Shown here: piece by piece, positions 1 through 64,000 of the stretch | Layout: each line of letters starts with the position of its first letter | How positions within the stretch are numbered: position 1 is the first letter of the stretch | NCBI GenBank assembly: GCA_963725665.1 | Contig: CAVRZA010000006.1 | Location: 64,001-128,000, forward strand | Length of the DNA: 64,000 nucleotides | Source: an uncultured Actinomycetes bacterium | GTDB taxonomy: Bacteria > Actinomycetota > Thermoleophilia > UBA2241 | Direction: 5' to 3' | Notes under the pieces: generated by a model | What the model saw: only the letters and a program-made list of their open reading frames with translations | Told to the model about the DNA's origin: nothing | Databases searched by the model: none | Program-made: the position numbers and the translations under genes

Positions 1-626
1 CGACCAACCGCTACCACCTCGGTCCCTCGGTCCTTGCCATGACCTACGTCTCGGAGGACCACTCGGAGTTCGTCGCCCTGGCCAGACCGTTCATGGAAGC
101 CCTTGTGGACCGCACGGGGGAGTCGGTCACGCTCGCGATCGAGGTCGATGGGGCCCCGGTCTGCGTCGACACGATCGACACGACGCGACCCTTCAAGCGG
201 CAGACGGCTCGCGGTCGAGTCATCGGAGATCTAGCATCTGTGCACGGCAAGGTCTTCGCGGCCTTCAAGCCGGACGAGCAACGAGCGGCCATCCTCGCTC
301 GACCCCATCCCAAGTTGACGCCGAACACCGTCACCGATCCACAGGCTCTGGCCGACGAACTCGACCTGATCGCGCGCGAGGACCTGGCTTTCGACGTGGA
401 AGGCCTCTACGTCAGCACGTGCGCTGTCGGGTCCCCGATCCGTGACCAACTGGGCGAAGTCGTCGCGGCGATATCCGTGGTCATGCCCACAGGTCGATTC
501 GGGCCCGAAGAACGCAGACTCTGCGCCGAAGCCGTGAAGAGCATCGCGACGTCGCTCTCCGCGTACCTTGGCTGGAATCCCCCCGAGTCATCACGAGACG
601 GTATCCCGTCACACGCCAGTGTGTAG
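1..626 (+). CDS. IclR-family transcriptional regulator (5'-truncated by window edge)
   Basis: C-terminal IclR effector domain (TGESVTLAIEVDG, SVHGKVFAAF, CAVGSPIRDQLG); close paralog of the IclRs at 13927 and 21901. Confidence 0.93.
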   Translation, partial: TNRYHLGPSVLAMTYVSEDHSEFVALARPFMEALVDRTGESVTLAIEVDGAPVCVDTIDTTRPFKRQTARGRVIGDLASVHGKVFAAFKPDEQRAAILARPHPKLTPNTVTDPQALADELDLIAREDLAFDVEGLYVSTCAVGSPIRDQLGEVVAAISVVMPTGRFGPEERRLCAEAVKSIATSLSAYLGWNPPESSRDGIPSHASV

Positions 627-699
627 TCAACCCTTGGTCCAGGTCCCCTCGATGGCGAAAGGACAGCGATTGAGATGACTGAAGGAAACCGCAAGAAGA

Positions 700-3307
700 G
701 TGGACGTGAGCGTCGACAAGACCGCGATCAAGTCCCTGGCCATGGGCGGCCTGCTCGGGGGCGGCGGAGAGTGTGTCGTCGACGTCAAAGACGGCAAGGC
801 CGTCAGGATCAGGCCGCTCCACTACGACTGGAAGTACGACGGCGAGCAGTTCAACGCCTGGAAGATCGAGCGCGAACGGCGAGACGCTCGAGCCGCTGAT
901 GAAGGCGCTGCCCGCCCCCTTCTCGCTCGCCTACAAGAAGAGGACCTTCTCCCCGAACCGCATCAAGTATCCCGATGAAGCGGGTCGACTGGGACCCCGA
1001 CGGCGAGAGGAACACCCAGAACCGGGGCAGGAGCAAGTACAAGAGGATCTCCTGGGACGAGGCGACGGACATCATCGCCGCAGAGATCCGGCGCATTCAC
1101 AAGAAGTACGGCCCGCTCTGCCATCCTGGCCCAGGGAGACGGGCACGGTGAGTGCAAGACGATCCACACGCCCCACGGCCATCAGGCACGTCTCCTCGAC
1201 ATGATGGGCGGATTCACGCAGCAGGTCCGCAACCCGGACAGCTGGGAGGGCTGGTACTGGGGCGCCAAGCACGTCTGGGGTCAAGGCTTCCAGGGCATGA
1301 TGTCGCCGGCCGCGAACCTCATCAAAGACATCTCCGAGAACGCCGACATGGTCCTCAAGTGGGGCTGCGACGAGGAGACCACGCCCTGGGGCTTCACGGG
1401 GCAGTACGCCAGCCCGCATCTCGCAGTTCTGGACGCGAGCCGGCATCAAGCAAGTGTACATCTGCCCGGACCTCAACTACGCGGCCGCCGTCCACGCCGA
1501 CAAGTGGATCCCCATCCTCCCCAACACCGACGCGGCGCTTCAGCTGGCCATCATCTACGTCTGGCTCACCGAGGACACCTGGAACAAGGAGTACGTCGAG
1601 ACGCACGCCGTCGGCATCGACAAGGTCGCCGACTACGTCCTCGGCAAGGAAGACGGCATCGCCAAGACGCCCGAGTGGGCATCCGCCAAGTGCGGAGTGC
1701 CCGAGTGGACCATCAAGGCGTTGGCCCGGGAGTTCGCCAAGAAGACGACCTCCATCGTCCACTACTTCGGCGGCTCCTTCATCAGAGGGCCGTACTCGCA
1801 TGAGCCCGGGCGGCTGGAGTGCGTGCTCCTGGGCATGCAGGGGCTCGGCGGGCCCGGCGTCCACCAGTGCCAGATGACCTACTTCGGCATGCCGAGGGCC
1901 GAAGGCCTGCGGAGCGTGCGCTTCTTCAACCCCGAGTTGAGTGAACGTCTCACGAAGCCCTGCTGGACCACGGTCCACGCCTGGGGACCGCAGCTCATCC
2001 CCAAGACGCTGATCCAGGACGCCATCCTCAAGCCGCCCCTCACGTTCCACGGGAGCGGCGGCCAGGAGTGCCAGACAGAGGAGCAGTTCGAGAAGTTCAC
2101 GTATCCCATCGCCAAGGAGAAGGGCGGCACTCCCATCCACATGATGTGGACCGACACCCCGTGCCGCATCACGTGCTGGAACCACGGCAACTGGACCATC
2201 GAGGCCATGCGCGACCCGAGCATCGAGTGCGTGGTCGCCCAGCATCCGTGGCTCGAGAACGACTGCCTCTACGCCGACCTGATCCTGCCGGCCAACACGA
2301 CGCTCGAGGTCGAGGACATCGTCACCAACACCCGGCAGGGCCCGCACTTCCAGAGCGTCGCCATCCAGGAGCAGGCCATCCAGCCGATCGGCGAGTCGAA
2401 GAGCGACTACGAGATCGTCCTGGCGATCGCCGAGAAGCTGGGGATGGGCGAGCAGTTCAGCGGCGGCTTCACGGTCCGCGATCTGCAGAAGATGGTCTTC
2501 GACAACATGCGCATGGAGGAGCTCACGACCTGGGAGGAGTTCGAGGAGAAGAAGTACTACGTCTACTCCGTCGCCGAGGACTGGGAGAACGACCCGCCCG
2601 GCTTCAGGCTCTTCTACGAAGACCCGAAGGCCAATCCACTGCCGACTCCGACGGGCCTGCTGGAGTTCTACTCCGAACGCCTGGCGCAGCACTTCCCGGA
2701 CGACAAGGAGAGGCCGCCTTACCCGAAGTGGATCGAGAAGGGCGAGACTCACGACGAGCGGCTCTCGAGTGAGAAGGCCGGCATGTTTCCCCTGCTCGTC
2801 ATGTCGAACCACCCGCGCTGGCGCACACACGCTCAGGGCGACGACATCAGCTGGGCCAGAGAGACACCCACCGGCAAGGTGCTCGGCTTCGACGGCTACA
2901 GGTACGAACCGGTCTGGATCAATCCGATCGACGCTGCAGGAGCGCGGCATCAAGGACGGCGACGTGGTCAAGATCTTCAACGAGAGAGGCATCGTGCTCG
3001 TCGGGCGCGCGCGTCTGGGAGAGGATCATGCCCGGCGTGGTCTACGTCGACCACGGGGCTCGCCACGACCCGATCATCCCCGGCAAGGTCGACCGCGGCG
3101 GCGCCATCAACACCATCGCACCGAACGGGATCACCTCGAAGAACGCGTGCGGCCAGGCTACGAGCGGCTACCTGGTCGACGTGCAGAAGGTCACGAAACG
3201 ACGAATGGGAAGCCTGGCGCAGGGACCACCCCGAGGCCTTCGCCAGGGAGTACGACCAGGCCGCCGGGCTGCGCTTCGACGCTTGGATCGAGGGAGGCAC
3301 GGAGTAG
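700..3307 (+). CDS. bis-MGD Mo oxidoreductase, pyrogallol transhydroxylase (AthL)-like alpha subunit, divergent paralog 1; several apparent sequencing frameshifts
   Basis: VDVKDGK..RIRPLHYD, RNPDSWEGWYWG (Ser ligand), HADKWIPILPNTDAAL, SNHPRWRTHAQGDD, DRGGAINTI; no N-terminal Fe-S motif or Tat signal; pieces in ORFs 700, 773, 1201, 1454, 2769, 3028. Confidence 0.9.
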
Positions 3308-4126
3308 ATGAAGGCATTCGTTATTGACGTCGGCCTCTGCGTGGGCTGCTACGCCTGCCAGTTCGTCTGCAAAGACGAGCACGTCGGCAACGACTGGTCG
3401 CCCATCGCCAAGCCTCAACCCGACACCGGCCAGTTCTGGATGAGGCTCGACGAGCATATCCGGGGCACCGTGCCCAAGGTCGAGATGCACTACGTGCCGA
3501 ACCCGTGCATGCACTGCGACGAGCCCCCGTGCATCCCCCCCTGCCCCGTCGAAGGCGCGATCTACAAGAGGGACGACGGGCTGGTCATCATCGACTCGGT
3601 CAAGTGCACCGGCTGCAAGGCGTGCGTCGATTCCTGCCCCTACGACGCCATCTATTTCAACGAGGACCTCAACCTCGCCCAGAAATGCACCGGCTGCGCC
3701 CACCTGCTCGACGGCGGCGAGTGGAAGACGACCCGTTGCGCCGATGCCTGCCCCACCGAGGCCATCAAGTTCGGGGAGGAGAGCGAGCTCACGGACCTGA
3801 TCGCGCAGGCCGAGGTGCTCAAGCCCGAACTGGGAGCCAAGCCCCGGGTCTACTACCTGAACATCCCCCGGAAGTTCGTCGCCGGCACGGTCTACGACCC
3901 GATCGAGAAGGAGGTCGTCATCGGGGCCACCTGCACCCTCGTCGGCTCCGGCGACGGCGACAAGCAGACCGTCGTCACCGACGCCTTCGGCGATTTCTGG
4001 TTCCGCGGTCTGGCGGACGGCACGTACTCACTCACGATCGACGCGGAGGGCTTCGCCGCCAAGAGCTACGCCGAGATCAGCACGGAGAAAGACGTGAACC
4101 TTGGCGACATACCACTGTCCAGATAG
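3308..4126 (+). CDS. Transhydroxylase beta-subunit-like Fe-S protein (four Cys-cluster motifs plus C-terminal beta-sandwich)
   Basis: CVGCYACQFVC, CMHCDEPPCIPPC, CTGCKACVDSC, CTGC..RCADAC; KPRVYY; TDAFGDFWF domain as in BthL; abuts alpha stop codon. Confidence 0.92.
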   Translation: MKAFVIDVGLCVGCYACQFVCKDEHVGNDWSPIAKPQPDTGQFWMRLDEHIRGTVPKVEMHYVPNPCMHCDEPPCIPPCPVEGAIYKRDDGLVIIDSVKCTGCKACVDSCPYDAIYFNEDLNLAQKCTGCAHLLDGGEWKTTRCADACPTEAIKFGEESELTDLIAQAEVLKPELGAKPRVYYLNIPRKFVAGTVYDPIEKEVVIGATCTLVGSGDGDKQTVVTDAFGDFWFRGLADGTYSLTIDAEGFAAKSYAEISTEKDVNLGDIPLSR

Positions 4127-4213
4127 GCGACTAGCGGGCGAGAGCGGTCGCCGCGAGACCACTCGCGCGGCCTGCCACGAAGACCCAGTCCGTGGCAAGG
4201 AGGACATCAGGAC

Positions 4214-5005
4214 ATGAGATGGGGAACGGTCATCAACCTGGCGAAGTGCATGCGCTGTCACGCCTGCATCGCCGCCTGCAGGATCGAGCACTTCCTGCCC
4301 CTCCACGTGACCTGGTCGAAGCTGATCGCCTACGAAGTGGACGAGGGTGGCGAGGTGGACGTCACCACGTACCCGGTGCGCTGCAACCAGTGTGCCGACG
4401 CTCCGTGCACGCACGTTTGCCCCACCGAAGCCTCACACCAGCGCGAGGACGGTATCGTGGTCATCGACTCGGACAAGTGCATCGGATGTCGCTACTGCGT
4501 CATCGCCTGTCCGTATCAGAACCGCACCTTCCTCTCGAAGGACAAGAACCCCGGCTACTTCCCCGGGTACGAGAAGACCAGGTTCGAGAAGAAGGGCGAG
4601 AAGCTCTACCCGCACCAGGTGGGCACCACCGAGAAGTGCAACTTCTGCGCCGAGCGTCTCGACGCCGGCATGGCTCGCGGCCTGCAACCGGGCAAGGACC
4701 GCGACGCCACGCCGGCGTGCGTGAACGTCTGTCAGGCGCGCGCCCTGACCTTTGGCGACCTCGACGACCCTGACAGCGACGTCTCGATCCTGATCCGCAA
4801 GTACAAGGGCTACCAGCTGCGCGCCGAATACGGGACGGATCCGTCGGTCTACTACATCGACTACAGGCTGGGCGGCTCGCCCTCGAACAAAGCGCCGCGT
4901 GAAGCTCAAACGGGCCATCACATCCAGCACCTCAGCTCCGTGGACCGCGACGCGTACCGGCGCATCTACGGGCACGAGCAGGCTGAGGCGGAGGTGCAGT
5001 CATGA
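4214..5005 (+). CDS. DmsB/NrfC-like 4Fe-4S electron-transfer subunit
   Basis: CMRCHACIAAC, CNQCADAPCTHVCP, CIGCRYCVIACP, KCNFC..PACVNVC, FGDLDDPDS. Confidence 0.93.
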   Translation: MRWGTVINLAKCMRCHACIAACRIEHFLPLHVTWSKLIAYEVDEGGEVDVTTYPVRCNQCADAPCTHVCPTEASHQREDGIVVIDSDKCIGCRYCVIACPYQNRTFLSKDKNPGYFPGYEKTRFEKKGEKLYPHQVGTTEKCNFCAERLDAGMARGLQPGKDRDATPACVNVCQARALTFGDLDDPDSDVSILIRKYKGYQLRAEYGTDPSVYYIDYRLGGSPSNKAPREAQTGHHIQHLSSVDRDAYRRIYGHEQAEAEVQS

Positions 5006-5982
5006 AGGTCCAGACCAACCGACAGTGGATCACCACCCACGAGTGGATGGTCAAGCCCATGCGCCAGAAGGAGTGGATCTCGGGCAAGGGCATCCTCGTG
5101 TGGCTCGCCGAGGTCTTCTCCGCGCTCGGCATGGGGACGCTACCTCGTCGGCCTGCTCGCGGGGCTCGGCGGCATCACCACCGGCGCGTGGTGGGCGACG
5201 GTGCTCGGCTGGGCTGCTCATCGTGCTCTTCAAGCTGCCGCTGCACCTGGTGTACCTGGGCCGGCCGCTGCGCTTCTGGCGCGCGATCCCGCCGTTCACC
5301 AGAGGCGTGGAAGACGTCGTGGCTCGCCCGGGGGATGTTCTTCTCGATCGTGTTCGTCGGCGCCGGCTTCCTGCAGATCGTCTTCTGGTACCTGCTGCAT
5401 TGGGTCGATCTGAGCGCCTCCGCCGCCGACATCGTGACGGTGCTCGCCTGGATCGTCGGCATCGTCGCCGGCGTGTTCATCATCCTCACCGGCGTCTATT
5501 GCGGCTTCGCCATGAGCTACTGCAAGAGCCTGCCGTTCTGGAACACCGGGCCTGCTGCCGATCGTGTTCGTCATCATGGGCATCGCCGACGGTCTGGCCC
5601 TGACGATGGGCGTCAGTCTGATGACGGGCAGAGACGTTCCCATCGAGACGCTCGAGTCCTGGAGCCGTATCGTGCTCGTGGTCAACGCCCTGCTGATCGC
5701 CGGGTACCTGATCCGCGCGTACCACAGGCACTCGACCGCCGAGCTGGCCGCTCATGACCTCATCAAGGGCAGCACGGCCTGGGTCTTCTGGATCCTCCTC
5801 GTGGTCCTCGGCATCGTCACCCCCCTGGCCATCTCATTCGTCGACCATGTTCATGGCGGAGTCGAATGCCGAGCCGCTGCTGATCGTCGCGATCATCTGT
5901 CACACCGATCGGCGCCTTCGCGCTCAAGTACTCCGTCCTCAAGGTCGGCATCTACCGGTCCGTCCTTCCAGGGGTCGCGTGA
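5002..5982 (+). CDS. NrfD/PsrC-like integral membrane anchor (frameshifted)
   Basis: Multiple TM helices, LHLVYLGRPLRFWR, SWLARG, YCGFAMS..LPFWN; ends KVGIYRSVLPGVA*; overlaps Fe-S gene by ATGA. Confidence 0.82.
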
Positions 5983-6016
5983 GGACGGCCTCCGGGCCTG
6001 TCAGGAAAGGGAGACA

Positions 6017-8215
6017 ATGGCTGACCGCAAGCAGATTCTGACGACGTGCAAGAGCTGCCACGGCGGCTGCGGCGTGATCGTCACCGTCGAGGACGGCGTG
6101 ATCGTCCACATCCAGGGCAACCCCGACTCGCTCACCAAGGGCACGATGTGCTCCAAAGGCCTCTCGAGCATCCAGCACATCGACAACCCCTACCGCGTCA
6201 AGTACCCCATGAAGCAGGTCGGGCCCAAGGGCGAGGGCAGGTGGCAGCGCATCTCGTGGGACGAAGCGCTCGACACGATCGCAGACAAGATGAAGGAAGC
6301 GATCCGCGACTACGGGCCGCACACCATCGCCGTCTCGCAGGGCACCGGCCGCGGCTACAACCGCTACACGATGAAGATGGCGCGCTCTCTCGGCACCGGC
6401 AACGCCATCACGCCGGGCTACGTCTGCCACAGCCCCCGGCTTGGCCTCTACGGCCTGGTCACTGGTTACGGACGGCTGTACTGCGACTACCACGGCTGGG
6501 GAGGGGAGTTCCCCAAGACCCAGATCTCGTGGGCCAAGCAGCTGGAGATCAGCAGCGCCGATTCCGAGATGGCGGTGTGGTTCATCAACTCGCTGGACTA
6601 CTGCAAGAACCTGATCATCATCGATCCACGCGCCAGCGCCTTCGCCTCTCGCGCGACGCTTTGGATCCAGCCCCGACCGGGCACCGACTGCGCTCTGGCC
6701 ATGGGCATGATGAACGTGATCTACGAAGAGGAGCTCTGGGACAAGGAGTTCTGCGACAACTGGACCTTCGGCTTCGACGAGCTCCGCGAGCGCGTGCGGG
6801 ACTTCACCCCTGAGAAGGTCTCCGACATCTGCTGGATCCCCAAGGAGCACGTCATCGAGGCGGCGAGGATGTGGGCCATCGATACCCCCGGCTGCATCCA
6901 GGTCGGCAGCTCGCTCGAGCGCCAGGCGAACTGCGGTCACACGCTGCGCGCCATCACCTGCCTCTTGGGCCTGGCCGGCAACATCGAGCGGCCGGGCAGC
7001 ATGATCACCTGGGTGCTCCCCGAGACCGGGCTCATCGAGGACTTCTTCCTGGAGCTGCCGATCACCGACGAGATGAAGAGCAAGATCATCGGCGGCGACA
7101 AGTACAAGATGGGCGCCGCCCGCACGTGCAACCCCGACACGATGGTCAAAGCCATCAACGCCGGCAACAGCCCCATCAAGGTGTGGTTCAGCGTGGGCGG
7201 GCAGCAGATCGTGCACATGGCCAACACCAATGAGGTCGTCGCGGCCATCGAGAAGGTCGACTTCATGGTTCACACCGATCTCTTCATGGGCCCGATGGCG
7301 GAGGCCGCGGACATCGTGCTGCCGGCCGCCCACTGGCTGGAGCTCGACGACGTCTACGACATGCACCCGCGCTTCATGATCGAGGCGCACAACAAGGTCA
7401 TCGACCCGCCCGGCGAGGCGAAGGCCGACGCGTGGATCTTCAACGAGGTCGGCAAGCGGGTCGTTCCCGACAAGTGGTTCGACGACGTCGAAGACATGCT
7501 CGATTACGAGGTCAGAAAGGGCAAGAACGGCACCATGACCTGGAAAGACTTCAGCGAGCAGCTGGTCAGCGGCTGCTTCGGCCCCGACCAGGTGTACTAC
7601 AAGTACAAGACCAACTACTGGAACGAAGGCGGAGGGTTCCCCACTCCGAGCGGCAAGTTCGAGTTCCACTCGAACCATCTCGAGTCGCTCGGGTACGACC
7701 CGCTGCCGGTATTCAGCGAGCCGGGCGAAAGCCCGGTCTCCACGCCGGAACTGTTCAAGGAGTACCCGCTTGTCATGAGCTCGGGCTTCCGGCAGCCCTT
7801 CTACTTCCTCGGTCAATACCGCAACATCCCCTGGCTGCGGAGCTACATGGAGTACCCGCAGTGCCAGCTGCACCCGGAGACGGCGGCGCAGTACGGCGTC
7901 GAGGACGGCGACATCGTCTGGATCGAGTCGCCGCGCGGCCGCGTGCGCCAGAAGCTGCGTGCCTTCCCGGGGATCAAGAAGGGCGTGCTCATGGCCACCG
8001 CCAACTGCTTCTACCCCGAGGAGCCGGCCAAGGGCTACCACGGCGTCTTCATCTCGAACCCCAACGTCCTTACGAGCAACGACCATCTCGACCCGATGTA
8101 CGGCTCACCCGATCTCACCTGCCTTCTGTGCAAGGTCTACAAAGCCAGGCCGGAGGAGCTGAAGGAGAGGGTCTTCCAGACCGAGGAGTACGGCACCGTA
8201 CCTTCCCCGGAGTGA
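6017..8215 (+). CDS. bis-MGD Mo/W oxidoreductase, acetylene hydratase-like clade, catalytic subunit
   Basis: RBS GGAAAGGGAG; CKSCHGGC..MCSKG 4Fe-4S motif, RISWDEALD, GYVCHSP Cys ligand, ADIVLPAA, TPSGKFE, SNPNVLT..DPMYGSPDL; no Tat signal. Confidence 0.9.
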   Translation: MADRKQILTTCKSCHGGCGVIVTVEDGVIVHIQGNPDSLTKGTMCSKGLSSIQHIDNPYRVKYPMKQVGPKGEGRWQRISWDEALDTIADKMKEAIRDYGPHTIAVSQGTGRGYNRYTMKMARSLGTGNAITPGYVCHSPRLGLYGLVTGYGRLYCDYHGWGGEFPKTQISWAKQLEISSADSEMAVWFINSLDYCKNLIIIDPRASAFASRATLWIQPRPGTDCALAMGMMNVIYEEELWDKEFCDNWTFGFDELRERVRDFTPEKVSDICWIPKEHVIEAARMWAIDTPGCIQVGSSLERQANCGHTLRAITCLLGLAGNIERPGSMITWVLPETGLIEDFFLELPITDEMKSKIIGGDKYKMGAARTCNPDTMVKAINAGNSPIKVWFSVGGQQIVHMANTNEVVAAIEKVDFMVHTDLFMGPMAEAADIVLPAAHWLELDDVYDMHPRFMIEAHNKVIDPPGEAKADAWIFNEVGKRVVPDKWFDDVEDMLDYEVRKGKNGTMTWKDFSEQLVSGCFGPDQVYYKYKTNYWNEGGGFPTPSGKFEFHSNHLESLGYDPLPVFSEPGESPVSTPELFKEYPLVMSSGFRQPFYFLGQYRNIPWLRSYMEYPQCQLHPETAAQYGVEDGDIVWIESPRGRVRQKLRAFPGIKKGVLMATANCFYPEEPAKGYHGVFISNPNVLTSNDHLDPMYGSPDLTCLLCKVYKARPEELKERVFQTEEYGTVPSPE

Positions 8216-8266
8216 CCAGCGCCGAAGGGGCAAATGACTGCGCAACCCGGAGTGGAGGAGGATCCG

Positions 8267-8587
8267 ATGGCGAAATACCTGATCGTGGCCACCTACAGCC
8301 CCGACGGCATGAAGGGCGTCATCAGAGAAGGCGGCAGCGGCCGCCGCTCGACCATCGCCGACATCGTGAAGAACCTCGACGGCTCGTTGGAGGCTTTCTA
8401 CTACGCCTTCGGCGAGAACGATGTGTACAGCATCGTCGATCTTCCCGACAACGTCACCGCGGCCGCGATGGCCATGCACATCACCGCGGCGGGGATGAGC
8501 AGGTGCGACGTCACGGTGCTGCTGACGCCGGAGGAGATCGACAAGGCCGCCAGGACCAAGATGTGGTTCAGGCCACCCGGGGCGTGA
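8267..8587 (+). CDS. GYD-domain protein
   Basis: MAKYLIVATYSPDGMKG..GSLEAFYYAFGENDVYSIVDLPD..LLTPEEIDKA; RBS GGAGGAGG. Confidence 0.85.
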   Translation: MAKYLIVATYSPDGMKGVIREGGSGRRSTIADIVKNLDGSLEAFYYAFGENDVYSIVDLPDNVTAAAMAMHITAAGMSRCDVTVLLTPEEIDKAARTKMWFRPPGA

Positions 8588-8670
8588 GCGACGAGCGAAC
8601 GCACAGCGGCCGCGGCCGGCGTCGGCTGAACTGGGCAATCCGCTCCCCGACATGGCGGCGGTGCCGGATC

Positions 8671-8704
8671 GGGGGAGGCTCCACGATTCGCGTGAAGCCT
8701 CCCC
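8671..8704. terminator. GC-rich hairpin between convergent operons
   Basis: GGGGAGGCTCCACG-attcg/c-CGTGAAGCCTCCCC; near-identical arms at 16201. Confidence 0.7.
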
Positions 8705-8747
8705 GCTCGTCATCAAGCCACGCGACTTCTAGCCGCGCACACCCTGC

Positions 8748-10127
8748 TCAGTACCCCTTCAGGATGTCGATCATGATGTCGGTGGCCTTCAGGGCGTACT
8801 CCCTGGGCACCGTCAGCGGAGGCATGAAGCGGAAGACGTTGGCGTGACGTCCGCAGGGAGTCATGAGGATGCCGCTGTTGAGCAGCTTAATGGCGATCTC
8901 GCCGACGTACTTGCCCTCCAGAGGCTCCTTGGTCTTTCTGTCGGCGACGACCTCGATGCCGACCATGAGACCGTTGCCGCGCACGTCGCCGATGCACTTC
9001 ACCTGCGGCATGGCGTCGACGAAGAGGCCCTTGATCTCCTCGCCCAGCGTGGCGGCCCGGCCCATGAGGTCCATCTGCCGGGTCGGTGATGATGTCGATG
9101 TTCGTCATGCAGACCTCGCAGCCCATGGCGTTGCCGGCGAAGGTGCTCGGCTGCGAGCCCTCCGCCAGGCTGGCCTCCATGTCGGCCCGATACGTCACGC
9201 CGGCCATGGGCATGTCGCCGCCCATGCCCTTGCCCCAGGTCAGCATGTCGGGGACCACGCTCGAGTGCTCGATGGCCCACATCTTGCCGGTGCGCCCGGC
9301 GCCGGCCTGGACCTCGTCGGCGATGTAGAGACAGCCGTACTTCTCGCACGCCTGCTTGACGAGCTCCAGGAACTCCGGAGGTGGAACGACGTAGCCACCC
9401 TCGCCCTGCTGCGCTTCGACGATCACCGCAGCCACGTCGTCGAGACCTGTATACGGCGTGTTGAGCACGTAGTCGACGTACTTGCCGCACTGCACCTCGC
9501 AGTCGGGATAGGTCATACCGAAGGCGCAGCGATAGCAGTAGGCATAGGGAAGGTGGGTGACGCCCGGGATCAGGGGTCCCCAGCCGTGGCGATAGCCGTA
9601 CCCGGTCGTCAGGGCGGCGCTGCCGCACCAGACGCCGTGATAGGCGCCCTGGAAGGCGATGATCTGCGATCTGCCGGTGTGAGCGCGGGCGAACTTGATG
9701 GCCGTCTCGACGGCGTCGACTGCCGGCCTGATAGACGGCCGTGTGGCAGTTGCCCCTGAGGCCCTCGGGCATGACCCCGGAGACCTTCTTGGCCAGCTCG
9801 ATGCGCTTGGGGTTGGTGATGTCGGTGGTGTGCATGATGACGTCGCACTGACGGCGGATCGCCTCCAGCACCTTCGGGTGGCCGCGGCCGACGGCGTTGA
9901 CGGCGACGCCGGCGGCCATGTCGATGTAGAGGTTGCCGTCGGCGTCGTAGACAGTGACTCCCTTGCCGTGCTCCAGGATCACCGGGAAGCCGCCGCCGCC
10001 ACGAGTGAACGACTCGTACTTGGCCGACTCGGCCATCAGCGCAGCTGACCTTGGGACCGGGGACCTGCGTCACCATGCGGGGCGCATCGGGGAAGGACAA
10101 CTCCATCAGTTCGGACTCAGCGATCAT
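8748..10127 (-). CDS. Class III PLP aminotransferase (GabT-like), frameshifted
   Basis: DADGNLYIDMAAGVAV..GRGHP, FQGAYHG, EAQQGEGG, ADEVQAGAGRTG, MLTWGKGMGG, DVRGNGLM, FRFMPPL. Confidence 0.9.
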
Positions 10128-10149
10128 TCCTTCTCTCCTGATCATGCGA

Positions 10150-10864
10150 CGCACCTCAGTCCCCACACCAAGATGCCTGCCCTTGATGCTCTCGTTGTCG
10201 ATCAGCTCTTCCGGTGTCGACTCATAGACAATAGAACCCTTGCTCATGATGTAGACGTAGTCGGCGACTTCCATCGCCATGCCGAAGTCCTGCTCCACCA
10301 GGAGGATCGAGTGGCCCGCTCGCCTTGAGCTGCTCGATCACCCTGAACACCTCCTGCAACGACTATGGGCGCCAGCCCCTCAGAGGGCTCGTCCAACAAG
10401 ATCAGGTCGGGGTTGGTCATGAGGGCTCGGGCGATCGTCAACATCTGCTGTTCGCCGCCGCTCAGGAGGTTGCCCTTGTTCTTGCTCCGTTCTTTCAGCT
10501 TGGGAAAGAGCGTGAACACCTTCTCCAGCGTCCAGGGGTCCTGTTTGTCGCCGGTCCGGGCGGCCATCGTCAGGTTCTCGGTCACCGACAGCGACGGGAA
10601 GATCATCCTCCCCTGAGGGACGAGGCCGATGCCCAGCCGGGCGATCCTGAAGGGCGGCAGGCCGACGATGTTCTGGCCGTTCGAGGACGATGGCGCCCCG
10701 GCGCGGCGGCGTGAGCCCAATGATGGAACGGATGGTCGTCGTCTTTCCCATGCCGTTCCTGCCCAGGAGAGCGACGCAGGTCGCGTCCTTGACCTGCAGG
10801 GATACGCCCTGGAGCATGTAGCTGTCGCCGTACCAGGTGTGGATGTCATCTGCAGCTCGATCAT
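10150..10864 (-). CDS. Branched-chain amino acid-type ABC transporter ATPase (LivF-like), frameshifted; 3' end approximate
   Basis: LLGRNGMGKTT, LVPQGRMIF, LSGGEQQML, LLDEPSEGLAP, VEQ. Confidence 0.88.
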
Positions 10865-10869
10865 CGCTC

Positions 10870-11636
10870 GCTCACCCGTGGGCCTGCGGTGCTTGTGAGC
10901 GCCCATGTAGATGTCCCTGACCATCTCGTTGGAGCGCGATCTCGTCGCAGGTGCCCTCGGCCGACGATCTCGCCGTAGTGCAGAAGGAGGATGCGCTCGG
11001 CCACGCCGAAGACGAGGTCCATGTCGTGGGCGATCATAAGCACCGTGATCCTGGAGCCCAGCACCGCGGATGCGGGCGGTGATGTCGGCGCTCTCGGTCG
11101 TCGTCAGACCGCAGCTCGGCTCGTCGAGCATCAGCAGCTCAGGCTCGCTGGCGAGACACAGGGCCATCTCGAGCTGGCGCTGCCGCCCGTAGGCCAGCGA
11201 GCTCACGATCTCGTCCCTGAGGTCCCACATGTCCAGCGGACTCCAGCAGCGCTGGGCGGCTCGCCGTGAAGCGCCTTGTCCTTCATGAGATACCGGACGA
11301 TGCCGTAGCGCCTCTTCTGCACGCCCTGCAGAGCGATGAGCACGTTGACGAGGACGGTCTGCTGGGGAACAGGCTGGTGATCTGGAACGAGCCGAGCCAT
11401 GCCCAGGTGCGTGCGCGGTACACCGAGTGACTGGTGATGTCCTGGCCCTTGAAGAAGACCTTGCCGGCCGAGGGCTTGAGCTGGCCGGTGAGCAGGTTGA
11501 AGAGCGTGGTCTTGCCGGCCCCGTTGGGACCGATCATCGCCACTCTCTCGCCCGGCTCGACGCCGAACGTCACGGCCTTGACCGCCGCCAGTCCCCCGAA
11601 GTGCACCGAGAGCCCTTGGACGTCAAGCAGAGCCAC
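10870..11636 (-). CDS. Branched-chain amino acid-type ABC transporter ATPase (LivG-like), frameshifted; 3' end approximate
   Basis: FGGLAAV, IGPNGAGKTT, SFQITSLF, LAYGRQRQLE, LDEPSCG, AHDMDLVF. Confidence 0.88.
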
Positions 11637-11639
11637 GTA

Positions 11640-12725
11640 TCAGCCTCCTCCACCCGTTCACGAGCATCGGATCCGAGTCCTTCCCGCATGAGCATGATCA
11701 CCACCACGAACATCGCGCCCAGGATGAGCGGCCAGCGGTCGGGCAGGTAGAGACTAGCTAGGTACTCGATCCCAACGTAGAGGACGACGCGCCACGATCG
11801 GCCCCGCGAAGAGGGCGGCGCCGCCAAGGATGACGATCATGAAGCCGATCTCGGACGTCTGCATCGGCCAGGCTGTTCGGGGTGCATGACGCCGCCGAAG
11901 TAGGCGAACAGGACACCCGCCACGCCGCCGAACGCGCCGGCGATGACCCAGGACGTGTACTTGTAGAGCCACGTGTTGTAGCCAAGAGCCTGCATGCGTC
12001 GCTCGTTGTCGTGGATGCCCTCAGACCGTAGCCGTAGTGGGAGTTCTGGATCCGGTACATGAGGTAGATGCAGACGACCGCGAAGATGAAGACCAGGTAG
12101 TAGTACCTGGACGGCGTCATCCTCAGCCCCATCCCGAGCTCGGGGTCGGGGATACCGGCCATACCGGTAGACCCCCCGGTGAGCGAGCGCGCCGCGATCG
12201 CCACCCGGGATGCGATCTCTCCAAAGGCCAGCGTCACCAGCAGAAAGTAGATGGGGTTGGTGTTGCCGGCCCCCACACCGAACACCCTGAAAGCCGGGAA
12301 GCCCAAGAGGGCGGCCACGGCCGCAGCGAAGAGCACGGCCAGCACGAGGTTCAGCCAGAAGTTGGAGATGCCGGCGTGGAAGATCAGGATGCCAGCGGCA
12401 TAGCCGCCGGCGCCGAAGAAGACGGCGTGGCCGAAGGTCGGGATATTGGCATAGCCCCAGAGGATGTTCATGCTCATGGCGAAGATGGAGAAGATCATCA
12501 TCTTCGTGACGAGGCTCTGGAGGAACGACGGGATGAACGTCGGCAGCACTGGAGCGCGACGCCCACGATGATGATCGGCAGGACGGCCCGGAGCAGCGAG
12601 CCCCGAGCCCTCTTCACCGGAGCGGCGGCTTGCCCCTCGGCGACCTGAGCGTCGCCCGGGACACTCTCCGTCATGGGCTCGTCCGCAGCCTCGCCCACGA
12701 TGGTGCCTCCCTCTCGCTCGTCCAT
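11640..12725 (-). CDS. LivM-like ABC permease, frameshifted
   Basis: FAMSMNILWGYA..FGHAVFFG, IYFLLVTLAFGE, TGGSTG, VILGG, MREG. Confidence 0.87.
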
Positions 12726-13585
12726 CAGAACACCTTGCGACCGATCAGCCCGCTCGGCCTGACCAACAGGACGATGACGAAGATGACGTAGGACGTGAAC
12801 AGGGCCGCCGATGGGAAGTAGGCCTTGCCGAACGTGTCGAGGACCCCGATGATGAGCGCCCCCAACATGGTGCCCTGGATATATCCGGTGCCGCCGACGA
12901 TCACGACCACCAGGGTCAAGAGCAAAAGGTTGTCGCCCATCGAGGGATAGGCACCCAGGATCGGGGTGCCGAGAAACCCGGCGGCCCCAGCCAGGGCGAT
13001 CCCCAATACGAAGATCAGGGTGCTCACGAGACCGTAGTTGATACCGAGGCTCACGGTCATGTCTTTGTTATCCATCCCCGCCCGGATGATGGCTCCCCAG
13101 CGCGTCTTGTCCTGCATCCACCAGAGGACGCCCAGCACGACCAGACCGACCCCGACGATGAAGACACGGTAGATGGGAAACGCCAGATCGCCGACGTGGA
13201 TGACGCCGGTCAGCCGCGGAGGCGTCAGGCCCATCTGCGCGAACGGACCCCAGATCCAGAGCACGATGTTGGCGACTATGAGAGCGATGCCGATCGTGAG
13301 CACACCTTGCTCGGGAGGGTGGTTGTAGAGATGTCTGAGGAAGAAGTAGTAGAGAGCGAACCCGATCGCGGCGAGCCCGAGAGCTGCGACGACGACGCCA
13401 AACCAGAAGGCGTCAAGCCTGCCGACCACCGCGAGCCCGATGTAGGCACCAAGCATGAACAGGGCGCCGTGGGCAAGGTTGAGGACCCCCATGACGCCGA
13501 AGGTCAGGGAGAAGCCCGCGGCGACCAGGAAGAGGATGAACGCGTACGAAAGCCCGTTCAGTCCCGTGACCAGCACTTGGTTCAT
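12725..13585 (-). CDS. LivH-like ABC permease
   Basis: LNGLSYAFILFLVAAGFSLTFGVMGVLNLAHG, TRWGAIIRA, VVVIVGG, LLVRPSGLIG. Confidence 0.92.
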   Translation of the reverse strand: MNQVLVTGLNGLSYAFILFLVAAGFSLTFGVMGVLNLAHGALFMLGAYIGLAVVGRLDAFWFGVVVAALGLAAIGFALYYFFLRHLYNHPPEQGVLTIGIALIVANIVLWIWGPFAQMGLTPPRLTGVIHVGDLAFPIYRVFIVGVGLVVLGVLWWMQDKTRWGAIIRAGMDNKDMTVSLGINYGLVSTLIFVLGIALAGAAGFLGTPILGAYPSMGDNLLLLTLVVVIVGGTGYIQGTMLGALIIGVLDTFGKAYFPSAALFTSYVIFVIVLLVRPSGLIGRKVF

Positions 13586-13607
13586 ACGTCCCCCTAGCTT
13601 GCTCCAG

Positions 13608-13652
13608 CAGTGCGTCTGCACACGGGCTGCCAGTGCGTCTGCACACGGGCTG
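13608..13652. repeat. Perfect 22-bp tandem direct repeat in the livH leader
   Basis: CAGTGCGTCTGCACACGGGCTG at 13608-13629 and 13631-13652. Confidence 0.85.
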
Positions 13653-13740
13653 TCTGCTGGCCGCGCGCCTCGCTCTGGTCCATATCGCCGAGATACCTGT
13701 CGTCTAGACGCCGAGTCTCCCCCGGTGCCAGCAGGGAGAT

Positions 13741-13754
13741 GATATACCGATATC
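13741..13754. promoter_or_regulatory. Palindromic operator GATAT-N4-ATATC (putative IclR site)
   Basis: Perfect palindrome in the divergent livH/iclR intergenic region; motif recurs five times in intergenic DNA. Confidence 0.7.
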
Positions 13755-13860
13755 GGACTTTGGCAACACTGAATAGCGGACATCGCCATCTTGGCGCACG
13801 AACGCCTCACTCAATGCGCGAGAACCAGGGGAATTACCGGTGGCAGGCCAAGATTCACTT

Positions 13861-13876
13861 TGATACCGACATATCA
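13861..13876. promoter_or_regulatory. Palindromic operator TGATAC-N4-ATATCA
   Basis: Second copy, just upstream of the IclR gene. Confidence 0.7.
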
Positions 13877-13926
13877 CGAATGCTAGAATCGGGCCGCAAT
13901 CGGCGCGCTTTGTGAGCTGATTCTGC

Positions 13927-14793
13927 GTGATGGGGGGTCTCTTGGCAACCAGGCCGTATCTGCGAGGCAAGGCAACGCTGCTCGAGACGACTTCGATCCG
14001 CAACGACGAAGCCCTATTGGTGCGCGCGTTGTCGAAGGGCCTCCTCGTGCTCAGCCTCTACGACGCCGACCATCGCGAGTGGAGTCTCGACCAGATCGTC
14101 GACCAGACGCGCCTTCCGCGGATGACCGCCTACCGCATGGTGAGAACGCTGGAGAGCGCCATGTATGTGGTGCGCGACCCGGCGACCAACCGCTACCACG
14201 TGGGTCCCGCCGTGATCGCGCTGATGTACCTCCGAGACGCGTACTTGGAGCTGGTCAGGATCGCGCGTCCCTACTTGGAGGCTCTCGCCGAGGAGGCGGG
14301 AGAATCCGCTACCCTCGCCGTCGAAGTAGATGGCGTCGCGGTCAGCGTCGACATGGTGAACACGACTCGCCCCTTCAAGCGGGAGCTGACGCCGGGCCGA
14401 ATCATCGGCGACACGGGCAACTGCAGCGGAAAGGTGTTCGCGGCGTTCAAGTCGCCCGCTGAGAGAGCACTGCTCGTCGCCTCGCCTCACGCGCAGTTGA
14501 CTCCGAACACCATCACCGACCCGGACGCGCTTGCCACCGAGCTGAAACAGATCGCGCGCAGCGGCGTCGCCTTCGACATCGAGGAGCGACACATCGGCAC
14601 CTGCGCTGTGGCGGCTCCGATCCGCGATCAGTTGGGAGCGGTCGTGGCCGCGATGGCGCTCGTGGCACCGACTGGGCGCTTCGGGCTCGAAGAACGGACG
14701 CGGTATGCAGAAGCGGTCAAAGCCAAGGCCGACTCCTTGTCGGCCTACCTCGGCTATTCCGCCCAACACCGTAGCTCAGAAGGCGTCGTCTAG
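13927..14793 (+). CDS. IclR-family transcriptional regulator (start uncertain)
   Basis: VRALSKGL..LPRMTAYRMVRTL HTH; GESATLAVEVDG; CAVAAPIRDQLG. Confidence 0.94.
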   Translation: MMGGLLATRPYLRGKATLLETTSIRNDEALLVRALSKGLLVLSLYDADHREWSLDQIVDQTRLPRMTAYRMVRTLESAMYVVRDPATNRYHVGPAVIALMYLRDAYLELVRIARPYLEALAEEAGESATLAVEVDGVAVSVDMVNTTRPFKRELTPGRIIGDTGNCSGKVFAAFKSPAERALLVASPHAQLTPNTITDPDALATELKQIARSGVAFDIEERHIGTCAVAAPIRDQLGAVVAAMALVAPTGRFGLEERTRYAEAVKAKADSLSAYLGYSAQHRSSEGVV

Positions 14794-15948
14794 GATTTCG
14801 GCGACGTCCTGCTTGCCGAAGGCGCGAGCGTTCGACCCGAGGAAGTCGTCGATCTGGCTCCACGAGAGCTCGACGACCTTGGGGATATCCTCGCGCCTGA
14901 GCCCGTAGTCCCGCAGCCGGTGCGCCATTCCTATGTGGTCGAGGAGCTGCTCGACCGCAACGATCGAAAGTCGAGCAGCCTCCAGGTCCGACATGCCGCT
15001 CACCTGCTGACCGAAGATCTCCGCGATGCGCTTGAACGCCTTCGTCTTGGCCGGCAGGTTGAAGCGCATCACTGCGGGAAGTATCGCCGCCATCGAGCGT
15101 CCGTGGGTCAGCTCGCAGACCGCAGCCACTCCGGTGGCGATGCCGTGCACCGCGCCGATGAACGAGCTCATGTAGGCCCAGCCACCCATGCTTGCCGCAA
15201 GGGCTAGGTTGTAGCGAGCCTCCCTGTCCGATCCGTCGGCGACCACCGCGCGCATATACCGGTTGCAGATCTCGAGGATGCTCTCGCTGAACAAGTCGGA
15301 CACGGGGTTCGCCTGCGTGCCCGTGAGGCACTCGATGCCGGTGACGAGGGTGTCGACGCAGGTGTCTGCGGTCGCCTCCGGCGGCATCGACATGGTCAGC
15401 AGAGGGTCGTTGATCACCACGTCGGCCAGCATGAACGGGCTGTTGATGGCGCCATGCTCGTGGGTCTTCTCGTCGATCCGCATGACCGCCGCGGAACCCG
15501 TGTCGGCCCCCGCGACGTGGGTCGTGGAGAGGACGATCAGGGGCAGGCCGGGCCGCGCCACCCTGTTGTGTCCCACCATGCCGCGCAGGTCCGTGCCGTT
15601 CGTCGCCGCCACGGCGACGCACTTGGCGATGTCCATGGCACTGCCCCCTCCGCAGCCGACCACCAGGTCGCAGCTCGAAGACCGAAGGAGCTCGACCGCG
15701 TCGGCAACAAGCTCGATCGGCGCGTCTGGGAGCACGCCGTCGTAGATGGTGAAGGGGATCTGCCCTTCCTCGAGTGACCTCAGCACGGGCGCTACGTCGC
15801 CACGCTCGATCATCGTCTTCTTGGTTACGACAAGGACCTTTGTGCCTCCCAGGGCCTTGACCTCATCGGCCAGTCCCGCAGCGGCTCCGAAGCCGAGGAT
15901 GAACTTGCTGGGCGACAGGAACTCGAAGCCGCCTAGGCTCGAAGGCAT
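14776..15948 (-). CDS. Iron-containing alcohol dehydrogenase
   Basis: GCGGGSAMDIAK, STTHVAG, INDPLLT.SMP, GAVHG, THGRS; RBS AGGAG. Confidence 0.92.
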   Translation of the reverse strand: MPSSLGGFEFLSPSKFILGFGAAAGLADEVKALGGTKVLVVTKKTMIERGDVAPVLRSLEEGQIPFTIYDGVLPDAPIELVADAVELLRSSSCDLVVGCGGGSAMDIAKCVAVAATNGTDLRGMVGHNRVARPGLPLIVLSTTHVAGADTGSAAVMRIDEKTHEHGAINSPFMLADVVINDPLLTMSMPPEATADTCVDTLVTGIECLTGTQANPVSDLFSESILEICNRYMRAVVADGSDREARYNLALAASMGGWAYMSSFIGAVHGIATGVAAVCELTHGRSMAAILPAVMRFNLPAKTKAFKRIAEIFGQQVSGMSDLEAARLSIVAVEQLLDHIGMAHRLRDYGLRREDIPKVVELSWSQIDDFLGSNARAFGKQDVAEILDDAF

Positions 15949-16035
15949 TGGGGCGCTCCTTTCTCTGATCGCGGACGCTCCAGCGGCCGTTGTGACTGAA
16001 CCACCCCTGCTCGCCGGCACTCGCCCGGCGGCCTG

Positions 16036-16155
16036 CTACACGATGGGAGAGACGCGGCCGAGGTAGCCGCGCAGGGTGGTCGATCCCATCTCGCGGTTGT
16101 ACGGCGGGTCACCCGTCGTGAGCACGTTCAGGTTCGAGTCAGCCCAGCCGTGCAC
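16036..16155 (-). pseudogene. Remnant of the C-terminus of a bis-MGD oxidoreductase
   Basis: VHGWADSNLNVLTTGDPPYNREMGSTTLRGYLGRV* aligns with YHGVFISNPNVLT..DPMYGSPDLTCLLCKV of the 6017-8215 enzyme. Confidence 0.65.
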
Positions 16156-16200
16156 GTCGTCATCTCTGTGCAGGAACACAAGATGCGGCCAAACGTGAGC

Positions 16201-16239
16201 GGGGGAGGCTTCACGACTTGTGGTCGTGAAGCCTCCCCC
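16201..16239. terminator. 17-bp perfect stem hairpin after the substrate-binding protein gene
   Basis: GGGGGAGGCTTCACGAC-ttgtg-GTCGTGAAGCCTCCCCC. Confidence 0.75.
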
Positions 16240-16280
16240 CGCGAGAGTCAACTACCTGGTCCGCTCCACCCCTAAAGGCA

Positions 16281-17524
16281 TCACGGGTTCGTGAACGTCA
16301 CGTTCGGATACGTGTAGACGGGCATCCACCGGTAGTTGCCGTCGACCTTCTGCGTCTTGGCGATGTAGAAGTTGCCGGTGCCGACGAACACGCTTTCGTA
16401 CGGAGACATCGTCACCGTGCCGATCGGCGTGTCGATGCTGATGTCCGCCATGGCCTTCTTGAGCGCCTCAGGCGACGTGTCGCCGTTGGTCTTCTTGACC
16501 GCCGCCAGGAACAGATTGACCGCGGTCCACCCGCCGAAGGAGTCCATGTTGGGCAGCTCGCCGTTCCACATCTTGGTGTAGTCGGCGACGAACTTCTTAT
16601 TGAGGGGGTTGTCCAGCTGCGAGAGATAGTGGTCCGAACCGATGATGTTCAACGAGAGATCGCCGAGCTTCTTCATGACCGGCTCCTGGAGGTCGTCGGC
16701 CATGGTCATGACCAGCGGAGCGGTGATGCCGTAGTCGTTGTACTGCTTGATGAACGGACCGGTGCCGTTACCGAAGATCCAGTTGTACGTGCAGTCGGCC
16801 GGCTTCAAGGAGGTCAGGTAGGAACTGAAGTCGACCGTGTCGATGGGCACGTACTTCTCGGTCAGGATCTGACCGCCGCCCTCCTCGAGGGCCTTCCTGA
16901 AGCCGCGCATCAGCTCGTGGCCGGTCGTGTCCTCGTAGTTGATGGAGTTCGCCGTCTTGAATCCGAGCTGCTCGACCACGTACTTGCCGAGCAGGTATCC
17001 CTCCATCGCGAACATCCCGGCCGGGATGAACGACAGGTTGTTCCCCGTCTTCAAGTTGTCGGTCGGCTGGCCGAAGATCGAGATGGAGGGTATGCCACCG
17101 CCCTCTTTGCCCAGATAGCCGGTGACAGCCGCGTTGGCCGGCGAAAAGATCGGACCGAGCATGACTTGTATCTTGTCCTGCTCCACAAGCTGCCGGGCCT
17201 TCTCGACGGCCTGGGTCGGATCGGAGTTGTTGTCGGCCTTGATGTACTCGAGCGGCCTGCCCATCCACTGGTTGTTGACCTCTGCCATAGCGGTCTTGAT
17301 GCCGTGCTCGGTGAGGTTCGCGTCAACGGCCATAAAGCCCGTGAACCCCTCATCGAACCCCATCTTGAGCGGCTCTCCGGTTGCTGCCGGCACCGGCGAC
17401 GCCGACGCCGAGGCAGAAGCGCCACCCCGGAGGTCCCGCTCGAGCCGCACGAGGCCAGAACGAACGCGCTGATCGCCAGCATGAGCACGAGCACCAAGAA
17501 TATTGTCAGTGGCTTCTTGTGCAT
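16281..17524 (-). CDS. ABC substrate-binding lipoprotein (LivK/type 1 PBP family), one frameshift near 17430
   Basis: Lipobox VLASC after hydrophobic signal; GRPLEYIKADNNSDP, GPIFS, DFSSYL, NKKFV, DTPIG. Confidence 0.9.
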
Positions 17525-17907
17525 CTTCAGTCCCCCTTTGCCTGATTTCCTTACGCTATGCTTGCCAGAACCACGCACCGTGGCACCCCCTACCACACGT
17601 GCGAACGCCGGCTAGGTCCCCGTAACAGACAGTCTCCGCATACACCCCCTTGCCCTGAATCCGTCGCCAGATCGGCGGTGTGCCGGCCGACGGACTCCGC
17701 GTGTCGCCTCGTCTTGTCCCCCTTCGCGACGAGCGCGCGCGAGCGCCGCGTTGCCGGCGAGATCCCCGGTCGTCGACGGTGACTGGCAGGCTACTCCACC
17801 TCCAAAGAGCAGACAATACCGGTACTATCGACTTCGCGCCCAGGAGGCCGCGCCCTGGGCTCGCTCATAATCATGGCCGGACATCACGCTCTCGTAGCGC
17901 AGTCGTG

Positions 17908-18723
17908 CTACGCATACGTGGTTTCGTTGAGCAGGGTCGCGAAGGCCCCGATCGGCGTGTTGGCCAGCTCGCCGAAGTCGTCGGACTCATAGCCGAGGAG
18001 TTTGCCGGTGGTCTTCTTCTGGCGCCAGTCCAGAAGCACCACGCCGAGCGTGGGCACGATCTTCTCGCGCCAGACGAACAGATAGAGCTCATCGTCGATC
18101 TTGTAGTAGTGACAGCGATCGGTGTCGGCAAGGCCCTTCTCACTGCCGGCCAGACACTGCCACGTGTACAGCTTCTCGTTCAGGTAGATGTGCTCGTACG
18201 TCTCTGTGCGACTGTAGACGTACTTGACCCTCTTGCCCACCAACTCCGTCGTAGGTGCATGATGGCACTCCTCGGTGTCGAACGGCCTGTCAATGGCCGC
18301 TCTCTGGAACTGGACGCCGACTGCCGTCAGGTCCGCTCCTTCGCTGGCGAGACGGTAGGCGCTCTTCTGGACCTCAGATTCGGCAGGCAGCGTGCCGGTA
18401 ACGGCCGTCGCCCTGCCGGCTGCGAGATCGAGGACCAGGCTGACCGACGTGGCCCGCTGAGCGCGACTGACATAGTCCACGAAGTAGAAGGCGTCCCTGA
18501 AGCAGGTCGCGGAGTAGATCTCTTCGCCCCTGGCGCCTTTGGCGGAGCCCTCCAGGACCTCCCAGCGCAGCTCATGCGCGTCGGCGAACGTGAAACGGGT
18601 GGAGCTGCCGTCTTCGAAGAAGAGCTGCAGGGATTGACCGCTCAAGGCATCTACGGCCGCGAGTACGTTCTCGCTGATCCCCTTCGCCAGCTCCCCGACC
18701 TGTATGAATCGCAGATCATCCAT
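17908..18723 (-). CDS. moaF: MoaF-family protein (monoamine-regulon MoaF of Klebsiella type)
   Basis: ELVGKRVKYVYS..YEHIYLN..YTWQCLAG.EKGLADTD..LYLFVWREKIVPTLG. Confidence 0.85.
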   Translation of the reverse strand: MDDLRFIQVGELAKGISENVLAAVDALSGQSLQLFFEDGSSTRFTFADAHELRWEVLEGSAKGARGEEIYSATCFRDAFYFVDYVSRAQRATSVSLVLDLAAGRATAVTGTLPAESEVQKSAYRLASEGADLTAVGVQFQRAAIDRPFDTEECHHAPTTELVGKRVKYVYSRTETYEHIYLNEKLYTWQCLAGSEKGLADTDRCHYYKIDDELYLFVWREKIVPTLGVVLLDWRQKKTTGKLLGYESDDFGELANTPIGAFATLLNETTYA

Positions 18724-18753
18724 CGGCCGCTCATATCCTCCCAGCCACCGATG

Positions 18754-19948
18754 TCATCCGGCGGCTTCCACGACGGTCGTCATGCCCTGCCCGCCGGCGA
18801 TGCAGATCGTCGCCAGCCCGTACCTCGTGCCTCGTTTGTGCATCTCGTGGAGCAGCGTGGTCAGGATACGGGCGCCGGAGCAGCCGAGGGGGTGACCCAG
18901 CGCGATCGCCCCGCCGTTGACGTTGACGATCTCCCGGTTCAGCCCGAGCTCCTCGATCACCGCCAGGCTCTGCGCCGCGAACGCCTCGTTCAGTTCGATC
19001 AGACCGATATCGTCCAACGTGAGGCCGGCGCGCGCGAGAGCCTTGTGCGTCGCCGGGACGGGCCCGATGCCCATGATCTCGGGCCCGACGGCGGCGACCG
19101 CCTGACCCCGAATGGTCGCCATTGCCCTCACGCCCCGACGCCGCGCTTCCGCCGCCGACATGATCACCAGGCAAGCGGCGCCGTCGTTGCGACCCGACGC
19201 ATTGCCTGCCGTCACGCTGCCACCCTCCTTGAACACCGCGGGCAGCTTGGCGAGCTTCGCCATGCTCGTCTTCCGCGGGTACTCGTCCGTGTCGAAGACG
19301 ACCGCGGGTCCACTGCGCACCGGCACCTCCACGGGGACGATCTCGTCCTTGAACCGGCCTTCCTCGATGGCGCGCCGGGCCCGCTCCTGGCTCTCGAGCG
19401 CAAACTCGTCCTGCTTCTGCCGAGAGATGCCGTACCTGTCGGCGAGGTTCTCCGCCGTCAGTCCCATCGTGAGGTCGCCGTACACCTCGTATGGCTGCGA
19501 TCGCGGCTGGCTCTCGGTGTTCGGATCCACGAGGACGGCGTTGCCTGAGACGAGACCGAAGCGAGCCCCTCTCAGGTAGTAGGGAGCGCGGCTCATGCTC
19601 TCCACGCCGCCGGCCACGACGACGTCGGCTTGGCCGGCTAGAATGGACTGCACGGCGTTGTGGACCGCTTGCAGCCCAGAGCCGCACTGGCGCATGACCG
19701 TGTATGCGGGGACCTCGACCGGCAAGACCGGCTTTGAGAGCCGCCACGCGGGCCAGGTTGGCGGCATCCGCGCTTTGCTTGGTCTGCCCGAAGATGACCT
19801 CGTCGACGTGTGCCGGCTCTATCCCCGCGCGCTCGATCGCCGCGAGGATCACGACCTTGGCGAGCTCCTCCGGCTGCACGTCCTTGAGCGCCCCGCCGAC
19901 CTTGCCCACGGCGGTACGGACCGCAGATGCGACGACGACTTCAGTCAT
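18754..19948 (-). CDS. Acetyl-CoA C-acyltransferase (thiolase), one frameshift
   Basis: [53 protein letters not shown]. Confidence 0.94.
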
Positions 19949-19964
19949 GGCGGATCGCATAGCG

Positions 19965-20737
19965 TCAGGCGTACGCCATGTTCCCGCCGTCGATGTTGAG
20001 GATGGTGCCCGTGACGAAGTCCGACGCCGCCGACGCCAGGAAGACGACGGGCCCCACGATGTCGGCGACGGTGGCCATGCGGCCCATGGGCACGTTCTGC
20101 AGCATCCTCTCGTAGCGAGCCGCCTCGTCCTTGATGCGCTGCTCTGTCATGGGCGTCACGGTGATGATCGGGGCGATGGCGTTGACCAGCACGCCGTGAG
20201 GCGCCAGCTCGCAGGCCAGTTGGCGGGTGATCATGTCGACCGCGCCTTTGGTCGCACAGTAGGCGCTGTTGCCGCCCGACGTGCCTCGCTGGCCTCTGAC
20301 CGACGACAGGCTGATGATCTTGCCGCCGCCCTGCTTGACCATCTGTGCACCGAACGCCTTGCAGCAGATCATCACTCCCCTGACGTTGACGGCGAAGAGC
20401 TTGTCCCACTGGTCCATAGGGAACTCCGTCGCGGGCGCCTTGAAGTTGACTCCCAAGGCATTGACGAGGATATCGACACGCCCCATGTCGGAGACCGCCT
20501 TGGCCACCAGCTCCTCGACGCTCGTTCTCCTGGGTGCAATCGACCTGGTAGACCCCGACCTTCTGGCCCGTGGTCGCCTCGATCTCGGCAGCCGCGGCGC
20601 TCGAGAGTGGCCGGGTTGACGTCGGCGATCGCCACCCGGGCACCGTAGCGCGCGAGCCCGTCCGCTATGGCGTTGCCCATGCCTCCGGCGCCGACGACGA
20701 CGGCGCTCTTGCCCTCGAGCGAAAACAGGTCATCCAT
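19965..20737 (-). CDS. Short-chain dehydrogenase/reductase, frameshifted
   Basis: LFSLEGK..VVGAGGMG, ADVN, NALG, SSVRG, YCATK, VFLASAASDFVTG. Confidence 0.92.
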
Positions 20738-20783
20738 GGCCCATCTCCTTTCCTCCACCACTGCTCTGCGCTCTTCTGCGCGC

Positions 20784-21638
20784 CTATCTCTTCGCGACGC
20801 CCAGTATCTGTCTGGTCTCGTCGGGTGTGGCGGGTTCGATGTTCAGCTCCCTGGCGATGCGCACCGACCGCTCGACGAGCTGGGCGTTGCCCTCTGCCAG
20901 CACGCCCCTCGAGTAGTAGATGTTGTCCTCCAGCCCGACCCGGATCGCCCCGCCCATGACCATGCCCATCGTCGTCAGCGGCAGTTGGGCGGCCCTGGTC
21001 GCCGTCGTGTTGAAGTAGCAGTCGTCGGGCAGGAACTGATGCATCGACATCAGCGTCTCCGGGCTGGCCTCGACGGCGCCTTGATACGCCATCCCCAGCA
21101 CGAGGTTCACGTAGTACGGAGGATCGATCAGCCCCTTGTCTATCAGGTTGCGCACGTCCCGATACATGCTCTGGGAGTAGCACTCCATCTCGGGCTTGAT
21201 GCCGAGATCTTGCATCTTGGCGGCCCACGCCTCGATGTCTCTCGTGAGGTTGGAGAACGGCAAGCCGGCCTGGGGGCCAGTCTGGCGCATGAGCGTGCCC
21301 ATGTTGAGAGACGCCATCTCCGGTTTCGCCTCGAGGCACGCTACTCGCTCCTCGATCGTCAGGTTCGACCCGCCGCCGGTGGAGAACTGGATGATGATCT
21401 CACTGCACGCGCCGCGCACCGCGGCCATGATCTCGGCGAACTTCTCCCTGGTGCCGCAGGGCATTCCATGCTCGTCCCGGGCGTGGATATGGACGATCGC
21501 GGCGCCGGCGTCGTAGCACTCGGCCGCCGCGCGCGCGATCTCGTCCGGCTGCTCGGGGACGTTCGGGTTGTTCTCCTTGCGGACGAAGGCGCCGTTGAGG
21601 GCTGCAGTGATGATGACTTTGCCGGCGGGCAGTCTCAT
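20784..21638 (-). CDS. Beta-keto acid cleavage enzyme (BKACE/DUF849, Kce family)
   Basis: IITAALNGA, AGAAIVHIHAR, STGG, PEMASLNMG, IRVGLEDN, ATPDETR. Confidence 0.93.
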   Translation of the reverse strand: MRLPAGKVIITAALNGAFVRKENNPNVPEQPDEIARAAAECYDAGAAIVHIHARDEHGMPCGTREKFAEIMAAVRGACSEIIIQFSTGGGSNLTIEERVACLEAKPEMASLNMGTLMRQTGPQAGLPFSNLTRDIEAWAAKMQDLGIKPEMECYSQSMYRDVRNLIDKGLIDPPYYVNLVLGMAYQGAVEASPETLMSMHQFLPDDCYFNTTATRAAQLPLTTMGMVMGGAIRVGLEDNIYYSRGVLAEGNAQLVERSVRIARELNIEPATPDETRQILGVAKR

Positions 21639-21772
21639 GAATCCCTTGTCTCCGAGCTAACGCTCTCGCAGATCACATCTCGTGCCTCCGCGAGGACATC
21701 GAAGAGAGCATCATCGCTCTCTCTCGAGATGTCCTCCCCGCTGAGCGGCACGCCAGGAACAGGTGTAGGTGA

Positions 21773-21788
21773 TGATATTCCCATACCA
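21773..21788. promoter_or_regulatory. Palindromic operator TGATAT-N4-ATACCA
   Basis: Upstream of the BKACE-SDR-thiolase-MoaF operon. Confidence 0.7.
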
Positions 21789-21900
21789 CATGCTAGGACA
21801 AGCATACCGTGCCATCACGCACCCGGCGATCCCGGCCCCGGAAGCACGAAGGGACCCGAGCCGTGTCCCTCGCGTCAGGTTCGATGTCCTCAGGAGCTGA

Positions 21901-22748
21901 TTACCGCCCCGTCCCGGCATACCCGAAGAACTCGGAGAGCGACGCGGCGGTCGCCTTCACCGCGTCGGCGCAGGCCTGTCTCTCCTCGAGACCGAAGCGA
22001 CCGGTCGGGACCACGAGCCCCAGCGTGGCGATGACGTTTCCCATCTGGTCGCGGACGGGCGCGACGACGGCACACGTGCCGATGTCGCGCTCTTCGAGGT
22101 CGAACGCCACACCCTCGCTCCTGACCTTCTCCAGCTCGCGCGCGAGCTCGCGCGGGTCCGTGATCGTCCTGGGCGTGCGTCGAGCGCGCGGCTGGTTGAC
22201 AATGGCTTCTCGTTCGGCGTCCGACTTCCAGGCCGCGAACGTCTTGCCGTGGGCGTTCGCAGTGTCGCCGATGACGCGCCCGACCGCCACCTCGCGTTTG
22301 AGGGGCCGCGTCGAGGCGACCATATCGACGCAGACCGCCACTCCGTCGACCTCGACCGCCAGAGTGGCCGACTCACCGCTCGACTCAACCAGCGATTCGA
22401 GATACGGGCGTGCGATCGCCACAAGCTGGGCGTAGCCTTCGGACAGGTAGATCGCCGCCAGCAGAGCGGGGCCTAGATGGTACCTGCCGGTCACCGGATC
22501 GGTGACCAGGTAGCCCGCACCCTGCAGGGTGCGGGCCATGCGGTAGCCGGTCATGCGCGGCAGGCCCAGTCGCGCCACCATCTCGTCGAGGCTCCACTCG
22601 CGATGCTCGGCGTCGAAGAGGCCGAGCATCGCGAGCCCCTTGGCCAACGCCCGGACTACGAACGGGATCATCGCCGTCGGCGCTGCCCGACGCTGCCCCC
22701 AGCCGGCCCGCGTTTGCGCTTGCTCCTGGATCGATCCCCTTTTGCCAT
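21901..22748 (-). CDS. IclR-family regulator (read in-frame with upstream AOR in this sequence)
   Basis: VRALAKGL..LPRMTGYRMARTL, GESATLAVEVDG, CAVVAPVRDQMG; own RBS GAGGAAG and ATG at 22748 is out of frame. Confidence 0.88.
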
Positions 22749-22763
22749 GACTTCCTCGATGTC

Positions 22764-24477
22764 CTAGCTCGGCGAACACGCTGTCGAGGTCTGCCTCGCT
22801 CACGTCGAAACGATTCCCGGTGGGCGGCAACGCCTCGTTCACCATGAAGGCCGGCAGCCTGTCGTCGGCCGCGGTGAAGCCGGCGCGACGGTTGAAGTCG
22901 CGCTCCTGCTTCACGATCTGGCTGCCCAGAACGATGAGGTAGTCCTCAGGCAGCGCTTTACCGGTGAGGGCCGCCACGGCGGAGACCAGTTGGCCCTGGA
23001 GCTCCGGCATGTCGAGCGGGGGCAGGCACGCGAACAGGCACATGCCCAAGGCATCGATCGCGGCGAAGTAGGCCTGCAGGAACTGCGACATCTGCGCCTG
23101 CCCCTCCGACGAGCTTGGGTCGTAGGCCGGGTTGGCGGGGCTGGGCAGAGCGTTGCCCGCTGTGTGGTCCCCACCCTGAGGGCTGGTCGCGTAGGTGACC
23201 CCGGTGCCCTTGAGCACCCTCGGTTCCCAGGCGGCGATCCCCTGGCCCTTGACGGCGGGTATGCGGGCGACTCCGAGCGCCGTGCCGGTGGCGACGCAGC
23301 CGTTGGCGATCAGCCTGGCGTTCTCGTCGCCGGAGGTCAGCTTGCCGAGCAGCTCGTGCACGGCAGCACCGTCGCCCCAGGGGAGCAGACCGCCCTCCAT
23401 GGCGACCCCGACCGCCGCCCCAATCTCGATGGTGTCGAGCCCGAGGTCGTCGCAGAGACGGTCGATGCGCGCCAGTTGATCGAGGTCGGTGATGGCGCAG
23501 TTCGAGCCCAGGAGCCCCAGGCTCTCGAACTCGAAGCCCGAGGTGACCTCGTTGCCGTCTTCGTCGGTGAAGACTTGGGAGCAGTTGATCACGCAGCCCG
23601 CCATGCAGCGGTGCTTGGCCTCGCTGTTCGGGCGTTCGGCCATCAGCTCCACCAGGCGCGCACCGTTGATCTTGTCTGCGCCCTCGAACTCACCGGCCGA
23701 GAAGTTCCTGGTGACCAGGCAGCCCATGGGGTTGGCGACATCCACGAGGAAGGCTGAGCCCAGCGCCTCCAAGGCCCCCACCGCCGGGTGCGAGCGGATG
23801 CCCTTCGAGAAGCTAGAGGCCGCGGCCTTCATGGCGGCCGGGTCGGCGGGCTTCACAGCACGACCGCCGGCATCGTCGATGACGATGGCCTTGAGGTTCT
23901 TGGCGCCCATGACGGCGCCCAGGCCGCCCCGGGCCGCGGCACGCAGCCGGAAGTCGGGACTCGTCACCGTGACCGACGCCGCCTTGAGCTGCAGCTCGCC
24001 CGCGGGCCCGGCACAGATGATCGACACACCTTCGCCGTAGCGCTCGCGAAGTCTCTGCACGGTGTCACGATTCCCGAGCCCCTTGAGCTCGCCGGCCGCC
24101 ACCAGCGCACCTCCGTCCGCCGCCACCTCAAGGAGGCTGAGCGAGTCGGCCCGACCCGTCACCTTGATGCCGCGCAGGTCGAGTTGGGCCATCTTGCGGG
24201 CGGCCGACCCACCTGCGTTGGCCTCTTTGATGCCGCCCGTCAGCGGGCTCTTCGCCCCGACCGAGAGCCGGCCGCTGTTGGGGATCGACGTACCGGCCAG
24301 GATGCCCGCGGCGTACACCAGGACGTTGTCGGGACCGAGCGGATCCGCCTTGGGGTCGACCTCCTGGGCCACGATGGCAGACGTAAGGCCGTGACCGCCG
24401 AGCTTCTCCAGCTCTTCGGACAGCGCCTCCCTGGTCACCGTGCCGTGGGTCAAGTCAACGTTGAGAAGGTCGGCCAT
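22764..24477 (-). CDS. Aldehyde:ferredoxin oxidoreductase (tungstopterin AOR family)
   Basis: AKSPLTGGIKEANAGG, GPAGE, AARGGLGAVMGAKNLKA, CMAGCVINC, EFES, CDDLGLDTI, DALGMC, ERDFNRRAG, DRLP. Confidence 0.92.
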
Positions 24478-24586
24478 GGTCCATCACATCCTTCACGGAG
24501 CAGTTGGCGGCTCTTCAGTGCGTAACTTGGGCGCTGGCCTCGATGCCTGGACGCCGCAGCAATCCCGTTCGGCGCGCTGCACGCTA

Positions 24587-24601
24587 TGGTATCAGGATAT
24601 C
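24587..24601. promoter_or_regulatory. Palindromic operator TGGTAT-N4-ATATC
   Basis: Upstream of the AOR-IclR genes. Confidence 0.7.
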
Positions 24602-24621
24602 GATTCGTGCCAACAAGGTCC

Positions 24622-25413
24622 CTACCGGCCCGTATAGGTCGGCTTCCGCTTCTCGAGGAACGCCCTGGCGCCTTCCTTCTGGTCGTCGGTGCCGAAGCAG
24701 AGGGCGAACAGGTCGCGCTCGTAGCTCATGCCGACGGAGAGCGGCGTCTCGATGCGACTTGTTGACGGCGATCTTGGCCAGCCTGAGCATCACCGGGCTG
24801 TTCCTCAGAAGATCGCCGACCAACTGCTCGGTCGCCTCCCTGCAGCTCGGCCAGCGGAACGACTCTGGTTGACGATGCCTAGGCCGAGCGCTTCGTCCGC
24901 GGACATCATGCGCCCGGTGAAGATGAGCTCCTTGGCCCTCTTCTCGCCCATCAGACGCGGCAGCATCTGCGTCCCTCCGCACCCCGGGATGACGCCCACC
25001 CGGATCTCGGGCTGACCGAACTTGGCGCTGTCTCGCGGCGATCGATCGAGTCGCACGCCAGGACCAGCTCGCACCCGCCGCCGAGAGCCAGGCCGTTCAC
25101 CGCGGCGATGACCGGCTTGGGCATCTCGCGGATCGTCTCGTACGGACGCCTTCTCGCCTTGGCGGTTATGACGTCGACGGGGTACCTCGACGGGAACTGG
25201 CTGATGTCGGCGCCGGCGCTGAAGGCCTTCTCGCCGGCGCCGGTGATCACCACCACGTACACGTCGTCGTCGAGCGCTGGCCTGTTCCAGCGCCTGCGAC
25301 GAGCTCGGCGCGCAGCTCGTCGCTCTGCGCGTTGAGCACTTCGGGCCGGTTCAGCGTGATCCACGCCGCGTGTCGGCCTTCTCGTAGATGATCGACGCGT
25401 ATTCACCGGGCAT
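24622..25413 (-). CDS. Enoyl-CoA hydratase/crotonase, frameshifted
   Basis: TLNRPE.LNA, ITGAGEKAFSAGADI, PVIAAVNGLALGGGCE, FGQPEIRVG, AFLEKRKP. Confidence 0.9.
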
Positions 25414-25422
25414 GGGTCTCTC

Positions 25423-26624
25423 CTAGCTGTCTTCAGCTCTGATGATCGCGCGCGTTGTTGCCCGCCATGCCGTAGACCTCGGACATGCCCACCTTGGCGC
25501 CCTCGACCTGCCTCGCCCCGCACTGGCCCCTCAGCTGCAGGACCATCTCGTAGACCTGGGCGAACCCCTGGGCCATGGTGGCTTCGCCGAAGCTCGAGAA
25601 GCCCGCCGCTGGGGCAGACCGGGAGCCTGCCGCCGATCATCGTCTCGCCGCGCTCGAGCGCGAGGTGCGCGGTGCCCTCCTCGAAGAGGCCCATGGTCTC
25701 GAGGTACTGGAAGTAGTGCCACGAGCTGTTGTCGGGGACTTCGACGAAGTCGACGTCTTCCGGGCCCATGCCCGGCCTGCTCGTAGGCCGCCTTCGCCGC
25801 CACCCAGCTCTCGCTGATGATCGGCACGCCCTCCTTGGGCTGGAAGCCCAGCACCGGGATGCGGGTCGTCGGGTCGCCGTACAGCGGACTGCCCAGAGCC
25901 GCGAGCGCCGATCGTGATCGGCTTGCCGGTGTACTGCTTCGCCTTCTTGGCGCTGCACAGGATCACCGCGCCGGCCCCGTCGCTGGTGGCGCAGATCTCG
26001 TAGGAGTCGCAGCGGGTCGGTGACCATCGGCGACGCGAGGACCTCCTCGAGGGTGAACTCCTTGCGGTAGCGGGCCATCGGGTTCAGCGCGCCGTGCTTG
26101 CTGGTCGCGACCTTCACCATGGGCCAGGTGCTCGTCGGTGATGCCGTGCCTGGCCATCTTCTTGCGGCATTCGAGCGCCCAGAAGATGGGATTCGGCAGG
26201 CCCATCTGCCAGCGCATGGTGTCGTCGGACGGCACCGGCTCCTCGTGGTACGGCGGCAGGAAGGGGAAGAAGCCCTTCGCGGACTTGTCGGCGCTCACGG
26301 CGAGCACGACGTCCGCGTAGCCGGAGGCGACCATCGCCGCCGCGACGGTGATGCACGTGCCGCCGGTGGCGCAGGCGTTGTTGACGTTGATCGTGGGCAC
26401 GCCGGTGTAGCCCATCACCTCGTCGAAGTAGTTGCCCGAGTAGATGCCCTTGCGACCTCCCCAGTTCTGCGAGCCGGAGACGACCGCCTGGACGTCCTTC
26501 CAGCGGATCGCCGGCGTCGGCCAGGGCCTCGTTGGCGGCGTCCGCACGCCATGTGGGTCCAGAACTTCTCGGGGAACTTGCCCCACGGATGCAGCCCGAC
26601 GCCGATGATCGCGATCTCTTCCAC
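25423..26624 (-). CDS. SCP2-type thiolase / lipid-transfer-protein family, frameshifted
   Basis: IIGVGLHPWGKF, NVNNACATGG, HGALNP.ARYRK, DGAGAVIL, CPSGG..SFGEATMAQG, RQVEGA. Confidence 0.87.
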
Positions 26625-26663
26625 TGTCCGTCTCCCTTACGAAAGCCGAGCCGCGGGAGGCGC

Positions 26664-27095
26664 TCAGACGCTCTTGAACTTCCAGCCGACGAGCTCCTCG
26701 CCCTTCTTCGTTCGTGTAGAGCACGGGACGACGGTCTTGACTTCCATGCCGATGGAGACGTCGGCGGGAGCGCAGTCCTCCATCATGCCGATGATGTGGA
26801 TGCCTTCGGGCAGTTCCGACCGCGACCACGGGGATCGGCTCGGTAGTCCTTCGACGCCACGTAGGGCGGCGGCGGCGGATAGCTCATGGCTGAGTAGTGT
26901 CGAGACCGTGCCGGTCGGGACTGAGGGGGACGTCTTCGACGTCCCTGGCCTCGCACTCCGGGTTGTGGCAGGTGAAGGTCCTGCGGGAAGAAGTAGTCGC
27001 CGCACGACTTGCAGTGCGTGCCGATGAGATGGCCGTCACCCAGCTCCGGAGATGAACAACCCCTCCCCCAGCAGCACTCGCTTGATCTCCGTCAT
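26664..27095 (-). CDS. Zn-ribbon/OB-fold (DUF35, ChsH2-like) partner protein, frameshifted
   Basis: HLIGTHCKSCG.YFFP...CHNPEC; ELPEGIHIIG..VSIGMEV..VGWKFK. Confidence 0.85.
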
Positions 27096-27135
27096 GTGTG
27101 ACTCCCTCCGTATCGCAGCTGCAGTGGCGAGCTTC

Positions 27136-28356
27136 TCAGTCGACGACGCGACTCCTCTCGGAGCCGGGGATCTCGTCGGGGCCGTAGCCGAGCTCCGACG
27201 AGGATCTCCTCGGTCTGCTCGCCCAGTCGAGGCGTCGGCGACTTGATCGACGACAGGCGCCTCGCAGAACTTGGTCGGTGCGTTGATCGACCTGATGCGG
27301 CCGAGATCGGGCTGATCGACCTCGACGAAGAAGTCGTTGATCGAGGGCCTGCGGGTCGTCGATCACGTCGAGCGGGCGAGAGGATCGGCCCGTACATGAG
27401 GTTCTCGCCGCGTCAGTCGCGTCTCCCACTCGGCGTACGTGCGCGGCAGGAGAAGACCTCGTTCAGCAGCGGCGACAGCACGTCGCGATGCTCCTGTCGC
27501 ATGTCCGTCGTCGCGAAGCGCGGGATCCTCCGCCAGGTCCGGCCTCTCCATGGCGCGGCAGAACGCGGTCCAGAACGCGCTGCCGGAGGGATCGGCGGCC
27601 TTGGCATAACGATCGGCCGCCGTGAGCTGCAGCCAGCGCCCGTCTTTGCACTGGTAGACGTCGTAGAAGGGGTTGTCGGACTTGGACGGGTCCACTCGCC
27701 TCAGAGGCAGGCCGAAGAGCGCGTCCATGACGTCGGCGCCCACCATCCACACGCCGGTGTGGTACAGGTTGAACTCGACCTTCTGGCCCTCGCCCGTCCG
27801 CTCCCGGTGGTAGAGCGCCGCCGCGATGCCGCCGAAGATCTGCATCGACGAGACGCTGTCGATGATGCCGGGGCGGGAGGCCGGTGGAGGAGTGCCCGGG
27901 GCGCTCAGCATGTCCTGGATCCCCGAGCGCGCCCAGCCGGCGGCGAAGTCGTAGCCGGCCATGTCCTTGTCGGGTCCGATGGTCCCGTACGCCGACACGA
28001 TCCCGTAGATGATCCTCGGGTTGATCTCGCGGAGGGTCTCGTAGTCCAGCCCAGCCGCTCGAGAGAGCCGGCCTGGTAGTTGGTCAGGAACACGTCGTGA
28101 CTCGCGCACGAGCTTGTACACGATGTCCTTGCCGGCCTCCTGCTTCAGGTTGACGGCGATGCTCTTCTTGCTGCGATTGTGCAGGTAGAACCCGGGATTG
28201 ACGTCGGTCCCGCGGAACGTGCGTGACTGGTCGCCGGTGAGCGGCTCGACCTTGATGACCTGCGGCGCCGCAGTCCCCCATCATCGAGGAGGCCGCCGGG
28301 ACCGCCACCACGTGCCCCATCTCGATGATCCTCACGCCCTCTAGTATGTCTGCCAT
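27136..28356 (-). CDS. Family III CoA-transferase (CaiB/BaiF), frameshifted
   Basis: LEGVRIIEMGHVVAVP, IKVEP, NRSKKSI.VNLK, INPRIIY..SAYG, GYD, IID, ALYHRERTGEGQ, PRLGEQTEEIL. Confidence 0.9.
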
Positions 28357-28498
28357 GCGTCCCTCCGTAGTGTGGCAGCAGGATCCCTGCGATCGAACGT
28401 GATCACGTCCCGCGTGACGCGCGGCCGCTGAGTCGTTACGGCGCGCAGCCTCCCCACGCCGACGTGGTCTCCCGCACGCGGACGCGTCTGCTCGATAA

Positions 28499-28514
28499 TG
28501 GTATGTGCATATCA
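28499..28514. promoter_or_regulatory. Palindromic operator TGGTAT-N4-ATATCA
   Basis: Upstream of the CoA-transferase/DUF35/thiolase/crotonase operon. Confidence 0.7.
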
Positions 28515-28666
28515 TATCGCAACAGAGGGATGCTACAAACAGCTCGCGCGAGTCCGGTCGACTCCACGCCGGTGAGGGCACGCGCAGGCGCAGTCGAGCT
28601 GTGCGTACCTTCGAGCGGGCGGGCGCAGCCGGTCTGCGACGACGACGTGCGAGCGGGCCAGCGGGC

Positions 28667-29464
28667 TCAGTCGACCGGCAGCCCGAAGAAGTCGCGCGGG
28701 TTCTCCCAGCAGACCTCGTCGATCGTGGTCTCTGTCGAGACCCATCAGGCGCATGGCGAGCATCACGCGCGGCACCATGAAGTAGTCGTTGCCCTGGCCG
28801 CCGAGCTCGGAGTTGATGAGGATCCTGCTCGCGCCCGTCGGGGTTGTCGATCACGAAGCGCGCGGCCGCCTCGGGCGGCATCTTGTCCCAGCAGATGGAG
28901 AGGCCCACCATGGCGCCGGTCCCCATGCGGAAGTCGAGCGTCTCCTCGCCGGCGTGGTCGAACACGCAGCGCTCCACCGGGAAGCCCTCCTCCTCGATGA
29001 TCTCCAGGACCCTGGGCGTGACGGTCTGACCCTGCGGCGCCAGGCGGATCGGCGTGTGCAGGATCACCGGCAGGTCGTTGGCCTTGGCGAGGCGCAGGTG
29101 CTCGCGGAAGAGGTCCTCCTCGAACTGGGTCGCGCAGTCGAGGCCGATCTCGCCTATGGCCACGACGCGCTCGTGCTCCAGGAAGTCGGGCAGCTTGGCG
29201 AGGCACGTCTCGGCGTCGGCGTGGTTGACGCCGAAGAAGGGCACCGAGAGAGAGGCGAACGCCTCGAAGCCGAGCGTCTTGGCCGTGTTGACCTCCATGG
29301 TGAGGAAGCGCTCCCAGAGGAGCAGCACGGTGTCGGCGTCGTGGCGTGCCGAGGAACATGTGCGGGCTGGGGATCACCGCCGCATCCATGCCCATCATGA
29401 CCAGCTTCTGGAGCTGGACGTCCTCGATCATGTCGGTGTGCAGATGCGAGTCGATGAACCTCAC
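28667..29464 (-). CDS. TatD-like amidohydrolase-superfamily metallohydrolase, frameshifted
   Basis: FIDSHLH, AIGEIGLD, LPVILHTP, FDHA, INSE, ENPRDFF. Confidence 0.85.
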
Positions 29465-29489
29465 GTGAAGCACCTCCCTCGACCGTAGC

Positions 29490-31005
29490 CTACGACGTTC
29501 CGCCCGTTCGACCACGCGGCGCGAGCGCCGCCGACGCGCTGCCCCGTCGGCCAGGCGGCGCGAGCGCCGCTACGACGCCCCGCTTCGTTGCGGTGGCCCG
29601 TCGCCGCAGCTCGTCCCACAGACCGCGCACGTGCTCCAGCTCGGTCGCCTGCGCGCCGATGGAGACGCGGATCATCTGCCTGCCCTTGAGCACCGACGGC
29701 GTCAGGTAGTAGCGACCGCCGCGGTTGATCTCGGCGGCGATGGTCAGGTTGTGCGCCGCCAGCGCCGGCTCGTCGCCGCGCAACCTTTCGGGCACGTGAC
29801 GCAGGCAGACGGTCTGCAGGGGGACCGGCGCGAGGCGCTCCCAGTCGCGGCTCTGCGTCGACCTGCTCCTTGAGCCACTGCGCGTTGGCGACGTCGCGGC
29901 GCAGCCGAGCCTGCAGCCCCTCCACGCCGTGCTCCCTGATGAGGAACCAGAGCTTGAGGGCGCGGAATCGGCGCCCGAGCGGGATGCCCCAGTCGCGCAG
30001 ATTGCGCGCCACGCCGTCGTGCGCCGTGCGCAGGTAGCTGGGGTCGGTGCTCATGACCCGCACGAGGTGCTCGGAGTCGCGTACGTAGTAGGCGGAGAGG
30101 TCGAAGGCGGTGCCCAGCCACTTGTGCGGGTTGAACACCAGCGAGTCGGCCGCCTCGACGCCGCGCCACATCCAGCGGAACTCGGGACAGATCATGGCCG
30201 AGCCGGCGAGGGCGGCGTCGACGTGCAGCCACATGCCGTGGCGCCGGGCGACGGCGGCGATGTCGGCCACGGGATCGAGGGCGGTCGTGGCCGTCGTTCC
30301 GACGGTGGCCACGACCGCACACGGGCGTCGACCCGCCTCGAGGTCGGCGGTCACGGCGGCCTCGAGGAGGTCGACGCGCAGGGCGTGCTCGTCGTCGGTC
30401 GCGACGAGACGCAGGTGGTCGCGACCGAAGCCGGCCAGCAGGGCGGCCTTGGGGATCGAGCTGTGCGCCTGGTCGGAGGCGTACACGACGAGCGGCGGCC
30501 CCTCGCCTTGCAGGCCGCCGCTCTCCTGACCGAAGTCGGTTGCCCGCTCGCGCGCGCACAGGAGGGCGCACAACGTACAGGTGCTGGCGGTGTCCTGGAT
30601 CACGCCGCTGAACGTCTCGGGCAGGCCGACCATCTGACGCAGCCACTCCATGACCACGTTCTCGACTTCGGTGGCCGCCGGGCTCGTCTGCCAGCTCATG
30701 CCCTGACTGCCGAGCCCGGTCGAGACGAGGTCGGCGAGCACCGACGAGAGGTCGGCGTTGGAGGGAAAGTAGGCGAAGAAGCCGGGGTGGTTCCAGTGGG
30801 TGATCCCCGGCAGCACCAGGCGTTCGAGGTCGGCGACGATCGACTCGAACCCCTCAGGCCGCAGCGGTGGCTCGGCGGCGAACAGCGCCTCGAGGTCCCC
30901 CGGCTCGACGCGGCTCATCACGGGGTACTGCTCGATGCGCTCGCGGTAGTCGGCGATCCACTCGACCAGCTCGTGACCGAGACGGCGGAACTCCTCGGGG
31001 TCCAT
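29490..31005 (-). CDS. Group II PLP decarboxylase, aromatic-L-amino-acid decarboxylase type; one frameshift near 29850
   Basis: MDPEEFRR.G, PGITHWNHP.FFAYFP, WQTSPAATE, AHSS, HVDAA, FNPHKW, DWGIPLGRRFRALKLW. Confidence 0.92.
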
Positions 31006-31033
31006 CCCTGCCTCCCTTGCGCCCGGTACCGGG

Positions 31034-31696
31034 CTACTGCACCCAGGTCACCAGCTCGTCTAAGCCCGCGCGGGTGCGCTCGAAGCGGTTGGCCGCTGCC
31101 TCATAGTCGGGGTGGCCAAGCGTGACGCCGACCACGAACCGCTTGCCGTCGCTCCCCGGCAGCAGCTCGCGCAGCAGCTCCGGGTAGCGCACGATGGTGG
31201 CCACGATACAGGTGCCCAAGCCCCTGTCGTAGGCGGCGAGACAGACGCTCTGCACGAGCGACCCGGTGTCGAAAGAGGCGTACTCGGGCGCGAGGCAGTC
31301 CTCGATGCCGAACGCCAGCAGACAGGGAGCGCCGAACAGGTTGGCCATGCGCGCCAGGGCGGCCGCCGGGTCGGTGGCCTCGCCGGCGGCCGCCAGCGAG
31401 GCCGCCCGGGCCTGCATCATGCTGGTCGTCCTCGCCGAACACGCCGCCGGCCAGTCGTTGGTGGGCACGAAGTCGGGGCTCGGCGGTTCGCCGTCGTCTA
31501 CCGCGCTCTTGAAGCGCTCCTTGAAGCGCTTCAGCGCCTCGCCGGTGACGACCCAGATGCTCCACGCCTGCGTGTTGCGCCACGAGGGCGACCAGCGCGC
31601 CTCGTCGAGGATCTCCTCGATCAGCTCGCGCGCGACGGGCTCAGCGGTGTAGGCGCGGATGCTGCGCCGTCCGCGCAGCACCGTCTCGAATTCCAT
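31034..31696 (-). CDS. Nitroreductase-family flavoprotein
   Basis: RRSIRAY, SPSWRNTQAW, FGAP, FDTG, GLGTC, LGHPD. Confidence 0.92.
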   Translation of the reverse strand: MEFETVLRGRRSIRAYTAEPVARELIEEILDEARWSPSWRNTQAWSIWVVTGEALKRFKERFKSAVDDGEPPSPDFVPTNDWPAACSARTTSMMQARAASLAAAGEATDPAAALARMANLFGAPCLLAFGIEDCLAPEYASFDTGSLVQSVCLAAYDRGLGTCIVATIVRYPELLRELLPGSDGKRFVVGVTLGHPDYEAAANRFERTRAGLDELVTWVQ

Positions 31697-31771
31697 CCGT
31701 CCTCCAAACGTCCACAGGCCTGCCGACGCCGACAGGGCGCCGCGCGGCGCTGCGCCGCGCGGCGCCGACTC

Positions 31772-32608
31772 CTATCCCGCCTGGCGCACGGGCAGCGCGC
31801 CCAGTGTGACACTCTCGCCAAGCGTCACCGGCATGCTCAGCGACTGGTAGCCGGCGCCCGCGAGCGTGAGCGTGTACTCCCGGCCGGGTTCGAGCTTGTC
31901 GATCAGGAAGGTGCCGTAGTTGTCGGTCGTCGCTCGGCCGATCTCCCGGCCGTCGAGGGACACAACGGCCGTGACCCCCTCGGCACACTCGTCGCGCGCC
32001 TCGTCGACGACACTCCCGGCCACGAAGACCTTCGTCCATCGGTGCAGGTTCTCATAGTAGACACGTGGCTTGGTGCCCAGGCTGTCGCGGTACCGTTCGA
32101 GGCCTTCGTCGGCGACGCGGCGCGCCATCTCGTCGTCCTCGGCCATGACCAGCTTGATGGCATCCGTAGGGCAGACCTGCGAGCAGCGCGTCTCCGTCCA
32201 CCCCTGGTCCAGAAGGTGAGCGCAGCCGGTGCACTTCTGCGCGAGCTGCTTCTCCTCGTTCCAGTAGATGGCGTTGTACGGACAACTGGTGGCGATCTCG
32301 CTGCGGCCGACCGCCTTCACCGGGTCGATGAGCACCACGCCGTCATCGCGCTTGTACACGGCGCCGTCGTCGGTGAGGCAGGGCGCCTCGTCACAGTGCA
32401 TGCACGGCATGGGCAGGTAGGCGGTCTGCACGATCGGGTACTGGCCGCGTTCCCTGCGCTTGATGTCCATCCAGCGCTGCCCGTGCCACGGCTGGCCCGC
32501 CGAATACGGCGGGAAGTCGTTCTCGACGAACTCGTCCTTGTCGGCCAGGTAGCAGTCGTTGCAGTCGTGGCAGCGGGCGATGTCGATGATCATGTGCCAG
32601 GTCTTCAT
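31772..32608 (-). CDS. bthL: Pyrogallol-phloroglucinol transhydroxylase beta subunit (BthL-like)
   Basis: IDIARCHDCNDC, RWMDIKRRERG, PCMHCDEAPC, IDPVKAVG (third motif degenerate as in BthL), TKPRVYY.NL. Confidence 0.85.
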   Translation of the reverse strand: MKTWHMIIDIARCHDCNDCYLADKDEFVENDFPPYSAGQPWHGQRWMDIKRRERGQYPIVQTAYLPMPCMHCDEAPCLTDDGAVYKRDDGVVLIDPVKAVGRSEIATSCPYNAIYWNEEKQLAQKCTGCAHLLDQGWTETRCSQVCPTDAIKLVMAEDDEMARRVADEGLERYRDSLGTKPRVYYENLHRWTKVFVAGSVVDEARDECAEGVTAVVSLDGREIGRATTDNYGTFLIDKLEPGREYTLTLAGAGYQSLSMPVTLGESVTLGALPVRQAG

Positions 32609-35209
32609 TGGACCGCGCCCTCCCACTTCTCGACCTGTACGAGACAGGAGTTGTTGGACATCGCCGTCGAGGTCGGCGTGATGAAGCGCTTGTTGGTGAG
32701 GATGTTGACGCAACCGGCGATGTCAGTGGACTCGCCCGGCTTGCCCAGCGGCAGGTAGTCGGCGCACGACTCGTAGGCGTGCACCGTGCCCGGCGCCAGA
32801 CGCTCGGTGACCTGGGCGCAGAGGATGACAGAGCCGCGGTCGTTGAAGGCGCGGATCAGGTCGCCGTCGGCGATACCCCGCGCCGCCGCGTCCTTGGTGT
32901 TGAGGCGCATCACGTAGTAGTAGTGGCCGTCGTCTTTGAGCACGCGGTGGTCCTTGACCTCGTTGAGCCAGCTCCCCTTGGAGTCGCCCATGGTGTGGAA
33001 GCTGAAGCGCGGGTGCGGGCTCACCATCTGCAGCGGGTACTTGCCGTACAGCTCCTCGGTGCGATGGCCCTCCCAGCTCGGGATGTACTGCGGCCCCATG
33101 GCCGGCCGCTCGGGGTCGACCACGTCCATCTCGAGGCGCTTGATGGCCGAGCTGACGAACTCGATCTTGCCCGACGCCGTCTGCAGGCCCTTGAGCCCGA
33201 TGGTGTCGCCGGGCCTGGGACCCCAGTCAGGCGTGTCGCGCACGCGCCCCTCGGCGAACCAGCGCATGGCCGGCGTCGAGACGTGGTCCTCCGGGAAGGG
33301 CACGACGAAGTAGCCCTTCTTCTCGAACTCCTCCCAGGTGATGTGCTTGGGCAGGTCCGTCGCGGCGAAGTAGAGCTTGCACCAGTCGTACTCGTCGCGG
33401 CCGCCGTCGGTGTAGAGATCGCCGATACCCATGCGCTCGCAGACCGCGGCGAAGATGTCGTAGTCCGACTTGCTCTCGCCCAGCGGCTCGATGCACTTCT
33501 TCTGGAAGACGATCACGCGGTGGTTGGTCTGGATGTAGTTGTCGGGGATGTAGCCCGAGCAGTTGCCGAACTCGCTCATGTCCCAGCGCTCGAAGTTGGT
33601 GCAGGCCGGCAGGATGAGGTCCGCGTACTTGGCCTCGCCCTCGATCCAGATCGACTGGTTGACGACGAAGCTGACCTTGCCCTCCTGGTAGGCCTTCACG
33701 TAGCGGTTCGTCTCCTGCATGGTGCCGAAGAACGAGCCCCCGTAGCGCCAGTACATCTCGACGAAGGGGTAGCCGGGTGCGGGGTACTGGTACTTCTGCA
33801 TCTGGCTCTCGATCGAGGAGCCGCAGAAGCCCTTGCCGCGCCACTCGAAGCGCTCGTGCATCATGGCCTCGGGGATGCGCAGGCGCGGGATGGCCTGGCC
33901 CTCGGTGGAGTCGTGGGTGTTGACGGTGGGGTGCGAACCGGTGCCCGTCGGCGAACATGCGATACGTCCAGCGGTAGGCGGCCGCCGACTTCTCGGGGTC
34001 GCCGGAGATGCCGCCCTCGGCGTAGCCGGGGAAGATGAACGACTCGTCGCTGGGCGCGCCCTGCGAGGTGCCCCAGATGTTGCTGCCCGGCTTGCCGTAC
34101 CCCTGCATGGCGGCGAGGGCCACCATCGTGCGCGCCCACTCGTTACCGGTGGCCGAGCGGCAGGCGCCGCCCCAGCCGCCCAGGCCGCCGGCGGCGAGCA
34201 TCGTCTTCTTGGCGCCCCACTCGCGCGCCAGGGCGCGGATCTCGCGCGCCGGGATGCCGCACTCGCCCTCCGCCCACTGAGGCGTCTTGGGCACGTTGTC
34301 GCTCTTGCCGAGCACGTAGTCCTTCCACTCGTCGAAGCCGACGGTGTGCTCGCGCACGTAGTCCTTGTCGTAGAGATCCTCGGCAAACCAGGTGTGGGCG
34401 ATGCCGAGACCGAAGGCCACGTCGGTGCCGAGGCGCGGCGCGAACCACTTGTCGCTGAAGAGCTCGGCCGTGTGATTGAAGTAGGGGTCGACGAACACCA
34501 TCTTGAGGCCGAGCTCTTTCATCCAGTAGCGGCGGCAGGTGCTCTCGAAGGCGGAGTAGATGCCGCCGCCGGTCGTCTCGGGGTCGGCCGACCAGAAGAC
34601 GATCATCTCGCTGTGCTTGAGCGCGTCCTCGAGCAGGTCCCACTGCTCGGGGATGCCGAGGCGGTGGCTGTTGCCCCACATCGGTATGGCACCCCAGTGC
34701 CATCCCTCCCAGCTGTCGGGGTTGTGGGCGCACTGGGAGAAACCCATGAGGTTGAGGAAGCGGTTGTAGGCGCTGTGCCGGTAGCCGACGTTGCCCCAGA
34801 GGTGATGCGAGCTCTCGGTGGTCATGATGGAGCCGGGGCCGATCTCACGATGGCAGCGCTCGACCTCGTCGGCGACGATGTCGAGCGCAGCCTCCCAGCT
34901 GATGGGCTCGTAGCCCGAGATCCCGCGGTTGCGGACGTTGCGCGCGCCCTTGTGGTCGAAGTCGACGCGCTTGAGCGGCGTGAGGATGCGCTTGGGCGAG
35001 TAGACCATGGAACGCTGCGCCTGCGCGTGCGGCGACAGGGTGGTGCGGCGCGGCGGCGTGAAGCGGCGACCCCGCGCCTCGATGACCCAGTCGCCCTTGT
35101 CGTCGTCGTCAAGGTCGATCGGGAACATGCGGACGATGCGCCCGTCCTTCACGTCGACGAAGAGAGGTCCCCCTGTCGTGCTGTTGGTCAGTCTTACGAC
35201 GTCCCCCAT
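32605..35209 (-). CDS. athL: Pyrogallol-phloroglucinol transhydroxylase alpha subunit (AthL-like); one frameshift near 33940
   Basis: MGDVVRLTNSTTGGP, SSHHLWGNVGYRHS, HNPDSWEGWHWG, LAAGGLGGWGGACR, FPGYAEGGISGD, NCSGYIPDNY, SPHPRFS.HTMGD; matches recalled Pelobacter acidigallici AthL segments. Confidence 0.9.
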
Positions 35210-35420
35210 ACTCCTCCCACCTCCGCTCTCGACTCGACCGCGCGGCCGAAAGGATCCTACTGTATGAATGCGGCCATTGGCCGCATCGCGGACACGCGTG
35301 CCCGTACTTCGGAAAGGCTACAAGGGGGCGAGCCGGTGTCAAGCGCGGCCCTGCCACGGCCGGCTGGGATGACCATGATCGACGGTCGCCCGGCCGAGGA
35401 GCATGGGGCCCGCGACCGGC

Positions 35421-35451
35421 TTGACAGGCCCAGGGCCCTCGCTGATAGTCT
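35421..35451 (+). promoter_or_regulatory. Sigma70-type promoter for modABC
   Basis: TTGACA (35421) and extended -10 TGnTAGTCT (35443-35451) just before the riboswitch. Confidence 0.55.
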
Positions 35452-35460
35452 CGATCTCGT

Positions 35461-35593
35461 ACTCCAAGCCCTTCGTCCTACGGCACTCGCTACGGACGCC
35501 GGGCCGTACCATGGATAGACCATGGGGCGGCGACGGTCGCCGTCGTGGGCCCGCGGTGGAAACGCCCGGACCTCCTCGTGTTTGGAAAGGAGT
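35461..35593 (+). ncRNA. Molybdenum cofactor (Moco) riboswitch / MOCO RNA motif
   Basis: P1 ACTCC/GGAGT; CCTA..CTACGG P2; GGAAAC P4 loop; 3' CCTCCTCGTGTTTGGAAAGGAG containing the RBS; directly upstream of modA. Confidence 0.85.
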
Positions 35594-35598
35594 CGGGG

Positions 35599-36469
35599 AT
35601 GTTGCATTCGACCGCGCGCGGTGCGCGCCCACCCGCCGCGGATCCGCATCGGCGGCCTCACGACGAACCCCGCGACGAGAAGTCGGCCGGTCTGCGCTCT
35701 CGCTCCTGGTGCTGCTGCTCGTGGCCCTGCGCTGGCGTTGCTGGCCGGCGCGTGCGGCGGCGGCTCCTCCGCGACCGGGAACGCCAGCCCGCCGACCAAG
35801 CTCACGGTCTTCGGCGCCGCGTCGCTCACCGACGCGTTCACGAAGCTCGGCACCGACTTCACCGCCGCGCACCCCGGCGTGAACGTGACCTTCAACTTCG
35901 CCGGCAGCCAGGATCTCGTCGCCCAGCTCCAGCAGGGCGCCCCCGCCGACGTGCTGGCGACGGCCGACACGGCCACCATGGACAAGGTCGCCGAGCCTGG
36001 TCGGACACGCCCCAGGTGTTCGCCGGCAACAAGCTCGAGATCGCCGTGGCCCCCGGGAATCCGCAGCACATCACCGGCCTCGCCGACCTTGCGAACCCGA
36101 TCTCAAGGTCGTCCTCGCGGCGCCCGAGGTGCCGGCGGGCAAGTACGCGCGAGCAGATCCTCGAGCGAGCCGGACGTCGACGTGAAGCCGGTCTCTCTCG
36201 AGGAGAGCGTCAAGGGAGTCGTGACGAAGGTCGTCGCTGGGCGAGGCCGACGCAGGTATCGTCTACGTCACGGACGTGTCCGCCGCCAAGGGCAAGGTCG
36301 ACAGGCGTGGTGATCCCCGAGAGCCAGAACGTCGTCGCCACCTATCCCATCGCCGTCGTGAAAGCGAGCGAACAGACGCAAGACGCGCAGTCGTTCGTCG
36401 ACATGGTCCTCTCATCTCAGGGCCAAGCAGATGCTGCAGAGCTTCGGCTTCTTGCCGCCGCCCCAGTGA
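35599..36469 (+). CDS. modA: Molybdate ABC transporter substrate-binding lipoprotein, frameshifted
   Basis: LAGAC lipobox, VFGAASLTDAF, FNFAGS, GAPADV.ATAD, FAGNKL, VPAG.Y, GIVYVTD, YPIA. Confidence 0.88.
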
Positions 36470-36517
36470 GAGGAAGGCAGGGGTCGCACGCGAGCGTGGT
36501 GGCGGGAGGCCGATCCA

Positions 36518-37456
36518 GTGACGGACCGGCGACTCCTGGGCCCCGGCCGCGCGGCGGCGAAGCGGGCACGGGACTCGCCGTCGTCGCCGGCGACTCCATG
36601 GCGACCGCGCCGGGCCGAGCCGGCGCCGTGGGCGACGCCGCCAGAAGACGGCGCGCCGCGACTCACGCGTCGCGGCAGCGGCGGCGCGCCCCTCGGGTTC
36701 GTGCCGCTCGCGGTGGTCGCGGTCACGTTCCTGACCCTGCCACTGGTCGCCCTCCTCGTGCGCGCCCCGTGGCGCGACCTGCCCGGCGACCTGACGGCGC
36801 CCGGAGTGCTCACCGCCCTGCGTCTCTCGCTCGTGTGCTCGCTGGGAGCGCTCGCCATCTCGCTGGTCTTCGGCGTCCCGCTCGCCTGGCTGCTCGCCCG
36901 CGTCCGCTTCCGCGGTCGCAACGTCGTGCGCGCCCTGGTGCTGCTGCCCATGGTCCTGCCGCCCGTCGTCGGCGGCGTCGCCCTGCTCCTCGCCTTCGGC
37001 CGCAACGGTCTCGCAGGCCAGTGGCTCGACCGGGTCTTCGGCGTCACGCTGCCGTTCTCGACCGCCGGGGCCATGCTCGCCGAGACGTTCGTCGCCATGC
37101 CCTTCCTCGTCATCACCGTCGAGGCCGGCATCCGCGCCATGGACCGGCGCTACGAGGACGCCGCCGCGACGCTCGGCGCCGGCCGCTGGACCACCTTCCG
37201 CCGGGTGACCCTGCCGCTGATCGCGCCCTCCTTGGCCGCCGGCGGCGCCCTGTGCTGGGCGCGCGCCCTCGGTGAGTTCGGCGCGACCATCACCTTCGCC
37301 GGCAATCTGCCGGGGACGACGCAGACGATGCCGCTGGCGGTCTACATCGCCCTGCAGAACAATCCGGACGCGGCGATCACCCTCAGTCTCGTGATGCTGG
37401 CGATCTCGCTGACGGTGCTGGTGGGCTTGCGCGGCCGCTGGTTCCCCTCGCGATGA
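36518..37456 (+). CDS. modB: Molybdate ABC transporter permease (start may be downstream)
   Basis: ALRLSL, LPMVLPPVVGG, YEDAAATLGA, WARALGEFGATITFAGN. Confidence 0.93.
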   Translation: MTDRRLLGPGRAAAKRARDSPSSPATPWRPRRAEPAPWATPPEDGAPRLTRRGSGGAPLGFVPLAVVAVTFLTLPLVALLVRAPWRDLPGDLTAPGVLTALRLSLVCSLGALAISLVFGVPLAWLLARVRFRGRNVVRALVLLPMVLPPVVGGVALLLAFGRNGLAGQWLDRVFGVTLPFSTAGAMLAETFVAMPFLVITVEAGIRAMDRRYEDAAATLGAGRWTTFRRVTLPLIAPSLAAGGALCWARALGEFGATITFAGNLPGTTQTMPLAVYIALQNNPDAAITLSLVMLAISLTVLVGLRGRWFPSR

Positions 37457-37493
37457 CCGCCCGGGCGACGTTACCCGCAGGCGGAGGCCGACC

Positions 37494-38553
37494 GTGAGCC
37501 TCGAGGCCGTCGTCGGCCTGCGCAAGGGCACCCTCGACCTCGACGTCGAGCTGGAGGTGGCGAGCAACGGCGTCGTCGTGCTGCTCGGTCCCAACGCCGC
37601 CGGCAAGACGACACTGCTCCGCGCGCTCGCCGGCCTCGTGCCGCTGGAGCGCGGCCGGGTCGTCCTCGACGGCGTCGTCCTCGACGACCCGGCGGCCGGC
37701 GTGCGCGTGCCCACCGAACGGCGGCCGATCGGCGTCGTCTTCCAGGACTACCTCCTCTTCCCGCACCTCTCGGTGCTGGAGAACGTCGCCTTCGGGCCGC
37801 GATCGAGCGGCGCCGGGCGCACCGTGGCGCGGGAGCACGCCCTCGCGCTGCTCGACCGCGTCGGGCTCGTCGACTGCGCCGCCGCGAAGCCGCGGGCGCT
37901 CTCGGGCGGGCAGGCGCAGCGGGTGGCGCTGGCGCGCGCTCTCGCGACCGACCCGCGTCTCCTGCTGCTCGACGAGCCGCTCGCGGCCATGGATGCCGGC
38001 GCGCGCGCCGAGCTGCGCCGCGGCCTGAGCCGGCACCTCGCCGCGTTTCCCGGGATCTGCCTCGTGATCACCCACGACCCGATCGAGGCGATGACCCTCG
38101 GTGACCATCTCGTCGTCGCTGGAAGCCGGACGCGTGGTGCAGTCCGGGACCCCGGACGAGCTCTCCTCGCACCCGCGCTCGCGCTACGTGGCCGAGCTGC
38201 TCGGCCTGAACCTGTACCGCGGCCGTCCCGAGCAGCGCTCGATCGTGCTCGCGAACGGCCGGCGCCTGATCGCCGCCGACCCCGTGCCGCACGAGGGTGA
38301 AGTGTTCGCCGTCATCCCGCCGCGGGCGGTCTCGCTGCACCGCGCCGTCCCCGAGGGCTCGCCGAGAAACGTATGGGAGGGCACGGTCGGCGACCTCGAC
38401 GTGGCCGGAGATCACGTCCGCGTGCACGTGGGCGGCGACCTACCGATCGTCGCCGAGGTCACGCCGGCGGCGGTCGCCGCCCTTCGCCTCGGCGAGGGCG
38501 GCCCGGTCTTCGTCTCGGTCAAGGCGCTCGCGGTCGAGGTCTACCCGGCGTGA
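37494..38553 (+). CDS. modC: Molybdate ABC transporter ATPase with TOBE domain, one frameshift
   Basis: GPNAAGKTT, VFQDYLLFPH, LSGGQAQR, LLLDEP, ITHD, SPRN, AEVT..VKA. Confidence 0.9.
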
Positions 38554-38701
38554 GGTGGCGCCGGTGTTCGCCGTGACGCAAGGACTCCAGTCTGGTCTGG
38601 TACCGCGGAGGTTCTCGTAGCCTCGGGACGTGTCCATGCGGTCGCAACCCCGGGCGCCGCTACGCTTCTCGGACGCCCTCCTCTCCCGTAGCATCTACGG
38701 C

Positions 38702-39278
38702 ATGGACCATCCCGACCACGTACACCGACCGCACGGCGACGATGGCGACCAGGCCCGCGGCGGCGCGGACGCGCCGCCGCCCGGCCTGGTCGCCATCGTC
38801 GGCAAGAGCGACTCCGGCAAGACGACCCTCATCGAGAAGCTCGATCCCCGAGCTGCTGAAGCTGGGGCTGCGCGTCGGGACGGTGAAGCACGACGCGCAC
38901 AGCTTCGAGATCGACCATCCGGGCAAGGACTCCTGGCGCCACGGCCAGGCCGGCGCTCTCGCCTACGTCATCTCCTCGAAGGAGCGCCTCGCGTACATCG
39001 CCAAGCTCGACGGCGAGATGCCCCTCGCCGACATAGCGCGCCGCTTCTTCTCCGACTTCGACCTCGTCGTCGCCGAGGGCTACAAGCGCTCGGCGCCTCA
39101 CCTCGTCGAGCTCTTCCGCGCCGGCGCCGGCCACTCGGCGCCCCTCTGCGCGCCGGGGGAGTCGCTGGCCGTGGTCACCGACGCCCCCCTCGAGCACGAG
39201 CACCGCTTCGGCCTCGACGACGCCGCCGGCCTCGCGCGCTTTCTGGCCGACCGTCTCGACGCCCTCAGGGTGTACTGA
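38702..39278 (+). CDS. mobB: Molybdopterin-guanine dinucleotide biosynthesis protein B, one frameshift
   Basis: IVGKSDSGKTTLIEKL, VKHDAH.FEIDHPGKDSWRH, DLVVAEGYK. Confidence 0.9.
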
Positions 39279-39331
39279 GCCGGCGGCGCGCGGCGCGGCG
39301 TGTCGTCGACGCAGCGCGCCCCCGCCACTGC

Positions 39332-39392
39332 TTGACACGCCGTCTCCCCACCACCTAGCATCGTCCGCATAGTGGAAGATACCGTCCGTATC
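39332..39392 (+). promoter_or_regulatory. Sigma70 promoter (TTGACA-N18-TAGCAT) followed by GATAC-N5-GTATC palindrome
   Basis: -35 at 39332, -10 at 39356, palindrome 39378-39392, about 210 bp before the alpha-subunit ATG. Confidence 0.6.
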
Positions 39393-39600
39393 GTGGGCCC
39401 TTCCTCTGTACCTCCGCGCCCGCGGCGGCGGTGTACCCAGCGCTCGCACCCGCACCTGTGCAGCCGTTTACCCATGGATTACGATTGCCGACAAGGCCGA
39501 ACTCCGACTCCACACACAGGCTCATGGCTGCTCGACGAGCACACGCACGAGCACCGGCACTGACAAGATCCGGATCAGGCGAGACCGGAAGGAGAGGCGT

Positions 39601-42198
39601 ATGGCGGAAGACATGAGCAAGACGGGAGCCTCCGGCGAGCGAACGCTGGTGCGCGACATCAGCTTCTGCGGCGTGCCCGAGAACGGCTCCAATGCCTCGA
39701 TGGTGGATGTGAAGGACGGCAGGATCGTCCGCATCCGCCCGATGCACTACGACTGGAAGTACAAGCGCGAAGACATGAACCCCTGGAAGATGGAGGTCAG
39801 GGGGTCCACCTTCGAGCCGAGCATGAAGACCCTCATCCCGCCGTACAGCATCGCCTACAAGAAGCGCGTATATTCGCCGGCCCGCATCCGCTACCCCATG
39901 ATGCGTGTCGACTTCGACCCCAACGGCGAGCGCAACCCGCAGAACCGCGGGGTAAGCAGGTACAAGCGCATCTCCTGGAAAGAGGCGCTCGACGTCATCA
40001 CCGGCGAGATGGAGCGCATCAAGGAGACCTACGGTCCGACCGCGCTGCTCTACCAGTGCGACCAGCACGGCGAGAACAAGGTCGTGCAAGCCTGCCACGG
40101 CGCCGGCCGCAAGCTGCTGCGCCAGTGGGGCGGCTTCACGCTACAGATCCGCCAGCCCGACAGTTGGGAGGGCTACTGGTGGGGCAACAAGCACTTCTGG
40201 GGCTGTGAGCCGGTCGGCCAGGGCAAGCAGAGCAACCTGCTCTGGGACATCTCGAAGAACGCGGAGCTGTTGCTCTTCTGGGGCTGCGACCAGGAGACCA
40301 CCCCCTGGGGCTGGCAGGGTCAGCTTCCCAGCCGACTGAGCTACTGGTGGACCGAGCTCGGCATCAAACAGATCTACGTGTGCCCCGACCTCAACTACGC
40401 GGCCGCCGTGCACGCCGACCGCTGGATCCCGGTCCTGCCGAACACCGACGCCGCCCTCTATCTGGCGATCACCTACCGCTGGTTCAAGCGGGGCACCTAC
40501 GACAAAGAGTACCTCGCCACACACGCCGTGGGCGTCGACAAGTACGAGGCCTACGTCATGGGCGAGGAGGACGGCATCCCGAAGACGCCGGAGTGGGCTG
40601 CGCCCATCTGCGGCGTCCCGGCCCGCGTCATCAAGGCCCTCGCCGACGAGTGGGCGAGCAAACGCACCACCGTGGTCATCGGCAACGGCGGCCCCGGCAT
40701 CCGCGGCCCCTACGCCACCGAGCCGGCCCGCCTGCAGGCCATCTGCCTGGCCATGCAGGGTCTCGGCAAGCCGGGCGTGAACCAGGCCAAGATGATCGAG
40801 TGGGGCCTTTTCGACAAGCCCGATCAGTACGCCCAGCCCAAGCCGTTGCGCGTACCCAACCTGCGCAGCGCCTACACCGGCGGGCATCCCGACGAGTCCA
40901 ACCATCCGTCGTTCATCCCCAAGACGTACGTTCCCAAGGCGATCCTCGAGGGCGAGTGCGACTGGTGGGGCTGCGAGTCCGAGACCGCCGACCGCGTGAA
41001 CCAGTTCGAGCACTACAAGTACCCGGCCGACGGCTGTTCCAAGATCCACATGGTCTGGACGGACTCGCCGAGCTGGATCACCTGCTGGAACTCGGGCAAC
41101 GACTACGTGCGCGCCATGCGGCACCCCGACATCGAGTTCATGTTCGCCCAGCACCCGTGGCTCGAGAACGACTGCCTGCTGGCCGACATCATCCTGCCGG
41201 TGAACACGAAGCTCGAGGAGGACGACATCGCCGGCGACATCTTCAGCGGGCAGTTCAACCTTCTCTTCCCCGAGCACAAATGCGTGGAGCCGCTGGGCGA
41301 GTCGTTCAGCGACTACGAGATCGCCTGCATGATCGCGGAGCGTCTTGGGCTGCTGGAGGAGTACACGGGCGGCAAGTCCATCCCCGAGCTCATCAAGCAC
41401 GGCTACGAGACCTCGCGCTGCGACGATCTCATCAGCTGGGAGGAGCTCAACGAGAAGGGCTACTACGTGGTCCCCACGGCCGACGGCTGGGAGGATGTGC
41501 CGGCCGGCTTCTACAACTTCTACAAGGACCCGGAGAAGTACCCCCTCAGCACCCCGACCGGCAAGCTCGAGTTCGAGGCCACCGGCCTGCTTGAGCACTT
41601 CCCCGACGACGTCGAGCGGCCGGCGGTGCCGAAGTGGGTCGCGCAAGGGATCAGCCACGAGGAGACCATCGGCACCAAGCGCTCCGAGAAGTATCCGTTG
41701 CTCGTGTGCTCCAACCACCCGCGCTGGAGCGTCCACTCGCAGCACGACGACATCACCTGGCTGCGTGAGATCGCCACCTGCAAGGTGACCGGTCCCGACG
41801 GCTACCAGTACCACCCGATCTGGCTGCATCCGTCCGAGGCCGAGAAGCACGGCATCAGAAGCGGCGATGTGGTGTCCATCTACAACGACCGCGGCACCGT
41901 GCTCGGCGGCGCCTATGTCACCGAGCGCGTGATGCCGGGCGTGGTCTACATCGACCACGGCGCCAAGTGGGACCCCATCGCCCCCGGCGAGATCGACCGC
42001 GGCGGTGCGATCAACACCATCGTGCCGCGCAACACCACCTCGAAGAACGCCGTGGGCCATGCGGTGAGCGGCTTCCTCGTCAACATCGAGAAGACCGACA
42101 TGGAGGCGCTCAAGCGCAAGTATCCGGAGGCCTTCGAGAAGCCGTTCCATCCGTGCGCCGGGCCCGGGTTGCAGGCCTGCATCGAGGGGAGGGCGTGA
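39601..42198 (+). CDS. AthL-like bis-MGD oxidoreductase alpha subunit, divergent paralog 3 (intact, 865 aa)
   Basis: VDVKDGRIVRIRPMHYD, RQPDSWEGYWWG, HADRWIPVLPNTDAAL, SNHPRWSVHSQHDD, DRGGAINT; closer to the 700-3307 paralog than to the 32605 copy. Confidence 0.93.
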   Translation: MAEDMSKTGASGERTLVRDISFCGVPENGSNASMVDVKDGRIVRIRPMHYDWKYKREDMNPWKMEVRGSTFEPSMKTLIPPYSIAYKKRVYSPARIRYPMMRVDFDPNGERNPQNRGVSRYKRISWKEALDVITGEMERIKETYGPTALLYQCDQHGENKVVQACHGAGRKLLRQWGGFTLQIRQPDSWEGYWWGNKHFWGCEPVGQGKQSNLLWDISKNAELLLFWGCDQETTPWGWQGQLPSRLSYWWTELGIKQIYVCPDLNYAAAVHADRWIPVLPNTDAALYLAITYRWFKRGTYDKEYLATHAVGVDKYEAYVMGEEDGIPKTPEWAAPICGVPARVIKALADEWASKRTTVVIGNGGPGIRGPYATEPARLQAICLAMQGLGKPGVNQAKMIEWGLFDKPDQYAQPKPLRVPNLRSAYTGGHPDESNHPSFIPKTYVPKAILEGECDWWGCESETADRVNQFEHYKYPADGCSKIHMVWTDSPSWITCWNSGNDYVRAMRHPDIEFMFAQHPWLENDCLLADIILPVNTKLEEDDIAGDIFSGQFNLLFPEHKCVEPLGESFSDYEIACMIAERLGLLEEYTGGKSIPELIKHGYETSRCDDLISWEELNEKGYYVVPTADGWEDVPAGFYNFYKDPEKYPLSTPTGKLEFEATGLLEHFPDDVERPAVPKWVAQGISHEETIGTKRSEKYPLLVCSNHPRWSVHSQHDDITWLREIATCKVTGPDGYQYHPIWLHPSEAEKHGIRSGDVVSIYNDRGTVLGGAYVTERVMPGVVYIDHGAKWDPIAPGEIDRGGAINTIVPRNTTSKNAVGHAVSGFLVNIEKTDMEALKRKYPEAFEKPFHPCAGPGLQACIEGRA

Positions 42199-43037
42199 TG
42201 GGCAAGGTCCTCGTCATCGATCTGGACATCTGCAACGGCTGCTACAACTGCCAGGTGGCCTGCAAGGACGAGCACGTGGGCAACGACTGGTCGCCCATCG
42301 CCAAGCCGCAGCCCGACACGGGCCAGTTCTGGACCAAGGTGCACGACAAGGTGCGCGGCCAGGTGCCCAAGGTCAAGGTCACCTACATGCACAGCATCTG
42401 CCAGCACTGTGACGACGCGCCCTGCATCCCGGCGTGTAACGTGAACGCCATCTACAGGCGCGACGACGGGGCCGTGATCATCGACCCCGACAAGTGTCGC
42501 GGCAACCAGCTCTGCATCTCGGCGTGCCCGTATGAGGACGTGATCTACTTCAACGACTCGCTGAACATCGCCCAGAAGTGCACCTTCTGCGCGCACCTGC
42601 TGGACGACGGCTGGAGCGAGCCGCGCTGCGTCGATGCCTGCCCGACCGGGGCCTTCACCTTCGGCGAGGAAGAAGACCTGGCCGAGCTGATCGCGAAGGC
42701 CGAGCCGCTCAAGCCGGGGCTCGACGTGAAGCCGCGCGTCTACTACATCGGTCTGCCCAAGCGCTTCATCGCCGGCGCCGTGTTCGACTCGGAAGCCGAC
42801 GAGTGCACGGAGGGCGCCACTGTGACGCTGACGGATGCCGCCACCGGCAAGTCGCTCACTGCGACGACCGACGGCTACGGAGACTTCTGGTTCCACCAGG
42901 TGGAGCCGGCCGTCTACACGGTCCTCGTGGAGAAGAACGGCTACCTCGCCGAGAAGCTGGGGCCGGTCGACGCCACTCAGATCGACGTCAACGTCGGCGA
43001 CATGGCCGTCTGGAAGGCGGCCGCGGCCGGCGCCTGA
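42198..43037 (+). CDS. BthL-like Fe-S beta subunit
   Basis: CNGCYNCQVAC, CQHCDDAPCIPAC, CRGNQLCISAC, CTFC..RCVDAC, KPRVYY, TDGYGDFWF; TGATG coupling. Confidence 0.92.
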   Translation: MGKVLVIDLDICNGCYNCQVACKDEHVGNDWSPIAKPQPDTGQFWTKVHDKVRGQVPKVKVTYMHSICQHCDDAPCIPACNVNAIYRRDDGAVIIDPDKCRGNQLCISACPYEDVIYFNDSLNIAQKCTFCAHLLDDGWSEPRCVDACPTGAFTFGEEEDLAELIAKAEPLKPGLDVKPRVYYIGLPKRFIAGAVFDSEADECTEGATVTLTDAATGKSLTATTDGYGDFWFHQVEPAVYTVLVEKNGYLAEKLGPVDATQIDVNVGDMAVWKAAAAGA

Positions 43038-43065
43038 ACGGCGTAGCAGAGAAGCGAAGCGGCAA

Positions 43066-43099
43066 GAGAAGGGCCGGCCCGAACGGGCCGGCCCTTCTC
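43066..43099 (+). terminator. Hairpin terminator after the beta subunit
   Basis: GAGAAGGGCCGGCCC-gaac-GGGCCGGCCCTTCTC. Confidence 0.75.
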
Positions 43100-43237
43100 A
43101 AGTCGACCACGGCACTCAACGGGGAACGGGATGGAAGCTGGCTACGATGCGCGTGAAGTCGTCACGGCGCTGGCCGAGCACGAAGAGGCGCTGAGCGCCC
43201 TCTACTCGGCCTACGCGACGCAGTAAGTGACGAGCGC

Positions 43238-44479
43238 GTGAACGCACGTTCCGGATCACCTCTGCCGGAGGCCGGCGCGGCGCCGGCCGAGGGCCGGCGC
43301 CGCGCCGGCCTCGGCATGAGCGGCGGTCTCGTCGTCCTCTTCGCGGTCGCTACGGGGCTCTCGGTCGCCAACAACTACCTCGCGCAACCCCTGCTCGACA
43401 CGATCAGGCGTGACTTCGGTGTGTCGAGCGACGTCGCCGGGCTTATCGTCACTGCTGCCCAGGTGGGCTACGCCGCCGGCCTCGTGCTCCTCCTGCCGTT
43501 GGGCGACCTCTTCGAGCGGCGGCGCCTTGTGACGGGGCTCTCGGTGTGCACGGCAGGGTTTCTCACCGTCGCCGGCGCCGCCCCGTCGATCGGCATCCTG
43601 CTGCCGGCGGTGGCGCTCGTGGGGGTGACGTCGACAACGGCGCAGATACTCGTGCCGTTCGCCGCCAGCCTGGCGGCCGACGACGAGCGCGGGCGGGTGG
43701 TCGGCACGGTGATGAGCGGCCTCCTCCTCGGGATCCTCCTCGCGCGCACGGCGTCGGGGCTCGTGGCCGAGCTCGCCGGCTGGCGCGCGCCGTACTTCAT
43801 CGCTGCCGGGCTCATGCTGCTCCTGGCCGGCCTGCTGCGTTGGCGACTGCCGCGCTACCGGGAAGACGTACGGCTGAGCTACCCGCGACTCCTCGCCTCG
43901 ACCCTCGGCATGGCGCGCGACCAGCCCGTGCTGCGCCTGCGCACGCTCTACGGCGCCTTGGCGTTCGCCACCTTCAGCGTCGTGTGGACAAGCCTCGCTT
44001 TCCTGCTGGCCGGGCCGCGCTATGGGTACGGCGAAGGGACCATCGGCCTGTTCGGCCTCATGGGCGCGGCCGGGGCGGTGATGGCCATCGCCGCCGGGCG
44101 TCTGGCCGATCGAGGCTGGTCGCGCGCGGTCACCGGCGCGACCAGCCTCATCATGGTCTTCTCCTACCTTCTCATCTGGCTGGGTGGCGCCGGCAGGTTG
44201 TGGCCGCTCATCGCGGGTATCGTGCTCGTCGAGGTCGGCTCCAACGGCCTGCACATCACCAACCAGAGCGAGATCTATCGCCTCGATCCCGAGGCGCGCA
44301 GCCGCATCAACGCCGTCTACATGACCGGCTGCTTCACCGGCGCCGCCGTCGGCTCCTCGTCCTCGGCATTCGTCTTCGCGCGCTGGGGCTGGTCGGGACT
44401 CTCGCTGCTCGGAGCCGCTTTCGCGCTAGCCGCGACGATCCTCTGGGTGGGAAGTGACAGACTTCCACGTAGGGCCTGA
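43238..44479 (+). CDS. MFS transporter
   Basis: About 12 TM helices; VANNYLAQPLL, LGDLFERRRL, RGRVVG.VMSG, AGRLADRG, ARSRINAVY. Confidence 0.93.
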   Translation: MNARSGSPLPEAGAAPAEGRRRAGLGMSGGLVVLFAVATGLSVANNYLAQPLLDTIRRDFGVSSDVAGLIVTAAQVGYAAGLVLLLPLGDLFERRRLVTGLSVCTAGFLTVAGAAPSIGILLPAVALVGVTSTTAQILVPFAASLAADDERGRVVGTVMSGLLLGILLARTASGLVAELAGWRAPYFIAAGLMLLLAGLLRWRLPRYREDVRLSYPRLLASTLGMARDQPVLRLRTLYGALAFATFSVVWTSLAFLLAGPRYGYGEGTIGLFGLMGAAGAVMAIAAGRLADRGWSRAVTGATSLIMVFSYLLIWLGGAGRLWPLIAGIVLVEVGSNGLHITNQSEIYRLDPEARSRINAVYMTGCFTGAAVGSSSSAFVFARWGWSGLSLLGAAFALAATILWVGSDRLPRRA

Positions 44480-44535
44480 TCCCCTGCGCCGCAGCGCTCG
44501 GCGGACGTCTCCCGGCCGCTCGAGGTCGGGGCCAC

Positions 44536-45954
44536 TCACGGTCCTTCGAGCCTGAGCTCGCGCCCCTTGGCGACCAGCCTGTCGAGCTCCAGCAACGCGT
44601 CGGGGGCGGGCGCGTAGGCCCGCTCACCCGCACGCAGCTGCTCCGTCTTGGCGGCGGCGCGTCGCAACAGCGACGACGCGCCGCCGCCCACCCAGGCGTC
44701 GTGCGACTGTTGATCGATCAGCTCGGGCAGGAAGAAGTCTCTGTAGTGCACGCGCGAGTACTTGCGCGAAAGGTGCGTGCCGCCAGGACCGACCGCGGCT
44801 ATCTCCGCGACTGCCAGTGACTCCTCGTCGATGGTCACGCCGCGCAGGTAGGCTTTCACCCAGCGCACCAGTTCGTCCATGAGGACGACCGACTCATACG
44901 ACGAAGCGGTCCCCGAGGCGACGTAGCCGAGGTCGTGGAGCAGGGTGACGCCGGCGAGGGCGGCGGTGAGCAGCGTCATCCCCGACTCGAAGGCCCATTG
45001 CTCGTCGAGCATCTCCGCATCCGAGCAGCCGCCGTAGCCGAACGTGGGCAGACCGTAGTGGGCCGCCAGGTCGGCGGAGGCCTGCTGCGCCGCCATCGAC
45101 TCGGGCGCCGCGTACACGACCACGGCAGTGCGCAGGTTCATGGCGCCCTGGCTGACGCCGTACACGTACGGGGCGCCCGGCCGGGCCACCTGGCTGATGA
45201 CGAGGCCGCTGAGCATCTCGGCGTTGGTGACGACGAGGAAGGCCGCCGGTGACGCCGGCGCGTTCGCGCCCTGCAGCAGCGCCGTGGCGTACACCATGGG
45301 CACGTCGAGCTCTGCGCAGCGAACCAAGCGGTCGGCCGACCCGTGGCCGTGCACCAGCGGCGGCGTCGGCATGGCGTAGACGGCCCAGCTGTCCTCGGCG
45401 CCACAGACCGCCGCCATCTCCTTGAAAAGCTCGAGATCGTCGGCGTGCTCGGGGACCATGATGAGGGGCTTGGACGTGCCGCGCAGCATGGCGGCGAACT
45501 GCGCGATCGGCGCATAGCGAGGATCGAGCTCGTGCGGATGCGCCATCGACATCACGAAATCGATGTTGGGCAGCATCTCCTGCAGGGCCGCCATCTCCTC
45601 GACGTCGGCCAGCGTGGCAGGTCGTCTATCGCGGTCGTCCGGACCCAGCACGTGCAGGCAGTCGGAGCCGGTGCCGTAGTACGTGACGCCGGCGTGCAGG
45701 TCGAGGGGCTGCGCGGTCGAGCGTGACGTCAGCGCGACGCGTCGAGGAGCGGTCGCGAGGGCCAGATCGACGAGGCCGGACGGGATGCGCACGCGCGTGC
45801 CCTCCACCCGCGCGCCGGCCGCCGCCAGCAGCTCGAGGGTACGCTCGTGCTGCACCTCGACACCCGTCCCTGCGAGGATCTCGAGCGTCGCGGCGTGCAC
45901 CGCCTGGCAGGCGTCGTCGTCGAGCGCACGAGCGCGAACGGGACGGTGCGTCAC
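44536..45954 (-). CDS. Trimethylamine methyltransferase (MttB) superfamily protein, non-pyrrolysine; true start probably ATG 46007 with an indel
   Basis: VHAATLEIL..TGV, NAEMLSGLV.SQ..RPGAP, YAAPE, YGLP.FGYGGCSD, LLHDLGY..SG..S.E, I.AVGPGG.HL. Confidence 0.88.
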   Translation of the reverse strand: MTHRPVRARALDDDACQAVHAATLEILAGTGVEVQHERTLELLAAAGARVEGTRVRIPSGLVDLALATAPRRVALTSRSTAQPLDLHAGVTYYGTGSDCLHVLGPDDRDRRPATLADVEEMAALQEMLPNIDFVMSMAHPHELDPRYAPIAQFAAMLRGTSKPLIMVPEHADDLELFKEMAAVCGAEDSWAVYAMPTPPLVHGHGSADRLVRCAELDVPMVYATALLQGANAPASPAAFLVVTNAEMLSGLVISQVARPGAPYVYGVSQGAMNLRTAVVVYAAPESMAAQQASADLAAHYGLPTFGYGGCSDAEMLDEQWAFESGMTLLTAALAGVTLLHDLGYVASGTASSYESVVLMDELVRWVKAYLRGVTIDEESLAVAEIAAVGPGGTHLSRKYSRVHYRDFFLPELIDQQSHDAWVGGGASSLLRRAAAKTEQLRAGERAYAPAPDALLELDRLVAKGRELRLEGP

Positions 45955-46075
45955 GGCTTGACGCGAGCACGCGAGGCGCGCATCGACGGGGCGGCACTGT
46001 GGGTCATGGCCTCTCCTTCGCGGTGAACTCGAGGGGATTCTACAGAACGGCCCCGGGACGCGTTCAGCCGCTAGG

Positions 46076-47230
46076 TCACGTCCCCGCCGCCAGCAACGCC
46101 AAGTAGCGATCGTAGGCGTAGACGCGGTTGCGCTTCTTCCCCGTGACCTCAGAGGCGACACCGAGGCGCACAAGCTCGTCCATGCCGGTCGAGGCCGCCG
46201 GGAATGAGAGGCCGGAGCGCGCGGCCGCATCGCCCAGCGTCAGCAGCGGACGCGCTTTGAAGGCATCATGGACCCTGAGTGGCGAGCCGGCTCTACGTCC
46301 CATCGCCTGGATCCGCCGGCGGTCGTCGTCGAAGAGTCGCGACAGGTCGCGAGCGGTCGCAACCGCCCCATCGGCGGTGTCAGCCACGCCTTCGAGAAAG
46401 AACGTAAGCCAAGCTTCCCAGTCGCCCTCGAGCCGCGCCAGGTCGAGCAGCCGGTAATACTCGTCGCGGTGCTGCTTGAGGAAGAGGCTGAGGTAGAGAA
46501 GCGGCTCGCGCACCAGCCCGTAGTCGCAAAGCAGCAGCGTGATCAACAGCCGGCCGACACGCCCGTTGCCGTCGAGGAAGGGGTGGATCGTTTCAAACTG
46601 CGCGTGAGCAAGGCCGGCCTTGATGAGCTTCGGAATACCGAGCGCATCGTCGTGGATGAACCGCTCCAGATCGGCGACGCCCGCCGCGACCTCAGTGTAC
46701 GGAGGTGGCACGAAGTGGGCGTTGCCGGGTCGGGTCCCACCGATCCAGTTCTGCGAGCGGCGGAACTCGCCCCGCTGCTTGTCACTGCCGCGTCCTCGCG
46801 CAAGCAGCGCACCGTGCAGCTCGCGCATCAGACGCGCGCTCATCGGAAAGCCCCCGTGAAGACGGGCGAGACCATGTTCGAGGGCCGCAACGTAGCCGCT
46901 GACCTCGACAACATCGTCAATCGGGGCACCCGGCGCCTGTTCCATCTCGAAGAGCAGCAGGTCGGAGAGCGACGACTGTGTGCCCTCGATCTGAGACGAG
47001 AGGACTGCTTCTTTGCGGACGTAGGCGTAAAGGAACACCGCAGTGTCGGGCAGCAGGACCGACGTGCTGTCGAGTCGTCCGACGGCGAGGGCTGCACGCT
47101 CGAGCAGTCGCTGGAGCGCACCAGAGAGGTCGAGCGGGGGATCAGGCGGCAACGCCGAAGGGACGAACGCCTTTACCCGCTCACCGGCGGTCGTTGTGAC
47201 CTCGTACCTTCCCGTCAGTCCGCGGCGCAC
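46076..47230 (-). CDS. Fic-domain protein (N-terminal autoinhibitory motif, C-terminal HTH)
   Basis: KEAVLSSQIEGT, FRRSQNWIGG, HPFLDGNGRVGR, TGKKRNRVY. Confidence 0.93.
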   Translation of the reverse strand: MRRGLTGRYEVTTTAGERVKAFVPSALPPDPPLDLSGALQRLLERAALAVGRLDSTSVLLPDTAVFLYAYVRKEAVLSSQIEGTQSSLSDLLLFEMEQAPGAPIDDVVEVSGYVAALEHGLARLHGGFPMSARLMRELHGALLARGRGSDKQRGEFRRSQNWIGGTRPGNAHFVPPPYTEVAAGVADLERFIHDDALGIPKLIKAGLAHAQFETIHPFLDGNGRVGRLLITLLLCDYGLVREPLLYLSLFLKQHRDEYYRLLDLARLEGDWEAWLTFFLEGVADTADGAVATARDLSRLFDDDRRRIQAMGRRAGSPLRVHDAFKARPLLTLGDAAARSGLSFPAASTGMDELVRLGVASEVTGKKRNRVYAYDRYLALLAAGT

Positions 47231-47554
47231 CTTCCCTCCATTGCTCAGCGGAGTTGAATAGTGTCGACTGCTATTAAGACTTTGCTGCGAAGTCTAAATA
47301 GCAGCCACATGAAACGCAAACGGCGACACCTATGCCCGGACACCATCCGCGGCGCACCGGCCGGCAGGTTCCAGCGCGCCTGCTTGCTCGCGTTCGCAGA
47401 AAGTACTACCGCGGGTAGTGCCTTCTGCGCACGTGAGCACGCGGGGCCCAGGATCAGCGACTCACCACGGAGCTGTCGTTCTTGGCCACTATCCTTGCAG
47501 AATCCGGTAGGTTACTGGGCAAGAACGACAGTCGACGACCCGAAGGAAGCCCTC

Positions 47555-48136
47555 ATGGAGACCATCGTCACGCTCACCATCACCCTCGACGGTGTCAGGC
47601 CGCCGATCTGGCGCCGCCTTGAGGTGCCGGCCTCGAAACACCTCGGCGAGCTGCACAGCACGCTCAATGCCGCCATGGGTTGGGCAGACTACCACCTGCA
47701 CAAGTTCGAGGTCGGCGACCGTACGTACGGCGTGCCGGACCTCGACTTCTTCCCCGCGGACGACAAGACGCTGCCCGAGGAGAACGTCGTCCTGGGCGAT
47801 CTGGTGCGCGCCGGGGTCGAAGGCTTCGAGTACCACTACGACTTCGGCGACAACTGGCGCTGCAGTATCGTCCTCGAGGGATTCGGCCTTGGCGAGCATG
47901 GCGTCTTCTACCCGCGCTGCGCCGATGGTGGGCGCGCCGCTCCTCCGGAGGACTGCGGCGGTCTCTGGGGCTTCGAGGAGTTCAGGCGGGCCATGGCCGA
48001 CCCGCGGCACCCCGAGCACGACGACCTGACCGAGTGGCATGGCGGCGACTTCGACCCCGAGGAGTTCAGCGCCGACGAGGTCACGAAGCTGCTGCGGCAG
48101 GTCGCCACGGGCGAGATGCCCGAGGAATGGCGATAG
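47555..48136 (+). CDS. Plasmid pRiA4b ORF-3 family protein
   Basis: PPIWRRLEVP..LH..AMGW..YHLH.F, YHYDFGDNW, YPRC..G.RAAPPEDCGG. Confidence 0.92.
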   Translation: METIVTLTITLDGVRPPIWRRLEVPASKHLGELHSTLNAAMGWADYHLHKFEVGDRTYGVPDLDFFPADDKTLPEENVVLGDLVRAGVEGFEYHYDFGDNWRCSIVLEGFGLGEHGVFYPRCADGGRAAPPEDCGGLWGFEEFRRAMADPRHPEHDDLTEWHGGDFDPEEFSADEVTKLLRQVATGEMPEEWR

Positions 48137-48254
48137 ATTCTGCACGTCGCGCTGCCGAGTGCCAAGCGGAGTCGAACGGCTACAGAGGGTACCATCCCGC
48201 GGTGACTCGAACAGCCAGCGATTGGCAAGGTGCCCCAAGGGAGGTGGTCGGCGG

Positions 48255-48300
48255 TGCGAGGGGCGGGCGGCCACGCTCGCGTGGCCGCCCGCCCCTCGCA
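48255..48300. terminator. 22-bp perfect inverted repeat between convergent genes
   Basis: TGCGAGGGGCGGGCGGCCACGC-tc-GCGTGGCCGCCCGCCCCTCGCA. Confidence 0.75.
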
Positions 48301-48322
48301 GACTCTTGCTGCCGGCCGAGCC

Positions 48323-48709
48323 CTACTTCCAGATGTCGCGCGCCGGCGCGAAGACCACCGCGATGCGAAAGACCTCACCGCCCTGCACGCGGAAGTCGTG
48401 CACAGCACCGGCGGGCACGTAGAGGGCGTCCCCGGCCGCGACGTCGAAATCGTCGTCGCCCACCTTCGCCTTCGCGCGTCCCGAAAGGACGTAGAAGACG
48501 TGGTCCTCCTTCTCGTGCACGTCGTCGAGGGCCGCTCCCCTCGGGCTGGATCTCGGTGATGTGGAACTCGAGCTGCGCGCCCGGGCACGACTTGGGGTTC
48601 ACGAGCGGCCAGCCGCGGGTGACCTCGTGCTTGGGCGGGTCCTGCCTGAACTCGATGTCGCTGGTCGAAGACGCCCCCGCGCGGCTGTGGTTGTCGCCTC
48701 GTCTGCCAC
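48323..48709 (-). CDS. Cupin-domain protein, frameshifted
   Basis: RBS AAAGGAG plus GTG; DVHEKEDHVFYVLSG, AGDALYVPAGAVH. Confidence 0.8.
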
Positions 48710-48742
48710 CTTACTCCTTTCGTCGACTCATCTTGAAGGCCT

Positions 48743-48781
48743 GGGACGGCGGCGGACGGCACTACCGCCCGCCGCCGTCCC
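48743..48781 (-). terminator. Hairpin between the Zn-dehydrogenase and cupin genes
   Basis: GGGACGGCGGCGGACGG-cacta-CCGCCCGCCGCCGTCCC. Confidence 0.6.
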
Positions 48782-48790
48782 TTCGCTACC

Positions 48791-49915
48791 TCACGGCTCG
48801 AGCACGACCTTCATCGCGCCGTCGCGACGCTCGACGAAGGTCGTCAACGCCTCGCCGAACTGGTCGAGCGGGAAGGTGTGCGTGTGGATGCCCTTGGTCG
48901 TTACGGCGCCGTTGGCCATGAGGGCCAGCGCCGGCGCCGCGGTGTTGGGGTTGGCGCGCACGCCGAGCACGTCGAGCTCGGCCAGCGTCATCGGTCCCCA
49001 AGGCACCGTGATCTTGTCGGTCGGCAGACCCGCCATGACGATGCGGCCGGCCTTGCGCGTGCCGGCGATGGCCCAGTCGATGGCCTGCTGCGTTCCGGCG
49101 CACTCCACGGTGCAATCCGCACCCACACCGCCGGTCAGCTCCATGACCCTGGCGACCGGGTCGTCGACCTTCTCGTAGTCGACGGGCACGGCGCCCATGT
49201 CGGCGGCGAACTGCAGACGCGCCCCGCGACCCAGCACGATCACCATGCGGGCGCCCGAGGCGCGCGAGTACTGGAACGAGAACTGCCCCACGGCGCCGGG
49301 GCCGGTCACGAGCACGGCGTCGCCCGTGGTCACTCGTCCACGCTGCACGCCGTGCAGAGCCACGCCGGCCGAGTCGAGCATGGCGCCGTCGTAGTAGGTC
49401 AACCCCTCGGGCAGCGGCGTCGCCGACTTGACCGAGGTGACGATGTACTCGGCGTAGGCGCCCTGCGAGGTGAAGCCGTAGTGGCGGTGGCCGGAGGCGT
49501 TGTCGCCGTAGTTGAGGCACACGGTGTAGTGGCCGGTGAGGCAGTTCTGGCAGATGCCGCAGCCCTTGTGCGCCTCGCCGGCCACGCGCGTACCGACGGC
49601 GTACTTGGCGGCCACCTTGGCCGAGGCCTTCAGGTCCTCCGAGATGGCGACCACCTCGCCGGCCCACTCGTGCCCGATAACGGCGGGGAAGCTGGGCGGC
49701 CACATGCCGGGGAACTTGCCGGCGACGATCTTGGGATCGGTGCCGCAGATGGCCACCGCCTTGACGCGGCAGAGGACCTCGTCGCCCCTGGGTCGTGGTG
49801 TTGGCAACTCTTCGATGGTGAAGTCGTTCGGCCCGTGCAGGACGAGCGCCTTCATCGTCGCCGGGATGTCGGCGACGGCGGCCCCGGCCTGCGCGCTTGG
49901 TGCGGTCTCACTCAT
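48791..49915 (-). CDS. Zn-dependent medium-chain dehydrogenase (polyol/IolM-like)
   Basis: ICGTD, GHEWAG, CGICQNC..C, GPGAVG, ITHTFPL-like C-terminus. Confidence 0.92.
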   Translation of the reverse strand: MSETAPSAQAGAAVADIPATMKALVLHGPNDFTIEELPTPRPRGDEVLCRVKAVAICGTDPKIVAGKFPGMWPPSFPAVIGHEWAGEVVAISEDLKASAKVAAKYAVGTRVAGEAHKGCGICQNCLTGHYTVCLNYGDNASGHRHYGFTSQGAYAEYIVTSVKSATPLPEGLTYYDGAMLDSAGVALHGVQRGRVTTGDAVLVTGPGAVGQFSFQYSRASGARMVIVLGRGARLQFAADMGAVPVDYEKVDDPVARVMELTGGVGADCTVECAGTQQAIDWAIAGTRKAGRIVMAGLPTDKITVPWGPMTLAELDVLGVRANPNTAAPALALMANGAVTTKGIHTHTFPLDQFGEALTTFVERRDGAMKVVLEP

Positions 49916-49957
49916 ACCTCAGCCCTCTCGACTCGTTGCTGACGAAACGTGACGCGC

Positions 49958-50812
49958 TCACTGACGCACTGCTCCACTGGTTGCCTGCGGACGTGACGGG
50001 TTCATCGCTGCGGTGAACGACCGCGCCTGCTTGGCGGCGGCGCGATCGCTGGGCAGCGGCAGGATCTCCGCCGAGAGCCACCCGTGGTACTCGATCTCAG
50101 ACAACGCCGAGCACACCTCCTGGTAGTCGATGTGCCCGAAGCCGGGCGCGCGGCGGTTCGAGTCGACGACGTGAAAGTACCCCAGACCCTTGCCCACGGC
50201 CCGGATCGCGCTGCCGATGGAGAGCTCCTCGATGTTCATGTGGAAGGCGTCGAGCAGGATGCAGACGTTCGGCCGACCGATCCGAGCGACCGCCGCGAGC
50301 GTCTCGTCGGCGCGGTTCAGCAGCGCCGTCTCGTAGCGGTTGATGGCCTCGATGAGAAGGCTCGTGCCCACCTCCGCGGCGTGATCGGCGCACTCCTGCA
50401 TGCTCTCAACGAAGCGCGCCAGCGCCTGCCCATGGCCGTCGGGCGCGTCCCCACCGCGGCCCCGCGCGAGACCGACGATCACCGGCGCACCGAAGGCGGC
50501 CGCGTAGACGATCAGCTCGCGGACGCGCGCCACCGCGCGCGAGCGGCCGGCTTCGTCGGGATCGGTGAGCGAGAGGCCGTCCTGCAGGAAGATGCGCCCC
50601 GAGGCGACCGCCGCGAGCTCGAGGCGCGCCGAGCGCAGCAGCGCCTCGAGCTCGCGGCGGTCGAGCTCGTCGGGGCTGCGCATGCTGATCTCGATACCCT
50701 CGAAGCCAAGCTCGCGCGAGATCGCGATGCACTCCGCGACGCGTCCGGCGTAGAGCAGGGGCCCGAATCCGGTCGGCCCCGACGACGTCGCGACGCACGC
50801 CTTCCAGCTCAT
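49958..50812 (-). CDS. Sugar-phosphate isomerase/epimerase TIM barrel (IolO / 5-keto-L-gluconate epimerase-like)
   Basis: EAINRYE, DAFHMNIEE, HVVDSNRRAPGFGH, SAEILPLP. Confidence 0.88.
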   Translation of the reverse strand: MSWKACVATSSGPTGFGPLLYAGRVAECIAISRELGFEGIEISMRSPDELDRRELEALLRSARLELAAVASGRIFLQDGLSLTDPDEAGRSRAVARVRELIVYAAAFGAPVIVGLARGRGGDAPDGHGQALARFVESMQECADHAAEVGTSLLIEAINRYETALLNRADETLAAVARIGRPNVCILLDAFHMNIEELSIGSAIRAVGKGLGYFHVVDSNRRAPGFGHIDYQEVCSALSEIEYHGWLSAEILPLPSDRAAAKQARSFTAAMNPSRPQATSGAVRQ

Positions 50813-51729
50813 CGCGCGGCCTCGATGTCGGGGGCTCGTGGCAGGTCTGCACGCGAAGCGACCTCCGCGATCTTGCGCGCGTAGCCGAGGCGCCGCGAGA
50901 GCTCCTCGCCGGCGGCGCAGATCTTGGCGATGAGCTCGGGGAGCGCCTGGTCCGAGAAGCGCTGCTCGATGCCCGACAGGCTGACGGCCGCGATCACCTC
51001 ACCCGTCTCGTCGTGCACGGGCGCCCCGACCGCGCAGGCGTGGAGCGTCACGTCCTCGCGGCTCACCGCATAGCCGCGCTCGCGGATATGGCGCCGGTCG
51101 CGCGCGAGCTCCTCGCGCGTGGTCAGCGAGTGCCCGGTCATCGGCGTTACGTGGTGTGCGACGATCTCCTCCCAGTGCTCGTCGCACAGGTGCGCCAGGA
51201 GCACGCGCGGCGCGGCGCCGCAGTTGTACGACTGGCGCCGACCGACCTCGAGGAAGAGGATCCTCACCTCGTGGCTGCCGTCGACGCGCCGCACGCAGAG
51301 CGTCTCGTCACCCTCGGGCACCACGAGGTACGCCGTCTCCCTCGTCTCCTCGGCAAGCCGCTCGAGAAGGGGCTCCGCCTGCGTCGCCAGCTCCATCGAC
51401 TTGGAGACGATGCTGCCGAGCTCGAACACTTTGAGCCCGAGACGGTAGCGCGTGGTGCGGGCGTCGAGCTCGACCATCTCCTCCGACTGCAGTGCCGCGA
51501 GCAGACGGTGCGTCGTGCTCTTCGTCAGGCCGGCGCCAGCGGCGATCTCGGTCAGGGTGAGCTCGGGACGCTCGAGCGTGAACTGCTCGAGGATGCGCAC
51601 GCCGCGCGAGATGCTGCGCACAGGCGACTCGCCACGCGCCCGAGCACTCGCGACGGCACGCTCAGGCGACTCGCCTCGCGCTTGCGCGCGGGCGAGTCGC
51701 CCATCCTTGCTCTCTGCTGCAGGAGACAC
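50809..51729 (-). CDS. IclR-family regulator (distinct from the three paralogs)
   Basis: VRSISRG..LTKSTTHRLL, YRLG, ETRETAYL, CAVGAPV. Confidence 0.93.
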   Translation of the reverse strand: MSPAAESKDGRLARAQARGESPERAVASARARGESPVRSISRGVRILEQFTLERPELTLTEIAAGAGLTKSTTHRLLAALQSEEMVELDARTTRYRLGLKVFELGSIVSKSMELATQAEPLLERLAEETRETAYLVVPEGDETLCVRRVDGSHEVRILFLEVGRRQSYNCGAAPRVLLAHLCDEHWEEIVAHHVTPMTGHSLTTREELARDRRHIRERGYAVSREDVTLHACAVGAPVHDETGEVIAAVSLSGIEQRFSDQALPELIAKICAAGEELSRRLGYARKIAEVASRADLPRAPDIEAAR

Positions 51730-51769
51730 CTATGCCTCCCGTCGCGCCGTCCCGACCGCCCGCCGGCCG

Positions 51770-52864
51770 CTAGTGCTGCCCGAGCCAGGGCAGCGCCGTG
51801 ATCGGCTTCCAACCGGGACTGAACGGCTCGCGCAGGAACGGCTCCATGTCGGCCGCGGTGCGGAAGGTCGTCTCTTCCACCGGCGGCACCGCGCCCGGCG
51901 GGAAGACCTCGAGGATCTCGTCGACGATCGACGTCAGGTAGCGGCAGACGGCCGCCACCGGACGCTTCGCCTTCTCGGCGTCGCCGAGCGTAGGCTTGCC
52001 GACGACGCCCTCCGGCGTGCCGAAGAACTCGATGGCGAAGTGACCCTCGCCCTCCGACCAGCGTTGCGGGCGGTTCATCCCGTCGACCGAGTTGTTGAAA
52101 TGTCCCGTTGGCAGGTAGTGCTTGGTCTCGGTCTCGACCGCGTAGCTCATGTCGACCATCTCGGGGAAGAAGAGCAGCCCGACCGACGTCTCGGCCTCGT
52201 CGGCGTGTATGAACTGCGTATCCCACTCGCCGCCCATGTCCTTGGTGCGGAAGAAGTCCTTTACCGAGCGGTGCCAGTCCATGACGCGGTAGATGCCGGG
52301 GAGCTGGTAGCGCTTGAGGAACTTGTGCAGCGCCGTCTCCAGCATCCACAGGTGGCCGTGGTTGTTGACGATGATCTGCTTGCGGAAGCCGTCGTTCCAG
52401 AGGCCCAGCATGACGTCGACGAGTGTCTCCTCGACCACCTCCTCGCGCAGCATCACGGTGCCCGGCATGCCGAGGTGATGGTAGGGGTGGCCGCCGTACA
52501 TGAGCGGCGGCAGCGCCAGGGCGACCGGGGCGCCACGCTTGGCGGTGTAGCGGCGCACGGCCTCGCAGATCTGGCTCACAAAGAGCGTGTCCATGGCCGA
52601 CACCGTGTGGCGGCCGTGGTTCTCGGTACAGCCGACGGGGATCAGGACGACGTCGTTCTTGCGCCGCTGCTCCTCGACCAGCGCGCGGATCGTCGTCTGC
52701 AGGTAGCTGCCCGGCTTGGCCCACTCACAGGGAGAGGGGATGCCGTACTCCTCGAGGATGCCGTCGATCTGCTCCTTGTCGGCCTCCCAGAGCTCTTTGA
52801 ACAGGCGCCCGACCTGCGAGTCCTCGAACCAGAGGTCGGGGCGATTCGTGGACAAGAGCGCCAT
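51770..52864 (-). CDS. Creatininase-family hydrolase, IolN (3-dehydro-scyllo-inosose hydrolase)-like
   Basis: IPVGCTENHG, D.LFV, YGGHPYHH.GMPGT, VNNHGH, HADEAETS; long N-terminal extension; neighbours epimerase and Zn-dehydrogenase. Confidence 0.8.
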   Translation of the reverse strand: MALLSTNRPDLWFEDSQVGRLFKELWEADKEQIDGILEEYGIPSPCEWAKPGSYLQTTIRALVEEQRRKNDVVLIPVGCTENHGRHTVSAMDTLFVSQICEAVRRYTAKRGAPVALALPPLMYGGHPYHHLGMPGTVMLREEVVEETLVDVMLGLWNDGFRKQIIVNNHGHLWMLETALHKFLKRYQLPGIYRVMDWHRSVKDFFRTKDMGGEWDTQFIHADEAETSVGLLFFPEMVDMSYAVETETKHYLPTGHFNNSVDGMNRPQRWSEGEGHFAIEFFGTPEGVVGKPTLGDAEKAKRPVAAVCRYLTSIVDEILEVFPPGAVPPVEETTFRTAADMEPFLREPFSPGWKPITALPWLGQH

Positions 52865-52876
52865 GCGACTACCTCC

Positions 52877-53839
52877 TTAGACTGTGGCTGGGATGCCGGC
52901 ACTGCGCCGCGCGAGCAAGGTGCGAGCGGCGTCGGCGATGTGATGGGACGTGAGCCCGTACTTCTCGATGAGCGCGTCGTTCGACGCCGATTCGCTGTAG
53001 ACGTCGGCGATACCGACGCGCTTCATCGGCGTCGGGCGATACTCGCCCAAGGTCTCGGCCACGGCGCCGCCGAGGCCGCCGATGATCGTGTGCTCCTCGG
53101 CGGTGACCACGAGGCCGGTCTTCTCGGCGGCGGCGACGATAGCCCCGACGTCGAGCGGCTTGAGCGTCGGCACGTGCAGGATGTGCACGCCGATGCCCTC
53201 CTCGTGCAGGGCGTCGGCCGCCTCGACCGCGCGCCCCAGCATGATGCCGGTGGTCATGACGGTCACGTCGCCGCCCTCGTGCACGACCACAGCGGGGCCG
53301 ATCCTGAAGTCGTAGTCGTCGTCGAAGACGACAGGGCAGGGGTCGCGGGTGAGGCGCAGGTAGACGGGGCCGTCGTGCTCTGCGACGGCGAAGACCGCCT
53401 TGCGCGCTTCGACGCCGTCGCCCGGCGCCACGACGGTCATGTTGGGCATGGCCCGCATGATGGCCACGTCCTGATGGGCCTGGTGGGTCTTGCCGCTCTT
53501 GCCCACGAAAAGGTTGGCGTAGGCGCCGATCACGATCACGTGGAGGCGCGGCTGCGCGATCGAGATCCTGATCTGGTCGAGGGCGCGTTTCGTGGCGAAG
53601 CAGGCGAAGGTGTCGGCGAAGGGGACGAACCCCATGGTGGCCATGCCGGCCGCCACGCCCATCACGTTCTGTTCGGTGACCCCCATCTGGAAGAAACGCT
53701 CGGGATAGGCGGCTTCGAACATGTTCGCCTTGGTCGAGGAGGCGAGGTCGGCGTCGATGACCACGACGCGGTCGTTCTGGGCGCCGAGATCGACGAGCGC
53801 CTTACCGAAGGCGTCGCGCTGGGCCATGAGCTCAGGCAT
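52877..53839 (-). CDS. Transketolase, C-terminal subunit
   Basis: DADLASST, GVTEQ, RALDQI, GKTHQ, GPVYLRL, TAEEH..GGLG. Confidence 0.94.
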   Translation of the reverse strand: MPELMAQRDAFGKALVDLGAQNDRVVVIDADLASSTKANMFEAAYPERFFQMGVTEQNVMGVAAGMATMGFVPFADTFACFATKRALDQIRISIAQPRLHVIVIGAYANLFVGKSGKTHQAHQDVAIMRAMPNMTVVAPGDGVEARKAVFAVAEHDGPVYLRLTRDPCPVVFDDDYDFRIGPAVVVHEGGDVTVMTTGIMLGRAVEAADALHEEGIGVHILHVPTLKPLDVGAIVAAAEKTGLVVTAEEHTIIGGLGGAVAETLGEYRPTPMKRVGIADVYSESASNDALIEKYGLTSHHIADAARTLLARRSAGIPATV

Positions 53840-54680
53840 GAGGCGTCACCGCCGCCGCGCGCAGCTCGGCCAGCGCCTGTCTCATCTGCTCCTCGCTGAC
53901 CAGGGCCGAGTGCCACAGGTGCGTGTTCTCCATGAACGAGACGCCCTTGCCCTTGATCGTCTGAGCGACGATCACGCAAGGGCGTCCCTTGGCGGTCTTC
54001 GCCTCCTCGCAGGCGGCCACGATCGCTTCGACGTCGTGGCCGTCGTCGACCTCGATCACGTGCCAGCCGAAGGCCCGCCACTTGTCGGGTATGGGCTCGA
54101 CCGGCATGATGGCCGCCGTGTCGCCCATGAGCTGGATGCGGTTGTCGTCGACGATCGCCACCAGGTTGTCGAGCTCGTATTTGGCGCCCGCCAGGGCGGC
54201 CTCCCAGACCTGGCCCTCCTGCAGCTCGCCGTCGCCCAGGAGCACGAAGATGCGCACCTCGTCGCGCTTGTCGAGGCGCGCCCCGAGCGCCATGCCGACA
54301 CCGGCCGACAACCCCTGGCCGAGGGAACCCGACGACATGTCGACCCCGGGGGTGTGGACATCGGGATGACCCTGGAGGACGGAGCCGATCTCGTCGTAGG
54401 TGGCGAGCGTATCCGCCGAGAAGTAGCCGCGCTCCATGAGCGCGACGTAGTAGATCACCGCGGCGTGGCCCTTGGAGAGGATGAACCGGTCGCGGTCCTC
54501 CCACTCCGGATCCGCCGGATCGACGCGCATGACCTTGAAATACAGGGCGGCCAGGATCTCGGCCACACTCAATGAGCCGCCAGGGTGTCCCCCTTGGGCG
54601 CGCCAGAGGGTCTCGATCGTCAGGCGCCGCATGCGGTTCGTCAGCTCGACGAGTTGCCCGTCGCTGTCCCCTGGCTCCAT
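53832..54680 (-). CDS. Transketolase, N-terminal (ThDP-binding) subunit
   Basis: GHPGGSLS, RDRFILSKGH, LQGHP, GSLGQG, GDGELQEG..N, TIKGKG. Confidence 0.94.
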   Translation of the reverse strand: MEPGDSDGQLVELTNRMRRLTIETLWRAQGGHPGGSLSVAEILAALYFKVMRVDPADPEWEDRDRFILSKGHAAVIYYVALMERGYFSADTLATYDEIGSVLQGHPDVHTPGVDMSSGSLGQGLSAGVGMALGARLDKRDEVRIFVLLGDGELQEGQVWEAALAGAKYELDNLVAIVDDNRIQLMGDTAAIMPVEPIPDKWRAFGWHVIEVDDGHDVEAIVAACEEAKTAKGRPCVIVAQTIKGKGVSFMENTHLWHSALVSEEQMRQALAELRAAAVTPHA

Positions 54681-54734
54681 ACGGACCTCCCCGTCGCCTG
54701 CACGAGACCGCGGACGTCTCCCTCCGACTGCGAT

Positions 54735-54771
54735 GTTCCGTCTAGCGGTACGCTACTCCGAAGAACGGAAC
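54735..54771. promoter_or_regulatory. Two tandem IclR-type palindromes (GTTCCG-N5-CGGAAC consensus)
   Basis: GTTCCGtctagCGGTAC (54735) and ACTCCGaagaaCGGAAC (54755) upstream of the transketolase operon. Confidence 0.6.
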
Positions 54772-54942
54772 GCCCGTATCCTACCGAGTCCGTCCGCAAA
54801 TGCAAGCGGGCCGCCACCGGTGTGTCTCTCGCCGGACCGCAGTGGTTTCATCAGCGAACTCGCGAGGCATCCGTAGCCGTTGCGATCAGGTGATCCTTGC
54901 CACAGTGCTACACGGCGCCAATGAGGCCGGGCCCACGCACAC

Positions 54943-57849
54943 TCAAGCTGTCGACTCGTCAACCAGGTAGACGAGTGATTCAAACGGACGACCGGTCCGG
55001 TCGCTGAGAACGATCTCGCAGGTCTTGGCGAAGGAGTAAGCGCCATCGAAGGTGCGACCCCGTATCTCTTCGGCCTCATCATGGACTGCGGCGTCGGCAA
55101 GATCTGGGTAGAGGAACCCGCGGTCGCCGCCGGCGCCACAACAGCCCAGGCTGGTAGGAATGGTCACCTCCTCTGCGCAGGCTGCGGCTATCGCCGAGAT
55201 CTTGCCGCCCAGCACCAGTTCCGTGCAGGCACATGTGGGGTGCACGAGCACGCTCCTCCTCCGCCGCTTGATCTCCAGGCGAGCCAACACGTCATCGTGC
55301 AGCCACTCGGCGAGATCCATGATCCTCAGCTGCACGTATCGCTCCTGGTTCGCATCGCTCAGGAGTCGCTCGTGCGACCCGAACTTCTCCCTCTCGAGCT
55401 CGACCAGCATCGTGTGTGCACACGACGTCACGTCGCACATGATGGGCAGTTCGCCACCCTCACTCCAGCGCCAGAATGCCTCCACGAGGCGATTTGCCAT
55501 GATCGCGTGTCCGGCCCGGAACCCCTTGTGCTCCCAGATCTGGCCGCAGCAGAGCCCGGAGGTGTCATCGGGCAGGCGCATCGCGATTCCCGCCCGGTCT
55601 GCGACGCGCAGGATGGTAGCCATGACGCTGTCCTTTCCCAGGCCGGAGGAGCCGAGGATGCGACTCACGCAGGCAGGAAAGTAGACAAGCTGTGGGTCAG
55701 CCGGCTCGTGGCTCACGCGAGGAGGGGCCTTGCTGATGGAGCGAGACCACTGTGGCACGTCTGGGAGAAGCCGGCGCGCGGCGGTGGTGACCCAGGGCAT
55801 CACCCCGTCACCGAGTCTGCTGTCGATGGCGCATCCCGCACTGACGCCACGCCGCAGTACCTCCTCCACCGTCCCGAAGCGACGGGCGGCGAGGCTCATC
55901 AGGTGCTCAAGCGATGAACCGTGCGCCTCGGCACGCTCGTGGTCGGTCAGATACGCGGTGTTGATGCCCGATGGGCATACCGTCCCGCACAGCCCGTCGG
56001 CCACGCATGTGTCTCTTCCGTCGTAGGCGAACTCGTCCCACAGCGAGGCGGCCTGCTCCAGGGCGCCGTCCTCCACCAGCTGGAGATGCGCCCGATTCGC
56101 CACCACGCGTTGGCGAGGCGTGAGCGTGAAGACCCGCGTCGGGCAGACACGCTCGCAGAACCCGCACTCGACACACCGGTCGACGGTCTCGTCGCCGATA
56201 CTCGGTACCCGCTTGATGTTGGCCAGGTGGGTCCGGGGATCGTCGGTGAGCAGCACACCCGGGTTCAGAAGGCCGCCCGGGTCGAGCAGGCGTTTGACCT
56301 CCCGCATGACTGCCACCGCCTCCTCACCCCATTCGCGGGTCAGGAAGGGCGCCATCGCACGCCCCGTGCCGTGCTCGGCCTTGAGTGATCCTTCAAGGCC
56401 GAGCACGAGATCGGCCAGGTCATCTATGAAACGGCCGAAGTGCCCCACGCCGGCGCTGGTGCGCAGATCGTCCAGCGTGATGAAGTGCACGTTGCCGCTC
56501 GCCAGATGTCCGAAGATGAACCCGCTGTCCGTGTAGTCGTACCTGGCGAAGAGCTCGCGAAGCCCGACGATCAGGTCGACCAGCCGCTCAGGCGGGACGG
56601 CCACGTCTTCCACGACCACGCTCGTGTGTGGTGGACGAGTGGCGGCGACCAGCATGTACATGGCAGACCGCAGAGCGAACCACTGCTCGCGGATCGATGG
56701 ATCGGACGTGAAGGGCTCGTGGGCGACGAGGTCGAAGTTGGCGATCAGCCTCTCGGCTGACGCCAGCCGCTCTTCGAGCTCCTCAGCGCGGTACTCGACC
56801 AGGACGGCGGTCGCGTCGGCAGGCAGCTCGTCGAGGTAGGCCGGCGCTCCCGGCTGACCGCTCCACGAGCGCAGGCAGGCCCTGTCCATCAATTCGACCG
56901 TGGCGGCGCCGTCGGCGGCGAGCGCGCTCACGGCGGCGACGCCATCGGTGACCGTCGGGAAGAAGAGGAGACGAGCTGCCCACCGCGGATGCAGGGGGAC
57001 CGTGTCGAGCACGGCCGATGAGATGAAGGCCAGAGTGCCTTCGGAACCGATCAACAAGCGTGCGAGGATGTCGATGGGCTCAGCGGCGTCGAGGAACGAC
57101 CGCAGCCCGTAGCCCATCACGTTCTTGATGCGGTACTTGCGCCGGATCGTCTCAACCAGGTCAGCGTCGCTCCGCACACGATCGCGCAGCGTCTGCAGCC
57201 CACTGCAGATGGCCTGCTGCTCGACCGTGAAGCGCTCCCGGTCAGCCGCGGTGGCCGTGTCGTAGCGGCGGCCGTCCGCCAGCACGAACTCGAGCGATCG
57301 CAGCGTGCCGTATGAATCGCGGTCGACTCCGGACTGCTGACCTCCCGAGTTGTTGGCCAGCACGCCGCCCATCATGGCCGCATCGGCTGACTCGGGGTCG
57401 GGGCCGAGCTTCCGGTGCAGCGGCTCGAGCGTGCGGTTGACCTCGGTGACGGTGACACCGGGCTGGCACCACACTACCGCTCCACCGTCGCGAACCTCGA
57501 GGCCCTTCCACGCCTGCCGAAGCTCGGCGACGATACCCGTGCCCAGGCTTTGCCCACACAGCGACGTGCCGGCGGCACGGAACGTCACCGCAACCTGCTG
57601 AGCTCGAGCGACGGCGAGCAGCCGCTGCACTTCCTCAACCGAGGACACGCGCACGACCGCCTGCGGAGGGTAGTCGTAGTAGGATGCGTCGCGGCCGTAG
57701 ATCCTCCGATACAACTCGCTGACCTTGACCGCACTAGAGGAAGTTGCGTCCACCAGCGCCTGTTCAAGTGCATTCGACGCCGACGAGATGACGGCTCTCG
57801 AACGCGCTTGCGAGACGCCTGGCTGACTGCTGGTCACTTCCTCTCCCAA
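54943..57849 (-). CDS. FAD-binding plus Fe-S/CCG oxidoreductase (Fe-S D-lactate dehydrogenase type)
   Basis: FRAAGTSLCGQ, ANNSGG, GSEGTLAF, LKAEHGTGR, CVECGFCERVCP, CVADGLC...CP, CCG motifs. Confidence 0.92.
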   Translation of the reverse strand: MGEEVTSSQPGVSQARSRAVISSASNALEQALVDATSSSAVKVSELYRRIYGRDASYYDYPPQAVVRVSSVEEVQRLLAVARAQQVAVTFRAAGTSLCGQSLGTGIVAELRQAWKGLEVRDGGAVVWCQPGVTVTEVNRTLEPLHRKLGPDPESADAAMMGGVLANNSGGQQSGVDRDSYGTLRSLEFVLADGRRYDTATAADRERFTVEQQAICSGLQTLRDRVRSDADLVETIRRKYRIKNVMGYGLRSFLDAAEPIDILARLLIGSEGTLAFISSAVLDTVPLHPRWAARLLFFPTVTDGVAAVSALAADGAATVELMDRACLRSWSGQPGAPAYLDELPADATAVLVEYRAEELEERLASAERLIANFDLVAHEPFTSDPSIREQWFALRSAMYMLVAATRPPHTSVVVEDVAVPPERLVDLIVGLRELFARYDYTDSGFIFGHLASGNVHFITLDDLRTSAGVGHFGRFIDDLADLVLGLEGSLKAEHGTGRAMAPFLTREWGEEAVAVMREVKRLLDPGGLLNPGVLLTDDPRTHLANIKRVPSIGDETVDRCVECGFCERVCPTRVFTLTPRQRVVANRAHLQLVEDGALEQAASLWDEFAYDGRDTCVADGLCGTVCPSGINTAYLTDHERAEAHGSSLEHLMSLAARRFGTVEEVLRRGVSAGCAIDSRLGDGVMPWVTTAARRLLPDVPQWSRSISKAPPRVSHEPADPQLVYFPACVSRILGSSGLGKDSVMATILRVADRAGIAMRLPDDTSGLCCGQIWEHKGFRAGHAIMANRLVEAFWRWSEGGELPIMCDVTSCAHTMLVELEREKFGSHERLLSDANQERYVQLRIMDLAEWLHDDVLARLEIKRRRRSVLVHPTCACTELVLGGKISAIAAACAEEVTIPTSLGCCGAGGDRGFLYPDLADAAVHDEAEEIRGRTFDGAYSFAKTCEIVLSDRTGRPFESLVYLVDESTA

Positions 57850-57886
57850 TTCGCAACCCCCGTATCTCGCCCTTCTCCGTGTGTCG

Positions 57887-58903
57887 TCAGTCGTCGATCT
57901 CCAACCCGGCCTCGCCGACCCAGCTCATCATGCTGCGGAGCTTCTTGCCCGTCGTCTCGATGAGCATCTCCTTGCCCTGCCGCTGGAGTGCCGTGTACAT
58001 AGGGCGCCCCGCCTGGTTCTCGAGGATCCACTCACGCGCGAACTCGCCGCTCTGGACCTCGGCGAGTAACTCGCGCATCGTGGCGCGCACATGATCGTCG
58101 ATGAGGCGGGGGCCGCGGGCGAGGTCGCCGTACTCTGCGGTGTCGCTGATGCTGTAGCGCATGCCGGCGATGCCCTTCTCCCACATCAGGTCGACGATCA
58201 GCTTGAGCTCGTTCAGGCACTCAAAGTAGGCGATCTCCGGCTGGTAGCCGGCCTCGACGAGCGTGTTGAAGCCGTTGATCACCAGCGAAGTCATGCCGCC
58301 GCAGAGGACGGCCTGCTCACCGAAGAGGTCGGTCTCGGTCTCCTCGGCGAAGGTGGTCTGGATGCCCCCGGCGCGCAGGCCGCCGACGGCGCTGGCATAG
58401 GCGAGCGCCTGGGCGAAGGCGTTGCCGCTGACGTCCTGGTAGACGGCGACGAGGACGGGCACGCCCTTGCCTTCGACGTACATGCGCCGGAAGATGTGCC
58501 CCGGGCTCTTCGGGGCGACCATGCTGACGTCGACCGTCGGCGGCGGCACGACCTGGTTGTAGTGAATGTTGAAGCCGTGCGCGAACATCAGGGTGGCCCC
58601 GTCCTTCAGGTTGGGGGCGATGTCGCTCTTGTACACGGGGGCGTGTAGCTCCTCCGGCAGCAGCATCATCACGACGTCGGCGCGCTTGGTGGCGTCGGCG
58701 GCGGTGAGCACCCCGAAGCCAGCCTTCTCAGCACGCGTCGCGTTGGGCGTGCCCGGCAGGTCGCTGACAACCACGCTCACACCGCTATCGCGCAGGTTCT
58801 GCGCGTGGGCGTGTCCCTGACTGCCGAAGCCGATGATGGCGACCGTCTTCCCGGTGATAAGACTGAGGTCCGCATCGCTTTCGTAGTACATGGGTCTCTC
58901 CAT
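57887..58903 (-). CDS. ilvC: Ketol-acid reductoisomerase, class I
   Basis: [57 protein letters not shown]. Confidence 0.96.
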
Positions 58904-59177
58904 CCTTTCGTGAGTATCCGGGCCGCGCGGTCCACGCTGAGGCTCATCCTCCACGCTGAATAGGCTAGCAGACCCGCAGCTACTACGTGGGCCTCCGCCG
59001 GCGCAAGCTCACCGAGGAGGGCTGGTTCGTGCCCGCGAGCGGGTTTTGGAACCCCTCAGGCCAGAATCGGATTCCGGACCCCTACGCGTTTCCGCAGGTA
59101 GACAGACGAATCGACTGCTGGAGTCCCGTGCCTGCGGGCCAGAATTCAGGCATCAGCGCCGGCTTGTCGCTCCGCAC

Positions 59178-60182
59178 TTAGCGGACGTCGGCGAGTTCGA
59201 CGGCTCGGCCCGACGTGGCACTCTCGACGATCGCTTCGAGCACGGCGGCGACCTCCAGAGCCTCCGGAGCCCCGACCTCGGGCTTGGTCCCACCGCGGAC
59301 GCAGCGCGCGAACTCCGCGAGCTCGTCTTCAACCGTGTCGAGGGACTCCACGTCGAGGGGGTTTCGAATCGCCTCTCCGGCCCGCTGAACGAACAGCTTG
59401 ACTCCGTCTTCCTCGTTCCATGCGTTGCCCTCTGTGCCATAGACGCCGAGGGAGACGACCGGCTGGGCGAAGTACGACGATGTGATCGACCCGACGGGGC
59501 CACGCTCGTATTCGATGAGGAGCGCCGTCGCCTCGTCGAGCTTCGTCTTGCCGACCACCTGCTTGCTGAAAGCGACCACGCGCTTGGCGGGTCCCGCCAG
59601 GTAGTGGAAGGTGTCGACGGTGTGGATGCCGAGCGCGGTCATGGCGCCGGCCGGGCACTCGGCGGGGTCGAGGCGCCAACCCGCGATGGCCGTCCCTCCG
59701 GCCGCAGGGTGGGTGTGGACCCCGTCGAGCTGCAGCAGGATGCCCAGCTCGCCCGCGTCGATCATGGCCTTAATGCGCCGGTTGGCCGGCTGTCGGCGGC
59801 GGTTGTGCCCGACCTGGAGAACGACCTTGGCCTTCTCCGCCGCCTCCGCTGCCCGTCGCGCGTCGGCCACAGTGAGCACGAGCGGTTTCTCGACGAAAAC
59901 GTGCTTCCCGGCCGACGTCGCTTCCTCCACCAGCCCAAGGTGTGTGGAATGGGGGGTCGCGATGAGGATGGCTTCCACCTCCGGATCGTCGAGCATCGCC
60001 GCGAGGCTCTCCGCAGCCCGACAACCGTGCTCGGCGGCAAAGGCGTCGCGCCGCTCGGGAGCGAGGTCGAAACACGAAACAAACTCGGCAGCACCGCTCT
60101 TGCCCGCCGCGGCCACCCGCATGCCGCCAAACCACCCGACGCCGACCAGACCGATCCGGACCTTCTCCTCCTGCATCGTCAC
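59178..60182 (-). CDS. Gfo/Idh/MocA-family oxidoreductase
   Basis: GVGWFG, IATPHSTH, GKHVFVEKP, VGHNRR, GIHTVD. Confidence 0.93.
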   Translation of the reverse strand: MTMQEEKVRIGLVGVGWFGGMRVAAAGKSGAAEFVSCFDLAPERRDAFAAEHGCRAAESLAAMLDDPEVEAILIATPHSTHLGLVEEATSAGKHVFVEKPLVLTVADARRAAEAAEKAKVVLQVGHNRRRQPANRRIKAMIDAGELGILLQLDGVHTHPAAGGTAIAGWRLDPAECPAGAMTALGIHTVDTFHYLAGPAKRVVAFSKQVVGKTKLDEATALLIEYERGPVGSITSSYFAQPVVSLGVYGTEGNAWNEEDGVKLFVQRAGEAIRNPLDVESLDTVEDELAEFARCVRGGTKPEVGAPEALEVAAVLEAIVESATSGRAVELADVR

Positions 60183-60988
60183 CGACCTCCTTCGCCGATT
60201 GTGACTGTCTTCCGCTTCCGCTTGGCTCCCGGCCCCCGCTCTGATGCCCCCTGCTTCCTGGGTCCTTCCCTGTCGCCTGCGGTGGAAAGCCGCTCCTCCT
60301 CATCCGTCATCTCGATGGACATCGCCGAATGGCCCGCGAGCGCCGCCGAGGCCTTCTCGACATCCCTCGCCCGGCAGGCCACGATGATGGCCCGGTGGAC
60401 CTCGTTCGCCTTGCGCCGGATCTCCGGGTGCCACCGCTGCGCCTGGGCCACGTAGAGGGTGGACGCTTCTTCCAAGCCCTTCAGGATGGCGGTCAGGCGC
60501 CTCCCACCGGTCGCCTCGTAGAAGACGAAGTGGAACCTGAGATTGAGGTCCACCCAGCTCGCCAGGTCCGTTTCCTCGTCCATCTGGTCGGCCAGGGCCT
60601 CGGCCTCACGCAGATGCTCATCGGTGATCCCATGGACTGCCAGCTCCACGACCAGTGGCCTCAGTTGCTCCTGGATCTGAGCGATCTCCTCTATCTCCTG
60701 CCAGTTGGGCTCCCGCACCGTGCCGCCACGATTCCGGTCCAGCGTGATCAGCCCGGCGCCCGCGAGGTCGCGGAGGGCCTCGCGGATGGGAGTCGTACTG
60801 ACCCCGAGCTGAGCGGCGAGATCTGCCTGGATCAGTCGAGCCCCGCCAGGCATGTCGCCCCGGAGGATGGCCCGGCGGAGGGTTTCCTTCGCGAAGCCCT
60901 GAGCCGTCCGCCAGTTGTCGAGGCTTGGCAGGACCTCCATGCCACCGGCACCCTCGCCGATCCCGTTCCCGCGCGCGTCCTGGTTCAT
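60179..60988 (-). CDS. GntR-family regulator (FCD domain)
   Basis: LRRAILRG..PGGARL..LA.QLGVS.TPIREAL; N.RFH, H..I. Confidence 0.92.
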   Translation of the reverse strand: MNQDARGNGIGEGAGGMEVLPSLDNWRTAQGFAKETLRRAILRGDMPGGARLIQADLAAQLGVSTTPIREALRDLAGAGLITLDRNRGGTVREPNWQEIEEIAQIQEQLRPLVVELAVHGITDEHLREAEALADQMDEETDLASWVDLNLRFHFVFYEATGGRRLTAILKGLEEASTLYVAQAQRWHPEIRRKANEVHRAIIVACRARDVEKASAALAGHSAMSIEMTDEEERLSTAGDREGPRKQGASERGPGAKRKRKTVTIGEGGR

Positions 60989-61027
60989 CTGAGGCTGTCC
61001 CCTTCTTATCTGAGCTGTCCCCTTCTT
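60987..61027. repeat. 21/20-bp tandem duplication of the gntR RBS region
   Basis: ATCTGAGGCTGTCCCCTTCTT followed by ATCTGAGCTGTCCCCTTCTT. Confidence 0.75.
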
Positions 61028-61076
61028 CTCTTGGCCCTGCCCACCGTGTACCGGCCAAGGATTCTAGCGGAATGCT

Positions 61077-61101
61077 TGCATCGTGTATGATACATCATGC
61101 A
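61077..61101. promoter_or_regulatory. Palindromic operator, putative GntR site
   Basis: TGCAT-cg-TGTAT-G-ATACA-tc-ATGCA between divergent gntR and M24 genes. Confidence 0.65.
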
Positions 61102-61151
61102 CTCAGAGCAACTCCACAGTCATACTCGCTCTTCCCAATCAGGAGGCGTCC

Positions 61152-62372
61152 ATGGGTGGTTACGCGAAGGGCCCATTCGGTGTGGATTGGGAGGAGCGCA
61201 TCGATTTCACTCGGTTGAGGACCGACCGAGTCGACGCCGTCAAGAACGCACTGCGCACGTCCGAGTACGACGCCCTGTTGCTGTGGAAGGACGAGAACGT
61301 CAGGTATCTGACCTCGCTTCGAGCTCAGCTCATCGCTGGCAAGATGGCGGCCCTGAACGGCGTGCTGGTGACCGCGGACGCCGGGCCCATCCTCCTCTGC
61401 TCCGGTGGAGAGGTGGACAAGGCCAGGGCCGGCATGCCGTGGCTCGAAGGCATCCATGCCGTCCCGATCATGGAACAGCCCGAGCTTGTCGAGGGGTTCG
61501 TCAAGGCGACGCTGGCGCCGCTTCTGAAGGACCTGGGCGTCGCGGGTGGGCGGCTGGGCATGGATGAGGTCAACTTCTCCCTGATCGAGTCCATCAGGAT
61601 CAACGTTCCGGACCTGCAGCTCGCCAACGGGGACTCCCTCATGCAGCAAGTCCGGATCATCAAGACCCCCGACGAGATCGCCGTGATCGAGGAGGCCTGC
61701 GCCATCGCCGACTCGGTCGCCCAGCGGGCCATCGACGAGACCCGGGCCGGACGCCGGGAGTGCGAGGTGGCCGGTGACGCCATGCAGACGCTCTTCTACC
61801 TGGGCGGTGAGCTCCCCCACGTCCTCACGCCGTTCTTCGCGTCGGGGGAACACATGTCGCCACCACATCGGATCAGCACCGACAAGATCATCCGCAACGG
61901 GGACCTGTGCTTCGTCGACATTGGCGCCATGTGGAACGGCTACTACGCCGACATCGGACGGACGACCATCGCCGGTCGACCGACGAAGGTGCAGAAGCAG
62001 ATCTATACCGCGGTCTATGAGGGTCTGATGGCGGGCATCGCCGAGATGCGGCCCGGCAACACCAACTCCGGCGTCGCCGAGCGCATCATCGCCAAGGTCC
62101 GCGACCATGGGTTCGGCGAGCGCATGCTCAGCCTCTTCATCGGCCACGGCATCGGCATCGGAGCCAATGAGCCGCCCTACATCGGCGAAACGCTTCCCGG
62201 GTCCACGGCGATCGAGCTGAAGCCGGGAATGGTCTTCGCCGTCGAGCCTCTCGTCTGGGTGCCCGGCGTCCGCGGAGGGGGTGGGGTCCGCATCGAGGAC
62301 ATGATCCTGATCACTGAAGGCGAGCCGCAGGTCCTGTCCCGGGTCGAGTACGAAGAGCGACTGCTGGACTGA
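61152..62372 (+). CDS. M24-family (pita-bread fold) metallohydrolase
   Basis: RBS AGGAGG; VDWEERIDF, IKTPDEI, VDIG..GYYADIGRT, GHGIG, VEP, GVRIED. Confidence 0.92.
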   Translation: MGGYAKGPFGVDWEERIDFTRLRTDRVDAVKNALRTSEYDALLLWKDENVRYLTSLRAQLIAGKMAALNGVLVTADAGPILLCSGGEVDKARAGMPWLEGIHAVPIMEQPELVEGFVKATLAPLLKDLGVAGGRLGMDEVNFSLIESIRINVPDLQLANGDSLMQQVRIIKTPDEIAVIEEACAIADSVAQRAIDETRAGRRECEVAGDAMQTLFYLGGELPHVLTPFFASGEHMSPPHRISTDKIIRNGDLCFVDIGAMWNGYYADIGRTTIAGRPTKVQKQIYTAVYEGLMAGIAEMRPGNTNSGVAERIIAKVRDHGFGERMLSLFIGHGIGIGANEPPYIGETLPGSTAIELKPGMVFAVEPLVWVPGVRGGGGVRIEDMILITEGEPQVLSRVEYEERLLD

Positions 62373-62386
62373 GAGTCACATCACTC

Positions 62387-63361
62387 ATGGCCACCCCCCG
62401 GTCTGGCGTTCGGGGAAGTCTGTCGGGAGACGGCCTTCAGTCCGAAGGGTCTGCCGTGCTGCGTGGCCCGCTGGTCTATCTCGTTGGCGGCGCCACCGTC
62501 CTCATCTTCGGGATCAACTGGCCCATCATGGCGCGAGGCGACCAGATGATGCCCGCCATGTGGCTCGCGTCCTTCCGGCTGGTGGGCGCCGCCGCGATCG
62601 TCTTCGCCGTGGTGGCCGCGAGGGGCAGCCTCTCGAAGCTCAACCGGCAGGATGTGCCCGTGCTCCTGTCGGTGGGGTTGGTGCGCGTCGGGCTGGTGAA
62701 CGCCCTGGTGTTCAGCGCGCTCCGGTTCGTTCCGCCCGGCCGCGCCTCCGTCGTCGCGTACACTGCGAGCCTCTGGACCCTCCCGATCGCCGCCCTCTGG
62801 CTCGGGGAGAAGCTCACGCCGAGGCGGGTCGGGGGCGTTGCCGCCGGGTGCCTGGGGTTAGTCCTGCTCCTCGAGCCGTGGGCGCTCGACTGGTCCGATT
62901 CGCGGCTCATCGTCGGCCTGGGCATGTTGCTTACCGGCGCGGTGATAATGGCCGCCACCACGGTGCACATCCGCGGTCACCGCTGGCAGGCGACGGCCTT
63001 CGAGCTGATGCCGTGGCAGCTCATGCTGGGCGCCGTGCCCACGGTCGCGCTCGCCTGGATGCTCGAGGGGCCACCCGCCGTCGAGTGGAGTGCCGTGGCC
63101 GTGGCGATCATCGTCTTCCAGGTCGTGTTCGCCTCCAGCTTCGCCATGTGGGGGGAGCTGTCGCTCTGCCGCAGCCTGCCCTCGATCTCGGCGAACCTCT
63201 TCCTCATGGCGGTGCCCGCGATCGGGCTCGGCGCGTCCGTCCTCTGGGCGGGAGAGACACTCACCGTGGCGGCCGCCGCCGGGTTCGGCCTGATCCTCGG
63301 GGGAGTCGCCGTGGGGCTTCTTTCTCCGACGTCAGACGCCGTGCCGGCCCAGATGCCATAG
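62387..63361 (+). CDS. EamA/DMT transporter
   Basis: Two EamA repeats; FGINWP, R..GA, A.LWLGEKL, W.GET. Confidence 0.9.
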   Translation: MATPRSGVRGSLSGDGLQSEGSAVLRGPLVYLVGGATVLIFGINWPIMARGDQMMPAMWLASFRLVGAAAIVFAVVAARGSLSKLNRQDVPVLLSVGLVRVGLVNALVFSALRFVPPGRASVVAYTASLWTLPIAALWLGEKLTPRRVGGVAAGCLGLVLLLEPWALDWSDSRLIVGLGMLLTGAVIMAATTVHIRGHRWQATAFELMPWQLMLGAVPTVALAWMLEGPPAVEWSAVAVAIIVFQVVFASSFAMWGELSLCRSLPSISANLFLMAVPAIGLGASVLWAGETLTVAAAAGFGLILGGVAVGLLSPTSDAVPAQMP

Positions 63362-63434
63362 TCATCATGCGGTAGGCGCGCGAATGCGATAGGATGCATG
63401 ATGTCAAGTAAGTACGAGCGGGAGGGAGAAGGCG

Positions 63435-63749
63435 ATGCTCCGACACGTGGCCATGTTCAAGTTCAAGGAGGACGCCACCGAGGAGCAAAAGCGCGCCTCT
63501 CGAGACGCGCTCGCGAACCTCAAGGGGACGGTGCCCAGTCTGCGTGAGATGACCGTCGGCCGCAACCTGGAGCACGACCTCTACGACCGTGCGGTCTATC
63601 GGAACTGGGACATGGTCCTGGTGGCGGATTTCGACGACCTCGAGGGACTGCGCAGCTATTTCGCGCACCCCGTCATGAAGGCCGCCTCCGATCTCACCGC
63701 TTCGGTGACCCAGAAGGAGATCACGGCCAGGGTGCAGTTCCTGTACTGA
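63435..63749 (+). CDS. Dabb (stress-responsive A/B barrel) protein
   Basis: MLRHVAMFKFK..L..VP.L..GRN..WD..L..DFDD..L..Y..HP. Confidence 0.88.
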   Translation: MLRHVAMFKFKEDATEEQKRASRDALANLKGTVPSLREMTVGRNLEHDLYDRAVYRNWDMVLVADFDDLEGLRSYFAHPVMKAASDLTASVTQKEITARVQFLY

Positions 63750-64000
63750 GAGTGCGGGCAAAAGGCGGAGGAGTCCAGGCAAGGGAATGGACGCCCCAGA
63801 GCAGCCCGGCGCCCCAGATTCACGCCTCGAGAGGAGACTCAATGCCAATAGTCGACGTGCATGCTCACATCACCCCGCGCCGGTTCGTGGACGCAATCGA
63901 ACGGGACGGCCAGTGGCACACGCTCGGCCCCGACGTGGGCGAGCTTCACATCCCCAAGTTCTCGATCTCATCCGCCGAGCATGTGGCCGACCTTGACCGC

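Follow-up and report, generated by a model that had tools for sequence, protein, structure and literature searches.

The 64,000-nucleotide stretch of contig C6 analysed here (the window), from an uncultured Actinomycetes bacterium, contains three gene pairs for a molybdenum (alpha) and an iron-sulfur (beta) subunit of the pyrogallol transhydroxylase family, enzymes that shift hydroxyls on plant phenols; the pairs are referred to below as copies 1, 2 and 3. These pairs had been proposed in a sequence-only reading, and all of them, together with every motif quoted for them, were recovered in their places, except that alpha 1 starts at 675 rather than at 700. The relevant features are as follows.

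1-626 (+), start upstream at about C6:63688: IclR-type regulator (IclR_C 3.8e-30; HTH_IclR in L081:7688-7999)
675-3307 (+): alpha 1, divergent transhydroxylase-family Mo subunit, frame broken
3308-4126 (+): beta 1, Fe-S subunit (Pfam Fer4_11 8.9e-26, C-terminal CarboxypepD_reg 4.5e-15)
4214-8215 (+), 3' of beta 1: ferredoxin-like, NrfD-like and Mo-oxidoreductase genes
17911-18753 (-): MoaF (Pfam)
18757-19818 (-): thiolase (Pfam)
19968-20729 (-): SDR (Pfam)
20787-21656 (-): BKACE (Pfam)
29464-31771 (-), directly 3' of beta 2: PLP-dependent decarboxylase and nitroreductase-family gene (Pfam)
31772-32608 (-): beta 2, Fe-S subunit (Pfam Fer4_11 9.1e-23 and CarboxypepD_reg), ATG at 32606-32608
32605-35209 (-): alpha 2, Mo subunit of the canonical AthL-like type, frame broken once by a single inserted base near 33952
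35522-39275 (+): molybdate ABC transporter (ModA/B/C-like, frames broken; SBP_bac_11, BPD_transp_1, ABC_tran and TOBE) and MobB, between copies 2 and 3
39601-42198 (+): alpha 3, intact 865-aa divergent Mo subunit (Pfam AhtL-like_1st, Molybdopterin, Molydop_binding)
42198-43037 (+): beta 3, Fe-S subunit (PDB 4v4c_B, E 2.1e-48; Pfam matches)
44539-46239: MttB-family methyltransferase gene

A fourth alpha/beta pair (copy 0) lies immediately upstream of the window at C6:60119-63485, with the IclR regulator between it and copy 1. In addition, contig C7, a strain-variant contig covering parts of the same region, carries an intact near-duplicate of alpha 2 (92% identical), which is also followed by the decarboxylase and nitroreductase-family pair (94% and 92% identity). 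No twin-arginine leader was seen at the alpha N-termini. Alignment of the three beta subunits revealed 11 invariant cysteines; beta 1 and beta 3 have all 12 cluster Cys positions, and beta 2 has an Asp at one of them. The beta subunits of copies 1 and 3 resemble 4v4c_B, the pyrogallol hydroxytransferase small subunit (PDB), with a CarboxypepD_reg-like domain at the C-terminus.

All three alpha subunits have AthL of Pelobacter acidigallici (also BthL or PgtL; 4v4c_A) as their best solved sequence match, with E-values of 7.3e-137 for copy 3, 3.5e-161 and 9e-178 for the N and C halves of copy 2, and 1.5e-51 for a 510-aa in-frame piece of copy 1 (1406-2935), values at which the resemblance is not due to chance. 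Identity to AthL is about 34% for copies 1 and 3, and these share with it the alpha-beta architecture and the AhtL-like N-terminal domain. An AF2 model of alpha 3 (pLDDT 88.1, below 50 at residues 402-415) also gave 4v4c_A as its best fold match (E 8.4e-79, TM 0.85), followed by S/N-oxide reductases (TM 0.77-0.80). The latter, namely DorA, TorA, BisC and MtsZ, have the same Ser-ligated bis-MGD fold but, unlike copies 1 and 3, have neither an Fe-S beta subunit nor the AhtL N-terminal domain. Acetylene hydratase was a distant fold match (TM 0.60). The catechol dehydroxylases of Eggerthella and Gordonibacter (Dadh and others) are bis-MGD enzymes that likewise act on polyphenol rings and occur as many paralogues per genome; they are described as grouping with acetylene hydratase, apart from transhydroxylase (PMC7028382).

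The motif PDSWEG is present in all three alpha subunits (1234-1251, 34703-34720 on the minus strand, and 40156-40173), whereas SSHH (34802-34813), FPGY (34022-34033) and NCSGY (33550-33564) are found only in copy 2 among the three. A second FPGY is encoded at 4559-4570 (+), outside the alpha genes. Counting along HMMER alignments to 4v4c_A placed His144 at the first His of SSHH, Tyr404 in FPGY, Cys557 and Tyr560 in NCSGY, and Asp174 and Ser175 in NPDSWEG. The earlier claim that the His144 equivalent is missing from copies 1 and 3 does not hold: SSHH is unique to copy 2 merely as a four-letter string, and the residue is kept as the His of GDGHGE (1135-1152, copy 1) and CDQHGE (40057-40074, copy 3), giving HGE where AthL has HHM. 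In contrast, the Tyr404 and Cys557/Tyr560 loops of copies 1 and 3 do differ both from AthL, whose residues they lack, and from each other. The Tyr404 loop reads MPRAEGLRSVRFFNPELSE in copy 1 and KPDQYAQPKPLRVPNLRS in copy 3, and the Cys557 loop reads TNTRQGPHF and GDIFSGQFN, respectively; indels shorten the first by ~16-18 residues and the second by 8-9, and the alignment is uncertain there. The AF2 model is unreliable at the same place, where its residues 402-415 fall below pLDDT 50. According to the AthL structure paper, the second phenol reportedly enters a pocket whose form depends on these two loops. Because Tyr, Cys, His and Trp occur elsewhere in both replacement loops, copies 1 and 3 may have residues spatially equivalent to Tyr404, Cys557 and Tyr560.

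In a FastTree phylogeny of 66 rows, with the resorcinol hydroxylase RhL and the 3,5-dihydroxybenzoate hydroxylase DbhL outside the row set, copy 2, the C7 copy and copy 0 fall in an AthL-like clade of five rows (support 99), all of which keep Tyr404 and Tyr560. Copies 1 and 3 belong to its 40-row sister clade (support 96), in which Ser175 is kept in 38 rows, His144 in 37 and Asp174 in 30, whereas none of the 40 has a residue aligned with Tyr560 and two have a Tyr aligned with Tyr404. Thus, copies 1 and 3 are set apart from the canonical type represented by copies 2 and 0, as had been suggested, but rather than one sister subfamily they form two orthologous groups (support 100 each) and are about 53% identical to each other. 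Copy 3 has at least 120 homologues, with orthologues 82-93% identical among the matches listed, and copy 1 has orthologues 70-95% identical among the matches listed. All close relatives among these matches come from MAGs, and no named or characterised protein is among the relatives listed for either copy. The orthologues were found in MAGs of Thermoleophilia, Chloroflexota, Aminicenantes and Geopsychrobacteraceae. Among the 121 sequences of the copy-3 group, 58% of positions show at least 98% conservation, those of CDQHGENKVVQACHGAGR and IFSGQ among them; for the 113 sequences of the copy-1 group the figure is 38%. Strong purifying selection is evident in each group. RhLS of Aromatoleum anaerobium and DbhLS of Thauera aromatica AR-1, two-subunit cytoplasmic enzymes, are treated as one 'RhL/PgtL family' of Ser-coordinating, phenol-hydroxylating MopB enzymes (PMC10100899).

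The cluster is linked in the genome to phloroglucinol genes. The characterised phloroglucinol pathway is described as comprising four enzyme families, PGR, DPGC, TfD and TAL (PMC10470551). All four are covered by the genes at C6:49037-54657 (BKACE, cyclase, 3-hydroxyacyl-CoA dehydrogenase, two SDRs and IclR). This complete pathway gene set lies 10-15 kb upstream of the transhydroxylase cluster. The genes at 17911-21656 (-) resemble a second such set within the window, whose BKACE recurs at 78-80% identity in 3 of the 12 copy-1 loci and whose SDR recurs at 64-71% in 4. Across 151 genomes of the class, which are related so that the counts are not independent, the enzyme family occurs in 29 and a DPGC-like gene in 27 (both in 25, the former only in 4, the latter only in 2, neither in 120). 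The order of second alpha gene, IclR, alpha 1 and beta 1 is conserved in 9 of the 12 copy-1 loci. The neighbourhood of copy 3 is variable, and the only genes recurring over 78 loci are those for beta (65), an ABC ATPase (32), IclR (20) and MobB, which adjoins the copy-3 orthologue in 19.

We propose that copies 1 and 3 encode working alpha-beta members of the pyrogallol transhydroxylase family, located in the cytoplasm and carrying bis-MGD, in which the retained core, consisting of the Ser175 ligand, Asp174 and His144, would hold a phenolate on Mo, and in which loss of the Tyr404 and Cys557/Tyr560 loops would have changed the pocket for the second phenol. With the core kept and these loops lost, they would be hydroxyl-moving enzymes acting beyond the pyrogallol/tetrahydroxybenzene pair. 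Considering the remodelled loops, the separate conservation of each group and the co-occurrence with canonical copies, different substrates appear likely, and copies 1 and 3 are probably phenol (trans)hydroxylases with a substrate other than pyrogallol. Candidates may include hydroxyhydroquinone, resorcinol-type phenols and hydroxybenzoates. The two enzymes would work beside the canonical-type copies 0 and 2 and supply what they produce to the phloroglucinol pathway whose genes lie upstream. The chances seem evenly balanced for this scheme as a whole, in which transhydroxylase-family enzymes act on other hydroxylated aromatics and feed that pathway. Regarding chemistry, non-redox movement of hydroxyl groups from one phenol to another is tentatively preferred to hydroxylation that draws on water and exports electrons. 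Copies 1 and 3 both belong to widespread types, in which the substrate pocket appears to have been rebuilt.

In the water-dependent alternative, copies 1 and 3 would be redox phenol hydroxylases of the RhLS or DbhLS type, taking the oxygen from water and delivering two electrons to an acceptor by way of the three [4Fe-4S] clusters in beta. The retention of all cluster cysteines in beta 1 and beta 3 agrees with this, but the non-redox AthL has the same Fe-S beta subunit, which thus does not discriminate between the two chemistries. Loss of the loops that reportedly hold the hydroxyl-donating co-substrate in AthL would suit an enzyme needing no second phenol, and Arg residues in both replacement loops (MPRAEGLRSVRFF, TRQG, LRVPNLR) could bind a dihydroxybenzoate-type carboxylate; Liv-type binding proteins and transporters also recur near the orthologues. 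True redox chemistry, one of the options of the sequence-only reading, could be served by the ferredoxin-like, NrfD-like and Mo-oxidoreductase genes 3' of beta 1, which share its strand. However, only two of the 12 copy-1 loci have such a Psr-like FeS/NrfD/Mo module no more than 6 kb away, and there it is on the opposite strand or has other genes in between. Furthermore, the hydroxyhydroquinone route, which is that of nitrate reducers, agrees less well with the phloroglucinol context than does isomerisation to phloroglucinol. Taken together, these considerations leave the water-dependent reaction doubtful.

It is quite unlikely that all copies are isofunctional pyrogallol-phloroglucinol transhydroxylases whose loop differences are neutral or compensated in three dimensions. 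Every copy has AthL as its closest solved relative, the phloroglucinol pathway is present in the genome, and multi-copy homologues in the sediment Chloroflexi RBG-2, RBG-1351 and DEH-C11 are annotated as pyrogallol hydroxytransferases in the published descriptions (PMC3971608; PMC4959651). Yet canonical-type copies 2 and 0 are kept beside the divergent ones in the same genome, identity of the latter to AthL is low and both loops are shortened by indels; and copies 1 and 3 represent separate groups conserved across phyla, each with its own invariant loop sequences, which is the pattern of distinct functions.

The broken frames raise the question of whether alpha 1, alpha 2 and copy 0 have truly decayed into pseudogenes, leaving copy 3 alone functional in this organism. 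Frameshift-aware alignment against the intact 874-aa orthologue P0272 placed eight single-base insertions in alpha 1 (near 696, 874, 971, 1119, 1411, 2939, 3000 and 3193); alpha 2 has its one insertion near 33952, and about 18 breaks were counted in copy 0. Since rpoB (contig C2) is a single clean 1243-aa frame, the assembly is not uniformly poor, and a crude scan of C6:60-80 kb gave 10 frame-switch candidates, where the mean over the genome is 2.3 per 20 kb. Nevertheless, all eight alpha 1 events are inserted bases, and the read-through is free of stops and 95% identical to P0272. The extra base is absent at seven of the eight sites in contigs from four runs and three studies, these being relatives (mostly 90-95% alike) and not the organism's own reads, so that consensus errors rather than pseudogenes are the most likely source. 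The same breakage affects unrelated genes of the window (aminotransferase, ABC transporter, AOR fused to IclR, ModA), and mixed reads of two strains, as the C7 variant suggests, could locally degrade the consensus. Pseudogenes are therefore very unlikely.

Finally, it is extremely unlikely that copies 1 and 3 reduce S- or N-oxides, like enzymes of the DMSO, TMAO or biotin sulfoxide type, or have some other non-aromatic substrate. Partial NCBIfam matches (bisC_fam, dmsA_ynfE, TorA), the automatic JGI name 'trimethylamine-N-oxide reductase' of relatives, the DMSO reductases and MtsZ as second-best fold matches and the MttB-family gene hint at this, but the bisC_fam score is 323.5 bits where 1017.55 is the cut-off, and no NCBIfam model attains its cut-off. 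The MFS and MttB genes beside copy 3 recur at none of the 78 loci. S/N-oxide reductases such as DorA, TorA and BisC are monomers, and copies 1 and 3 have an AthS-type beta subunit, the AhtL N-terminal domain and linkage both to another transhydroxylase gene and to genes for phloroglucinol breakdown.

Three gene pairs in the window (C6:64001-128000) encode a transhydroxylase-like molybdenum large subunit (alpha) and an Fe-S small subunit (beta). By local tblastn, we found two further alpha copies in the genome (3.73 Mb, 12 contigs, ~66% G+C): copy 0, directly upstream of the window on the same contig (C6), and a near-duplicate of copy 2 on another contig (C7).

675-3307, + strand: alpha 1 (molybdenum large subunit), copy 1
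3308-4126, + strand: beta 1 (Fe-S small subunit), copy 1
31772-32608, - strand: beta 2, copy 2
32605-35209, - strand: alpha 2, copy 2
39601-42198, + strand: alpha 3, copy 3
42198-43037, + strand: beta 3, copy 3
C6:60119-63485 (L081:4119-7485), - strand, directly upstream of the window: copy 0 alpha/beta pair, alpha at C6:60963-63485

The motifs which the sequence-only reading had quoted for these genes were all located, at the genes it named, by a sequence search of the window. The best solved relative of every alpha is AthL (4v4c_A), the large subunit of pyrogallol-phloroglucinol transhydroxylase (E 7.3e-137 for copy 3, 3.5e-161 and 9e-178 for two in-frame halves of copy 2, and 1.5e-51 for a 510-aa in-frame piece of copy 1), and beta 3 matches the small subunit AthS (4v4c_B) with E 2.1e-48. 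Pfam domains of the bis-MGD MopB fold (PF00384 and PF01568) were recognized in copy 3 as well as in pieces of copies 1 and 2 that stay in frame. PF21423, the AhtL-like N-terminal domain that replaces the FS0 [4Fe-4S] domain, was found in copy 3 (8e-12), in copy 2 (4.8e-25), and in P0272, an intact 874-aa orthologue of copy 1, whose own N-terminus is frameshifted. The AlphaFold2 model of copy 3 (pLDDT 88.1, pTM 0.90) has 4v4c_A as its top fold match (E 8.4e-79, TM 0.85, 34% identity), with MtsZ and the DMSO and TMAO reductases ranking behind (TM 0.77-0.80). Membership in the S/N-oxide reductases was rejected, the score against NCBIfam TIGR00509 (bisC_fam) being 323.5 bits with a cut-off of 1017.55. 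Fer4_11 and CarboxypepD_reg-like domains were found in all betas, which indicates a small subunit with three [4Fe-4S] sites and a C-terminal beta-sandwich domain. The betas share 11 invariant Cys residues, and the twelfth is Asp in beta 2 and in the C7 beta. In these two proteins (31772-32608 and L082:4102-4938), the Asp stands at the fourth Cys of the first cluster motif (CHDCNDCYLADKDE), a position occupied by Cys in the other three betas and, in a separate HMMER alignment, in AthS.

Several of these genes have broken frames. Compared with P0272, alpha 1 needs eight single-base skips, near 696, 874, 971, 1119, 1411, 2939, 3000, and 3193, and when read through with them it is 95% identical to P0272 with zero stops. 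Likewise, one skip near 33952 makes alpha 2 92% identical to the intact 867-aa C7 copy. Logan contigs from four public runs in three studies, aligned on window 600-4200, are one letter short at 696, 874, 969/970, 1119, 2937/2939, 3001/3002, and 3196, that is, at no fewer than seven of the eight alpha-1 sites; they come from relatives, mostly 90-95% alike, and show an open frame in those relatives rather than in the source organism. The best of the public runs contains 0.21 of the sampled words. A selenocysteine reading of the alpha-1 stop at 1202-1204 was discarded, as this triplet falls outside the reading frame when the insertions are allowed for, and the read-through is stop-free. Six other stretches of the window, with unrelated genes, also show frame changes of this kind.

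8751-10036: split/fused aminotransferase
10244-11639: split/fused ABC ATPase
21904-24483: aldehyde oxidoreductase and IclR genes joined in frame
24951-26120: enoyl-CoA hydratase fused to a thiolase-like piece
29464-31047: decarboxylase, C-terminus affected
35522-37275: ModA

In contrast to the broken genes of the window, rpoB is a single clean 1243-aa frame. A crude scan gave 10 frame-switch candidates in C6:60-80 kb versus 2.3 per 20 kb genome-wide, a rough map only, since the scan detects one of the eight alpha-1 breaks and was run without a control genome. The first 12,558 nucleotides of C7 (locus L082 spans C7:5001-17000) are a condensed mosaic of the C6 island with an intact AthL-like alpha, and are 98.9% identical to C6:52120-54647, 86.7% to C6:85795-88644, and 90.6% to C6:92662-99235. 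C7 may come from a variant strain or a mis-binned relative, or may represent a real duplication, and the contamination estimate of the genome is 5.04%. A plausible cause of the frame breaks is that mixed strains locally degraded the consensus. That the breaks are real pseudogenes, as their number in alpha 1 might be taken to mean, is in our view quite improbable given the stop-free read-through and the open frames in relatives.

The residue correspondences proposed from sequence held along the HMMER alignments: His144 of AthL is the first His of SSHH, Asp174 and Ser175 lie in NPDSWEG, Tyr404 lies in FPGY, and Cys557 and Tyr560 lie in NCSGY. PDSWEG is present in all three copies and aligns to Asp174/Ser175 of 4v4c_A, where the Mo ligand Ser175 is preceded by Asp174. 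The claim that only copy 2 keeps SSHH is true of the string but does not extend to the catalytic His, because an equivalent of His144 is present in every copy (His156 in copy 3), and an alignment of 36 rows shows no variation in the His144 column. The features missing from copies 1 and 3 are the two loops. The region of the Tyr404 (FPGY) loop is ~16-18 residues shorter in both, and the alignment there is uncertain, the Tyr404 position being Arg in copy 1 by HMMER and Leu in copies 1 and 3 by MAFFT; in the copy-3 model, residues 402-415, the equivalent of this loop, have pLDDT <50. The Cys557/Tyr560 loop is 8-9 residues shorter, its sequence being TRQG in copy 1 and IFSG in copy 3 with no residue in the Tyr560 column, whereas it is NCSGY in copy 2 and ACGGY in copy 0. 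Tyr404 is likewise retained in copies 2 and 0. Although the copy 0 alpha has ~18 frame breaks, it retains SSHH, NPDSWEG, FPAY, and ACGGY, and is thus of the canonical type; its identity to the C7 copy is 55%.

A family scan over 1.84 billion cluster representatives returned 658 proteins at E up to 1e-30. A FastTree phylogeny was built from 66 rows, consisting of 47 full-length representatives, 14 hand-picked orthologues, and the five genomic copies (X at breaks); it covers neither RhL, the resorcinol hydroxylase of Aromatoleum anaerobium, nor DbhL, the 3,5-dihydroxybenzoate hydroxylase of Thauera aromatica AR-1. Copy 2, the C7 copy, and copy 0 form one clade with two representatives (support 99; the AthL-like clade). 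Copies 1 and 3 fall in a 40-row sister clade (support 96), within a long-stemmed 36-row subclade (support 100), where they belong to two separate groups with support 100 each.

Residues of the AthL-like clade (5 rows) and the sister clade (40 rows, not independent, as 16 of them are relatives of copy 1 or copy 3, 14 of these hand-chosen)
Tyr404 column: AthL-like clade, Tyr 5/5; sister clade, Tyr 2/40
Tyr560 column: AthL-like clade, Tyr 5/5; sister clade, gap 40/40
Ser175 column: AthL-like clade, Ser 5/5; sister clade, Ser 38/40
Asp174 column: AthL-like clade, Asp 4/5; sister clade, Asp 30/40
H-G-E motif: AthL-like clade, 0/5; sister clade, 24/40
His144 column: sister clade, His 37/40

Only automatic names, and no characterised one, were present among the listed relatives of copies 1 and 3, and 10 clade representatives checked by exact sequence had no characterised name either.

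Upstream on the contig, C6:49037-54657 encodes BKACE, cyclase-family, 3-hydroxyacyl-CoA dehydrogenase, SDR, IclR, and SDR proteins. These enzyme families are those of the characterised phloroglucinol pathway as presented in PMC10470551, which names PGR, DPGC, TfD, and TAL as its enzymes. An ADP-forming acyl-CoA synthetase and a Liv-type ABC transporter adjoin this complete phloroglucinol-pathway-like cluster (C6:49037-56958; locus L125 and the start of L081). Two related stretches lie inside the window.

17911-21656: second set of BKACE, SDR, thiolase, and MoaF
35522-39275: ModABC-MobB

Copy 0 is transcribed away from an IclR gene that runs into the window, and the order second alpha gene, divergent IclR, alpha 1, beta 1 recurs in 9 of 12 copy-1 loci of other genomes. 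Among the same 12 loci, BKACE (78-80% identity) is near copy 1 in three, the SDR of the window (64-71% identity) in four, and a Liv-type binding protein in four. In 151 genomes of the class, the enzyme family occurs together with a DPGC-like gene in 25, alone in 4, and is absent in 2 with the DPGC-like gene alone and in 120 with neither, though these genomes are kin and the counts are not a statistical test. Around the copy-3 orthologues (78 loci), the recurrent genes are beta (65), ABC ATPase (32), IclR (20), and MobB (19), and nothing else.

The ferredoxin/NrfD/Mo-oxidoreductase (Psr-like) module was rejected as proof of redox coupling, being near copy 1 in just 2 of 12 loci. In the window, this module (4214-8215) consists of a ferredoxin-like gene, an NrfD-like membrane gene with its frame broken near 5550, and a Mo-oxidoreductase gene, in the unusual order B-C-A. 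The Mo-oxidoreductase starts near 6014, carries an FS0 cluster motif at its extreme N-terminus without a Tat leader, and has PhsA as its top NCBIfam match, far under the cut-off. After beta 3 come an MFS gene and, convergent to it, an MttB-family (trimethylamine methyltransferase-like) gene (44539-46239); neither was accepted as a partner of copy 3, since at E 1e-10 with half-length coverage they recur in 0 of the 78 loci. In both versions of the island, the canonical copy is immediately followed by genes for a PLP-dependent decarboxylase (aromatic amino acid type) and a nitroreductase-family protein (29464-31771 and L082:2123-4014).

Copies 1 and 3 are best explained as acting in phenol-directed hydroxyl transfer, on the evidence of the conserved Ser/Asp/His core, the AthS-type beta, the lack of a Tat leader, and the link to phloroglucinol genes; the predicted chemistry is either water-dependent hydroxylation or non-redox transfer. 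Substrates different from the pyrogallol/tetrahydroxybenzene pair are favoured by the loss of the loops, by each group being conserved separately, and by the presence of canonical copies alongside. With regard to conservation, 58% of positions in the copy-3 group (121 sequences) are at least 98% conserved, replacement loops included, and 38% in the copy-1 group (113 sequences).

Both groups are widespread. Of 8000 scored, 5245 are homologues of copy 3 with E no higher than 1e-20, and the 120 listed, from Thermoleophilia, Dehalococcoidia/Chloroflexota, Aminicenantes, and Actinobacteria MAGs, are 82-93% identical. For copy 1, 3649 homologues reach E 1e-30 or lower, and the 120 listed share 70-95% identity with it, Chloroflexi RBG bins being at 77-83%. 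All 78 loci from species-representative genomes carry MAG titles, with no cultured organism among them; one of the sources is a closed Geopsychrobacteraceae chromosome that carries two copies at 85%. Within the class, the enzyme family was found in 29 of 151 sampled genomes and is concentrated in two families, f4 (20/25) and f1 (8/25). Three f4 genomes (G130, G040, and G106) carry 21, 23, and 25 AhtL N-terminal domains, of which 21, 19, and 23 are above the Pfam cut-off; the source genome has 4, a genome of the same family 3, and the 14 control genomes 0. These domains are often in tandem in the f4 genomes, which are 3 Mb in size and belong to a sister family within the class. The expansion is comparable to that of other substrate-diversified families of anaerobic enzymes.

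Our alignments show the most widespread AthL homologues as keeping the putative Mo-phenolate core without the residues that characterise the pyrogallol enzyme, and as falling into several separately conserved groups; the 'pyrogallol' annotations of AthL homologues are thus probably too specific. More tentatively, and as a possibility that we would not call likely, the 'HGE' sister clade may be a large unexplored radiation of cytoplasmic Mo enzymes which rearrange or add hydroxyls on many plant phenols without oxygen, exchanged among phyla of anoxic soils and sediments and, in one family of Thermoleophilia, reaching about 20 paralogues per genome. Two of its most conserved members would be copies 1 and 3, one of which could be a hydroxyhydroquinone-to-phloroglucinol transhydroxylase. 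Such an activity has reportedly been described in extracts of Pelobacter massiliensis, and to our knowledge its genes are unassigned.

Earlier genome papers noted several copies of 'pyrogallol hydroxytransferases' in uncultured Chloroflexi and read them as pyrogallol fermentation, taking AthL homologues of any kind as evidence of it (PMC3971608, PMC4959651). The split between the two clades may be visible already in Additional file 2 of PMC3971608 and in the enzyme tree of Fig. S3 of PMC4959651. In a superfamily survey, RhL and PgtL (AthL) are one family (PMC10100899); the catechol dehydroxylases belong to a different branch from the transhydroxylase (PMC7028382). In the literature searched, loop loss, the separate groups, and the Thermoleophilia expansion are undiscussed, although supplementary trees may show part of this, and a search on Tyr404, His144, and other residues together with transhydroxylase returned nothing relevant. 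If the groups do have distinct substrates, they would provide a set of marker genes, and candidate catalysts for hydroxyl chemistry on aromatic rings in the absence of oxygen. The amount of carbon that remains locked in peat and sediments depends in part on anaerobic tannin and flavonoid degradation, an issue framed in PMC10470551 as the 'enzyme latch' debate.

Two minor observations concern more distant members of the family. The P0123 cluster of the divergent clade includes names from Nitrososphaeria and Conexivisphaera MAGs, and a locus titled Nitrososphaerales archaeon (L075) is 68% identical to copy 3; these archaeal names may reflect either transfer to archaea or mis-binning. In other Thermoleophilia genomes, three paralogues contain a single in-frame TGA each (G118:C10:9572-12073, G088:C11:258615-261113, and G040:C10:471373-473925), with identities to the copy-1 query of ~39% for the first two and 59% for the third.

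Follow-up and report, generated by a model that had tools for sequence, protein, structure and literature searches.

How two different Mo/W-bisPGD enzymes come to be encoded side by side with a single set of membrane subunits is the question raised by a run of genes at the beginning of the 64,000-nucleotide stretch of DNA analyzed here (the window, to which all coordinates refer). The six genes of the original prediction are indeed co-directional and tightly spaced, all on the + strand. They comprise alpha (675..3307), an AthL-family Mo/W-bisPGD subunit without N-terminal Fe-S domain whose frame is broken by eight single-base insertions; beta (3308..4126; 272 aa), a BthL-like ferredoxin in which four Cys groups are complete and a CarboxypepD_reg-like domain lies at the C-terminus; nrfC (4214..5005; 263 aa), a four-cluster Fe-S subunit without signal peptide; nrfD (5002..5982, stop TGA at 5980-5982), an NrfD/PsrC-like membrane subunit of about 8 helices with a frame broken by six single-base insertions; cat2 (6017..8215; 732 aa, intact), a Cys-ligated Mo/W-bisPGD catalytic subunit of the acetylene-hydratase clade with an N-terminal 4Fe-4S domain; and an accessory GYD-domain protein (8234..8587; PF08734, 1.5e-22). 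Alpha and beta abut (0 nt), beta and nrfC are 87 nt apart, nrfC and nrfD overlap by 4 nt, and the last two spacers measure 34 nt (nrfD/cat2) and 18 nt (cat2/GYD). The start of alpha, formerly placed at 700, was corrected to the ATG at 675, and 48 nt upstream on the same strand ends an IclR-family regulator gene (3..626, +; Pfam IclR_C 3.8e-30), cut at its 5' end by the window start and 63% identical to the iclR gene found 5' of alpha in locus L001. An internal promoter or terminator that would split the unit was looked for in the beta-nrfC spacer (4127..4213, +), and a simple scan found no promoter-like site and no + strand terminator-like site; this spacer carries the Shine-Dalgarno AAGGAGGA and is 37 nt shorter than in seven orthologous loci.

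An alignment with the same seven loci located the frame-breaking insertions unique to the window at 698, 874, 970, 1119, 1412, 2938, 3003, and 3194 in alpha and at 5140, 5214, 5302, 5548, 5843, and 5905 in nrfD. Single-base deletions were absent, and beta, nrfC and cat2 were free of such insertions; GYD, which lay outside the alignment, was judged from its single open frame. The confinement of 14 insertions to two genes could denote an operon decaying in its host, with alpha and nrfD as true pseudogenes, but all 14 are +1 single-base events with no in-frame stops between them, and alpha read through them is 75% identical to its ortholog in L036 (652 of 866 aligned residues). The same +1 type occurs in an unrelated aminotransferase gene of the window (10046, 9718, 9078) and near 33910 in alpha2, described below. 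Because other genes of the window show the same error type, the insertions are probably systematic consensus errors, and decay is a very improbable explanation for them.

The gene cluster is real and recurrent. In a sample of 80 related loci, whose constant core is nrfC-nrfD-cat2, an orthologous alpha-beta pair abuts the core in 36 and lies within 10 kb of it in seven more. The order of the window, iclR-alpha-beta-nrfC-nrfD-cat2 (A-type), recurs in 12 loci and the reverse block order, nrfC-nrfD-cat2-alpha-beta (B-type), in 23, while one locus is convergent. The two main orders fall in separate cat2 clades, recorded as Thermoleophilia on the one hand and as Desulfobacterales, Desulfatiglans, Acidobacteriota, and SAR324 MAGs on the other, and the B-type clade is linked to alpha-beta in 23 of its 24 loci. 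The composition of the unit differs from the six genes initially proposed: GYD follows cat2 only in the window and in two of the 80 loci (L008 and L020), and iclR lies 5' of alpha in 11 of the 12 A-type loci, the remaining one (L004) being cut within beta. Upstream of cat2, nrfC was found in 76/80 loci and nrfD in 77/80, the misses being contig ends together with L057 and L059, which have no nrfD and still keep nrfC-cat2-alpha-beta together. The single membrane quinone module of the first reading is not obligatory, since these two loci do without nrfD. In 37 loci nrfC-nrfD-cat2 stands without alpha-beta within the available flanks (14 with short flanks, 23 with 7 kb or more on each side), nearly all Chloroflexota loci among them; as judged from gene content, cat2-NrfCD is autonomous and has no need for an adjoining alpha-beta, because the module occurs without it in these loci.

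The assignment of alpha and beta as AthL-like and BthL-like was upheld. Frame pieces of alpha match the Pfam families AhtL-like_1st, Molybdopterin, and Molydop_binding, and the largest piece matches the large subunit of pyrogallol hydroxytransferase (PDB 4v4c_A) with E 1.9e-52; the orthologous alpha of L036 aligns with it at E 1.5e-128 (residues 31-843 against 14-873), which amounts to full-length homology. Beta matches 4v4c_B (E 9.6e-56) and contains Fer4_11 and CarboxypepD_reg domains. With AthL/BthL of Pelobacter acidigallici (PDB 4V4C) the pair shares the AhtL-like first domain, the absence of an Fe-S domain in alpha and the C-terminal barrel domain of beta. Asp174-Ser175 and His144 are also retained, both in the L036 alignment and in the window's own translation, where the motif PDSWEGW is readable; Ser175 is presumably the Mo ligand, with Asp174 and His144, in the transhydroxylase. 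In contrast, Arg153 is replaced by Pro and Tyr404 is lost in a deletion (L036 alpha against 4v4c_A), two residues that we take to line the substrate and co-substrate pocket of the transhydroxylase. Both are retained in alpha2, the large subunit of a transhydroxylase-like pair (alpha2/beta2) at 35200-31781 of the same window, which scores 1177 bits to 4v4c_A compared with 433 bits for alpha. On these scores and residues alpha is not a plain transhydroxylase, and the genome encodes, in alpha2/beta2, a pair much closer to AthL/BthL than the one linked to the membrane module. Beta contains 17 Cys in total, not 16 as first counted, although 16 do form four cluster-binding groups, as against three clusters in BthL, which has neither the three Cys of group III nor the fourth Cys of group II. 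The 16 are complete in 29 of 30 linked betas (that of the window and 28 of 29 others), and beta2 has 11 of them. The distal cluster of beta is assumed to pass electrons on to a partner.

Acetylene hydratase is the best PDB match of cat2 (2e7z, E 3e-90), and among solved structures it scores 306 bits, the next match 188; cat2 reached no NCBIfam cut-off. The two proteins are alike in size, domain order, N-terminal cluster (PF04879 at 1.7e-12 in cat2) and Cys ligand, Cys137 of cat2 aligning with Cys141. They differ around the active site, where C-Q-S-C-D of acetylene hydratase reads C-K-S-C-H in cat2, with His at the position of Asp13, and Ile14 and Ile142 are replaced by Gly and His. His15 of cat2, the stretch C-K-S-C-H-G-G-C and the pair C137-H138 are invariant in the 13 sequences compared. 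We take Asp13, beside the second cluster Cys, to be the catalytic Asp of acetylene hydratase and the other changed positions to be residues of its hydrophobic pocket. Acetylene hydratase is moreover a stand-alone soluble monomer, whereas cat2 is encoded with Fe-S and membrane partners. Compared by residues and scores with 4v4c_A and 2e7z, neither catalytic subunit of the cluster passes as a member of its characterized namesake. As for the partners, nrfC gives its best NCBIfam match to DsrO (2.7e-51, below the model cut-off), its matches to the DsrO, TtrB, and NrfC models, which describe exported proteins, begin at about profile position 40, and its 16 Cys are invariant among 39 sequences; nrfD matches Pfam NrfD (1.7e-7) on one frame piece.

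Both catalytic subunits had been described as devoid of Tat signals and as facing the cytoplasm, and the larger sample is consistent with this. Alpha begins with MTEGNRKK and has no twin arginine, and in cat2, which opens with MADRKQILTTCKSCHGGC, the cluster motif begins at residue 10; none of 65 cat2 orthologs and one of 67 nrfC orthologs carry a twin-arginine-like motif. In NrfD of L009 there are 19 Lys plus Arg residues in the N-terminus, even loops and C-terminus and one in the other loops, with helices called by a crude hydropathy scan that gave 8 to 12 overlapping segments in most orthologs and 3 to 14 over all 69. NrfD thus looks inverted and the complex would lie on the cytoplasmic face, because its subunits have no export signal and the anchor appears to be turned around. 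SoeABC, as described in PMC8076601, is a precedent for an inverted NrfD-type complex. In the arrangement proposed for SoeABC the peripheral subunits likewise have no export signals, and both SoeABC and PsrABC share the subunit plan of the module, in which a catalytic subunit that holds one cluster is encoded together with a four-cluster subunit and an NrfD-like anchor of 8 helices. Unlike them, the module has the gene order B-C-A, a catalytic subunit of another clade and a genetic attachment to a further Mo enzyme, which brings a four-cluster subunit of its own.

The surroundings of the module suggest a pathway. Within 10 kb of it, SDR genes occur in 29 of the 80 loci, 3-hydroxyacyl-CoA dehydrogenase genes in 23, BKACE genes in 18, and PF04199 cyclase genes in five; L057 and L059 show the order SDR-cyclase-cyclase-nrfC-cat2-alpha-beta, and in the window, genes for SDR, BKACE, and thiolase lie at 18.8-21.7 kb. 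Phloroglucinol reductase, dihydrophloroglucinol cyclohydrolase and the dehydrogenase and lyase that accompany them belong to the same families (PMC10470551). According to the records, most of the hosts are fermenters or sulfate reducers from anoxic soils and sediments. The cluster would represent an IclR-preceded catabolic operon in which two separate Mo/W-bisPGD enzymes probably reshape plant phenolics, such as polyhydroxybenzenes, into phloroglucinol without oxygen. In the reading that we favor, tentatively and at a little short of even confidence, a redox hydroxylase and a quinone-linked complex of the dehydroxylase type serve one pathway feeding phloroglucinol. Cat2, NrfC, and NrfD may form an inverted three-subunit complex of the PsrABC type, of the kind proposed for SoeABC, with cat2 and NrfC on the cytoplasmic face exchanging electrons with menaquinone via NrfD.

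For cat2 a functional parallel is offered by the catechol dehydroxylases Dadh, Hcdh, Cadh, Cldh, and Dodh of Eggerthella and Gordonibacter, Mo-bisPGD enzymes that stand nearest to acetylene hydratase (PMC7028382); those of E. lenta, which are accompanied by a membrane anchor and a 4Fe-4S protein, remove ring hydroxyls reductively. Neither Dadh nor Cldh occurs among the PDB matches of cat2. Set beside them by description, cat2 agrees in being nearer to acetylene hydratase than to other solved bis-PGD enzymes, the criterion of that source, and it would most likely strip a ring hydroxyl in the same way; the E. lenta enzymes differ from it in being exported with Tat signals, and cat2, of about 730 aa, has none. 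The alpha-beta pair would be a redox-active ring hydroxylase similar to resorcinol hydroxylase and not a net non-redox transhydroxylase, and the fourth, distal cluster of beta may hand electrons to a partner. Dehydroxylation would then use up the electrons of hydroxylation, which could travel straight from one Fe-S subunit to the other or by way of the quinone pool, with a hydroxyl shift as the net result, i.e., a transhydroxylation divided over two enzymes. Anoxic breakdown of phenolics bears on the carbon locked in peat and sediments, discussed as the 'enzyme latch' idea in PMC10470551. If the two enzymes do work together, the cluster would provide an annotation marker for a missing step from tannin and flavonoid fragments to phloroglucinol, a second inward-facing NrfD-type complex beside SoeABC, and an explanation of why beta subunits of the transhydroxylase family have Fe-S clusters at all.

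How closely the two enzymes cooperate can be read in different ways. A somewhat unlikely alternative is that they are independent and merely share catabolic islands, no electrons passing between them; cat2-NrfC-NrfD would act on a phenolic compound by itself, as a reductase dependent on menaquinol or as a dehydrogenase that reduces quinone, and alpha-beta would be soluble with an acceptor of its own. The 37 loci without alpha-beta speak for it, as do alpha-beta-type pairs that stand alone (at 39601-43010 of the window, for instance, besides alpha2/beta2), the strict movement of the two gene sets as separate blocks that are never interleaved, and the lack of a fused beta-NrfD protein among 14 longer relatives of beta. 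Adjacency in two orders across separate clades (36/80 loci, 23/24 in the B-type clade) argues against it, as does the linked beta, whose retained distal cluster calls for a partner. L057 and L059 also weigh against independence: by keeping nrfC-cat2-alpha-beta without nrfD they fit a closed loop of electrons from one enzyme to the other. The boldest reading, a split transhydroxylase in which alpha-beta would add a water-derived hydroxyl and cat2-NrfC remove another, the two half-reactions being connected by nine Fe-S clusters, with menaquinone buffering via the inverted NrfD, is a doubtful proposal; equally doubtful is the spread by gene transfer that this reading includes, through Actinomycetota, Desulfobacterota, Acidobacteriota, SAR324 and Chloroflexota (as recorded) of anoxic soils and sediments. 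Such a system would isomerize any plant-derived benzenetriol or benzenetetrol to phloroglucinol without the tetrahydroxybenzene co-substrate of the classical enzyme.

Both enzymes might instead be oxidative, alpha-beta hydroxylating a dihydroxybenzene and cat2-NrfCD oxidizing the product or another intermediate in a pathway of the resorcinol/hydroxyhydroquinone type, with electrons delivered to the quinone pool for anaerobic respiration. Such a pathway is improbable here. The couple hydroxyhydroquinone/hydroxybenzoquinone has a potential too positive for the reduction of menaquinone in fermenters and sulfate reducers, as which most hosts are recorded, and the neighbors are reductive ring-opening genes of the phloroglucinol type rather than a pyruvate-dehydrogenase-like system acting on hydroxybenzoquinone. 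Resorcinol hydroxylase (RehLS/RhLS) of Aromatoleum anaerobium and the 3,5-dihydroxybenzoate hydroxylase DbhLS of Thauera aromatica AR-1, likened to alpha-beta by published description, are membrane-associated, truly ring-oxidizing members of the AthL/BthL family, and the further steps of their pathway are oxidative, carried out by a DoxX-anchored dehydrogenase and a complex resembling pyruvate dehydrogenase (PMC10084136 and PMC7028382); this downstream route sets them apart from alpha-beta with its phloroglucinol genes, and the known hydroxyhydroquinone dehydrogenase anchor is of the DoxX and not of the NrfD type (PMC10084136). An oxidative role gains, on the other side, from the resemblance of alpha-beta to resorcinol hydroxylase in family and in its full electron wire, and from SoeABC, the architectural twin of the module, which oxidizes its substrate (PMC8076601). 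In T. aromatica AR-1, furthermore, an acetylene-hydratase-clade gene accompanies the AthL-type hydroxylase in the 3,5-dihydroxybenzoate operon and is needed for normal growth on that compound (PMC7028382), so that this pairing in one operon has a precedent. The original prediction of a hydroxylase/dehydroxylase relay coupled to the quinone pool is confirmed in its observations and supported only in part in its interpretation. A non-redox hydratase like acetylene hydratase, with NrfC and NrfD serving just to keep the cluster of cat2 reduced, would account for the best solved relative and the retained Cys ligand, and is nevertheless extremely improbable given the invariant His, Gly, and His substitutions and the presence, in nearly all loci, of a four-cluster subunit and of an NrfD anchor, a signature of electron transport.

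In three loci (L040, L051, and L064) a single module is followed by two alpha-beta pairs. The cat2 module itself is conserved to an unusual degree, with 70-92% identity across phyla, and is common, being confirmed at 228 places in one-genome-per-species contigs; the database names met for it were all generic.

Seven genes lie on the forward strand of window positions 1–8600, and their identities can be firmly assigned from sequence. An IclR-family regulator gene (3–626, truncated at the 5' edge of the window; Pfam IclR_C, 3.8e-30) precedes alpha (675–3307), encoding an AthL-like Mo/W-bisPGD large subunit whose largest piece matches 4v4c_A, the large subunit of Pelobacter acidigallici pyrogallol hydroxytransferase, at E 1.9e-52, and beta (3308–4126), encoding the BthL-like Fe-S small subunit (4v4c_B, 9.6e-56) with Fer4_11 and C-terminal CarboxypepD_reg-like domains. 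These are followed by nrfC (4214–5005), a ferredoxin with four clusters that resembles DsrO, ArrB, TtrB and NrfC and scores under every curated cut-off, the membrane anchor gene nrfD (5002–5982; one piece matches Pfam NrfD at 1.7e-7), the catalytic subunit gene cat2 (6017–8215; Molybdop_Fe4S4, Molybdopterin and Molydop_binding domains) and a GYD-domain gene (8234–8587). Every part of the cluster belongs to a known family. The intergenic gaps from iclR to GYD are 48, 0, 87, -4, 34 and 18 nt. The beta-nrfC spacer (4127–4213) carries AAGGAGGA at its 3' end, ahead of the nrfC start; compared with its counterpart in seven orthologous loci it lacks 37 nt, in gaps of 8, 15 and 14 nt. A scan of 1–9200 for promoters, limited to the sigma-70 consensus and weak for an actinobacterium, gave no promoter-like site, a simple scan of the same range gave no forward-strand terminator in any intergenic gap, and an Rfam scan of 1–9000 gave no riboswitch; the two simple scans give no site at 4126–4214 that would split the unit proposed in the original prediction.

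Relatives of cat2 are numerous (4268 of 8000 scored candidates at E <= 1e-20), and the best 120, at 70–86% identity, all bear generic database names. Scanning a single genome for each species gave 353 pattern matches, 228 of them confirmed; the best 80 loci were retained together with flanks of up to 10 kb per side. All 80 are metagenome-assembled genomes according to their record titles and come from Thermoleophilia, other Actinomycetota, Desulfatiglans, Desulfobacterales, one Betaproteobacteria record, Acidobacteriota, SAR324, Dehalococcoidia and Chloroflexia. When the proteins of locus L001 were compared with all 80 by tblastn, cat2 proved to be immediately preceded by nrfC in 76 loci and by nrfD in 77; the exceptions are contig ends (L007, L035, L048, L061) plus L057, where the cat2 match is split, and L059, and these last two have no nrfD at all. 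Alpha-beta, counted at 55% identity or more to the L001 pair, lies directly upstream, in the window order, in 12 loci (L001, L002, L004, L005, L006, L008, L009, L016, L018, L036, L038, L070), directly downstream and co-directional in 23 (L040–L042, L044–L046, L049–L052, L054, L056–L059, L061–L068), downstream and convergent in one (L022) and 7–10 kb away in seven (L013, L014, L015, L017, L034, L037, L071), and is not in the sampled DNA of 37, 14 of which have less than 3 kb on one side. Of the 12 loci with the upstream order, 11 have the regulator gene 5' of alpha and one (L004) is truncated inside beta; GYD occurs 3' of cat2 only in L008 and L020. These counts identify nrfC-nrfD-cat2 as the conserved unit, with alpha-beta as a frequent, not obligatory neighbour and GYD as an accessory. 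The originally noted gene order from alpha to cat2 does recur in other genomes, and the run is co-directional and tight; as a fixed six-gene unit from alpha to GYD it does not stand.

A cat2 tree of the window and the 65 loci with an intact reading frame (700–775 aa, in the frame of the hit) falls into three groups: a Chloroflexota group with nearly no linked alpha-beta, a second group with the downstream order in all except L047, and an actinomycetotal group that includes the upstream-order subclade. Three loci (L040, L051, L064) have a single nrfC-nrfD-cat2 module followed by two alpha-beta pairs in succession, the alphas showing 64–65% and 61–62% identity to that of L001.

As written, neither alpha nor nrfD has a single continuous frame. 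When window 675–8215 is aligned to its counterpart in seven orthologous loci (L036, L009, L001, L005, L008, L002, L016), an extra base, present in the window only, appears at 698, 874, 970, 1119, 1412, 2938, 3003 and 3194 in alpha and at 5140, 5214, 5302, 5548, 5843 and 5905 in nrfD; the same alignment is free of single-base deletions, and beta, nrfC and cat2 have no single-base insertion, so that neighbouring genes differ in insertion density (14 in 3.6 kb vs 0 in about 3.8 kb). GYD, outside the alignment, is one open frame. Read through the insertions, alpha has no in-frame stop and is identical to L036 alpha at 652 of 866 aligned residues. The idea that alpha and nrfD are true pseudogenes, for which the broken frames themselves might be taken, has only a slight chance of being right, given that unrelated window genes have breaks of the same +1 type: in a class-III aminotransferase gene (8748–10069, minus strand) at 10046, 9718 and 9078, and in alpha2, a second AthL-like gene, near 33910 (33905–33913), with a possible further break at 35195. 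All frame breaks mapped in the window are +1 single-base insertions and are not linked to homopolymers. A single error type, spread throughout the window and independent of homopolymers, looks like a consensus problem of long-read assembly rather than gene decay.

Aligned with BthL, the window beta has four complete Cys groups, all 16 cluster positions being Cys. P. acidigallici BthL lacks the three group III Cys and the fourth group II Cys, and has one cluster fewer than the window beta. Among 32 aligned betas, the window beta has the full set of 16 cluster Cys and so do 28 of the 29 other linked ones, L059 being one short with 15. In DmsB the group III cluster is the one adjoining the membrane anchor. 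The window beta2 (31781–32593, minus strand) retains 11 of 16 and has lost the same group as BthL, and beta3 (42204–43010) retains 15 of 16. The large subunits differ likewise. L036 alpha, the ortholog of the window alpha, aligns with 4v4c_A at 433 bits and keeps Asp174-Ser175 and His144, but Arg153 is replaced by Pro and the segment with Tyr404 is missing, whereas L001 alpha2 (1177 bits) keeps all five of these residues, whose functional roles in 4v4c_A we presume; the alpha2-type gene of the window (35200–32620) is 67–68% identical to L001 alpha2. This genome thus has a transhydroxylase-like pair with the depleted beta, while the module-linked alpha-beta belongs to another clade, with a full electron wire. 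Such a wire is required by a net oxidising hydroxylase, resorcinol hydroxylase for example. That second AthL/BthL pair (35200–31781, minus strand), with its alpha near L001 alpha2 and its BthL-like beta, is probably the true pyrogallol-phloroglucinol transhydroxylase of the organism.

Cys137 of cat2 aligns with the tungsten-binding Cys of acetylene hydratase (2e7z), and His, Gly and His occupy the positions that we take to be Asp13, Ile14 and Ile142 of that enzyme. The motifs C-K-S-C-H-G-G-C and C137-H138-S-P-R do not vary among 13 diverse cat2 relatives. The His in place of Asp13, the changed neighbours and this invariance led us to reject an acetylene hydratase assignment, and a non-redox hydratase like that enzyme, suggested by the closest solved structure (2e7z, E 3e-90; runner-up 1.7e-54), seems very improbable indeed. 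In PMC7028382, catechol dehydroxylases are the only other characterised enzymes reported beside acetylene hydratase; those of E. lenta are partnered by a 4Fe-4S protein plus a membrane anchor, as is cat2, but carry Tat signals, which cat2 does not. The same study describes the 3,5-dihydroxybenzoate operon of Thauera aromatica AR-1, in which an AthL/BthL-type hydroxylase is the first enzyme and which holds a homolog of the acetylene hydratase/catechol dehydroxylase type, mutants in which grow poorly on 3,5-dihydroxybenzoate; this operon is the nearest precedent for the pairing of alpha-beta with cat2. BtdLS, the Thauera/Aromatoleum hydroxyhydroquinone dehydrogenase and known second enzyme of that pathway, was rejected as a counterpart of cat2-NrfD, BtdS being described in PMC10084136 as a 135-residue DoxX anchor protein, not an NrfD.

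The N-termini of cat2 (MADRKQILTTCKSCHGGC), nrfC (MRWGTVINLAKCMRCHAC), beta (MKAFVIDVGLCVGC) and alpha (MTEGNRKK) leave no room for a signal peptide, and the nrfC alignment to models of the exported DsrO, TtrB and NrfC begins only at about profile position 40. Among the loci, the 45 N-terminal residues were checked for a twin-arginine-like pattern in reading frames taken from the leftmost start codon, thus with possibly spurious N-termini; the pattern occurs in 0 of 65 cat2, 1 of 67 nrfC, 3 of 32 beta, 1 of 33 alpha and 12 of 69 nrfD proteins, and the nrfD match inspected is a conserved TRRQW at the N-terminal end of the anchor. That neither catalytic subunit has a Tat signal was thus correctly foreseen. 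A crude hydropathy scan gives eight helices for L009 NrfD, one overlapping call being merged (raw counts, which include overlapping calls, are 8–12 for most orthologs and 3–14 over all 69). Lys and Arg in this protein number 7, 5, 1, 3 and 3 across the N-terminus, every second loop and the C-terminus vs 0, 1, 0 and 0 in the loops between, which by the positive-inside rule would place both termini in the cytoplasm, the reverse of DmsC and PsrC. For SoeABC, a review of NrfD-like subunits (PMC8076601) has the peripheral subunits thought to be on the N-side and SoeC inverted, the arrangement likewise read for cat2-NrfC-NrfD, which would be a second case of this inverted kind.

The window has the features of a polyphenol island, with two AthL/BthL pairs besides alpha-beta, four IclR genes and a tungsten-type aldehyde oxidoreductase gene. 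Its sole reported Rfam match, a Moco riboswitch (RF01055, 35450–35608, forward strand, 54.4 bits), heads a forward-strand stretch to 44476 with molybdate-transporter-like genes, MobB, the third AthL/BthL pair (39601–43010) and an MFS transporter. On the minus strand, MoaF-like, thiolase, SDR and BKACE genes stand in a row (17911–21656). PMC10470551 traced the breakdown of phloroglucinol to a set of four: an SDR reductase, a hydrolase of the PF04199 'cyclase' type, an enzyme resembling 3-hydroxyacyl-CoA dehydrogenase and a lyase of the BKACE family; the row resembles this set, with a MoaF-like gene where the PF04199 cyclase is expected. Within 10 kb of the module, Pfam-checked relatives occur in 29 (SDR), 23 (dehydrogenase), 18 (BKACE) and 5 (cyclase) of the 80 loci and MoaF-like relatives in 9; 31 loci have a cyclase, BKACE or MoaF-like relative, or more than one of these. 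By this proximity the module is tied to phloroglucinol metabolism even without an adjacent alpha-beta. Two Dehalococcoidales loci, L072 (1736–7887) and L076 (4276–5301, 16853–18187), have URO-D-family, carboxylesterase, FAD-binding oxidase and TPP-enzyme genes as neighbours, none of them phloroglucinol genes.

Around the observed gene content, recurrence, signals, clusters and neighbours we infer, for substrates, direction of electron flow and enzyme contact, a scheme that we favour tentatively, at slightly less than even confidence. An inward-facing, menaquinone-linked cat2-NrfC-NrfD complex would take off a ring hydroxyl, alpha-beta would hydroxylate the ring with water, two electrons leaving via its four clusters, and both would serve one route from pyrogallol-, hydroxyhydroquinone- or gallate-type compounds to phloroglucinol, with the quinone pool as a buffer. 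The main rival, that alpha-beta and the cat2 module are independent enzymes of the same islands, is rather unlikely, though the strongest of the alternatives. In the nrfD-less form, SDR-cyclase-cyclase-nrfC-cat2-alpha-beta (L057, 6669–15000; L059, 6513–15706), cat2 and alpha-beta are still together. A search for fused betas gave 14 longer proteins at E <= 1e-40 among 1715 candidates, mostly alpha-beta run-ons and none with an NrfD domain, so Rosetta-stone support for a beta-NrfD link is absent, a no-fusion result being weak evidence; a complex prediction of L001 NrfD and NrfC with beta as partner (own alignments; score 0.02, mark 0.32) is neutral either way. Set beside the phloroglucinol-type neighbours, an oxidative route of resorcinol type is improbable. 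The original prediction knew the arrangement from no characterised system, and no published description of it was found in searches of literature outside subscription journals. Hug et al. 2013 (PMC3971608) had recorded acetylene hydratase-like genes and pyrogallol hydroxytransferase genes on scaffolds of Chloroflexi but drew no connection between the two.

Other genes of these islands merit mention. At 21904–24483 (minus strand) a single stop-free frame holds the aldehyde:ferredoxin oxidoreductase domain set and then a complete IclR regulator (21919–22722), which are probably two adjacent genes and not a fusion. An aldehyde:ferredoxin oxidoreductase and a class-III aminotransferase also adjoin the module in L014, and the window island includes an MttB-family (trimethylamine methyltransferase-like) gene at 44539–46239 (minus strand).

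Follow-up and report, generated by a model that had tools for sequence, protein, structure and literature searches.

Which compound does this locus break down, and which of its genes take part? The window analyzed here, 64,000 nucleotides of a Thermoleophilia-like genome, contains a dense run of catabolic genes at 8748-31005, a stretch that appears to be the middle of a catabolic island of about 60 kb. An earlier note had read that stretch as an arylalkylamine (monoamine) pathway, running from amino acid to amine to aldehyde, then to acid by the aldehyde:ferredoxin oxidoreductase (AOR) or to alcohol by the iron-type alcohol dehydrogenase (Fe-ADH), and on to acyl-CoA and a beta-oxidation-like cleavage, with the Mo enzymes shifting ring hydroxyls. 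Every gene family it listed is indeed present by Pfam: four Liv-type ABC genes and a binding protein, a class III aminotransferase, Fe-ADH, AOR, a CoA-transferase III, a crotonase, an SDR, BKACE (beta-keto acid cleavage enzyme), MoaF, a group II PLP decarboxylase, and two thiolases, of which the SCPx-type one has a DUF35 partner. We put somewhat better than even confidence in a different assignment, in which the island would break down plant trihydroxybenzenes (pyrogallol, phloroglucinol) without oxygen, an aminotransferase-MoaF-AOR module would be attached to it under the same repressor site, and the decarboxylase would be a bystander. Except for one regulator gene and the operators, all features given below lie on the minus strand.

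A shared operator

That most of these operons share one operator, as the earlier note had it, is borne out. A 16-bp palindrome, TGRTAT-N4-ATAYCA, derived not from the window but from relatives' spacers between the IclR and 3-hydroxyacyl-dehydrogenase (3HCDH) genes, occurs at five sites in four promoter regions, over the promoter hexamers. Allowing up to two mismatches, the sites are at 13740, 13861, 21773, 24587, and 28499, against 0.60 expected in the window, and five or more were reached in none of 100 shuffles; allowing up to one mismatch, the whole 3.73-Mb genome has seven sites, five of them here. Of the five sigma-70-like promoter matches found between 13.5 and 29 kb, four overlap these sites. 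Two palindromes (13740-13755 and 13861-13876), each over a promoter-like site, lie in the spacer between livH and the divergent, intact gene for IclR1 (13927..14793, plus strand; Pfam HTH_IclR and IclR_C). A perfect copy (21773..21788) overlaps the -10 element of the promoter-like site for the BKACE operon, and a copy with one mismatch (24587..24602), whose 16-mer recurs identically upstream of the AOR copy on contig C7, overlaps that of AOR; the last, again perfect (28499..28514), lies between the TatD-like and CoA-transferase genes. The operator-bearing units would be the Liv importer and aminotransferase with the divergent IclR, the BKACE-SDR-thiolase-MoaF operon, AOR with the second regulator IclR2 (21910..22719, read through from AOR; Pfam and mapping of the orthologue), and the CoA-transferase-DUF35-SCPx-crotonase operon. 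With one predicted site over the hexamers of all four promoter regions, a single IclR-type repressor most likely switches the units together. The arrangement recurs in relatives, where the palindrome lies directly upstream of the 3HCDH gene in all 25 actinobacterial BKACE loci and further copies precede the genes for AOR and the aminotransferase (the latter in L010, L017, and L023). A scan of the window found no palindrome upstream of the decarboxylase, nitroreductase, Fe-ADH, binding protein, or transhydroxylase genes.

The putative trihydroxybenzene core

The conserved core would be an anaerobic trihydroxybenzene route, with a transhydroxylase pair beside a phloroglucinol-type operon (SDR ring reductase, BKACE, and thiolase) and with acetoacetate and acetyl-CoA as its endpoint; in relatives the operon further includes genes for a 3-hydroxyacyl-type dehydrogenase and for a ring hydrolase of the cyclase family. 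In the window, BKACE (20784..21638, intact; Pfam 313 bits, alignment to 2y7d), the SDR (19968..20737, one frame change; Pfam and orthologue mapping), and an acetyl-CoA acetyltransferase-type thiolase (18757..19948, one frame change; Pfam, orthologue mapping, and NCBIfam on the L020 orthologue) belong by orthology to a conserved cluster. Relatives' versions of that cluster also hold 3HCDH and cyclase genes and adjoin a true pyrogallol transhydroxylase, the order in L020 and L014 being AthL-BthL-AOR-IclR-3HCDH-BKACE-SDR-thiolase-cyclase-CoA-transferase-DUF35-SCPx, followed further on by IclR-aminotransferase. These two clusters contain the same four enzyme families as the characterized phloroglucinol cluster of Clostridium scatologenes, namely, an SDR, a "cyclase," a 3-hydroxyacyl-CoA-dehydrogenase-like enzyme, and BKACE (PMC10470551). 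AthL/BthL-like genes are likewise paired with BKACE-3HCDH-thiolase in the Desulfatiglans-type loci L030 and L033-L036. The SDR, a candidate ring reductase of the phloroglucinol-reductase type, has only generic names among its PDB and database matches, and it counts against the phloroglucinol assignment that it is indistinguishable from gluconate-5-dehydrogenase-like SDRs.

The transhydroxylase pair spans 31772..35209, beyond the range of the earlier note (8748-31005), and comprises a BthL-like subunit (31778-32647; Pfam Fer4_11 and CarboxypepD_reg) and AthL (32617-35209, one frame change at about 33952; Pfam AhtL-like_1st). The L020 AthL orthologue, 85% identical, matches the pyrogallol hydroxytransferase large subunit 4v4c_A over its full length at 1214 bits; its next-best family scores 263 bits. 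The genome's four AhtL-like N-domains are confined to contig C7 and to the 63-104 kb segment of contig C6.

It also counts against the phloroglucinol assignment that, of the four enzymes defining the C. scatologenes cluster, the window copy is missing two. Its (TfD-like) 3HCDH gene, which precedes BKACE in 38 of 80 loci, is a 3' remnant of about 35 codons (21635..21742), detected when six relatives' proteins were searched with tblastn against the spacer region of 361 bp (best E 4e-4, for a search of that small size). No cyclase gene was found in the window copy; its place in relatives is taken here by MoaF, 33 nt past the thiolase gene. At the positions of Trp20/Tyr22 in the characterized hydrolase, the cyclase of the orthologous clusters carries E/M-P-G, whereas that of a more divergent second cluster, located 30 kb upstream at C6 49-53 kb, carries W-P-Y, which suggests that the window-type cluster may act on a different cyclic substrate.

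BKACE also brings to mind a lysine-fermentation-like beta-amino-acid route, in which a Kce-type enzyme would cleave 3-keto-5-aminohexanoate and the aminotransferase would be a 3-aminobutyryl-CoA transaminase acting ahead of the thiolase. Kce is the best NCBIfam model for BKACE, and the window also supplies a thiolase and an aminotransferase of class III. Yet we give this route next to no credence: the score of 289 bits does not reach the 382-bit cut-off for Kce; Phe18 stands at the position of Kce's amino-binding Glu, where CsTAL has Trp (PMC10470551, section 9); neither the window nor its relatives yielded an aminomutase or a diaminohexanoate dehydrogenase; and the cluster adjoins AthL/BthL.

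The remaining operator-bearing operon (24625..28356) encodes the CoA-transferase III (27200-28356), a DUF35/ChsH2-type OB protein (about 26664-27119), the SCPx-type thiolase (25451-26627), and an enoyl-CoA hydratase (24625-25416), all four disturbed by frame changes and identified by Pfam and by NCBIfam on intact orthologues. Downstream of the module considered next, the CoA-transferase/crotonase/SCPx set would activate and shorten an acid.

The aminotransferase, MoaF, and AOR

No known step in phloroglucinol breakdown requires an aminotransferase or an AOR, a further point against that assignment. The aminotransferase (8751..10127) has three frame changes, with Pfam fragments in three frames and the intact L004 orthologue mapping in four pieces. 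It is the last gene of the Liv operon. The importer (10161..13585; Pfam ABC_tran and BPD_transp_2, L004 proteins mapped) consists of the frameshifted LivF (10161-10844), LivG (10892-11636), and LivM (11626-12564) and of LivH (12728-13585). The intact substrate-binding lipoprotein (16281..17450; Pfam Peripla_BP_6) has 4zpj, 4ey3, 4evq, and 4f06 as its closest solved chains and is closer to proteins of the 4ey3/4evq/4f06 type, which we take to bind aromatic acids, than to LivJ-like ones; its orthologues adjoin MoaF or the BKACE cluster in L004, L010, L013, and L025. MoaF (17908..18723) is intact in its N and C domains. AOR (22768..24477; Pfam AFOR_N/AFOR_C) has lost its stop codon and runs into the IclR2 gene as one 858-aa ORF, the junction carrying four single-base insertions (22666-22767) relative to the C7 copy, where AOR is a separate 570-aa gene.

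Aminotransferase and MoaF genes are neighbors, in that order, in at least nine loci, and AOR and aminotransferase genes, again in that order, are neighbors in L003 and L004. Judged from gene order and the predicted operators, the three form a conserved, co-regulated module. What they act on is a separate matter. The solved structures closest to the aminotransferase are GABA aminotransferases, and its NCBIfam relatives are GABA/omega-amino-acid:2-oxoglutarate enzymes, which act on carboxylated semialdehydes. Hence, the aminotransferase and AOR might handle semialdehydes released by ring cleavage, interconverting them with omega-amino acids or oxidizing them to acids, with no imported amine involved. 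Such a semialdehyde could be malonate semialdehyde, formed together with acetone in the aldolase branch of phloroglucinol breakdown (described in the review PMC13039779, citing Li et al. 2024), and the aminotransferase does share its operator with the ring-cleavage operon. We consider this unlikely, however. Pfam detected no aldolase gene in the stretch, and 8 of the 15 other aminotransferase-holding genomes have the aminotransferase-MoaF pair without a BKACE orthologue, which weighs against the phloroglucinol assignment as well. Moreover, co-transcription with an importer, and the position of relatives' aminotransferase genes beside a binding protein or an amino-acid permease, suggest an imported amino substrate. 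An oxygen-free conversion by the module, in which an amino compound taken up from outside would yield first an aldehyde and from it an acid, is plausible and, of the functions considered for it, the most likely. The amine-to-aldehyde-to-acid sequence of the earlier note thus stands in part: the linked, co-regulated aminotransferase, MoaF, and AOR agree with it, but the GABA-like aminotransferase, the closest relatives of the binding protein, and the unlinked decarboxylase do not.

The decarboxylase and other probable bystanders

The decarboxylase (29595..31005; Pfam group II PLP decarboxylase), with a frame shift at about 29846 and a true length of 470-474 aa, is of the aromatic-L-amino-acid type that the earlier note named, its best solved relative being 7xin_A, "DOPA decarboxylase" (E 3.6e-164). 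Its membership in the pathway did not withstand the co-occurrence check. No AOR, BKACE, MoaF, CoA-transferase, transhydroxylase, or nitroreductase gene lies within 8 kb at any of 80 loci of its relatives, where the only island-type matches are a single TatD-like gene and nine hits to the aminotransferase, all of them weak (29-34%). In genomes of the host's own family, the decarboxylase is present in 21 of 25, BKACE in 1, and the aminotransferase and MoaF in none; the decarboxylase tracks the host family's phylogeny, and the other three track that of another family. We judge it a bystander, native to the host family and outside the regulon.

The intact Fe-ADH (14776..16020; Pfam) fares no better as a pathway step. 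Its NCBIfam scores are under every cut-off, a hairpin parts it from the binding-protein gene, and the BKACE loci yield a single 27% match (1 of 80). Lacking both an operator and a conserved neighborhood, it is in our judgment a bystander, as is the TatD-like metal hydrolase (28698..29473, two frame changes; Pfam and orthologue mapping). The nitroreductase-family gene (31034..31696; Pfam), 28 nt upstream of the decarboxylase and outside the range of the earlier note, seems to lie outside both the regulon and the conserved neighborhood; the two genes are duplicated together on C7.

For an arylalkylamine pathway there remain the co-regulated operons, the family of the decarboxylase, the linked aminotransferase, MoaF, and AOR with their common operator, the phenolic acid decarboxylase fold of the MoaF C-terminal barrel, and, immediately preceding AOR in L006 and L010, a beta-eliminating lyase of the tyrosine phenol-lyase/tryptophanase family. 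In addition, moaEF belong to a MoaR-controlled monoamine regulon, according to the passage of PMC6813237 that cites Murooka 1996. The pathway is nonetheless very unlikely, as the decarboxylase and Fe-ADH are unlinked to the rest, the aminotransferase is GABA-aminotransferase-like, and BKACE, the SDR, 3HCDH, and the cyclase would have no role in it and match the phloroglucinol route.

State and origin of this copy

Comparison with intact orthologues reveals 18 or more frame changes, spread over at least 11 of 20 genes, so this copy is either badly polished or decaying, and it may be dead. Whatever its ancestral function, it could be a nonfunctional duplicate whose frame changes and 3HCDH deletion are real mutations, the function being supplied by the second cluster (C6 49-55 kb) and the C7 copy. 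We regard this as possible but doubtful. A deletion of about 870 bp, leaving the 35-codon stump, is atypical for base-calling error; AthL, BthL, AOR, and IclR each match in a single reading frame on C7; and a complete second set lies upstream. On the other hand, frame-switch density is high across the first 104 kb of C6 (at least 11 in 10 of 13 8-kb bins, versus 46 of 461 genome-wide) and again at the contig's end, a pattern that suggests a regional problem with consensus quality. On C7 the decarboxylase copy is frameshifted too, at a different place; no gene called for in-frame stop-codon decay as an explanation; operators and promoters are intact; and short genes, among them those for BKACE, MoaF, the binding protein, Fe-ADH, and IclR1, have escaped damage, as a per-base error rate predicts.

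As read from the sequences, the aminotransferase/MoaF/AOR module is inherited separately from the core route. The island as a whole was probably acquired horizontally: BKACE is 78-83% identical to its orthologues in another family, f4, to which the aminotransferase orthologues are confined, whereas IlvC of the same window is 76-80% identical within its own family versus 63-67% to f4.

Gene content and condition of the island

This stretch is best read as a pyrogallol/phloroglucinol-type island under IclR control, to which a module for amino compounds is attached. The host genome comprises 12 contigs (3.73 Mb, 68% GC), and Pfam models, run against 73 ORFs of the window's 5.5-35.5 kb region and against small fragments, recovered every gene family named in the earlier note, which had proposed an anaerobic arylalkylamine pathway here. 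That observation was largely right but missed the damaged state of the genes: many are present as pieces in different frames, and, set against intact orthologues, 11 of the 20 genes carry 18 frame changes between them on a conservative count, with the crotonase and DUF35 genes probably disturbed as well. The gene coordinates used here come from a map built by placing intact orthologues from related loci on the window; on it, all genes lie on the minus strand save that of the regulator IclR1 (13927-14793, plus strand).

Several apparent oddities of the annotation dissolve on this map. The decarboxylase ORF of 514 aa, compared with 470-474 aa in full-length relatives, departs from the relatives' frame at about 29846 (about codon 386) and runs on in another frame to 29595. 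Compared with a partial copy of the island on contig C7 of the same genome, where AOR (570 aa) and IclR are two separate genes, the window has four single-base insertions at 22666-22767, and these produce the 858-aa “AOR-IclR” ORF. The 262-bp spacer 5′ of the BKACE gene contains the last 35 or so codons of a 3-hydroxyacyl-dehydrogenase (3HCDH) gene, left as a stump at 21742-21635, about 870 bp of that gene being deleted in the window copy.

Two explanations of this condition have to be weighed, poor consensus sequence and genuine decay. With a GC3-phase hidden Markov model counting same-strand phase switches in 8-kb bins, the genome-wide median is 6, and 10 of the 13 bins in the first 104 kb of contig C6, which carries the window at 64001-128000, reach at least 11 switches, compared with 46 of 461 bins overall. 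Since this excess spans the entire first 104 kb, it favors poor consensus quality, and suggests that quality is regionally poor at the ends of C6; switches run at 2 to 3 times the genome median both in C6 1-104000 and in 568000-576000. The deletion of about 870 bp, on the other hand, favors genuine decay. Single-base indels relative to the C7 copy (16 insertions in the window versus about 9 deletions) are without clear direction bias. Among public sequencing runs, the best contained no more than 0.09 of the sampled words, and the four examined yielded only relatives 88-95% alike, from which error and mutation are not separable; their contigs are without the window's extra bases at 19961, 20596, 24843, 25034-25049, 25275, 25296 and 25771, the same pattern as in the MAG relatives. 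The lesson for raw long-read assemblies is that pervasive frameshifts may stay hidden in gene lists.

A shared operator

The palindrome TGRTAT-N4-ATAYCA is common to the spacers that separate IclR and the 3HCDH gene in relatives. At 2 or fewer mismatches it occurs 5 times in the window against 0.60 expected, a count reached in none of 100 shuffles, and allowing a third mismatch adds only intragenic (coding) sites. Genome-wide, 7 sites are found at no more than 1 mismatch, 5 of them in this stretch and one further being the paralogous AOR site on C7. Two of the window sites lie in the spacer between livH and the IclR1 gene, and one each 5′ of the BKACE, AOR and CoA-transferase genes, so that the earlier claim of co-regulation through one operator holds for four promoter regions. 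Moreover, four of five sigma-70-like promoter matches in 13.5-29 kb overlap an operator, where 1.6 promoter matches would be expected. In relatives the operator stands directly 5′ of the 3HCDH gene in all 25 actinobacterial BKACE loci, with more sites 5′ of AOR and, in L010, L017 and L023 (L numbers denote genomic loci of relatives), 5′ of the aminotransferase. This shared palindrome over the promoters of several units beside IclR genes is, as read from sequence, a putative IclR-type repressor regulon. A scan of the window found no operator upstream of the decarboxylase, nitroreductase, Fe-ADH, binding-protein or AthL genes.

An initial operator guess drawn from the window's own spacers, ATACCG-N3-4-YATC, gave 6 matches against 0.14 expected in what was a circular test; in relatives it sits at chance level (2 matches in 471 kb, apparently both coding by position) and was rejected. 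A pattern related to it was without significance, and pairwise comparison of spacers by 16-mers returned GC-rich noise only.

In the map, livH, livM, livG and livF (13585-10161) are followed by the class III aminotransferase gene (10127-8751), and the binding-protein gene (17450-16281) by Fe-ADH (16020-14776). Two hairpins with nearly identical 17-nt stems (4 arms versus 0.48 expected) are located at the 3′ ends of the aminotransferase operon (8671-8705) and the binding-protein gene (16201-16239), the latter hairpin lying between the binding-protein gene and the operator-less Fe-ADH gene. In relatives, the only Fe-ADH matches beside BKACE or MoaF were of 27% and 32%, at one locus each.

The phloroglucinol-type core

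Anaerobic polyphenol breakdown is relevant to carbon storage in anoxic soils, and in Clostridium scatologenes phloroglucinol degradation has been shown for an SDR, a cyclase-family protein, a 3-hydroxyacyl-CoA-dehydrogenase-like protein and a BKACE (PGR, DPGC, TfD and TAL; Zhou et al. 2023, PMC10470551). Judged by paper titles, a literature search found no link between Thermoleophilia and this route. The BKACE (21638-20784), SDR (20737-19968) and thiolase (19948-18757) of the window had been placed in an amine route; in relatives they turn out instead to be families of phloroglucinol-type clusters. Among the best 80 of 554 confirmed relatives' BKACE loci, 25 of them actinobacterial, 11 have the order [AthL-BthL]-AOR-IclR-3HCDH-BKACE-SDR-thiolase-cyclase-(CoA-transferase-DUF35-SCPx-crotonase)-IclR-aminotransferase-(MoaF), which we call type A, and another 11, type B, have (Mo enzyme)-(Liv + binding protein)-3HCDH-BKACE-SDR-IclR-MBL-fold hydrolase-SDR. 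In Desulfatiglans-type loci, BKACE-3HCDH-thiolase-SDR is paired with AthL/BthL-like genes. Where the window has its stump, 5′ of BKACE, 38 of these best 80 loci have an intact 3HCDH gene, and a second cluster on C6 also has an intact one.

Compared with the C. scatologenes cluster, relatives' loci hold the same four families together, with a thiolase, and the window BKACE, like TAL, is without the amino-binding Glu. In alignment, its Phe18 takes the place of the Glu in the 2y7d GAE motif, where F, M, L or W is found in relatives; per Zhou et al., TAL has Trp16 where Kce has the Glu that binds the substrate amino group, and from the tag offset we infer that the 2y7d residue is the paper's “Glu14”. 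Assignment as Kce itself was rejected on this Glu-to-Phe change and on a score of 289 bits with the NCBIfam Kce equivalog, under its cut-off of 382. The SDR, which has one frame change, matches 5g4k at E 1e-35, ranked under gluconate-5-dehydrogenases. We take 5g4k, whose entry title is generic, to be a phloroglucinol reductase. Database names among the best 120 proteins are equally generic (SDR family, gluconate 5-dehydrogenase, one “hypothetical protein”), and sequence comparison does not tell the SDR apart from gluconate-5-dehydrogenase-like enzymes.

The window copy differs from C. scatologenes in several ways. It is without the dehydrogenase, has MoaF in the relatives' cyclase position, and is predicted to be regulated by IclR through a palindromic operator. 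Neither Pfam nor a search with relatives' genes found a cyclase-family gene in the window stretch; 10 of the 25 actinobacterial loci have one, with an E/M-P-G motif in place of the Trp20/Tyr22 of the characterized hydrolase, the Trp/Tyr pair of DPGC. AOR, the class III aminotransferase, MoaF, the Liv-type importer and the CoA-transferase/DUF35/SCPx/crotonase genes share the window operator and are absent from the cluster descriptions in the available part of PMC10470551. What is new is the placing of pyrogallol/phloroglucinol genes within a predicted IclR regulon with a defined operator, and the presence in it of the aminotransferase-MoaF-AOR and CoA-transferase modules.

Some further features of these loci deserve mention. 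A Vmh-like MBL-fold hydrolase (below cut-off) lies about 2-4 kb 3′ of BKACE in L004, L008, L012, L013, L015, L016, L018 and L025, only in cyclase-less loci and never together with a cyclase; it could be a non-homologous stand-in for the ring-opening hydrolase. Just 5′ of the window and 30 kb from the island, a second cluster of the phloroglucinol type, seemingly complete and more divergent (L081, G000:C6:44001-64000, at 930-12880), has the order Liv ABC and binding protein, BKACE, cupin, cyclase (W-P-Y motif), 3HCDH, SDR, IclR, SDR and ADP-forming acyl-CoA synthetase, with no operator copy at 1 or fewer mismatches. Upstream of the cluster in L014 (1381-6110) and L017 (894-7609) is a xanthine-dehydrogenase-family Mo hydroxylase, accompanied by an FAD/Fe-S/pyridine-nucleotide-disulfide subunit and a diaminopentanoate-dehydrogenase-like domain, which could be a further feeder route.

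Transhydroxylase and CoA-transferase genes

The AthL gene (35209-32617), whose frame shifts once near 33952, adjoins a BthL-type small-subunit gene (32647-31778). Its orthologue in L020, 85% identical, matches the large subunit of the Pelobacter acidigallici pyrogallol-phloroglucinol transhydroxylase (PDB 4v4c) over its full length with 1214 bits, and the small subunit has the 4Fe-4S dicluster and carboxypeptidase-regulatory-like domains. The differences from that system are the frameshift and the presence in the genome of more distant AthL/BthL-like pairs, of which three were seen: window 700-4126 (frameshifted at the 5′ end), window 39373-43037, and L081 16116-19430. AhtL-like N-domains were detected four times in the genome, all in C6 63-104 kb and on C7. 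UbiD-type (gallate-decarboxylase-like) genes were not found within the island.

Two transhydroxylase-like gene pairs flank a region with a molybdenum/tungsten cofactor (Moco) riboswitch at 35450-35608 on the plus strand (54 bits versus a gathering score of 36), which lies 5′ of a frameshifted molybdate-binding-protein-like region; an ABC permease and ATPase (36518-38300) and MobB (38742-39278) follow. The plus-strand region 4127-8215 contains three elements: a 4Fe-4S gene of ferredoxin type, a hydrophobic segment, and a PhsA-like bis-MGD enzyme that includes an Fe4S4 domain. In L004 the orthologue is a single 1059-aa protein, and 11 related loci have this Mo enzyme next to their BKACE cluster.

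The CoA-transferase unit resembles Bbs-type beta-oxidation modules in uniting a family III CoA-transferase (28356-27200), DUF35 (about 27119-26664), an SCPx-type thiolase (26627-25451) and an enoyl-CoA hydratase of the crotonase family (25416-24625) in one operon. With the BbsB model the thiolase orthologue scores 151 bits, far under the cut-off of 750; its best model, the “lipid-transfer protein” PRK06059, gives 390 bits, where the cut-off is 424.

The decarboxylase and the origin of the island

The decarboxylase gene (31005-29595), mapped between a nitroreductase gene (31696-31034) and a TatD-like hydrolase gene (about 29473-28698), scores 337 bits with Pyridoxal_deC (cut-off 27) and reaches none of the NCBIfam equivalog cut-offs. 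Its best solved relative is the “DOPA decarboxylase” 7xin, presumably from Pseudomonas putida, at 550 bits with the next at 347; tyrosine/DOPA decarboxylases follow. Window residues 2-385, up to the frameshift near codon 386, align with 7xin at E 3.6e-164, a much stronger match than plant and animal aromatic amino-acid decarboxylases give (about 1e-100), and on this comparison the enzyme is classed as of the aromatic-L-amino-acid type (group II PLP). Its partners, the nitroreductase and TatD-like genes, are not kept in relatives.

The notion of an amine pathway centered on this enzyme did not survive the survey of relatives. Within 8 kb of the decarboxylase in 80 relatives' loci (45-83% identity; threshold E 1e-15), no locus contained a nitroreductase, AthL/BthL, AOR, island-type IclR, 3HCDH, BKACE, cyclase, CoA-transferase, MoaF, Fe-ADH or window-type binding protein. 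A TatD-like gene was found in 1 of the 80 and weak aminotransferase matches in 9. Even among relatives of the host's own family the neighbors are variable, with different class III aminotransferases alongside only in L085 and L088. What stands of the proposed amine-to-acid pathway is a possible aminotransferase-MoaF-AOR module, linked in relatives.

The phyletic pattern points the same way. Decarboxylase orthologues (71-81% identity) occur in 21 of 25 own-family genomes, which have BKACE in 1 and the aminotransferase and MoaF in none; in another family the figures are 9, 15 and 13 of 25 genomes for BKACE, aminotransferase and MoaF. For IlvC, encoded in the same window, identity is 76-80% within the own family and 63-67% with the other family, with which BKACE shares 78-83%. 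From this pattern and these identities, the operator-controlled genes look horizontally acquired and the decarboxylase native; adjacent genes may, then, differ in evolutionary history. The copy on C7 (L082, G000:C7:1-14000), paralogous or co-binned, has the order IclR-SDR-IclR-AOR-TatD-decarboxylase-nitroreductase-BthL-AthL, is 87-91% identical in nucleotides from AthL to AOR-IclR, and is without the CoA-transferase block save short remnants. The contamination estimate for the genome is 5.04%.

An aminotransferase-MoaF-AOR module

AOR (24477-22768), next to the IclR2 gene (22719-21910), and MoaF (18723-17908) belong with the aminotransferase, whose closest solved relatives are GABA aminotransferases. 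Of 25 actinobacterial loci, 11 have an aminotransferase orthologue no more than 10 kb from BKACE. The orthologue is followed directly by MoaF in L006, L010, L014, L017, L170, L172, L173, L174 and L176, and in L003 and L004 it comes directly after a gene of the AOR family. Among 151 class genomes sampled, it tracks MoaF (11 of 12 genomes with a close MoaF, the 12th having it cut by a contig end) more than BKACE (only 7 of 10, with 8 aminotransferase genomes having no BKACE orthologue), so that aminotransferase-MoaF(-AOR) counts as a separate module.

MoaF has, to our knowledge, no known function. A single-protein search found 1 MoaF locus and an alignment query 316; in 17 diverse loci, 47 ORFs within about 2.5 kb, of 120 called, were scanned. 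Class III aminotransferases were neighbors in 5 loci, SDRs in 5 and APC amino-acid permeases in 3, with an aldehyde dehydrogenase plus deacetylase-family gene and a TRAP transporter at one locus each, and nothing related in 4 of the 17. The C-terminal domain (residues 152-270) has a phenolic acid decarboxylase fold, and residues invariant in 19 homologues include R165, Y170, Y176, E177, H178, Y180, D200, H205, W218 and E220. With its recurrent, conserved place beside enzymes that handle amines and carbonyls, and with the phenolic-acid-decarboxylase-like domain, MoaF has a function that is open to test.

In Klebsiella, moaE encodes a dehydrogenase. Like the Klebsiella protein, the window MoaF has both Pfam domains (PF10703 and PF17409), and in other phyla MoaF is often near SDRs, aminotransferases and amine or amino-acid permeases. 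The window setting differs in that MoaF lies 3′ of a thiolase, in its partner in relatives, which resembles GABA aminotransferases, in an IclR-type regulator rather than MoaR, and in the absence of an amine oxidase. The literature on MoaF and monoamines is thin: the one relevant item found was a secondary citation, in PMC6813237, that moaEF is a MoaR-controlled operon of the monoamine regulon.

The module supports, but does not prove, an oxygen-free route from an amino compound through aldehyde to acid, and hints, again short of proof, at a phenolic ligand. A bolder idea, which we consider improbable, is that aminotransferase, MoaF, AOR and the Liv-type importer would substitute without oxygen for amine oxidase and aldehyde dehydrogenase on phenolic amines, the tandem beta-barrel MoaF binding or converting the hydroxyphenyl-aldehyde product and one IclR repressor coupling the module to trihydroxybenzene ring cleavage. 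If this were true, catecholamine-like compounds could be fully mineralized without oxygen.

In L006 (4805-6013) and L010 (4578-5981), a beta-eliminating lyase of the tyrosine phenol-lyase/tryptophanase family lies directly 5′ of the operator-bearing AOR. L010 also has an MTTB-family gene there, and its counterpart in the window is at 44536-46230.

Follow-up and report, generated by a model that had tools for sequence, protein, structure and literature searches.

A rare conserved palindrome as the probable operator of an IclR clade in a putative trihydroxybenzene-type gene island of uncultured Actinomycetota

Results

Gene organization of the island

The window, by which we mean the whole 64,000-nucleotide stretch that was analysed, belongs to a 3.73-Mb genome (G000; contigs labelled C1, C4, C6 and C7) of an uncultured member of the Actinomycetota. 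The genes of relevance are:

3..605, plus strand: iclR-C, cut by the window start (whole gene G000:C6:63838-64626); recognition helix LLRMTAYRMVRTL
8748..13600, minus strand: liv-type ABC transporter (permeases and ATPases, several frameshifted) and class-III aminotransferase, downstream of operator copy 1
13927..14793, plus strand: iclR-A, with HTH_IclR and IclR_C domains; recognition helix LPRMTAYRMVRTL
14776..21638, minus strand: operon of BKACE, SDR, thiolase (frameshifted), MoaF, periplasmic binding protein and Fe-ADH, downstream of copy 3
21901..22725, minus strand: iclR-B, second gene of the AOR-iclR operon; recognition helix LPRMTGYRMARTL
22768..24477, minus strand: aldehyde:ferredoxin oxidoreductase (AOR family), first gene of the AOR-iclR-B operon
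about 24600..28356, minus strand: operon of CoA-transferase III, thiolase-like protein and enoyl-CoA hydratase (frameshifted in places), downstream of copy 5

Because of single-base indels in the assembly, iclR-B and the AOR gene read as one ORF of 858 aa; the true iclR-B start, placed by eye, is likely the ATG near 22725 that is used by the copy on C7. The version of the island on C7 is missing the CoA-transferase operon.

A rare palindrome at the head of five operons

Five neighbouring operons are headed by a 16-base palindrome, TGRTAT-N4-ATAYCA in its full form; from 8.7 to 28.4 kb there are five transcription units, and none is without a copy at its 5' end. The initial annotation had reported five copies with a T before each and an A after three, and a pattern scan of the window recovered every one of them in place and letter for letter; the three with an A are those at 13862, 21774 and 28500. 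Its assignment of the sites to the liv-aminotransferase, iclR-A, BKACE, AOR-iclR-B and CoA-transferase units agrees with the gene map.

The pattern GRTAY-N4-ATAYC matched the window at 5 positions (9 strand-matches), as compared to a chance expectation of 0.07 matches on average and 1 at most (100 dinucleotide-preserving shuffles of the window). Since the pattern had been drawn up after the sites were known, independent tests were made. In the entire 3.73-Mb genome, the pattern occurs at only 9 positions: the five in the window, C7:5554, C1:533696, C4:219402 and C4:538135. The ORF check, which covered the two C4 positions, placed both inside crude ORFs. The sixth site, C7:5554, lies ahead of a paralogous AOR-iclR operon, and six of the nine genome positions lie at promoters of operons that adjoin or contain an IclR paralog. 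When the whole genome was scored with a matrix built solely from related loci (71 distinct 22-mers), the first six ranks went to C7:5554 and the five sites of the window. In this matrix, 74% is reached both by T at -1 and by A at +15, neither of them imposed by the pattern; beyond 16-20 bp, the flanks are unrelated between sites. The five window sites, with matrix score and rank, are:

13740..13755, copy 1: core at 13741 GATATACCGATATC, with flanks tGATATACCGATATCg; divergent gap between liv and iclR-A; score 22.1, rank 5
13861..13876, copy 2: core at 13862 GATACCGACATATC, with flanks tGATACCGACATATCa; ahead of iclR-A; score 17.9, rank 6
21773..21788, copy 3: core at 21774 GATATTCCCATACC, with flanks tGATATTCCCATACCa; between iclR-B (stop 114 nt away) and BKACE (start at 21638, 136 nt away); score 26.0, rank 2
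24587..24602, copy 4: core at 24588 GGTATCAGGATATC, with flanks tGGTATCAGGATATCg; AOR start (24477) 111 nt downstream; score 23.5, rank 3
28499..28514, copy 5: core at 28500 GGTATGTGCATATC, with flanks tGGTATGTGCATATCa; CoA-transferase start (28356) 144 nt downstream; past the end of a TatD-like gene (about 28670); score 27.8, rank 1

At copy 4, a block of 19 nt is identical in the C7 paralog, where the surroundings differ and a 15-nt insertion stands beside the block.

Conservation in related genomes

The related set consisted of 77 IclR loci (916 kb) from Thermoleophilia/Gaiellales-type MAGs. It holds 81 strict copies of the motif, in 55 of the 77 loci and at orthologous positions, a count that overstates the number of independent events, as many of the loci are kin, and a co-location with IclR that is partly built in, as the loci were gathered through the IclR gene. 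The pattern read backwards gave 5 matches in the same loci. The spacer is fixed at 4 bp, the N3, N5 and N6 variants having 1, 1 and 0 matches. The initial annotation had held that an equal frequency inside genes would speak against an operator. The copies proved mostly intergenic, with 56 of the 81 fully outside crude ORFs and 4 partly outside, although non-ORF DNA makes up only 9.5% of the total; the other 21 are inside ORFs, and 16 of these are no further than 140 nt from the start of an ORF that was extended too far. Relative to iclR, the sites take up stereotyped offsets in four classes:

about -2800: before a 3HCDH-BKACE-SDR-iclR operon
about -1900: before AOR-iclR
-33 to -203: the regulator's own promoter
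about +900: before a 3HCDH-BKACE-SDR-thiolase-cyclase-cyclase operon

Copy 3 of the window occupies the position homologous to the '+900' sites, 19 in number, of related loci. In 20 aligned '+900' gaps, the palindrome and its flanks (aaagTGATAT..ATAcCATTg) form the best-conserved block, the rest being divergent.

Free of the bias from selection by IclR are only the genome-wide matrix ranking and a test on 20 relatives chosen by kinship alone, with one positive genome. That genome, G015, is the only one of the 20 with the IclR clade; its 6 pattern matches are the most of any, and one stands 128 nt ahead of the IclR gene. G017 has 5 matches without the IclR clade, all starting with GGTAC or GATAC, unlike the GRTAT halves typical of this operator.

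The IclR paralogs

The initial annotation had counted three paralogous IclRs. The genome in fact encodes four members, A, B, C and D, in three old clades, A, B and C; iclR-D, on contig C7, is 96% identical to iclR-B and groups with it. HTH_IclR (PF09339) and IclR_C (PF01614) both score above the gathering thresholds in A, B and D and likewise in the Pfam-scanned IclRs of the related loci L005, L010, L013, L020, L032, L073, L042, L053 and L056; IclR-C aligns with the other paralogs along its full length. The recognition helices of A (LPRMTAYRM) and B (LPRMTGYRM) are as originally read, and that of IclR-C is LLRMTAYRM.

IclR-C has no strict GRTAY-N4-ATAYC site. A variant, CAATATTGTGATATCG (CAATAT-TGTG-ATATCG), is present about 200 nt upstream of the gene, outside the window at about C6:63625. 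In clade C, the promoter of the iclR gene itself contains a copy with no more than one mismatch in 18 of 23 loci, mostly GATATCTCGATATT; the clade variant is GATAT-N4-ATATT (GATAT-CTCG-ATATT). Half-site preference shifts with the clade, A having mostly GGTAT, B mostly GATAT and C cGATAT/cAATAT. The original idea of one operator read by an expanded IclR clade therefore holds as regards a conserved element tied to the clade, but it must be amended to the extent that C keeps a variant and the half-sites differ between clades. Differing effector pockets, also proposed, gained no specific support: of 19 clade-discriminating columns, 8 are among residues 1-75 and 11 among the other 191, a comparison of residue stretches rather than of a mapped pocket, with no enrichment in the ligand domain.

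The best named models for A, B and C are PcaR/PcaU/PobR (TIGR02431) and BhcR (NF045644), at 115-127 bits. Membership was rejected in both families, with 121-127 bits against a cut-off of 284.75 for the former and 115-126 bits against 350 for the latter. Related PDB chains matched are 1mkm, 2xrn/2xro, 5y6i and 1tf1 (best E-value 2e-21).

Overlap with predicted promoters

Between 13000 and 29000, five sigma-70-like promoters were found (shuffle mean 1.8), and four of them coincide with sites. The overlap is with the -35 box at iclR-A and with the -10 box at the three others, where the ATAYCAT half of the palindrome reads as TATCAT or TACCAT. Copy 1 overlaps the predicted minus-strand -10 (TATCAT, 13744-13739) of TTGCCA-16-TATCAT; copy 3 that of TTGTCC-18-TATCAT (21801-21772, minus strand); and copy 4 the TACCAT of TTGGCA-16-TACCAT (24613-24586, minus strand). 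Copy 2 covers the -35 box and spacer of the predicted iclR-A promoter TTGATA-18-TAGAAT (13860-13889), whose -10 is preceded by TG. At copy 5, TACCAT follows on the minus strand, yet no full promoter match was called. The '+900' class of the relatives has a better promoter (TTGAAT-17-TACGGT) upstream of the palindrome, so that the site there may be a roadblock instead of a -10 overlap.

The genes behind the operators

In the window, the operators precede genes for BKACE, SDR, thiolase, AOR, CoA-transferase and the liv-type transporter/aminotransferase. The relatives add 3-hydroxyacyl-CoA-dehydrogenase-like (3HCDH-like) and cyclase-family proteins, together with Mo enzymes that resemble pyrogallol transhydroxylase. 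In L032 and L073, SDR, cyclase-family, 3HCDH-like and BKACE genes all stand in one operon behind the operator; the window operon has BKACE, SDR and thiolase and lacks the 3HCDH and cyclase genes of the relatives. A second cluster at C6:49-54 kb does contain 3HCDH and cyclase genes, with a different IclR (32% identical). The Mo enzymes of L073, L056, L053, L042 and L002 have an AhtL-like first domain (PF21423) and Molybdopterin domains and are accompanied by an FeS subunit with a CarboxypepD_reg-like domain, the domain make-up expected of enzymes like pyrogallol-phloroglucinol transhydroxylase; the Mo enzyme of the window (32.6-35.2 kb) is 86% identical to that of L073. From its family composition, the gene set looks like an island for anaerobic breakdown of trihydroxybenzenes of the phloroglucinol/pyrogallol type. 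None of BKACE, 3HCDH, SDR, Mo enzyme and AOR reaches an NCBIfam equivalog cut-off. BKACE scores 210-217 bits with NF053538 (triacetate/3,5-dioxohexanoate cleavage; cut-off 430), and its best model, the lysine-pathway KCE, is likewise below the cut-off (289-301 bits; 382).

Discussion

Based on its rarity, conservation, fixed spacing, promoter position and linkage, the palindrome is a true cis-element, conserved and associated with the IclR clade. By association, the clade IclRs are most likely its binders. We consider it probable that TGRTAT-N4-ATAYCA is the repressing operator of an uncharacterised IclR clade of Thermoleophilia/Gaiellales-like Actinomycetota and controls a trihydroxybenzene island; binding by IclR, repression, the identity of the effectors and the pathway assignment are the parts of this scenario that we infer. 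A dimer, or a dimer of dimers, would most likely sit on the palindrome and keep RNA polymerase out, to be released by a pathway intermediate. Coincidence with the -10 or -35 at four of the five promoters implies that a bound protein would stand in the way of the polymerase, and with the iclR-A site on the gene's own promoter and iclR-B and iclR-D in operons behind a site, the regulators appear to control themselves.

The direction of regulation is uncertain. Some IclR-family regulators of aromatic catabolism, those of the PcaR type, are reported to bind over the -10/-35 promoter core, remodel it and activate. The clade IclRs might in the same way bind the palindrome as effector-dependent activators or dual regulators, an alternative that we rate as rather unlikely. 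The closest NCBIfam models, though far below cut-off, are BhcR and PcaR/PcaU/PobR, regulators of aromatic or small-acid catabolism that are mostly activators; moreover, the site varies in position, from the -35 of iclR-A to the -10 of three others to downstream of the better '+900' promoter. Pointing to repression instead are the half-site itself supplying the predicted -10 hexamer at three promoters, a classic geometry of occlusion, and autoregulatory sites on the own promoter, as repressors typically have. None of these points decides firmly between the two modes.

It is very improbable that another, unlinked transcription factor binds the palindrome while the IclRs recognise something else, even if the related loci were selected via the IclR gene, a TetR is found in L005 and a GntR stands beside the candidate site C1:194403. 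No other regulator family recurs in the annotated loci; in each of the three clades, IclR genes have sites at their own promoter or operon; which operator variant is present goes with the clade of the IclR; and among the 20 kin-chosen relatives, it is the genome with the clade that has the clustered sites. Hardly any weight is left for chance, for a short repeat dispersed in the genome or for a mere promoter element (special or extended -10 of a sigma factor), despite the likeness of the ATAYCAT half to a -10 box and a pattern defined after the sites were seen. Against these readings speak perfect dyad symmetry, the strictly fixed spacer, an overlap that changes from -35 at one promoter to -10 at others, the unrelated flanks, the near-zero shuffle and reversed-pattern controls and the exact recovery of these sites by a matrix trained on other genomes.

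Palindromic operators overlapping promoters are known for IclR regulators such as E. coli IclR, AllR and KdgR and Pseudomonas TtgV. Shared with these are the HTH_IclR and IclR_C domains, an inverted repeat of ~15-16 bp that lies at the promoter core or across it, and a regulator that, to judge from the gene arrangement, acts on itself and adjoins its catabolic target genes. The present system differs in that three old paralog clades of a single gene island share one operator architecture, and its proteins are no more than distant relatives of the members that have been solved or named. The literature that could be searched yielded no instance of TGRTAT-N4-ATAYCA. The anaerobic phloroglucinol cluster of Clostridium scatologenes, as described in the main text of PMC10470551, comprises PGR, DPGC, TfD and TAL along with an unnamed transcriptional regulator, and 'IclR' has 0 occurrences in that main text. 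Compared with the cluster as described there, the relatives have the SDR, cyclase, 3HCDH-like and BKACE families in common behind the operator, plus thiolase, with the pyrogallol-transhydroxylase-like Mo enzymes adjoining; the AOR, CoA-transferase, liv transporter and aminotransferase operons of the window are additional to it.

A more tentative proposal, on balance doubtful, is that the three clades form a conserved multi-paralog circuit, built on a single operator architecture, in which each IclR senses a different phenolic or ring-cleavage intermediate and all jointly gate successive stages of anaerobic polyphenol breakdown: transhydroxylation, ring reduction and cleavage, and processing of aldehydes or CoA esters. 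Partly diverged half-sites (GGTAT, GATAT, cGATAT/cAATAT), possibly with mixed tetramers, would underlie it. If true, the circuit would be a hard-wired switch for sequential induction in abundant uncultured soil Actinomycetota and would bear on plant-phenolic turnover in anoxic soils.

Lastly, a local IclR regulator on a promoter palindrome follows a textbook principle and is a solid, fairly ordinary gene switch. The current analysis matters in that it supplies a candidate operator sequence for an IclR clade not characterised before, from lineages that metagenomes alone have brought to light. It also reconstructs the regulon, which comprises five operons in the window and has a core that dozens of related genomes conserve. 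The motif can be used as a marker for the whole anaerobic trihydroxybenzene/polyphenol catabolic island, and it flags the AOR, the CoA-transferase operon and the liv-type transporter/aminotransferase as co-regulated accessory genes. With three old paralogs, near-identical recognition helices and one type of operator, the island offers a convenient natural system for studying how duplicated regulators escape cross-talk or make use of it.

Operator sites and gene organization

Within the window, GRTAYNNNNATAYC matches at exactly 13741, 13862, 21774, 24588 and 28500 (sites 1-5), each match preceded by T and three of them followed by A, just as the initial annotation of this DNA had described. The same annotation placed the copies ahead of operons; on a gene order obtained from Pfam scans and comparison with a paralogous contig, one site does lie at the 5′ end of each of the five units transcribed between 8.7 and 28.4 kb, at 52-144 nt upstream of the start codon for units whose start is clear.

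Gene order around the operator sites (window coordinates)
8748 to about 13600, minus: class-III aminotransferase and liv-type ABC transporter
Between the liv-type unit and iclR-A: sites 1 and 2
13927-14793, plus: iclR-A
14776-21638, minus: operon Fe-ADH <- binding protein <- MoaF <- thiolase <- SDR <- BKACE
Between the BKACE operon and iclR-B: site 3
21901-24477, minus: iclR-B <- AOR (aldehyde:ferredoxin oxidoreductase)
Between AOR and the enoyl-CoA hydratase unit: site 4
About 24600-28356: enoyl-CoA hydratase <- thiolase-like <- CoA-transferase III
Next: site 5, then TatD-like hydrolase, PLP decarboxylase, nitroreductase, FeS and Mo enzyme

Single-base frame changes split many genes (8748-13600, 18754-19948, 24600-29569 and 32617-35209), namely those of the ABC transporter, aminotransferase, thiolase, CoA-transferase, TatD-like protein and Mo enzyme; the TatD-like gene occupies three frames, the thiolase and the Mo enzyme two each. 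The breaks look like indel errors of long-read assembly, which fit better than gene decay. One 858-aa ORF covers both AOR and iclR-B (21901-24477, minus; junction at about 22700-22780). At this junction the paralog on contig C7 has a TAG stop, with the iclR ATG 15 nt on; relative to C7, an additional C abolishes the stop in the window, three further single-base indels lie within about 120 nt, and indel errors in the assembly are the most likely source of the apparent fusion. The livH-like ORF contains, in its 5′ portion, a perfect 23-bp tandem duplication (13608-13652, 2.0 copies, 100% match) that shifts the frame, so that the true start of this gene is uncertain.

Occurrence in the host genome

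Dinucleotide-preserving shuffles of the window (n = 100) contain the strict pattern GRTAY-N4-ATAYC 0.07 times on average and once at most. Since the pattern was drawn up post hoc from the sites, this figure alone is weak, and independent tests were therefore sought. The 3.73 Mb host genome holds the strict pattern at nine positions, which are the five window sites, C7:5554, C1:533696, C4:219402 and C4:538135. A weight matrix derived only from the 71 distinct sites of related loci, when scanned over the whole genome, returned the five window sites and C7:5554 as its top six; both C4 positions have low scores and lie inside crude ORFs, and C1:533696 falls below the matrix listing threshold. Outside the search pattern the matrix carries information at −1 (T, 74%) and +15 (A, 74%), and because these bases are informative without having been required, the element is best described as 16 bp, TGRTAT-N4-ATAYCA. 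Rank seven is the intergenic C1:194403 (TGATATAGGCATTTCA), which may belong to the regulon as an outlier. Genes for a PLP-decarboxylase-like protein and an FGGY kinase lie downstream of this position, and a GntR/FCD regulator is encoded near it.

Contig C7 duplicates window 21795-24644 at positions 2744-5610 (2.9 kb, 87% identity), with AOR and iclR included. A 19-nt promoter block containing the palindrome is identical between the two, whereas the neighbouring DNA is far less conserved and has a 15-nt insertion directly beside the block. The island version on C7 (1-12000) comprises nitroreductase, PLP decarboxylase, TatD-like gene, site, AOR, iclR-D, an SDR and another IclR; its proteins are 89-96% identical to those of the window, and neither BKACE nor the CoA-transferase/hydratase operon is present in it. 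With the genome rated at 5% contamination, this version may be either a genuine paralog of the island or a strain variant that was binned with it.

Conservation of the palindrome in related genomes

When one genome per species was searched with an alignment of the four host paralogs, 77 loci were recovered; one is labelled Deltaproteobacteria, and the others come from uncultured Actinomycetota/Thermoleophilia/Gaiellales-type MAGs. The strict pattern has 81 copies in their 915,853 bases, distributed over 55 of the 77 loci; in the same DNA the pattern written backwards occurs five times, and spacers of 3, 5 and 6 yield 1, 1 and 0 matches. The copies stand at stereotyped offsets from iclR, with contexts assigned from Pfam annotation of six loci.

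Site classes in related loci (offset from iclR, nt)
About −2800: head of a 3HCDH-BKACE-SDR-iclR operon (3HCDH, 3-hydroxyacyl-CoA-dehydrogenase-like)
About −1900: head of an AOR-iclR operon, like site 4
−33 to −203: promoter of iclR itself, like site 2
About +900: head of a 3HCDH-BKACE-SDR-thiolase-cyclase-cyclase operon directly after iclR, like site 3

The best-conserved block in 20 aligned gaps of the +900 class is the palindrome with its immediate flanks. The copies are not equally frequent inside genes: 56 of 81 lie fully outside crude ORFs, 4 partly outside and 21 inside, in DNA that is 90.5% ORF. These proportions are approximate, as ORFs were called crudely (GC3, first start codon), with over-extended 5′ ends and frameshifted genes missed; for 16 of the 21 inside copies, an over-extended ORF start is no more than 140 nt away.

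Of the 20 relatives selected on kinship alone, G015 is the only one with the IclR clade (4 matches at E ≤ 1e-40). A 15-base pattern, in which the 14-mer is extended by the trailing A, is likewise most frequent in G015, whose six matches include GGTATACTGATACCA and one 128 nt before its IclR; the other 19 have 0-2 matches each, except G017 with five, whose first half-site is GGTAC or GATAC and which look like a different element. A near-identical 15-mer, GGTAC[AG]GGAATATCA, presumably belonging to a conserved gene or RNA, was observed once each in G009, G012, G014, G016, G017 and G018, all without the clade. The clade is absent from all 12 same-family genomes searched and is found in one same-class genome only (G015), so the island is patchily distributed; this suggests that it is gained and lost as a unit.

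Other origins of the palindrome were considered against this evidence. A chance motif, or a pattern fitted after the fact, is ruled out by the shuffles, the genome count, the reversed and spacer controls, and the matrix from other genomes. Derivation from a dispersed repeat or from duplicated promoter segments is ruled out as well: 24588 and C7:5554 are the only homologous pair, and the remaining sites have no likeness past about 16-20 bp. A restriction-modification target might account for rarity elsewhere; it would leave promoter placement and cross-genus conservation unexplained, and it was set aside on that reasoning. That the palindrome is a conserved regulatory site is real and well supported.

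IclR paralogs, clades and operator variants

Four close IclR paralogs are detected in the host genome by tblastn. iclR-B and iclR-C are 63% and 59% identical to iclR-A; iclR-C, cut by the window start, is complete at C6:63838-64626, and iclR-D on contig C7 is 96% identical to B. The near-identical recognition helices originally claimed for A and B are borne out (LPRMTAYRMVRTL in A, LPRMTGYRMARTL in B and D); that of iclR-C is LLRMTAYRMVRTL. No NCBIfam equivalog cut-off is reached, the best matches being BhcR and PcaR/PcaU/PobR at 115-127 bits (cut-offs 350 and 284.75, respectively), and the proteins are distant from solved structures (best E-value 2e-21). Their IclR-family membership rests on domain content.

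A midpoint-rooted FastTree phylogeny of 75 locus IclRs and the four host copies resolves three deep clades (L068 and L077, with translated stretches below 200 aa, were excluded from both the tree and the clade counts). The A-like clade has LPRMTAYRMIRTM, with host iclR-A and L013 as sister pair; the B-like clade has LPRMT[GAS]YRMARTL and adjoins AOR; and the C-like clade has L[LVIQ]RMT[AV]YRM[VA]RTL. Two loci of different clades lie within about 10-35 kb of each other on at least 17 contigs, so paired paralogs are the norm. No strict site was found before the host iclR-C, where the one-mismatch variant CAATATTGTGATATCG occupies the equivalent place, and this led to the clade-C variant in relatives. 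C-like loci make up most of the 22 that have no strict site; in 18 of 23 C-like loci examined the regulator's own promoter contains a copy with at most one mismatch, mostly GATATCTCGATATT, positioned between divergent pyrogallol-transhydroxylase-like Mo-enzyme operons.

Half-site usage, counted on distinct 16-mers from kin that are not independent, shifts by clade: TGGTAT 22, CGGTAT 12 and TGATAT 8 at A loci; TGATAT 35 and TGGTAT 19 at B loci; CGATAT 6, TGATAT 3, CAATAT 2, GGGTAC 2 and AGATAT 2 at C loci. The single operator proposed for the whole IclR clade therefore holds for the architecture, which is common to all three clades, but only in part for the favoured sequences. Divergence of the effector pockets, also proposed, gains no specific support from the 19 columns conserved within and different between clades: residues 1-75 contain 8 of them and the other 191 residues contain 11, with no enrichment in the ligand domain.

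Promoter overlap and mode of regulation

A sigma-70 consensus scan of 13000-29000 gave five promoter-like sites, compared with a shuffle mean of 1.8, and four of the five coincide with palindromes. At site 5 the scan called no promoter, though TACCAT is present.

Predicted promoters coinciding with palindromes
iclR-A: TTGATA-18-TAGAAT; palindrome over the −35 box and spacer
liv operon: TTGCCA-16-TATCAT; ATAYCAT half-site is the −10 hexamer
BKACE: TTGTCC-18-TATCAT; ATAYCAT half-site is the −10 hexamer
AOR: TTGGCA-16-TACCAT; ATAYCAT half-site is the −10 hexamer

This geometry favours repression by occlusion. Against it, the +900 class of relatives has a better promoter upstream of the site, and certain IclR regulators activate from such promoter-overlapping positions. 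Separately, ATGCTA(G/C)(A/G)A was observed at 13885, 21792 and 28535 (plus), 4, 2 and 16 nt past sites 2, 3 and 5; it forms the iclR-A extended −10 at site 2 and would run antisense to the adjoining genes at sites 3 and 5.

Pathway assignment and biological meaning

The families behind the operator in relatives (SDR, cyclase, 3HCDH-like, BKACE and thiolase) match the four-enzyme anaerobic phloroglucinol cluster described in Clostridium scatologenes (PMC10470551). AhtL-like Mo enzymes with FeS partners flank the IclRs, and the window Mo enzyme (32.6-35.2 kb) is 86% identical to that of a related locus, L073. None of the pathway enzymes reaches an ortholog-level cut-off among NCBIfam equivalogs and, unlike the relatives' operons, the window BKACE operon is without 3HCDH and cyclase genes. 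A second cluster, BKACE-cyclase-3HCDH-like-SDR-IclR-SDR, lies 12 kb before the window at C6:49-54 kb (about 3034-8648 of locus L081, C6:46001-58000), with an ADP-forming acyl-CoA ligase after it. The IclR of this cluster shares just 32% identity with iclR-A, and L081 yielded no TGRTAT-N4-ATAYCA site; this cluster may be the host's canonical phloroglucinol core, under a different regulator. A trihydroxybenzene pathway is a slightly better than even assignment for the island.

We infer that the IclR proteins act through the palindrome by the mechanism outlined here; the system works like classical local regulators of the IclR family. No description of the clade, operator or regulon was found in the open-access PMC and bioRxiv literature. 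The wider interest of the system lies in one feature only, the arrangement of three regulator clades with a shared operator architecture.
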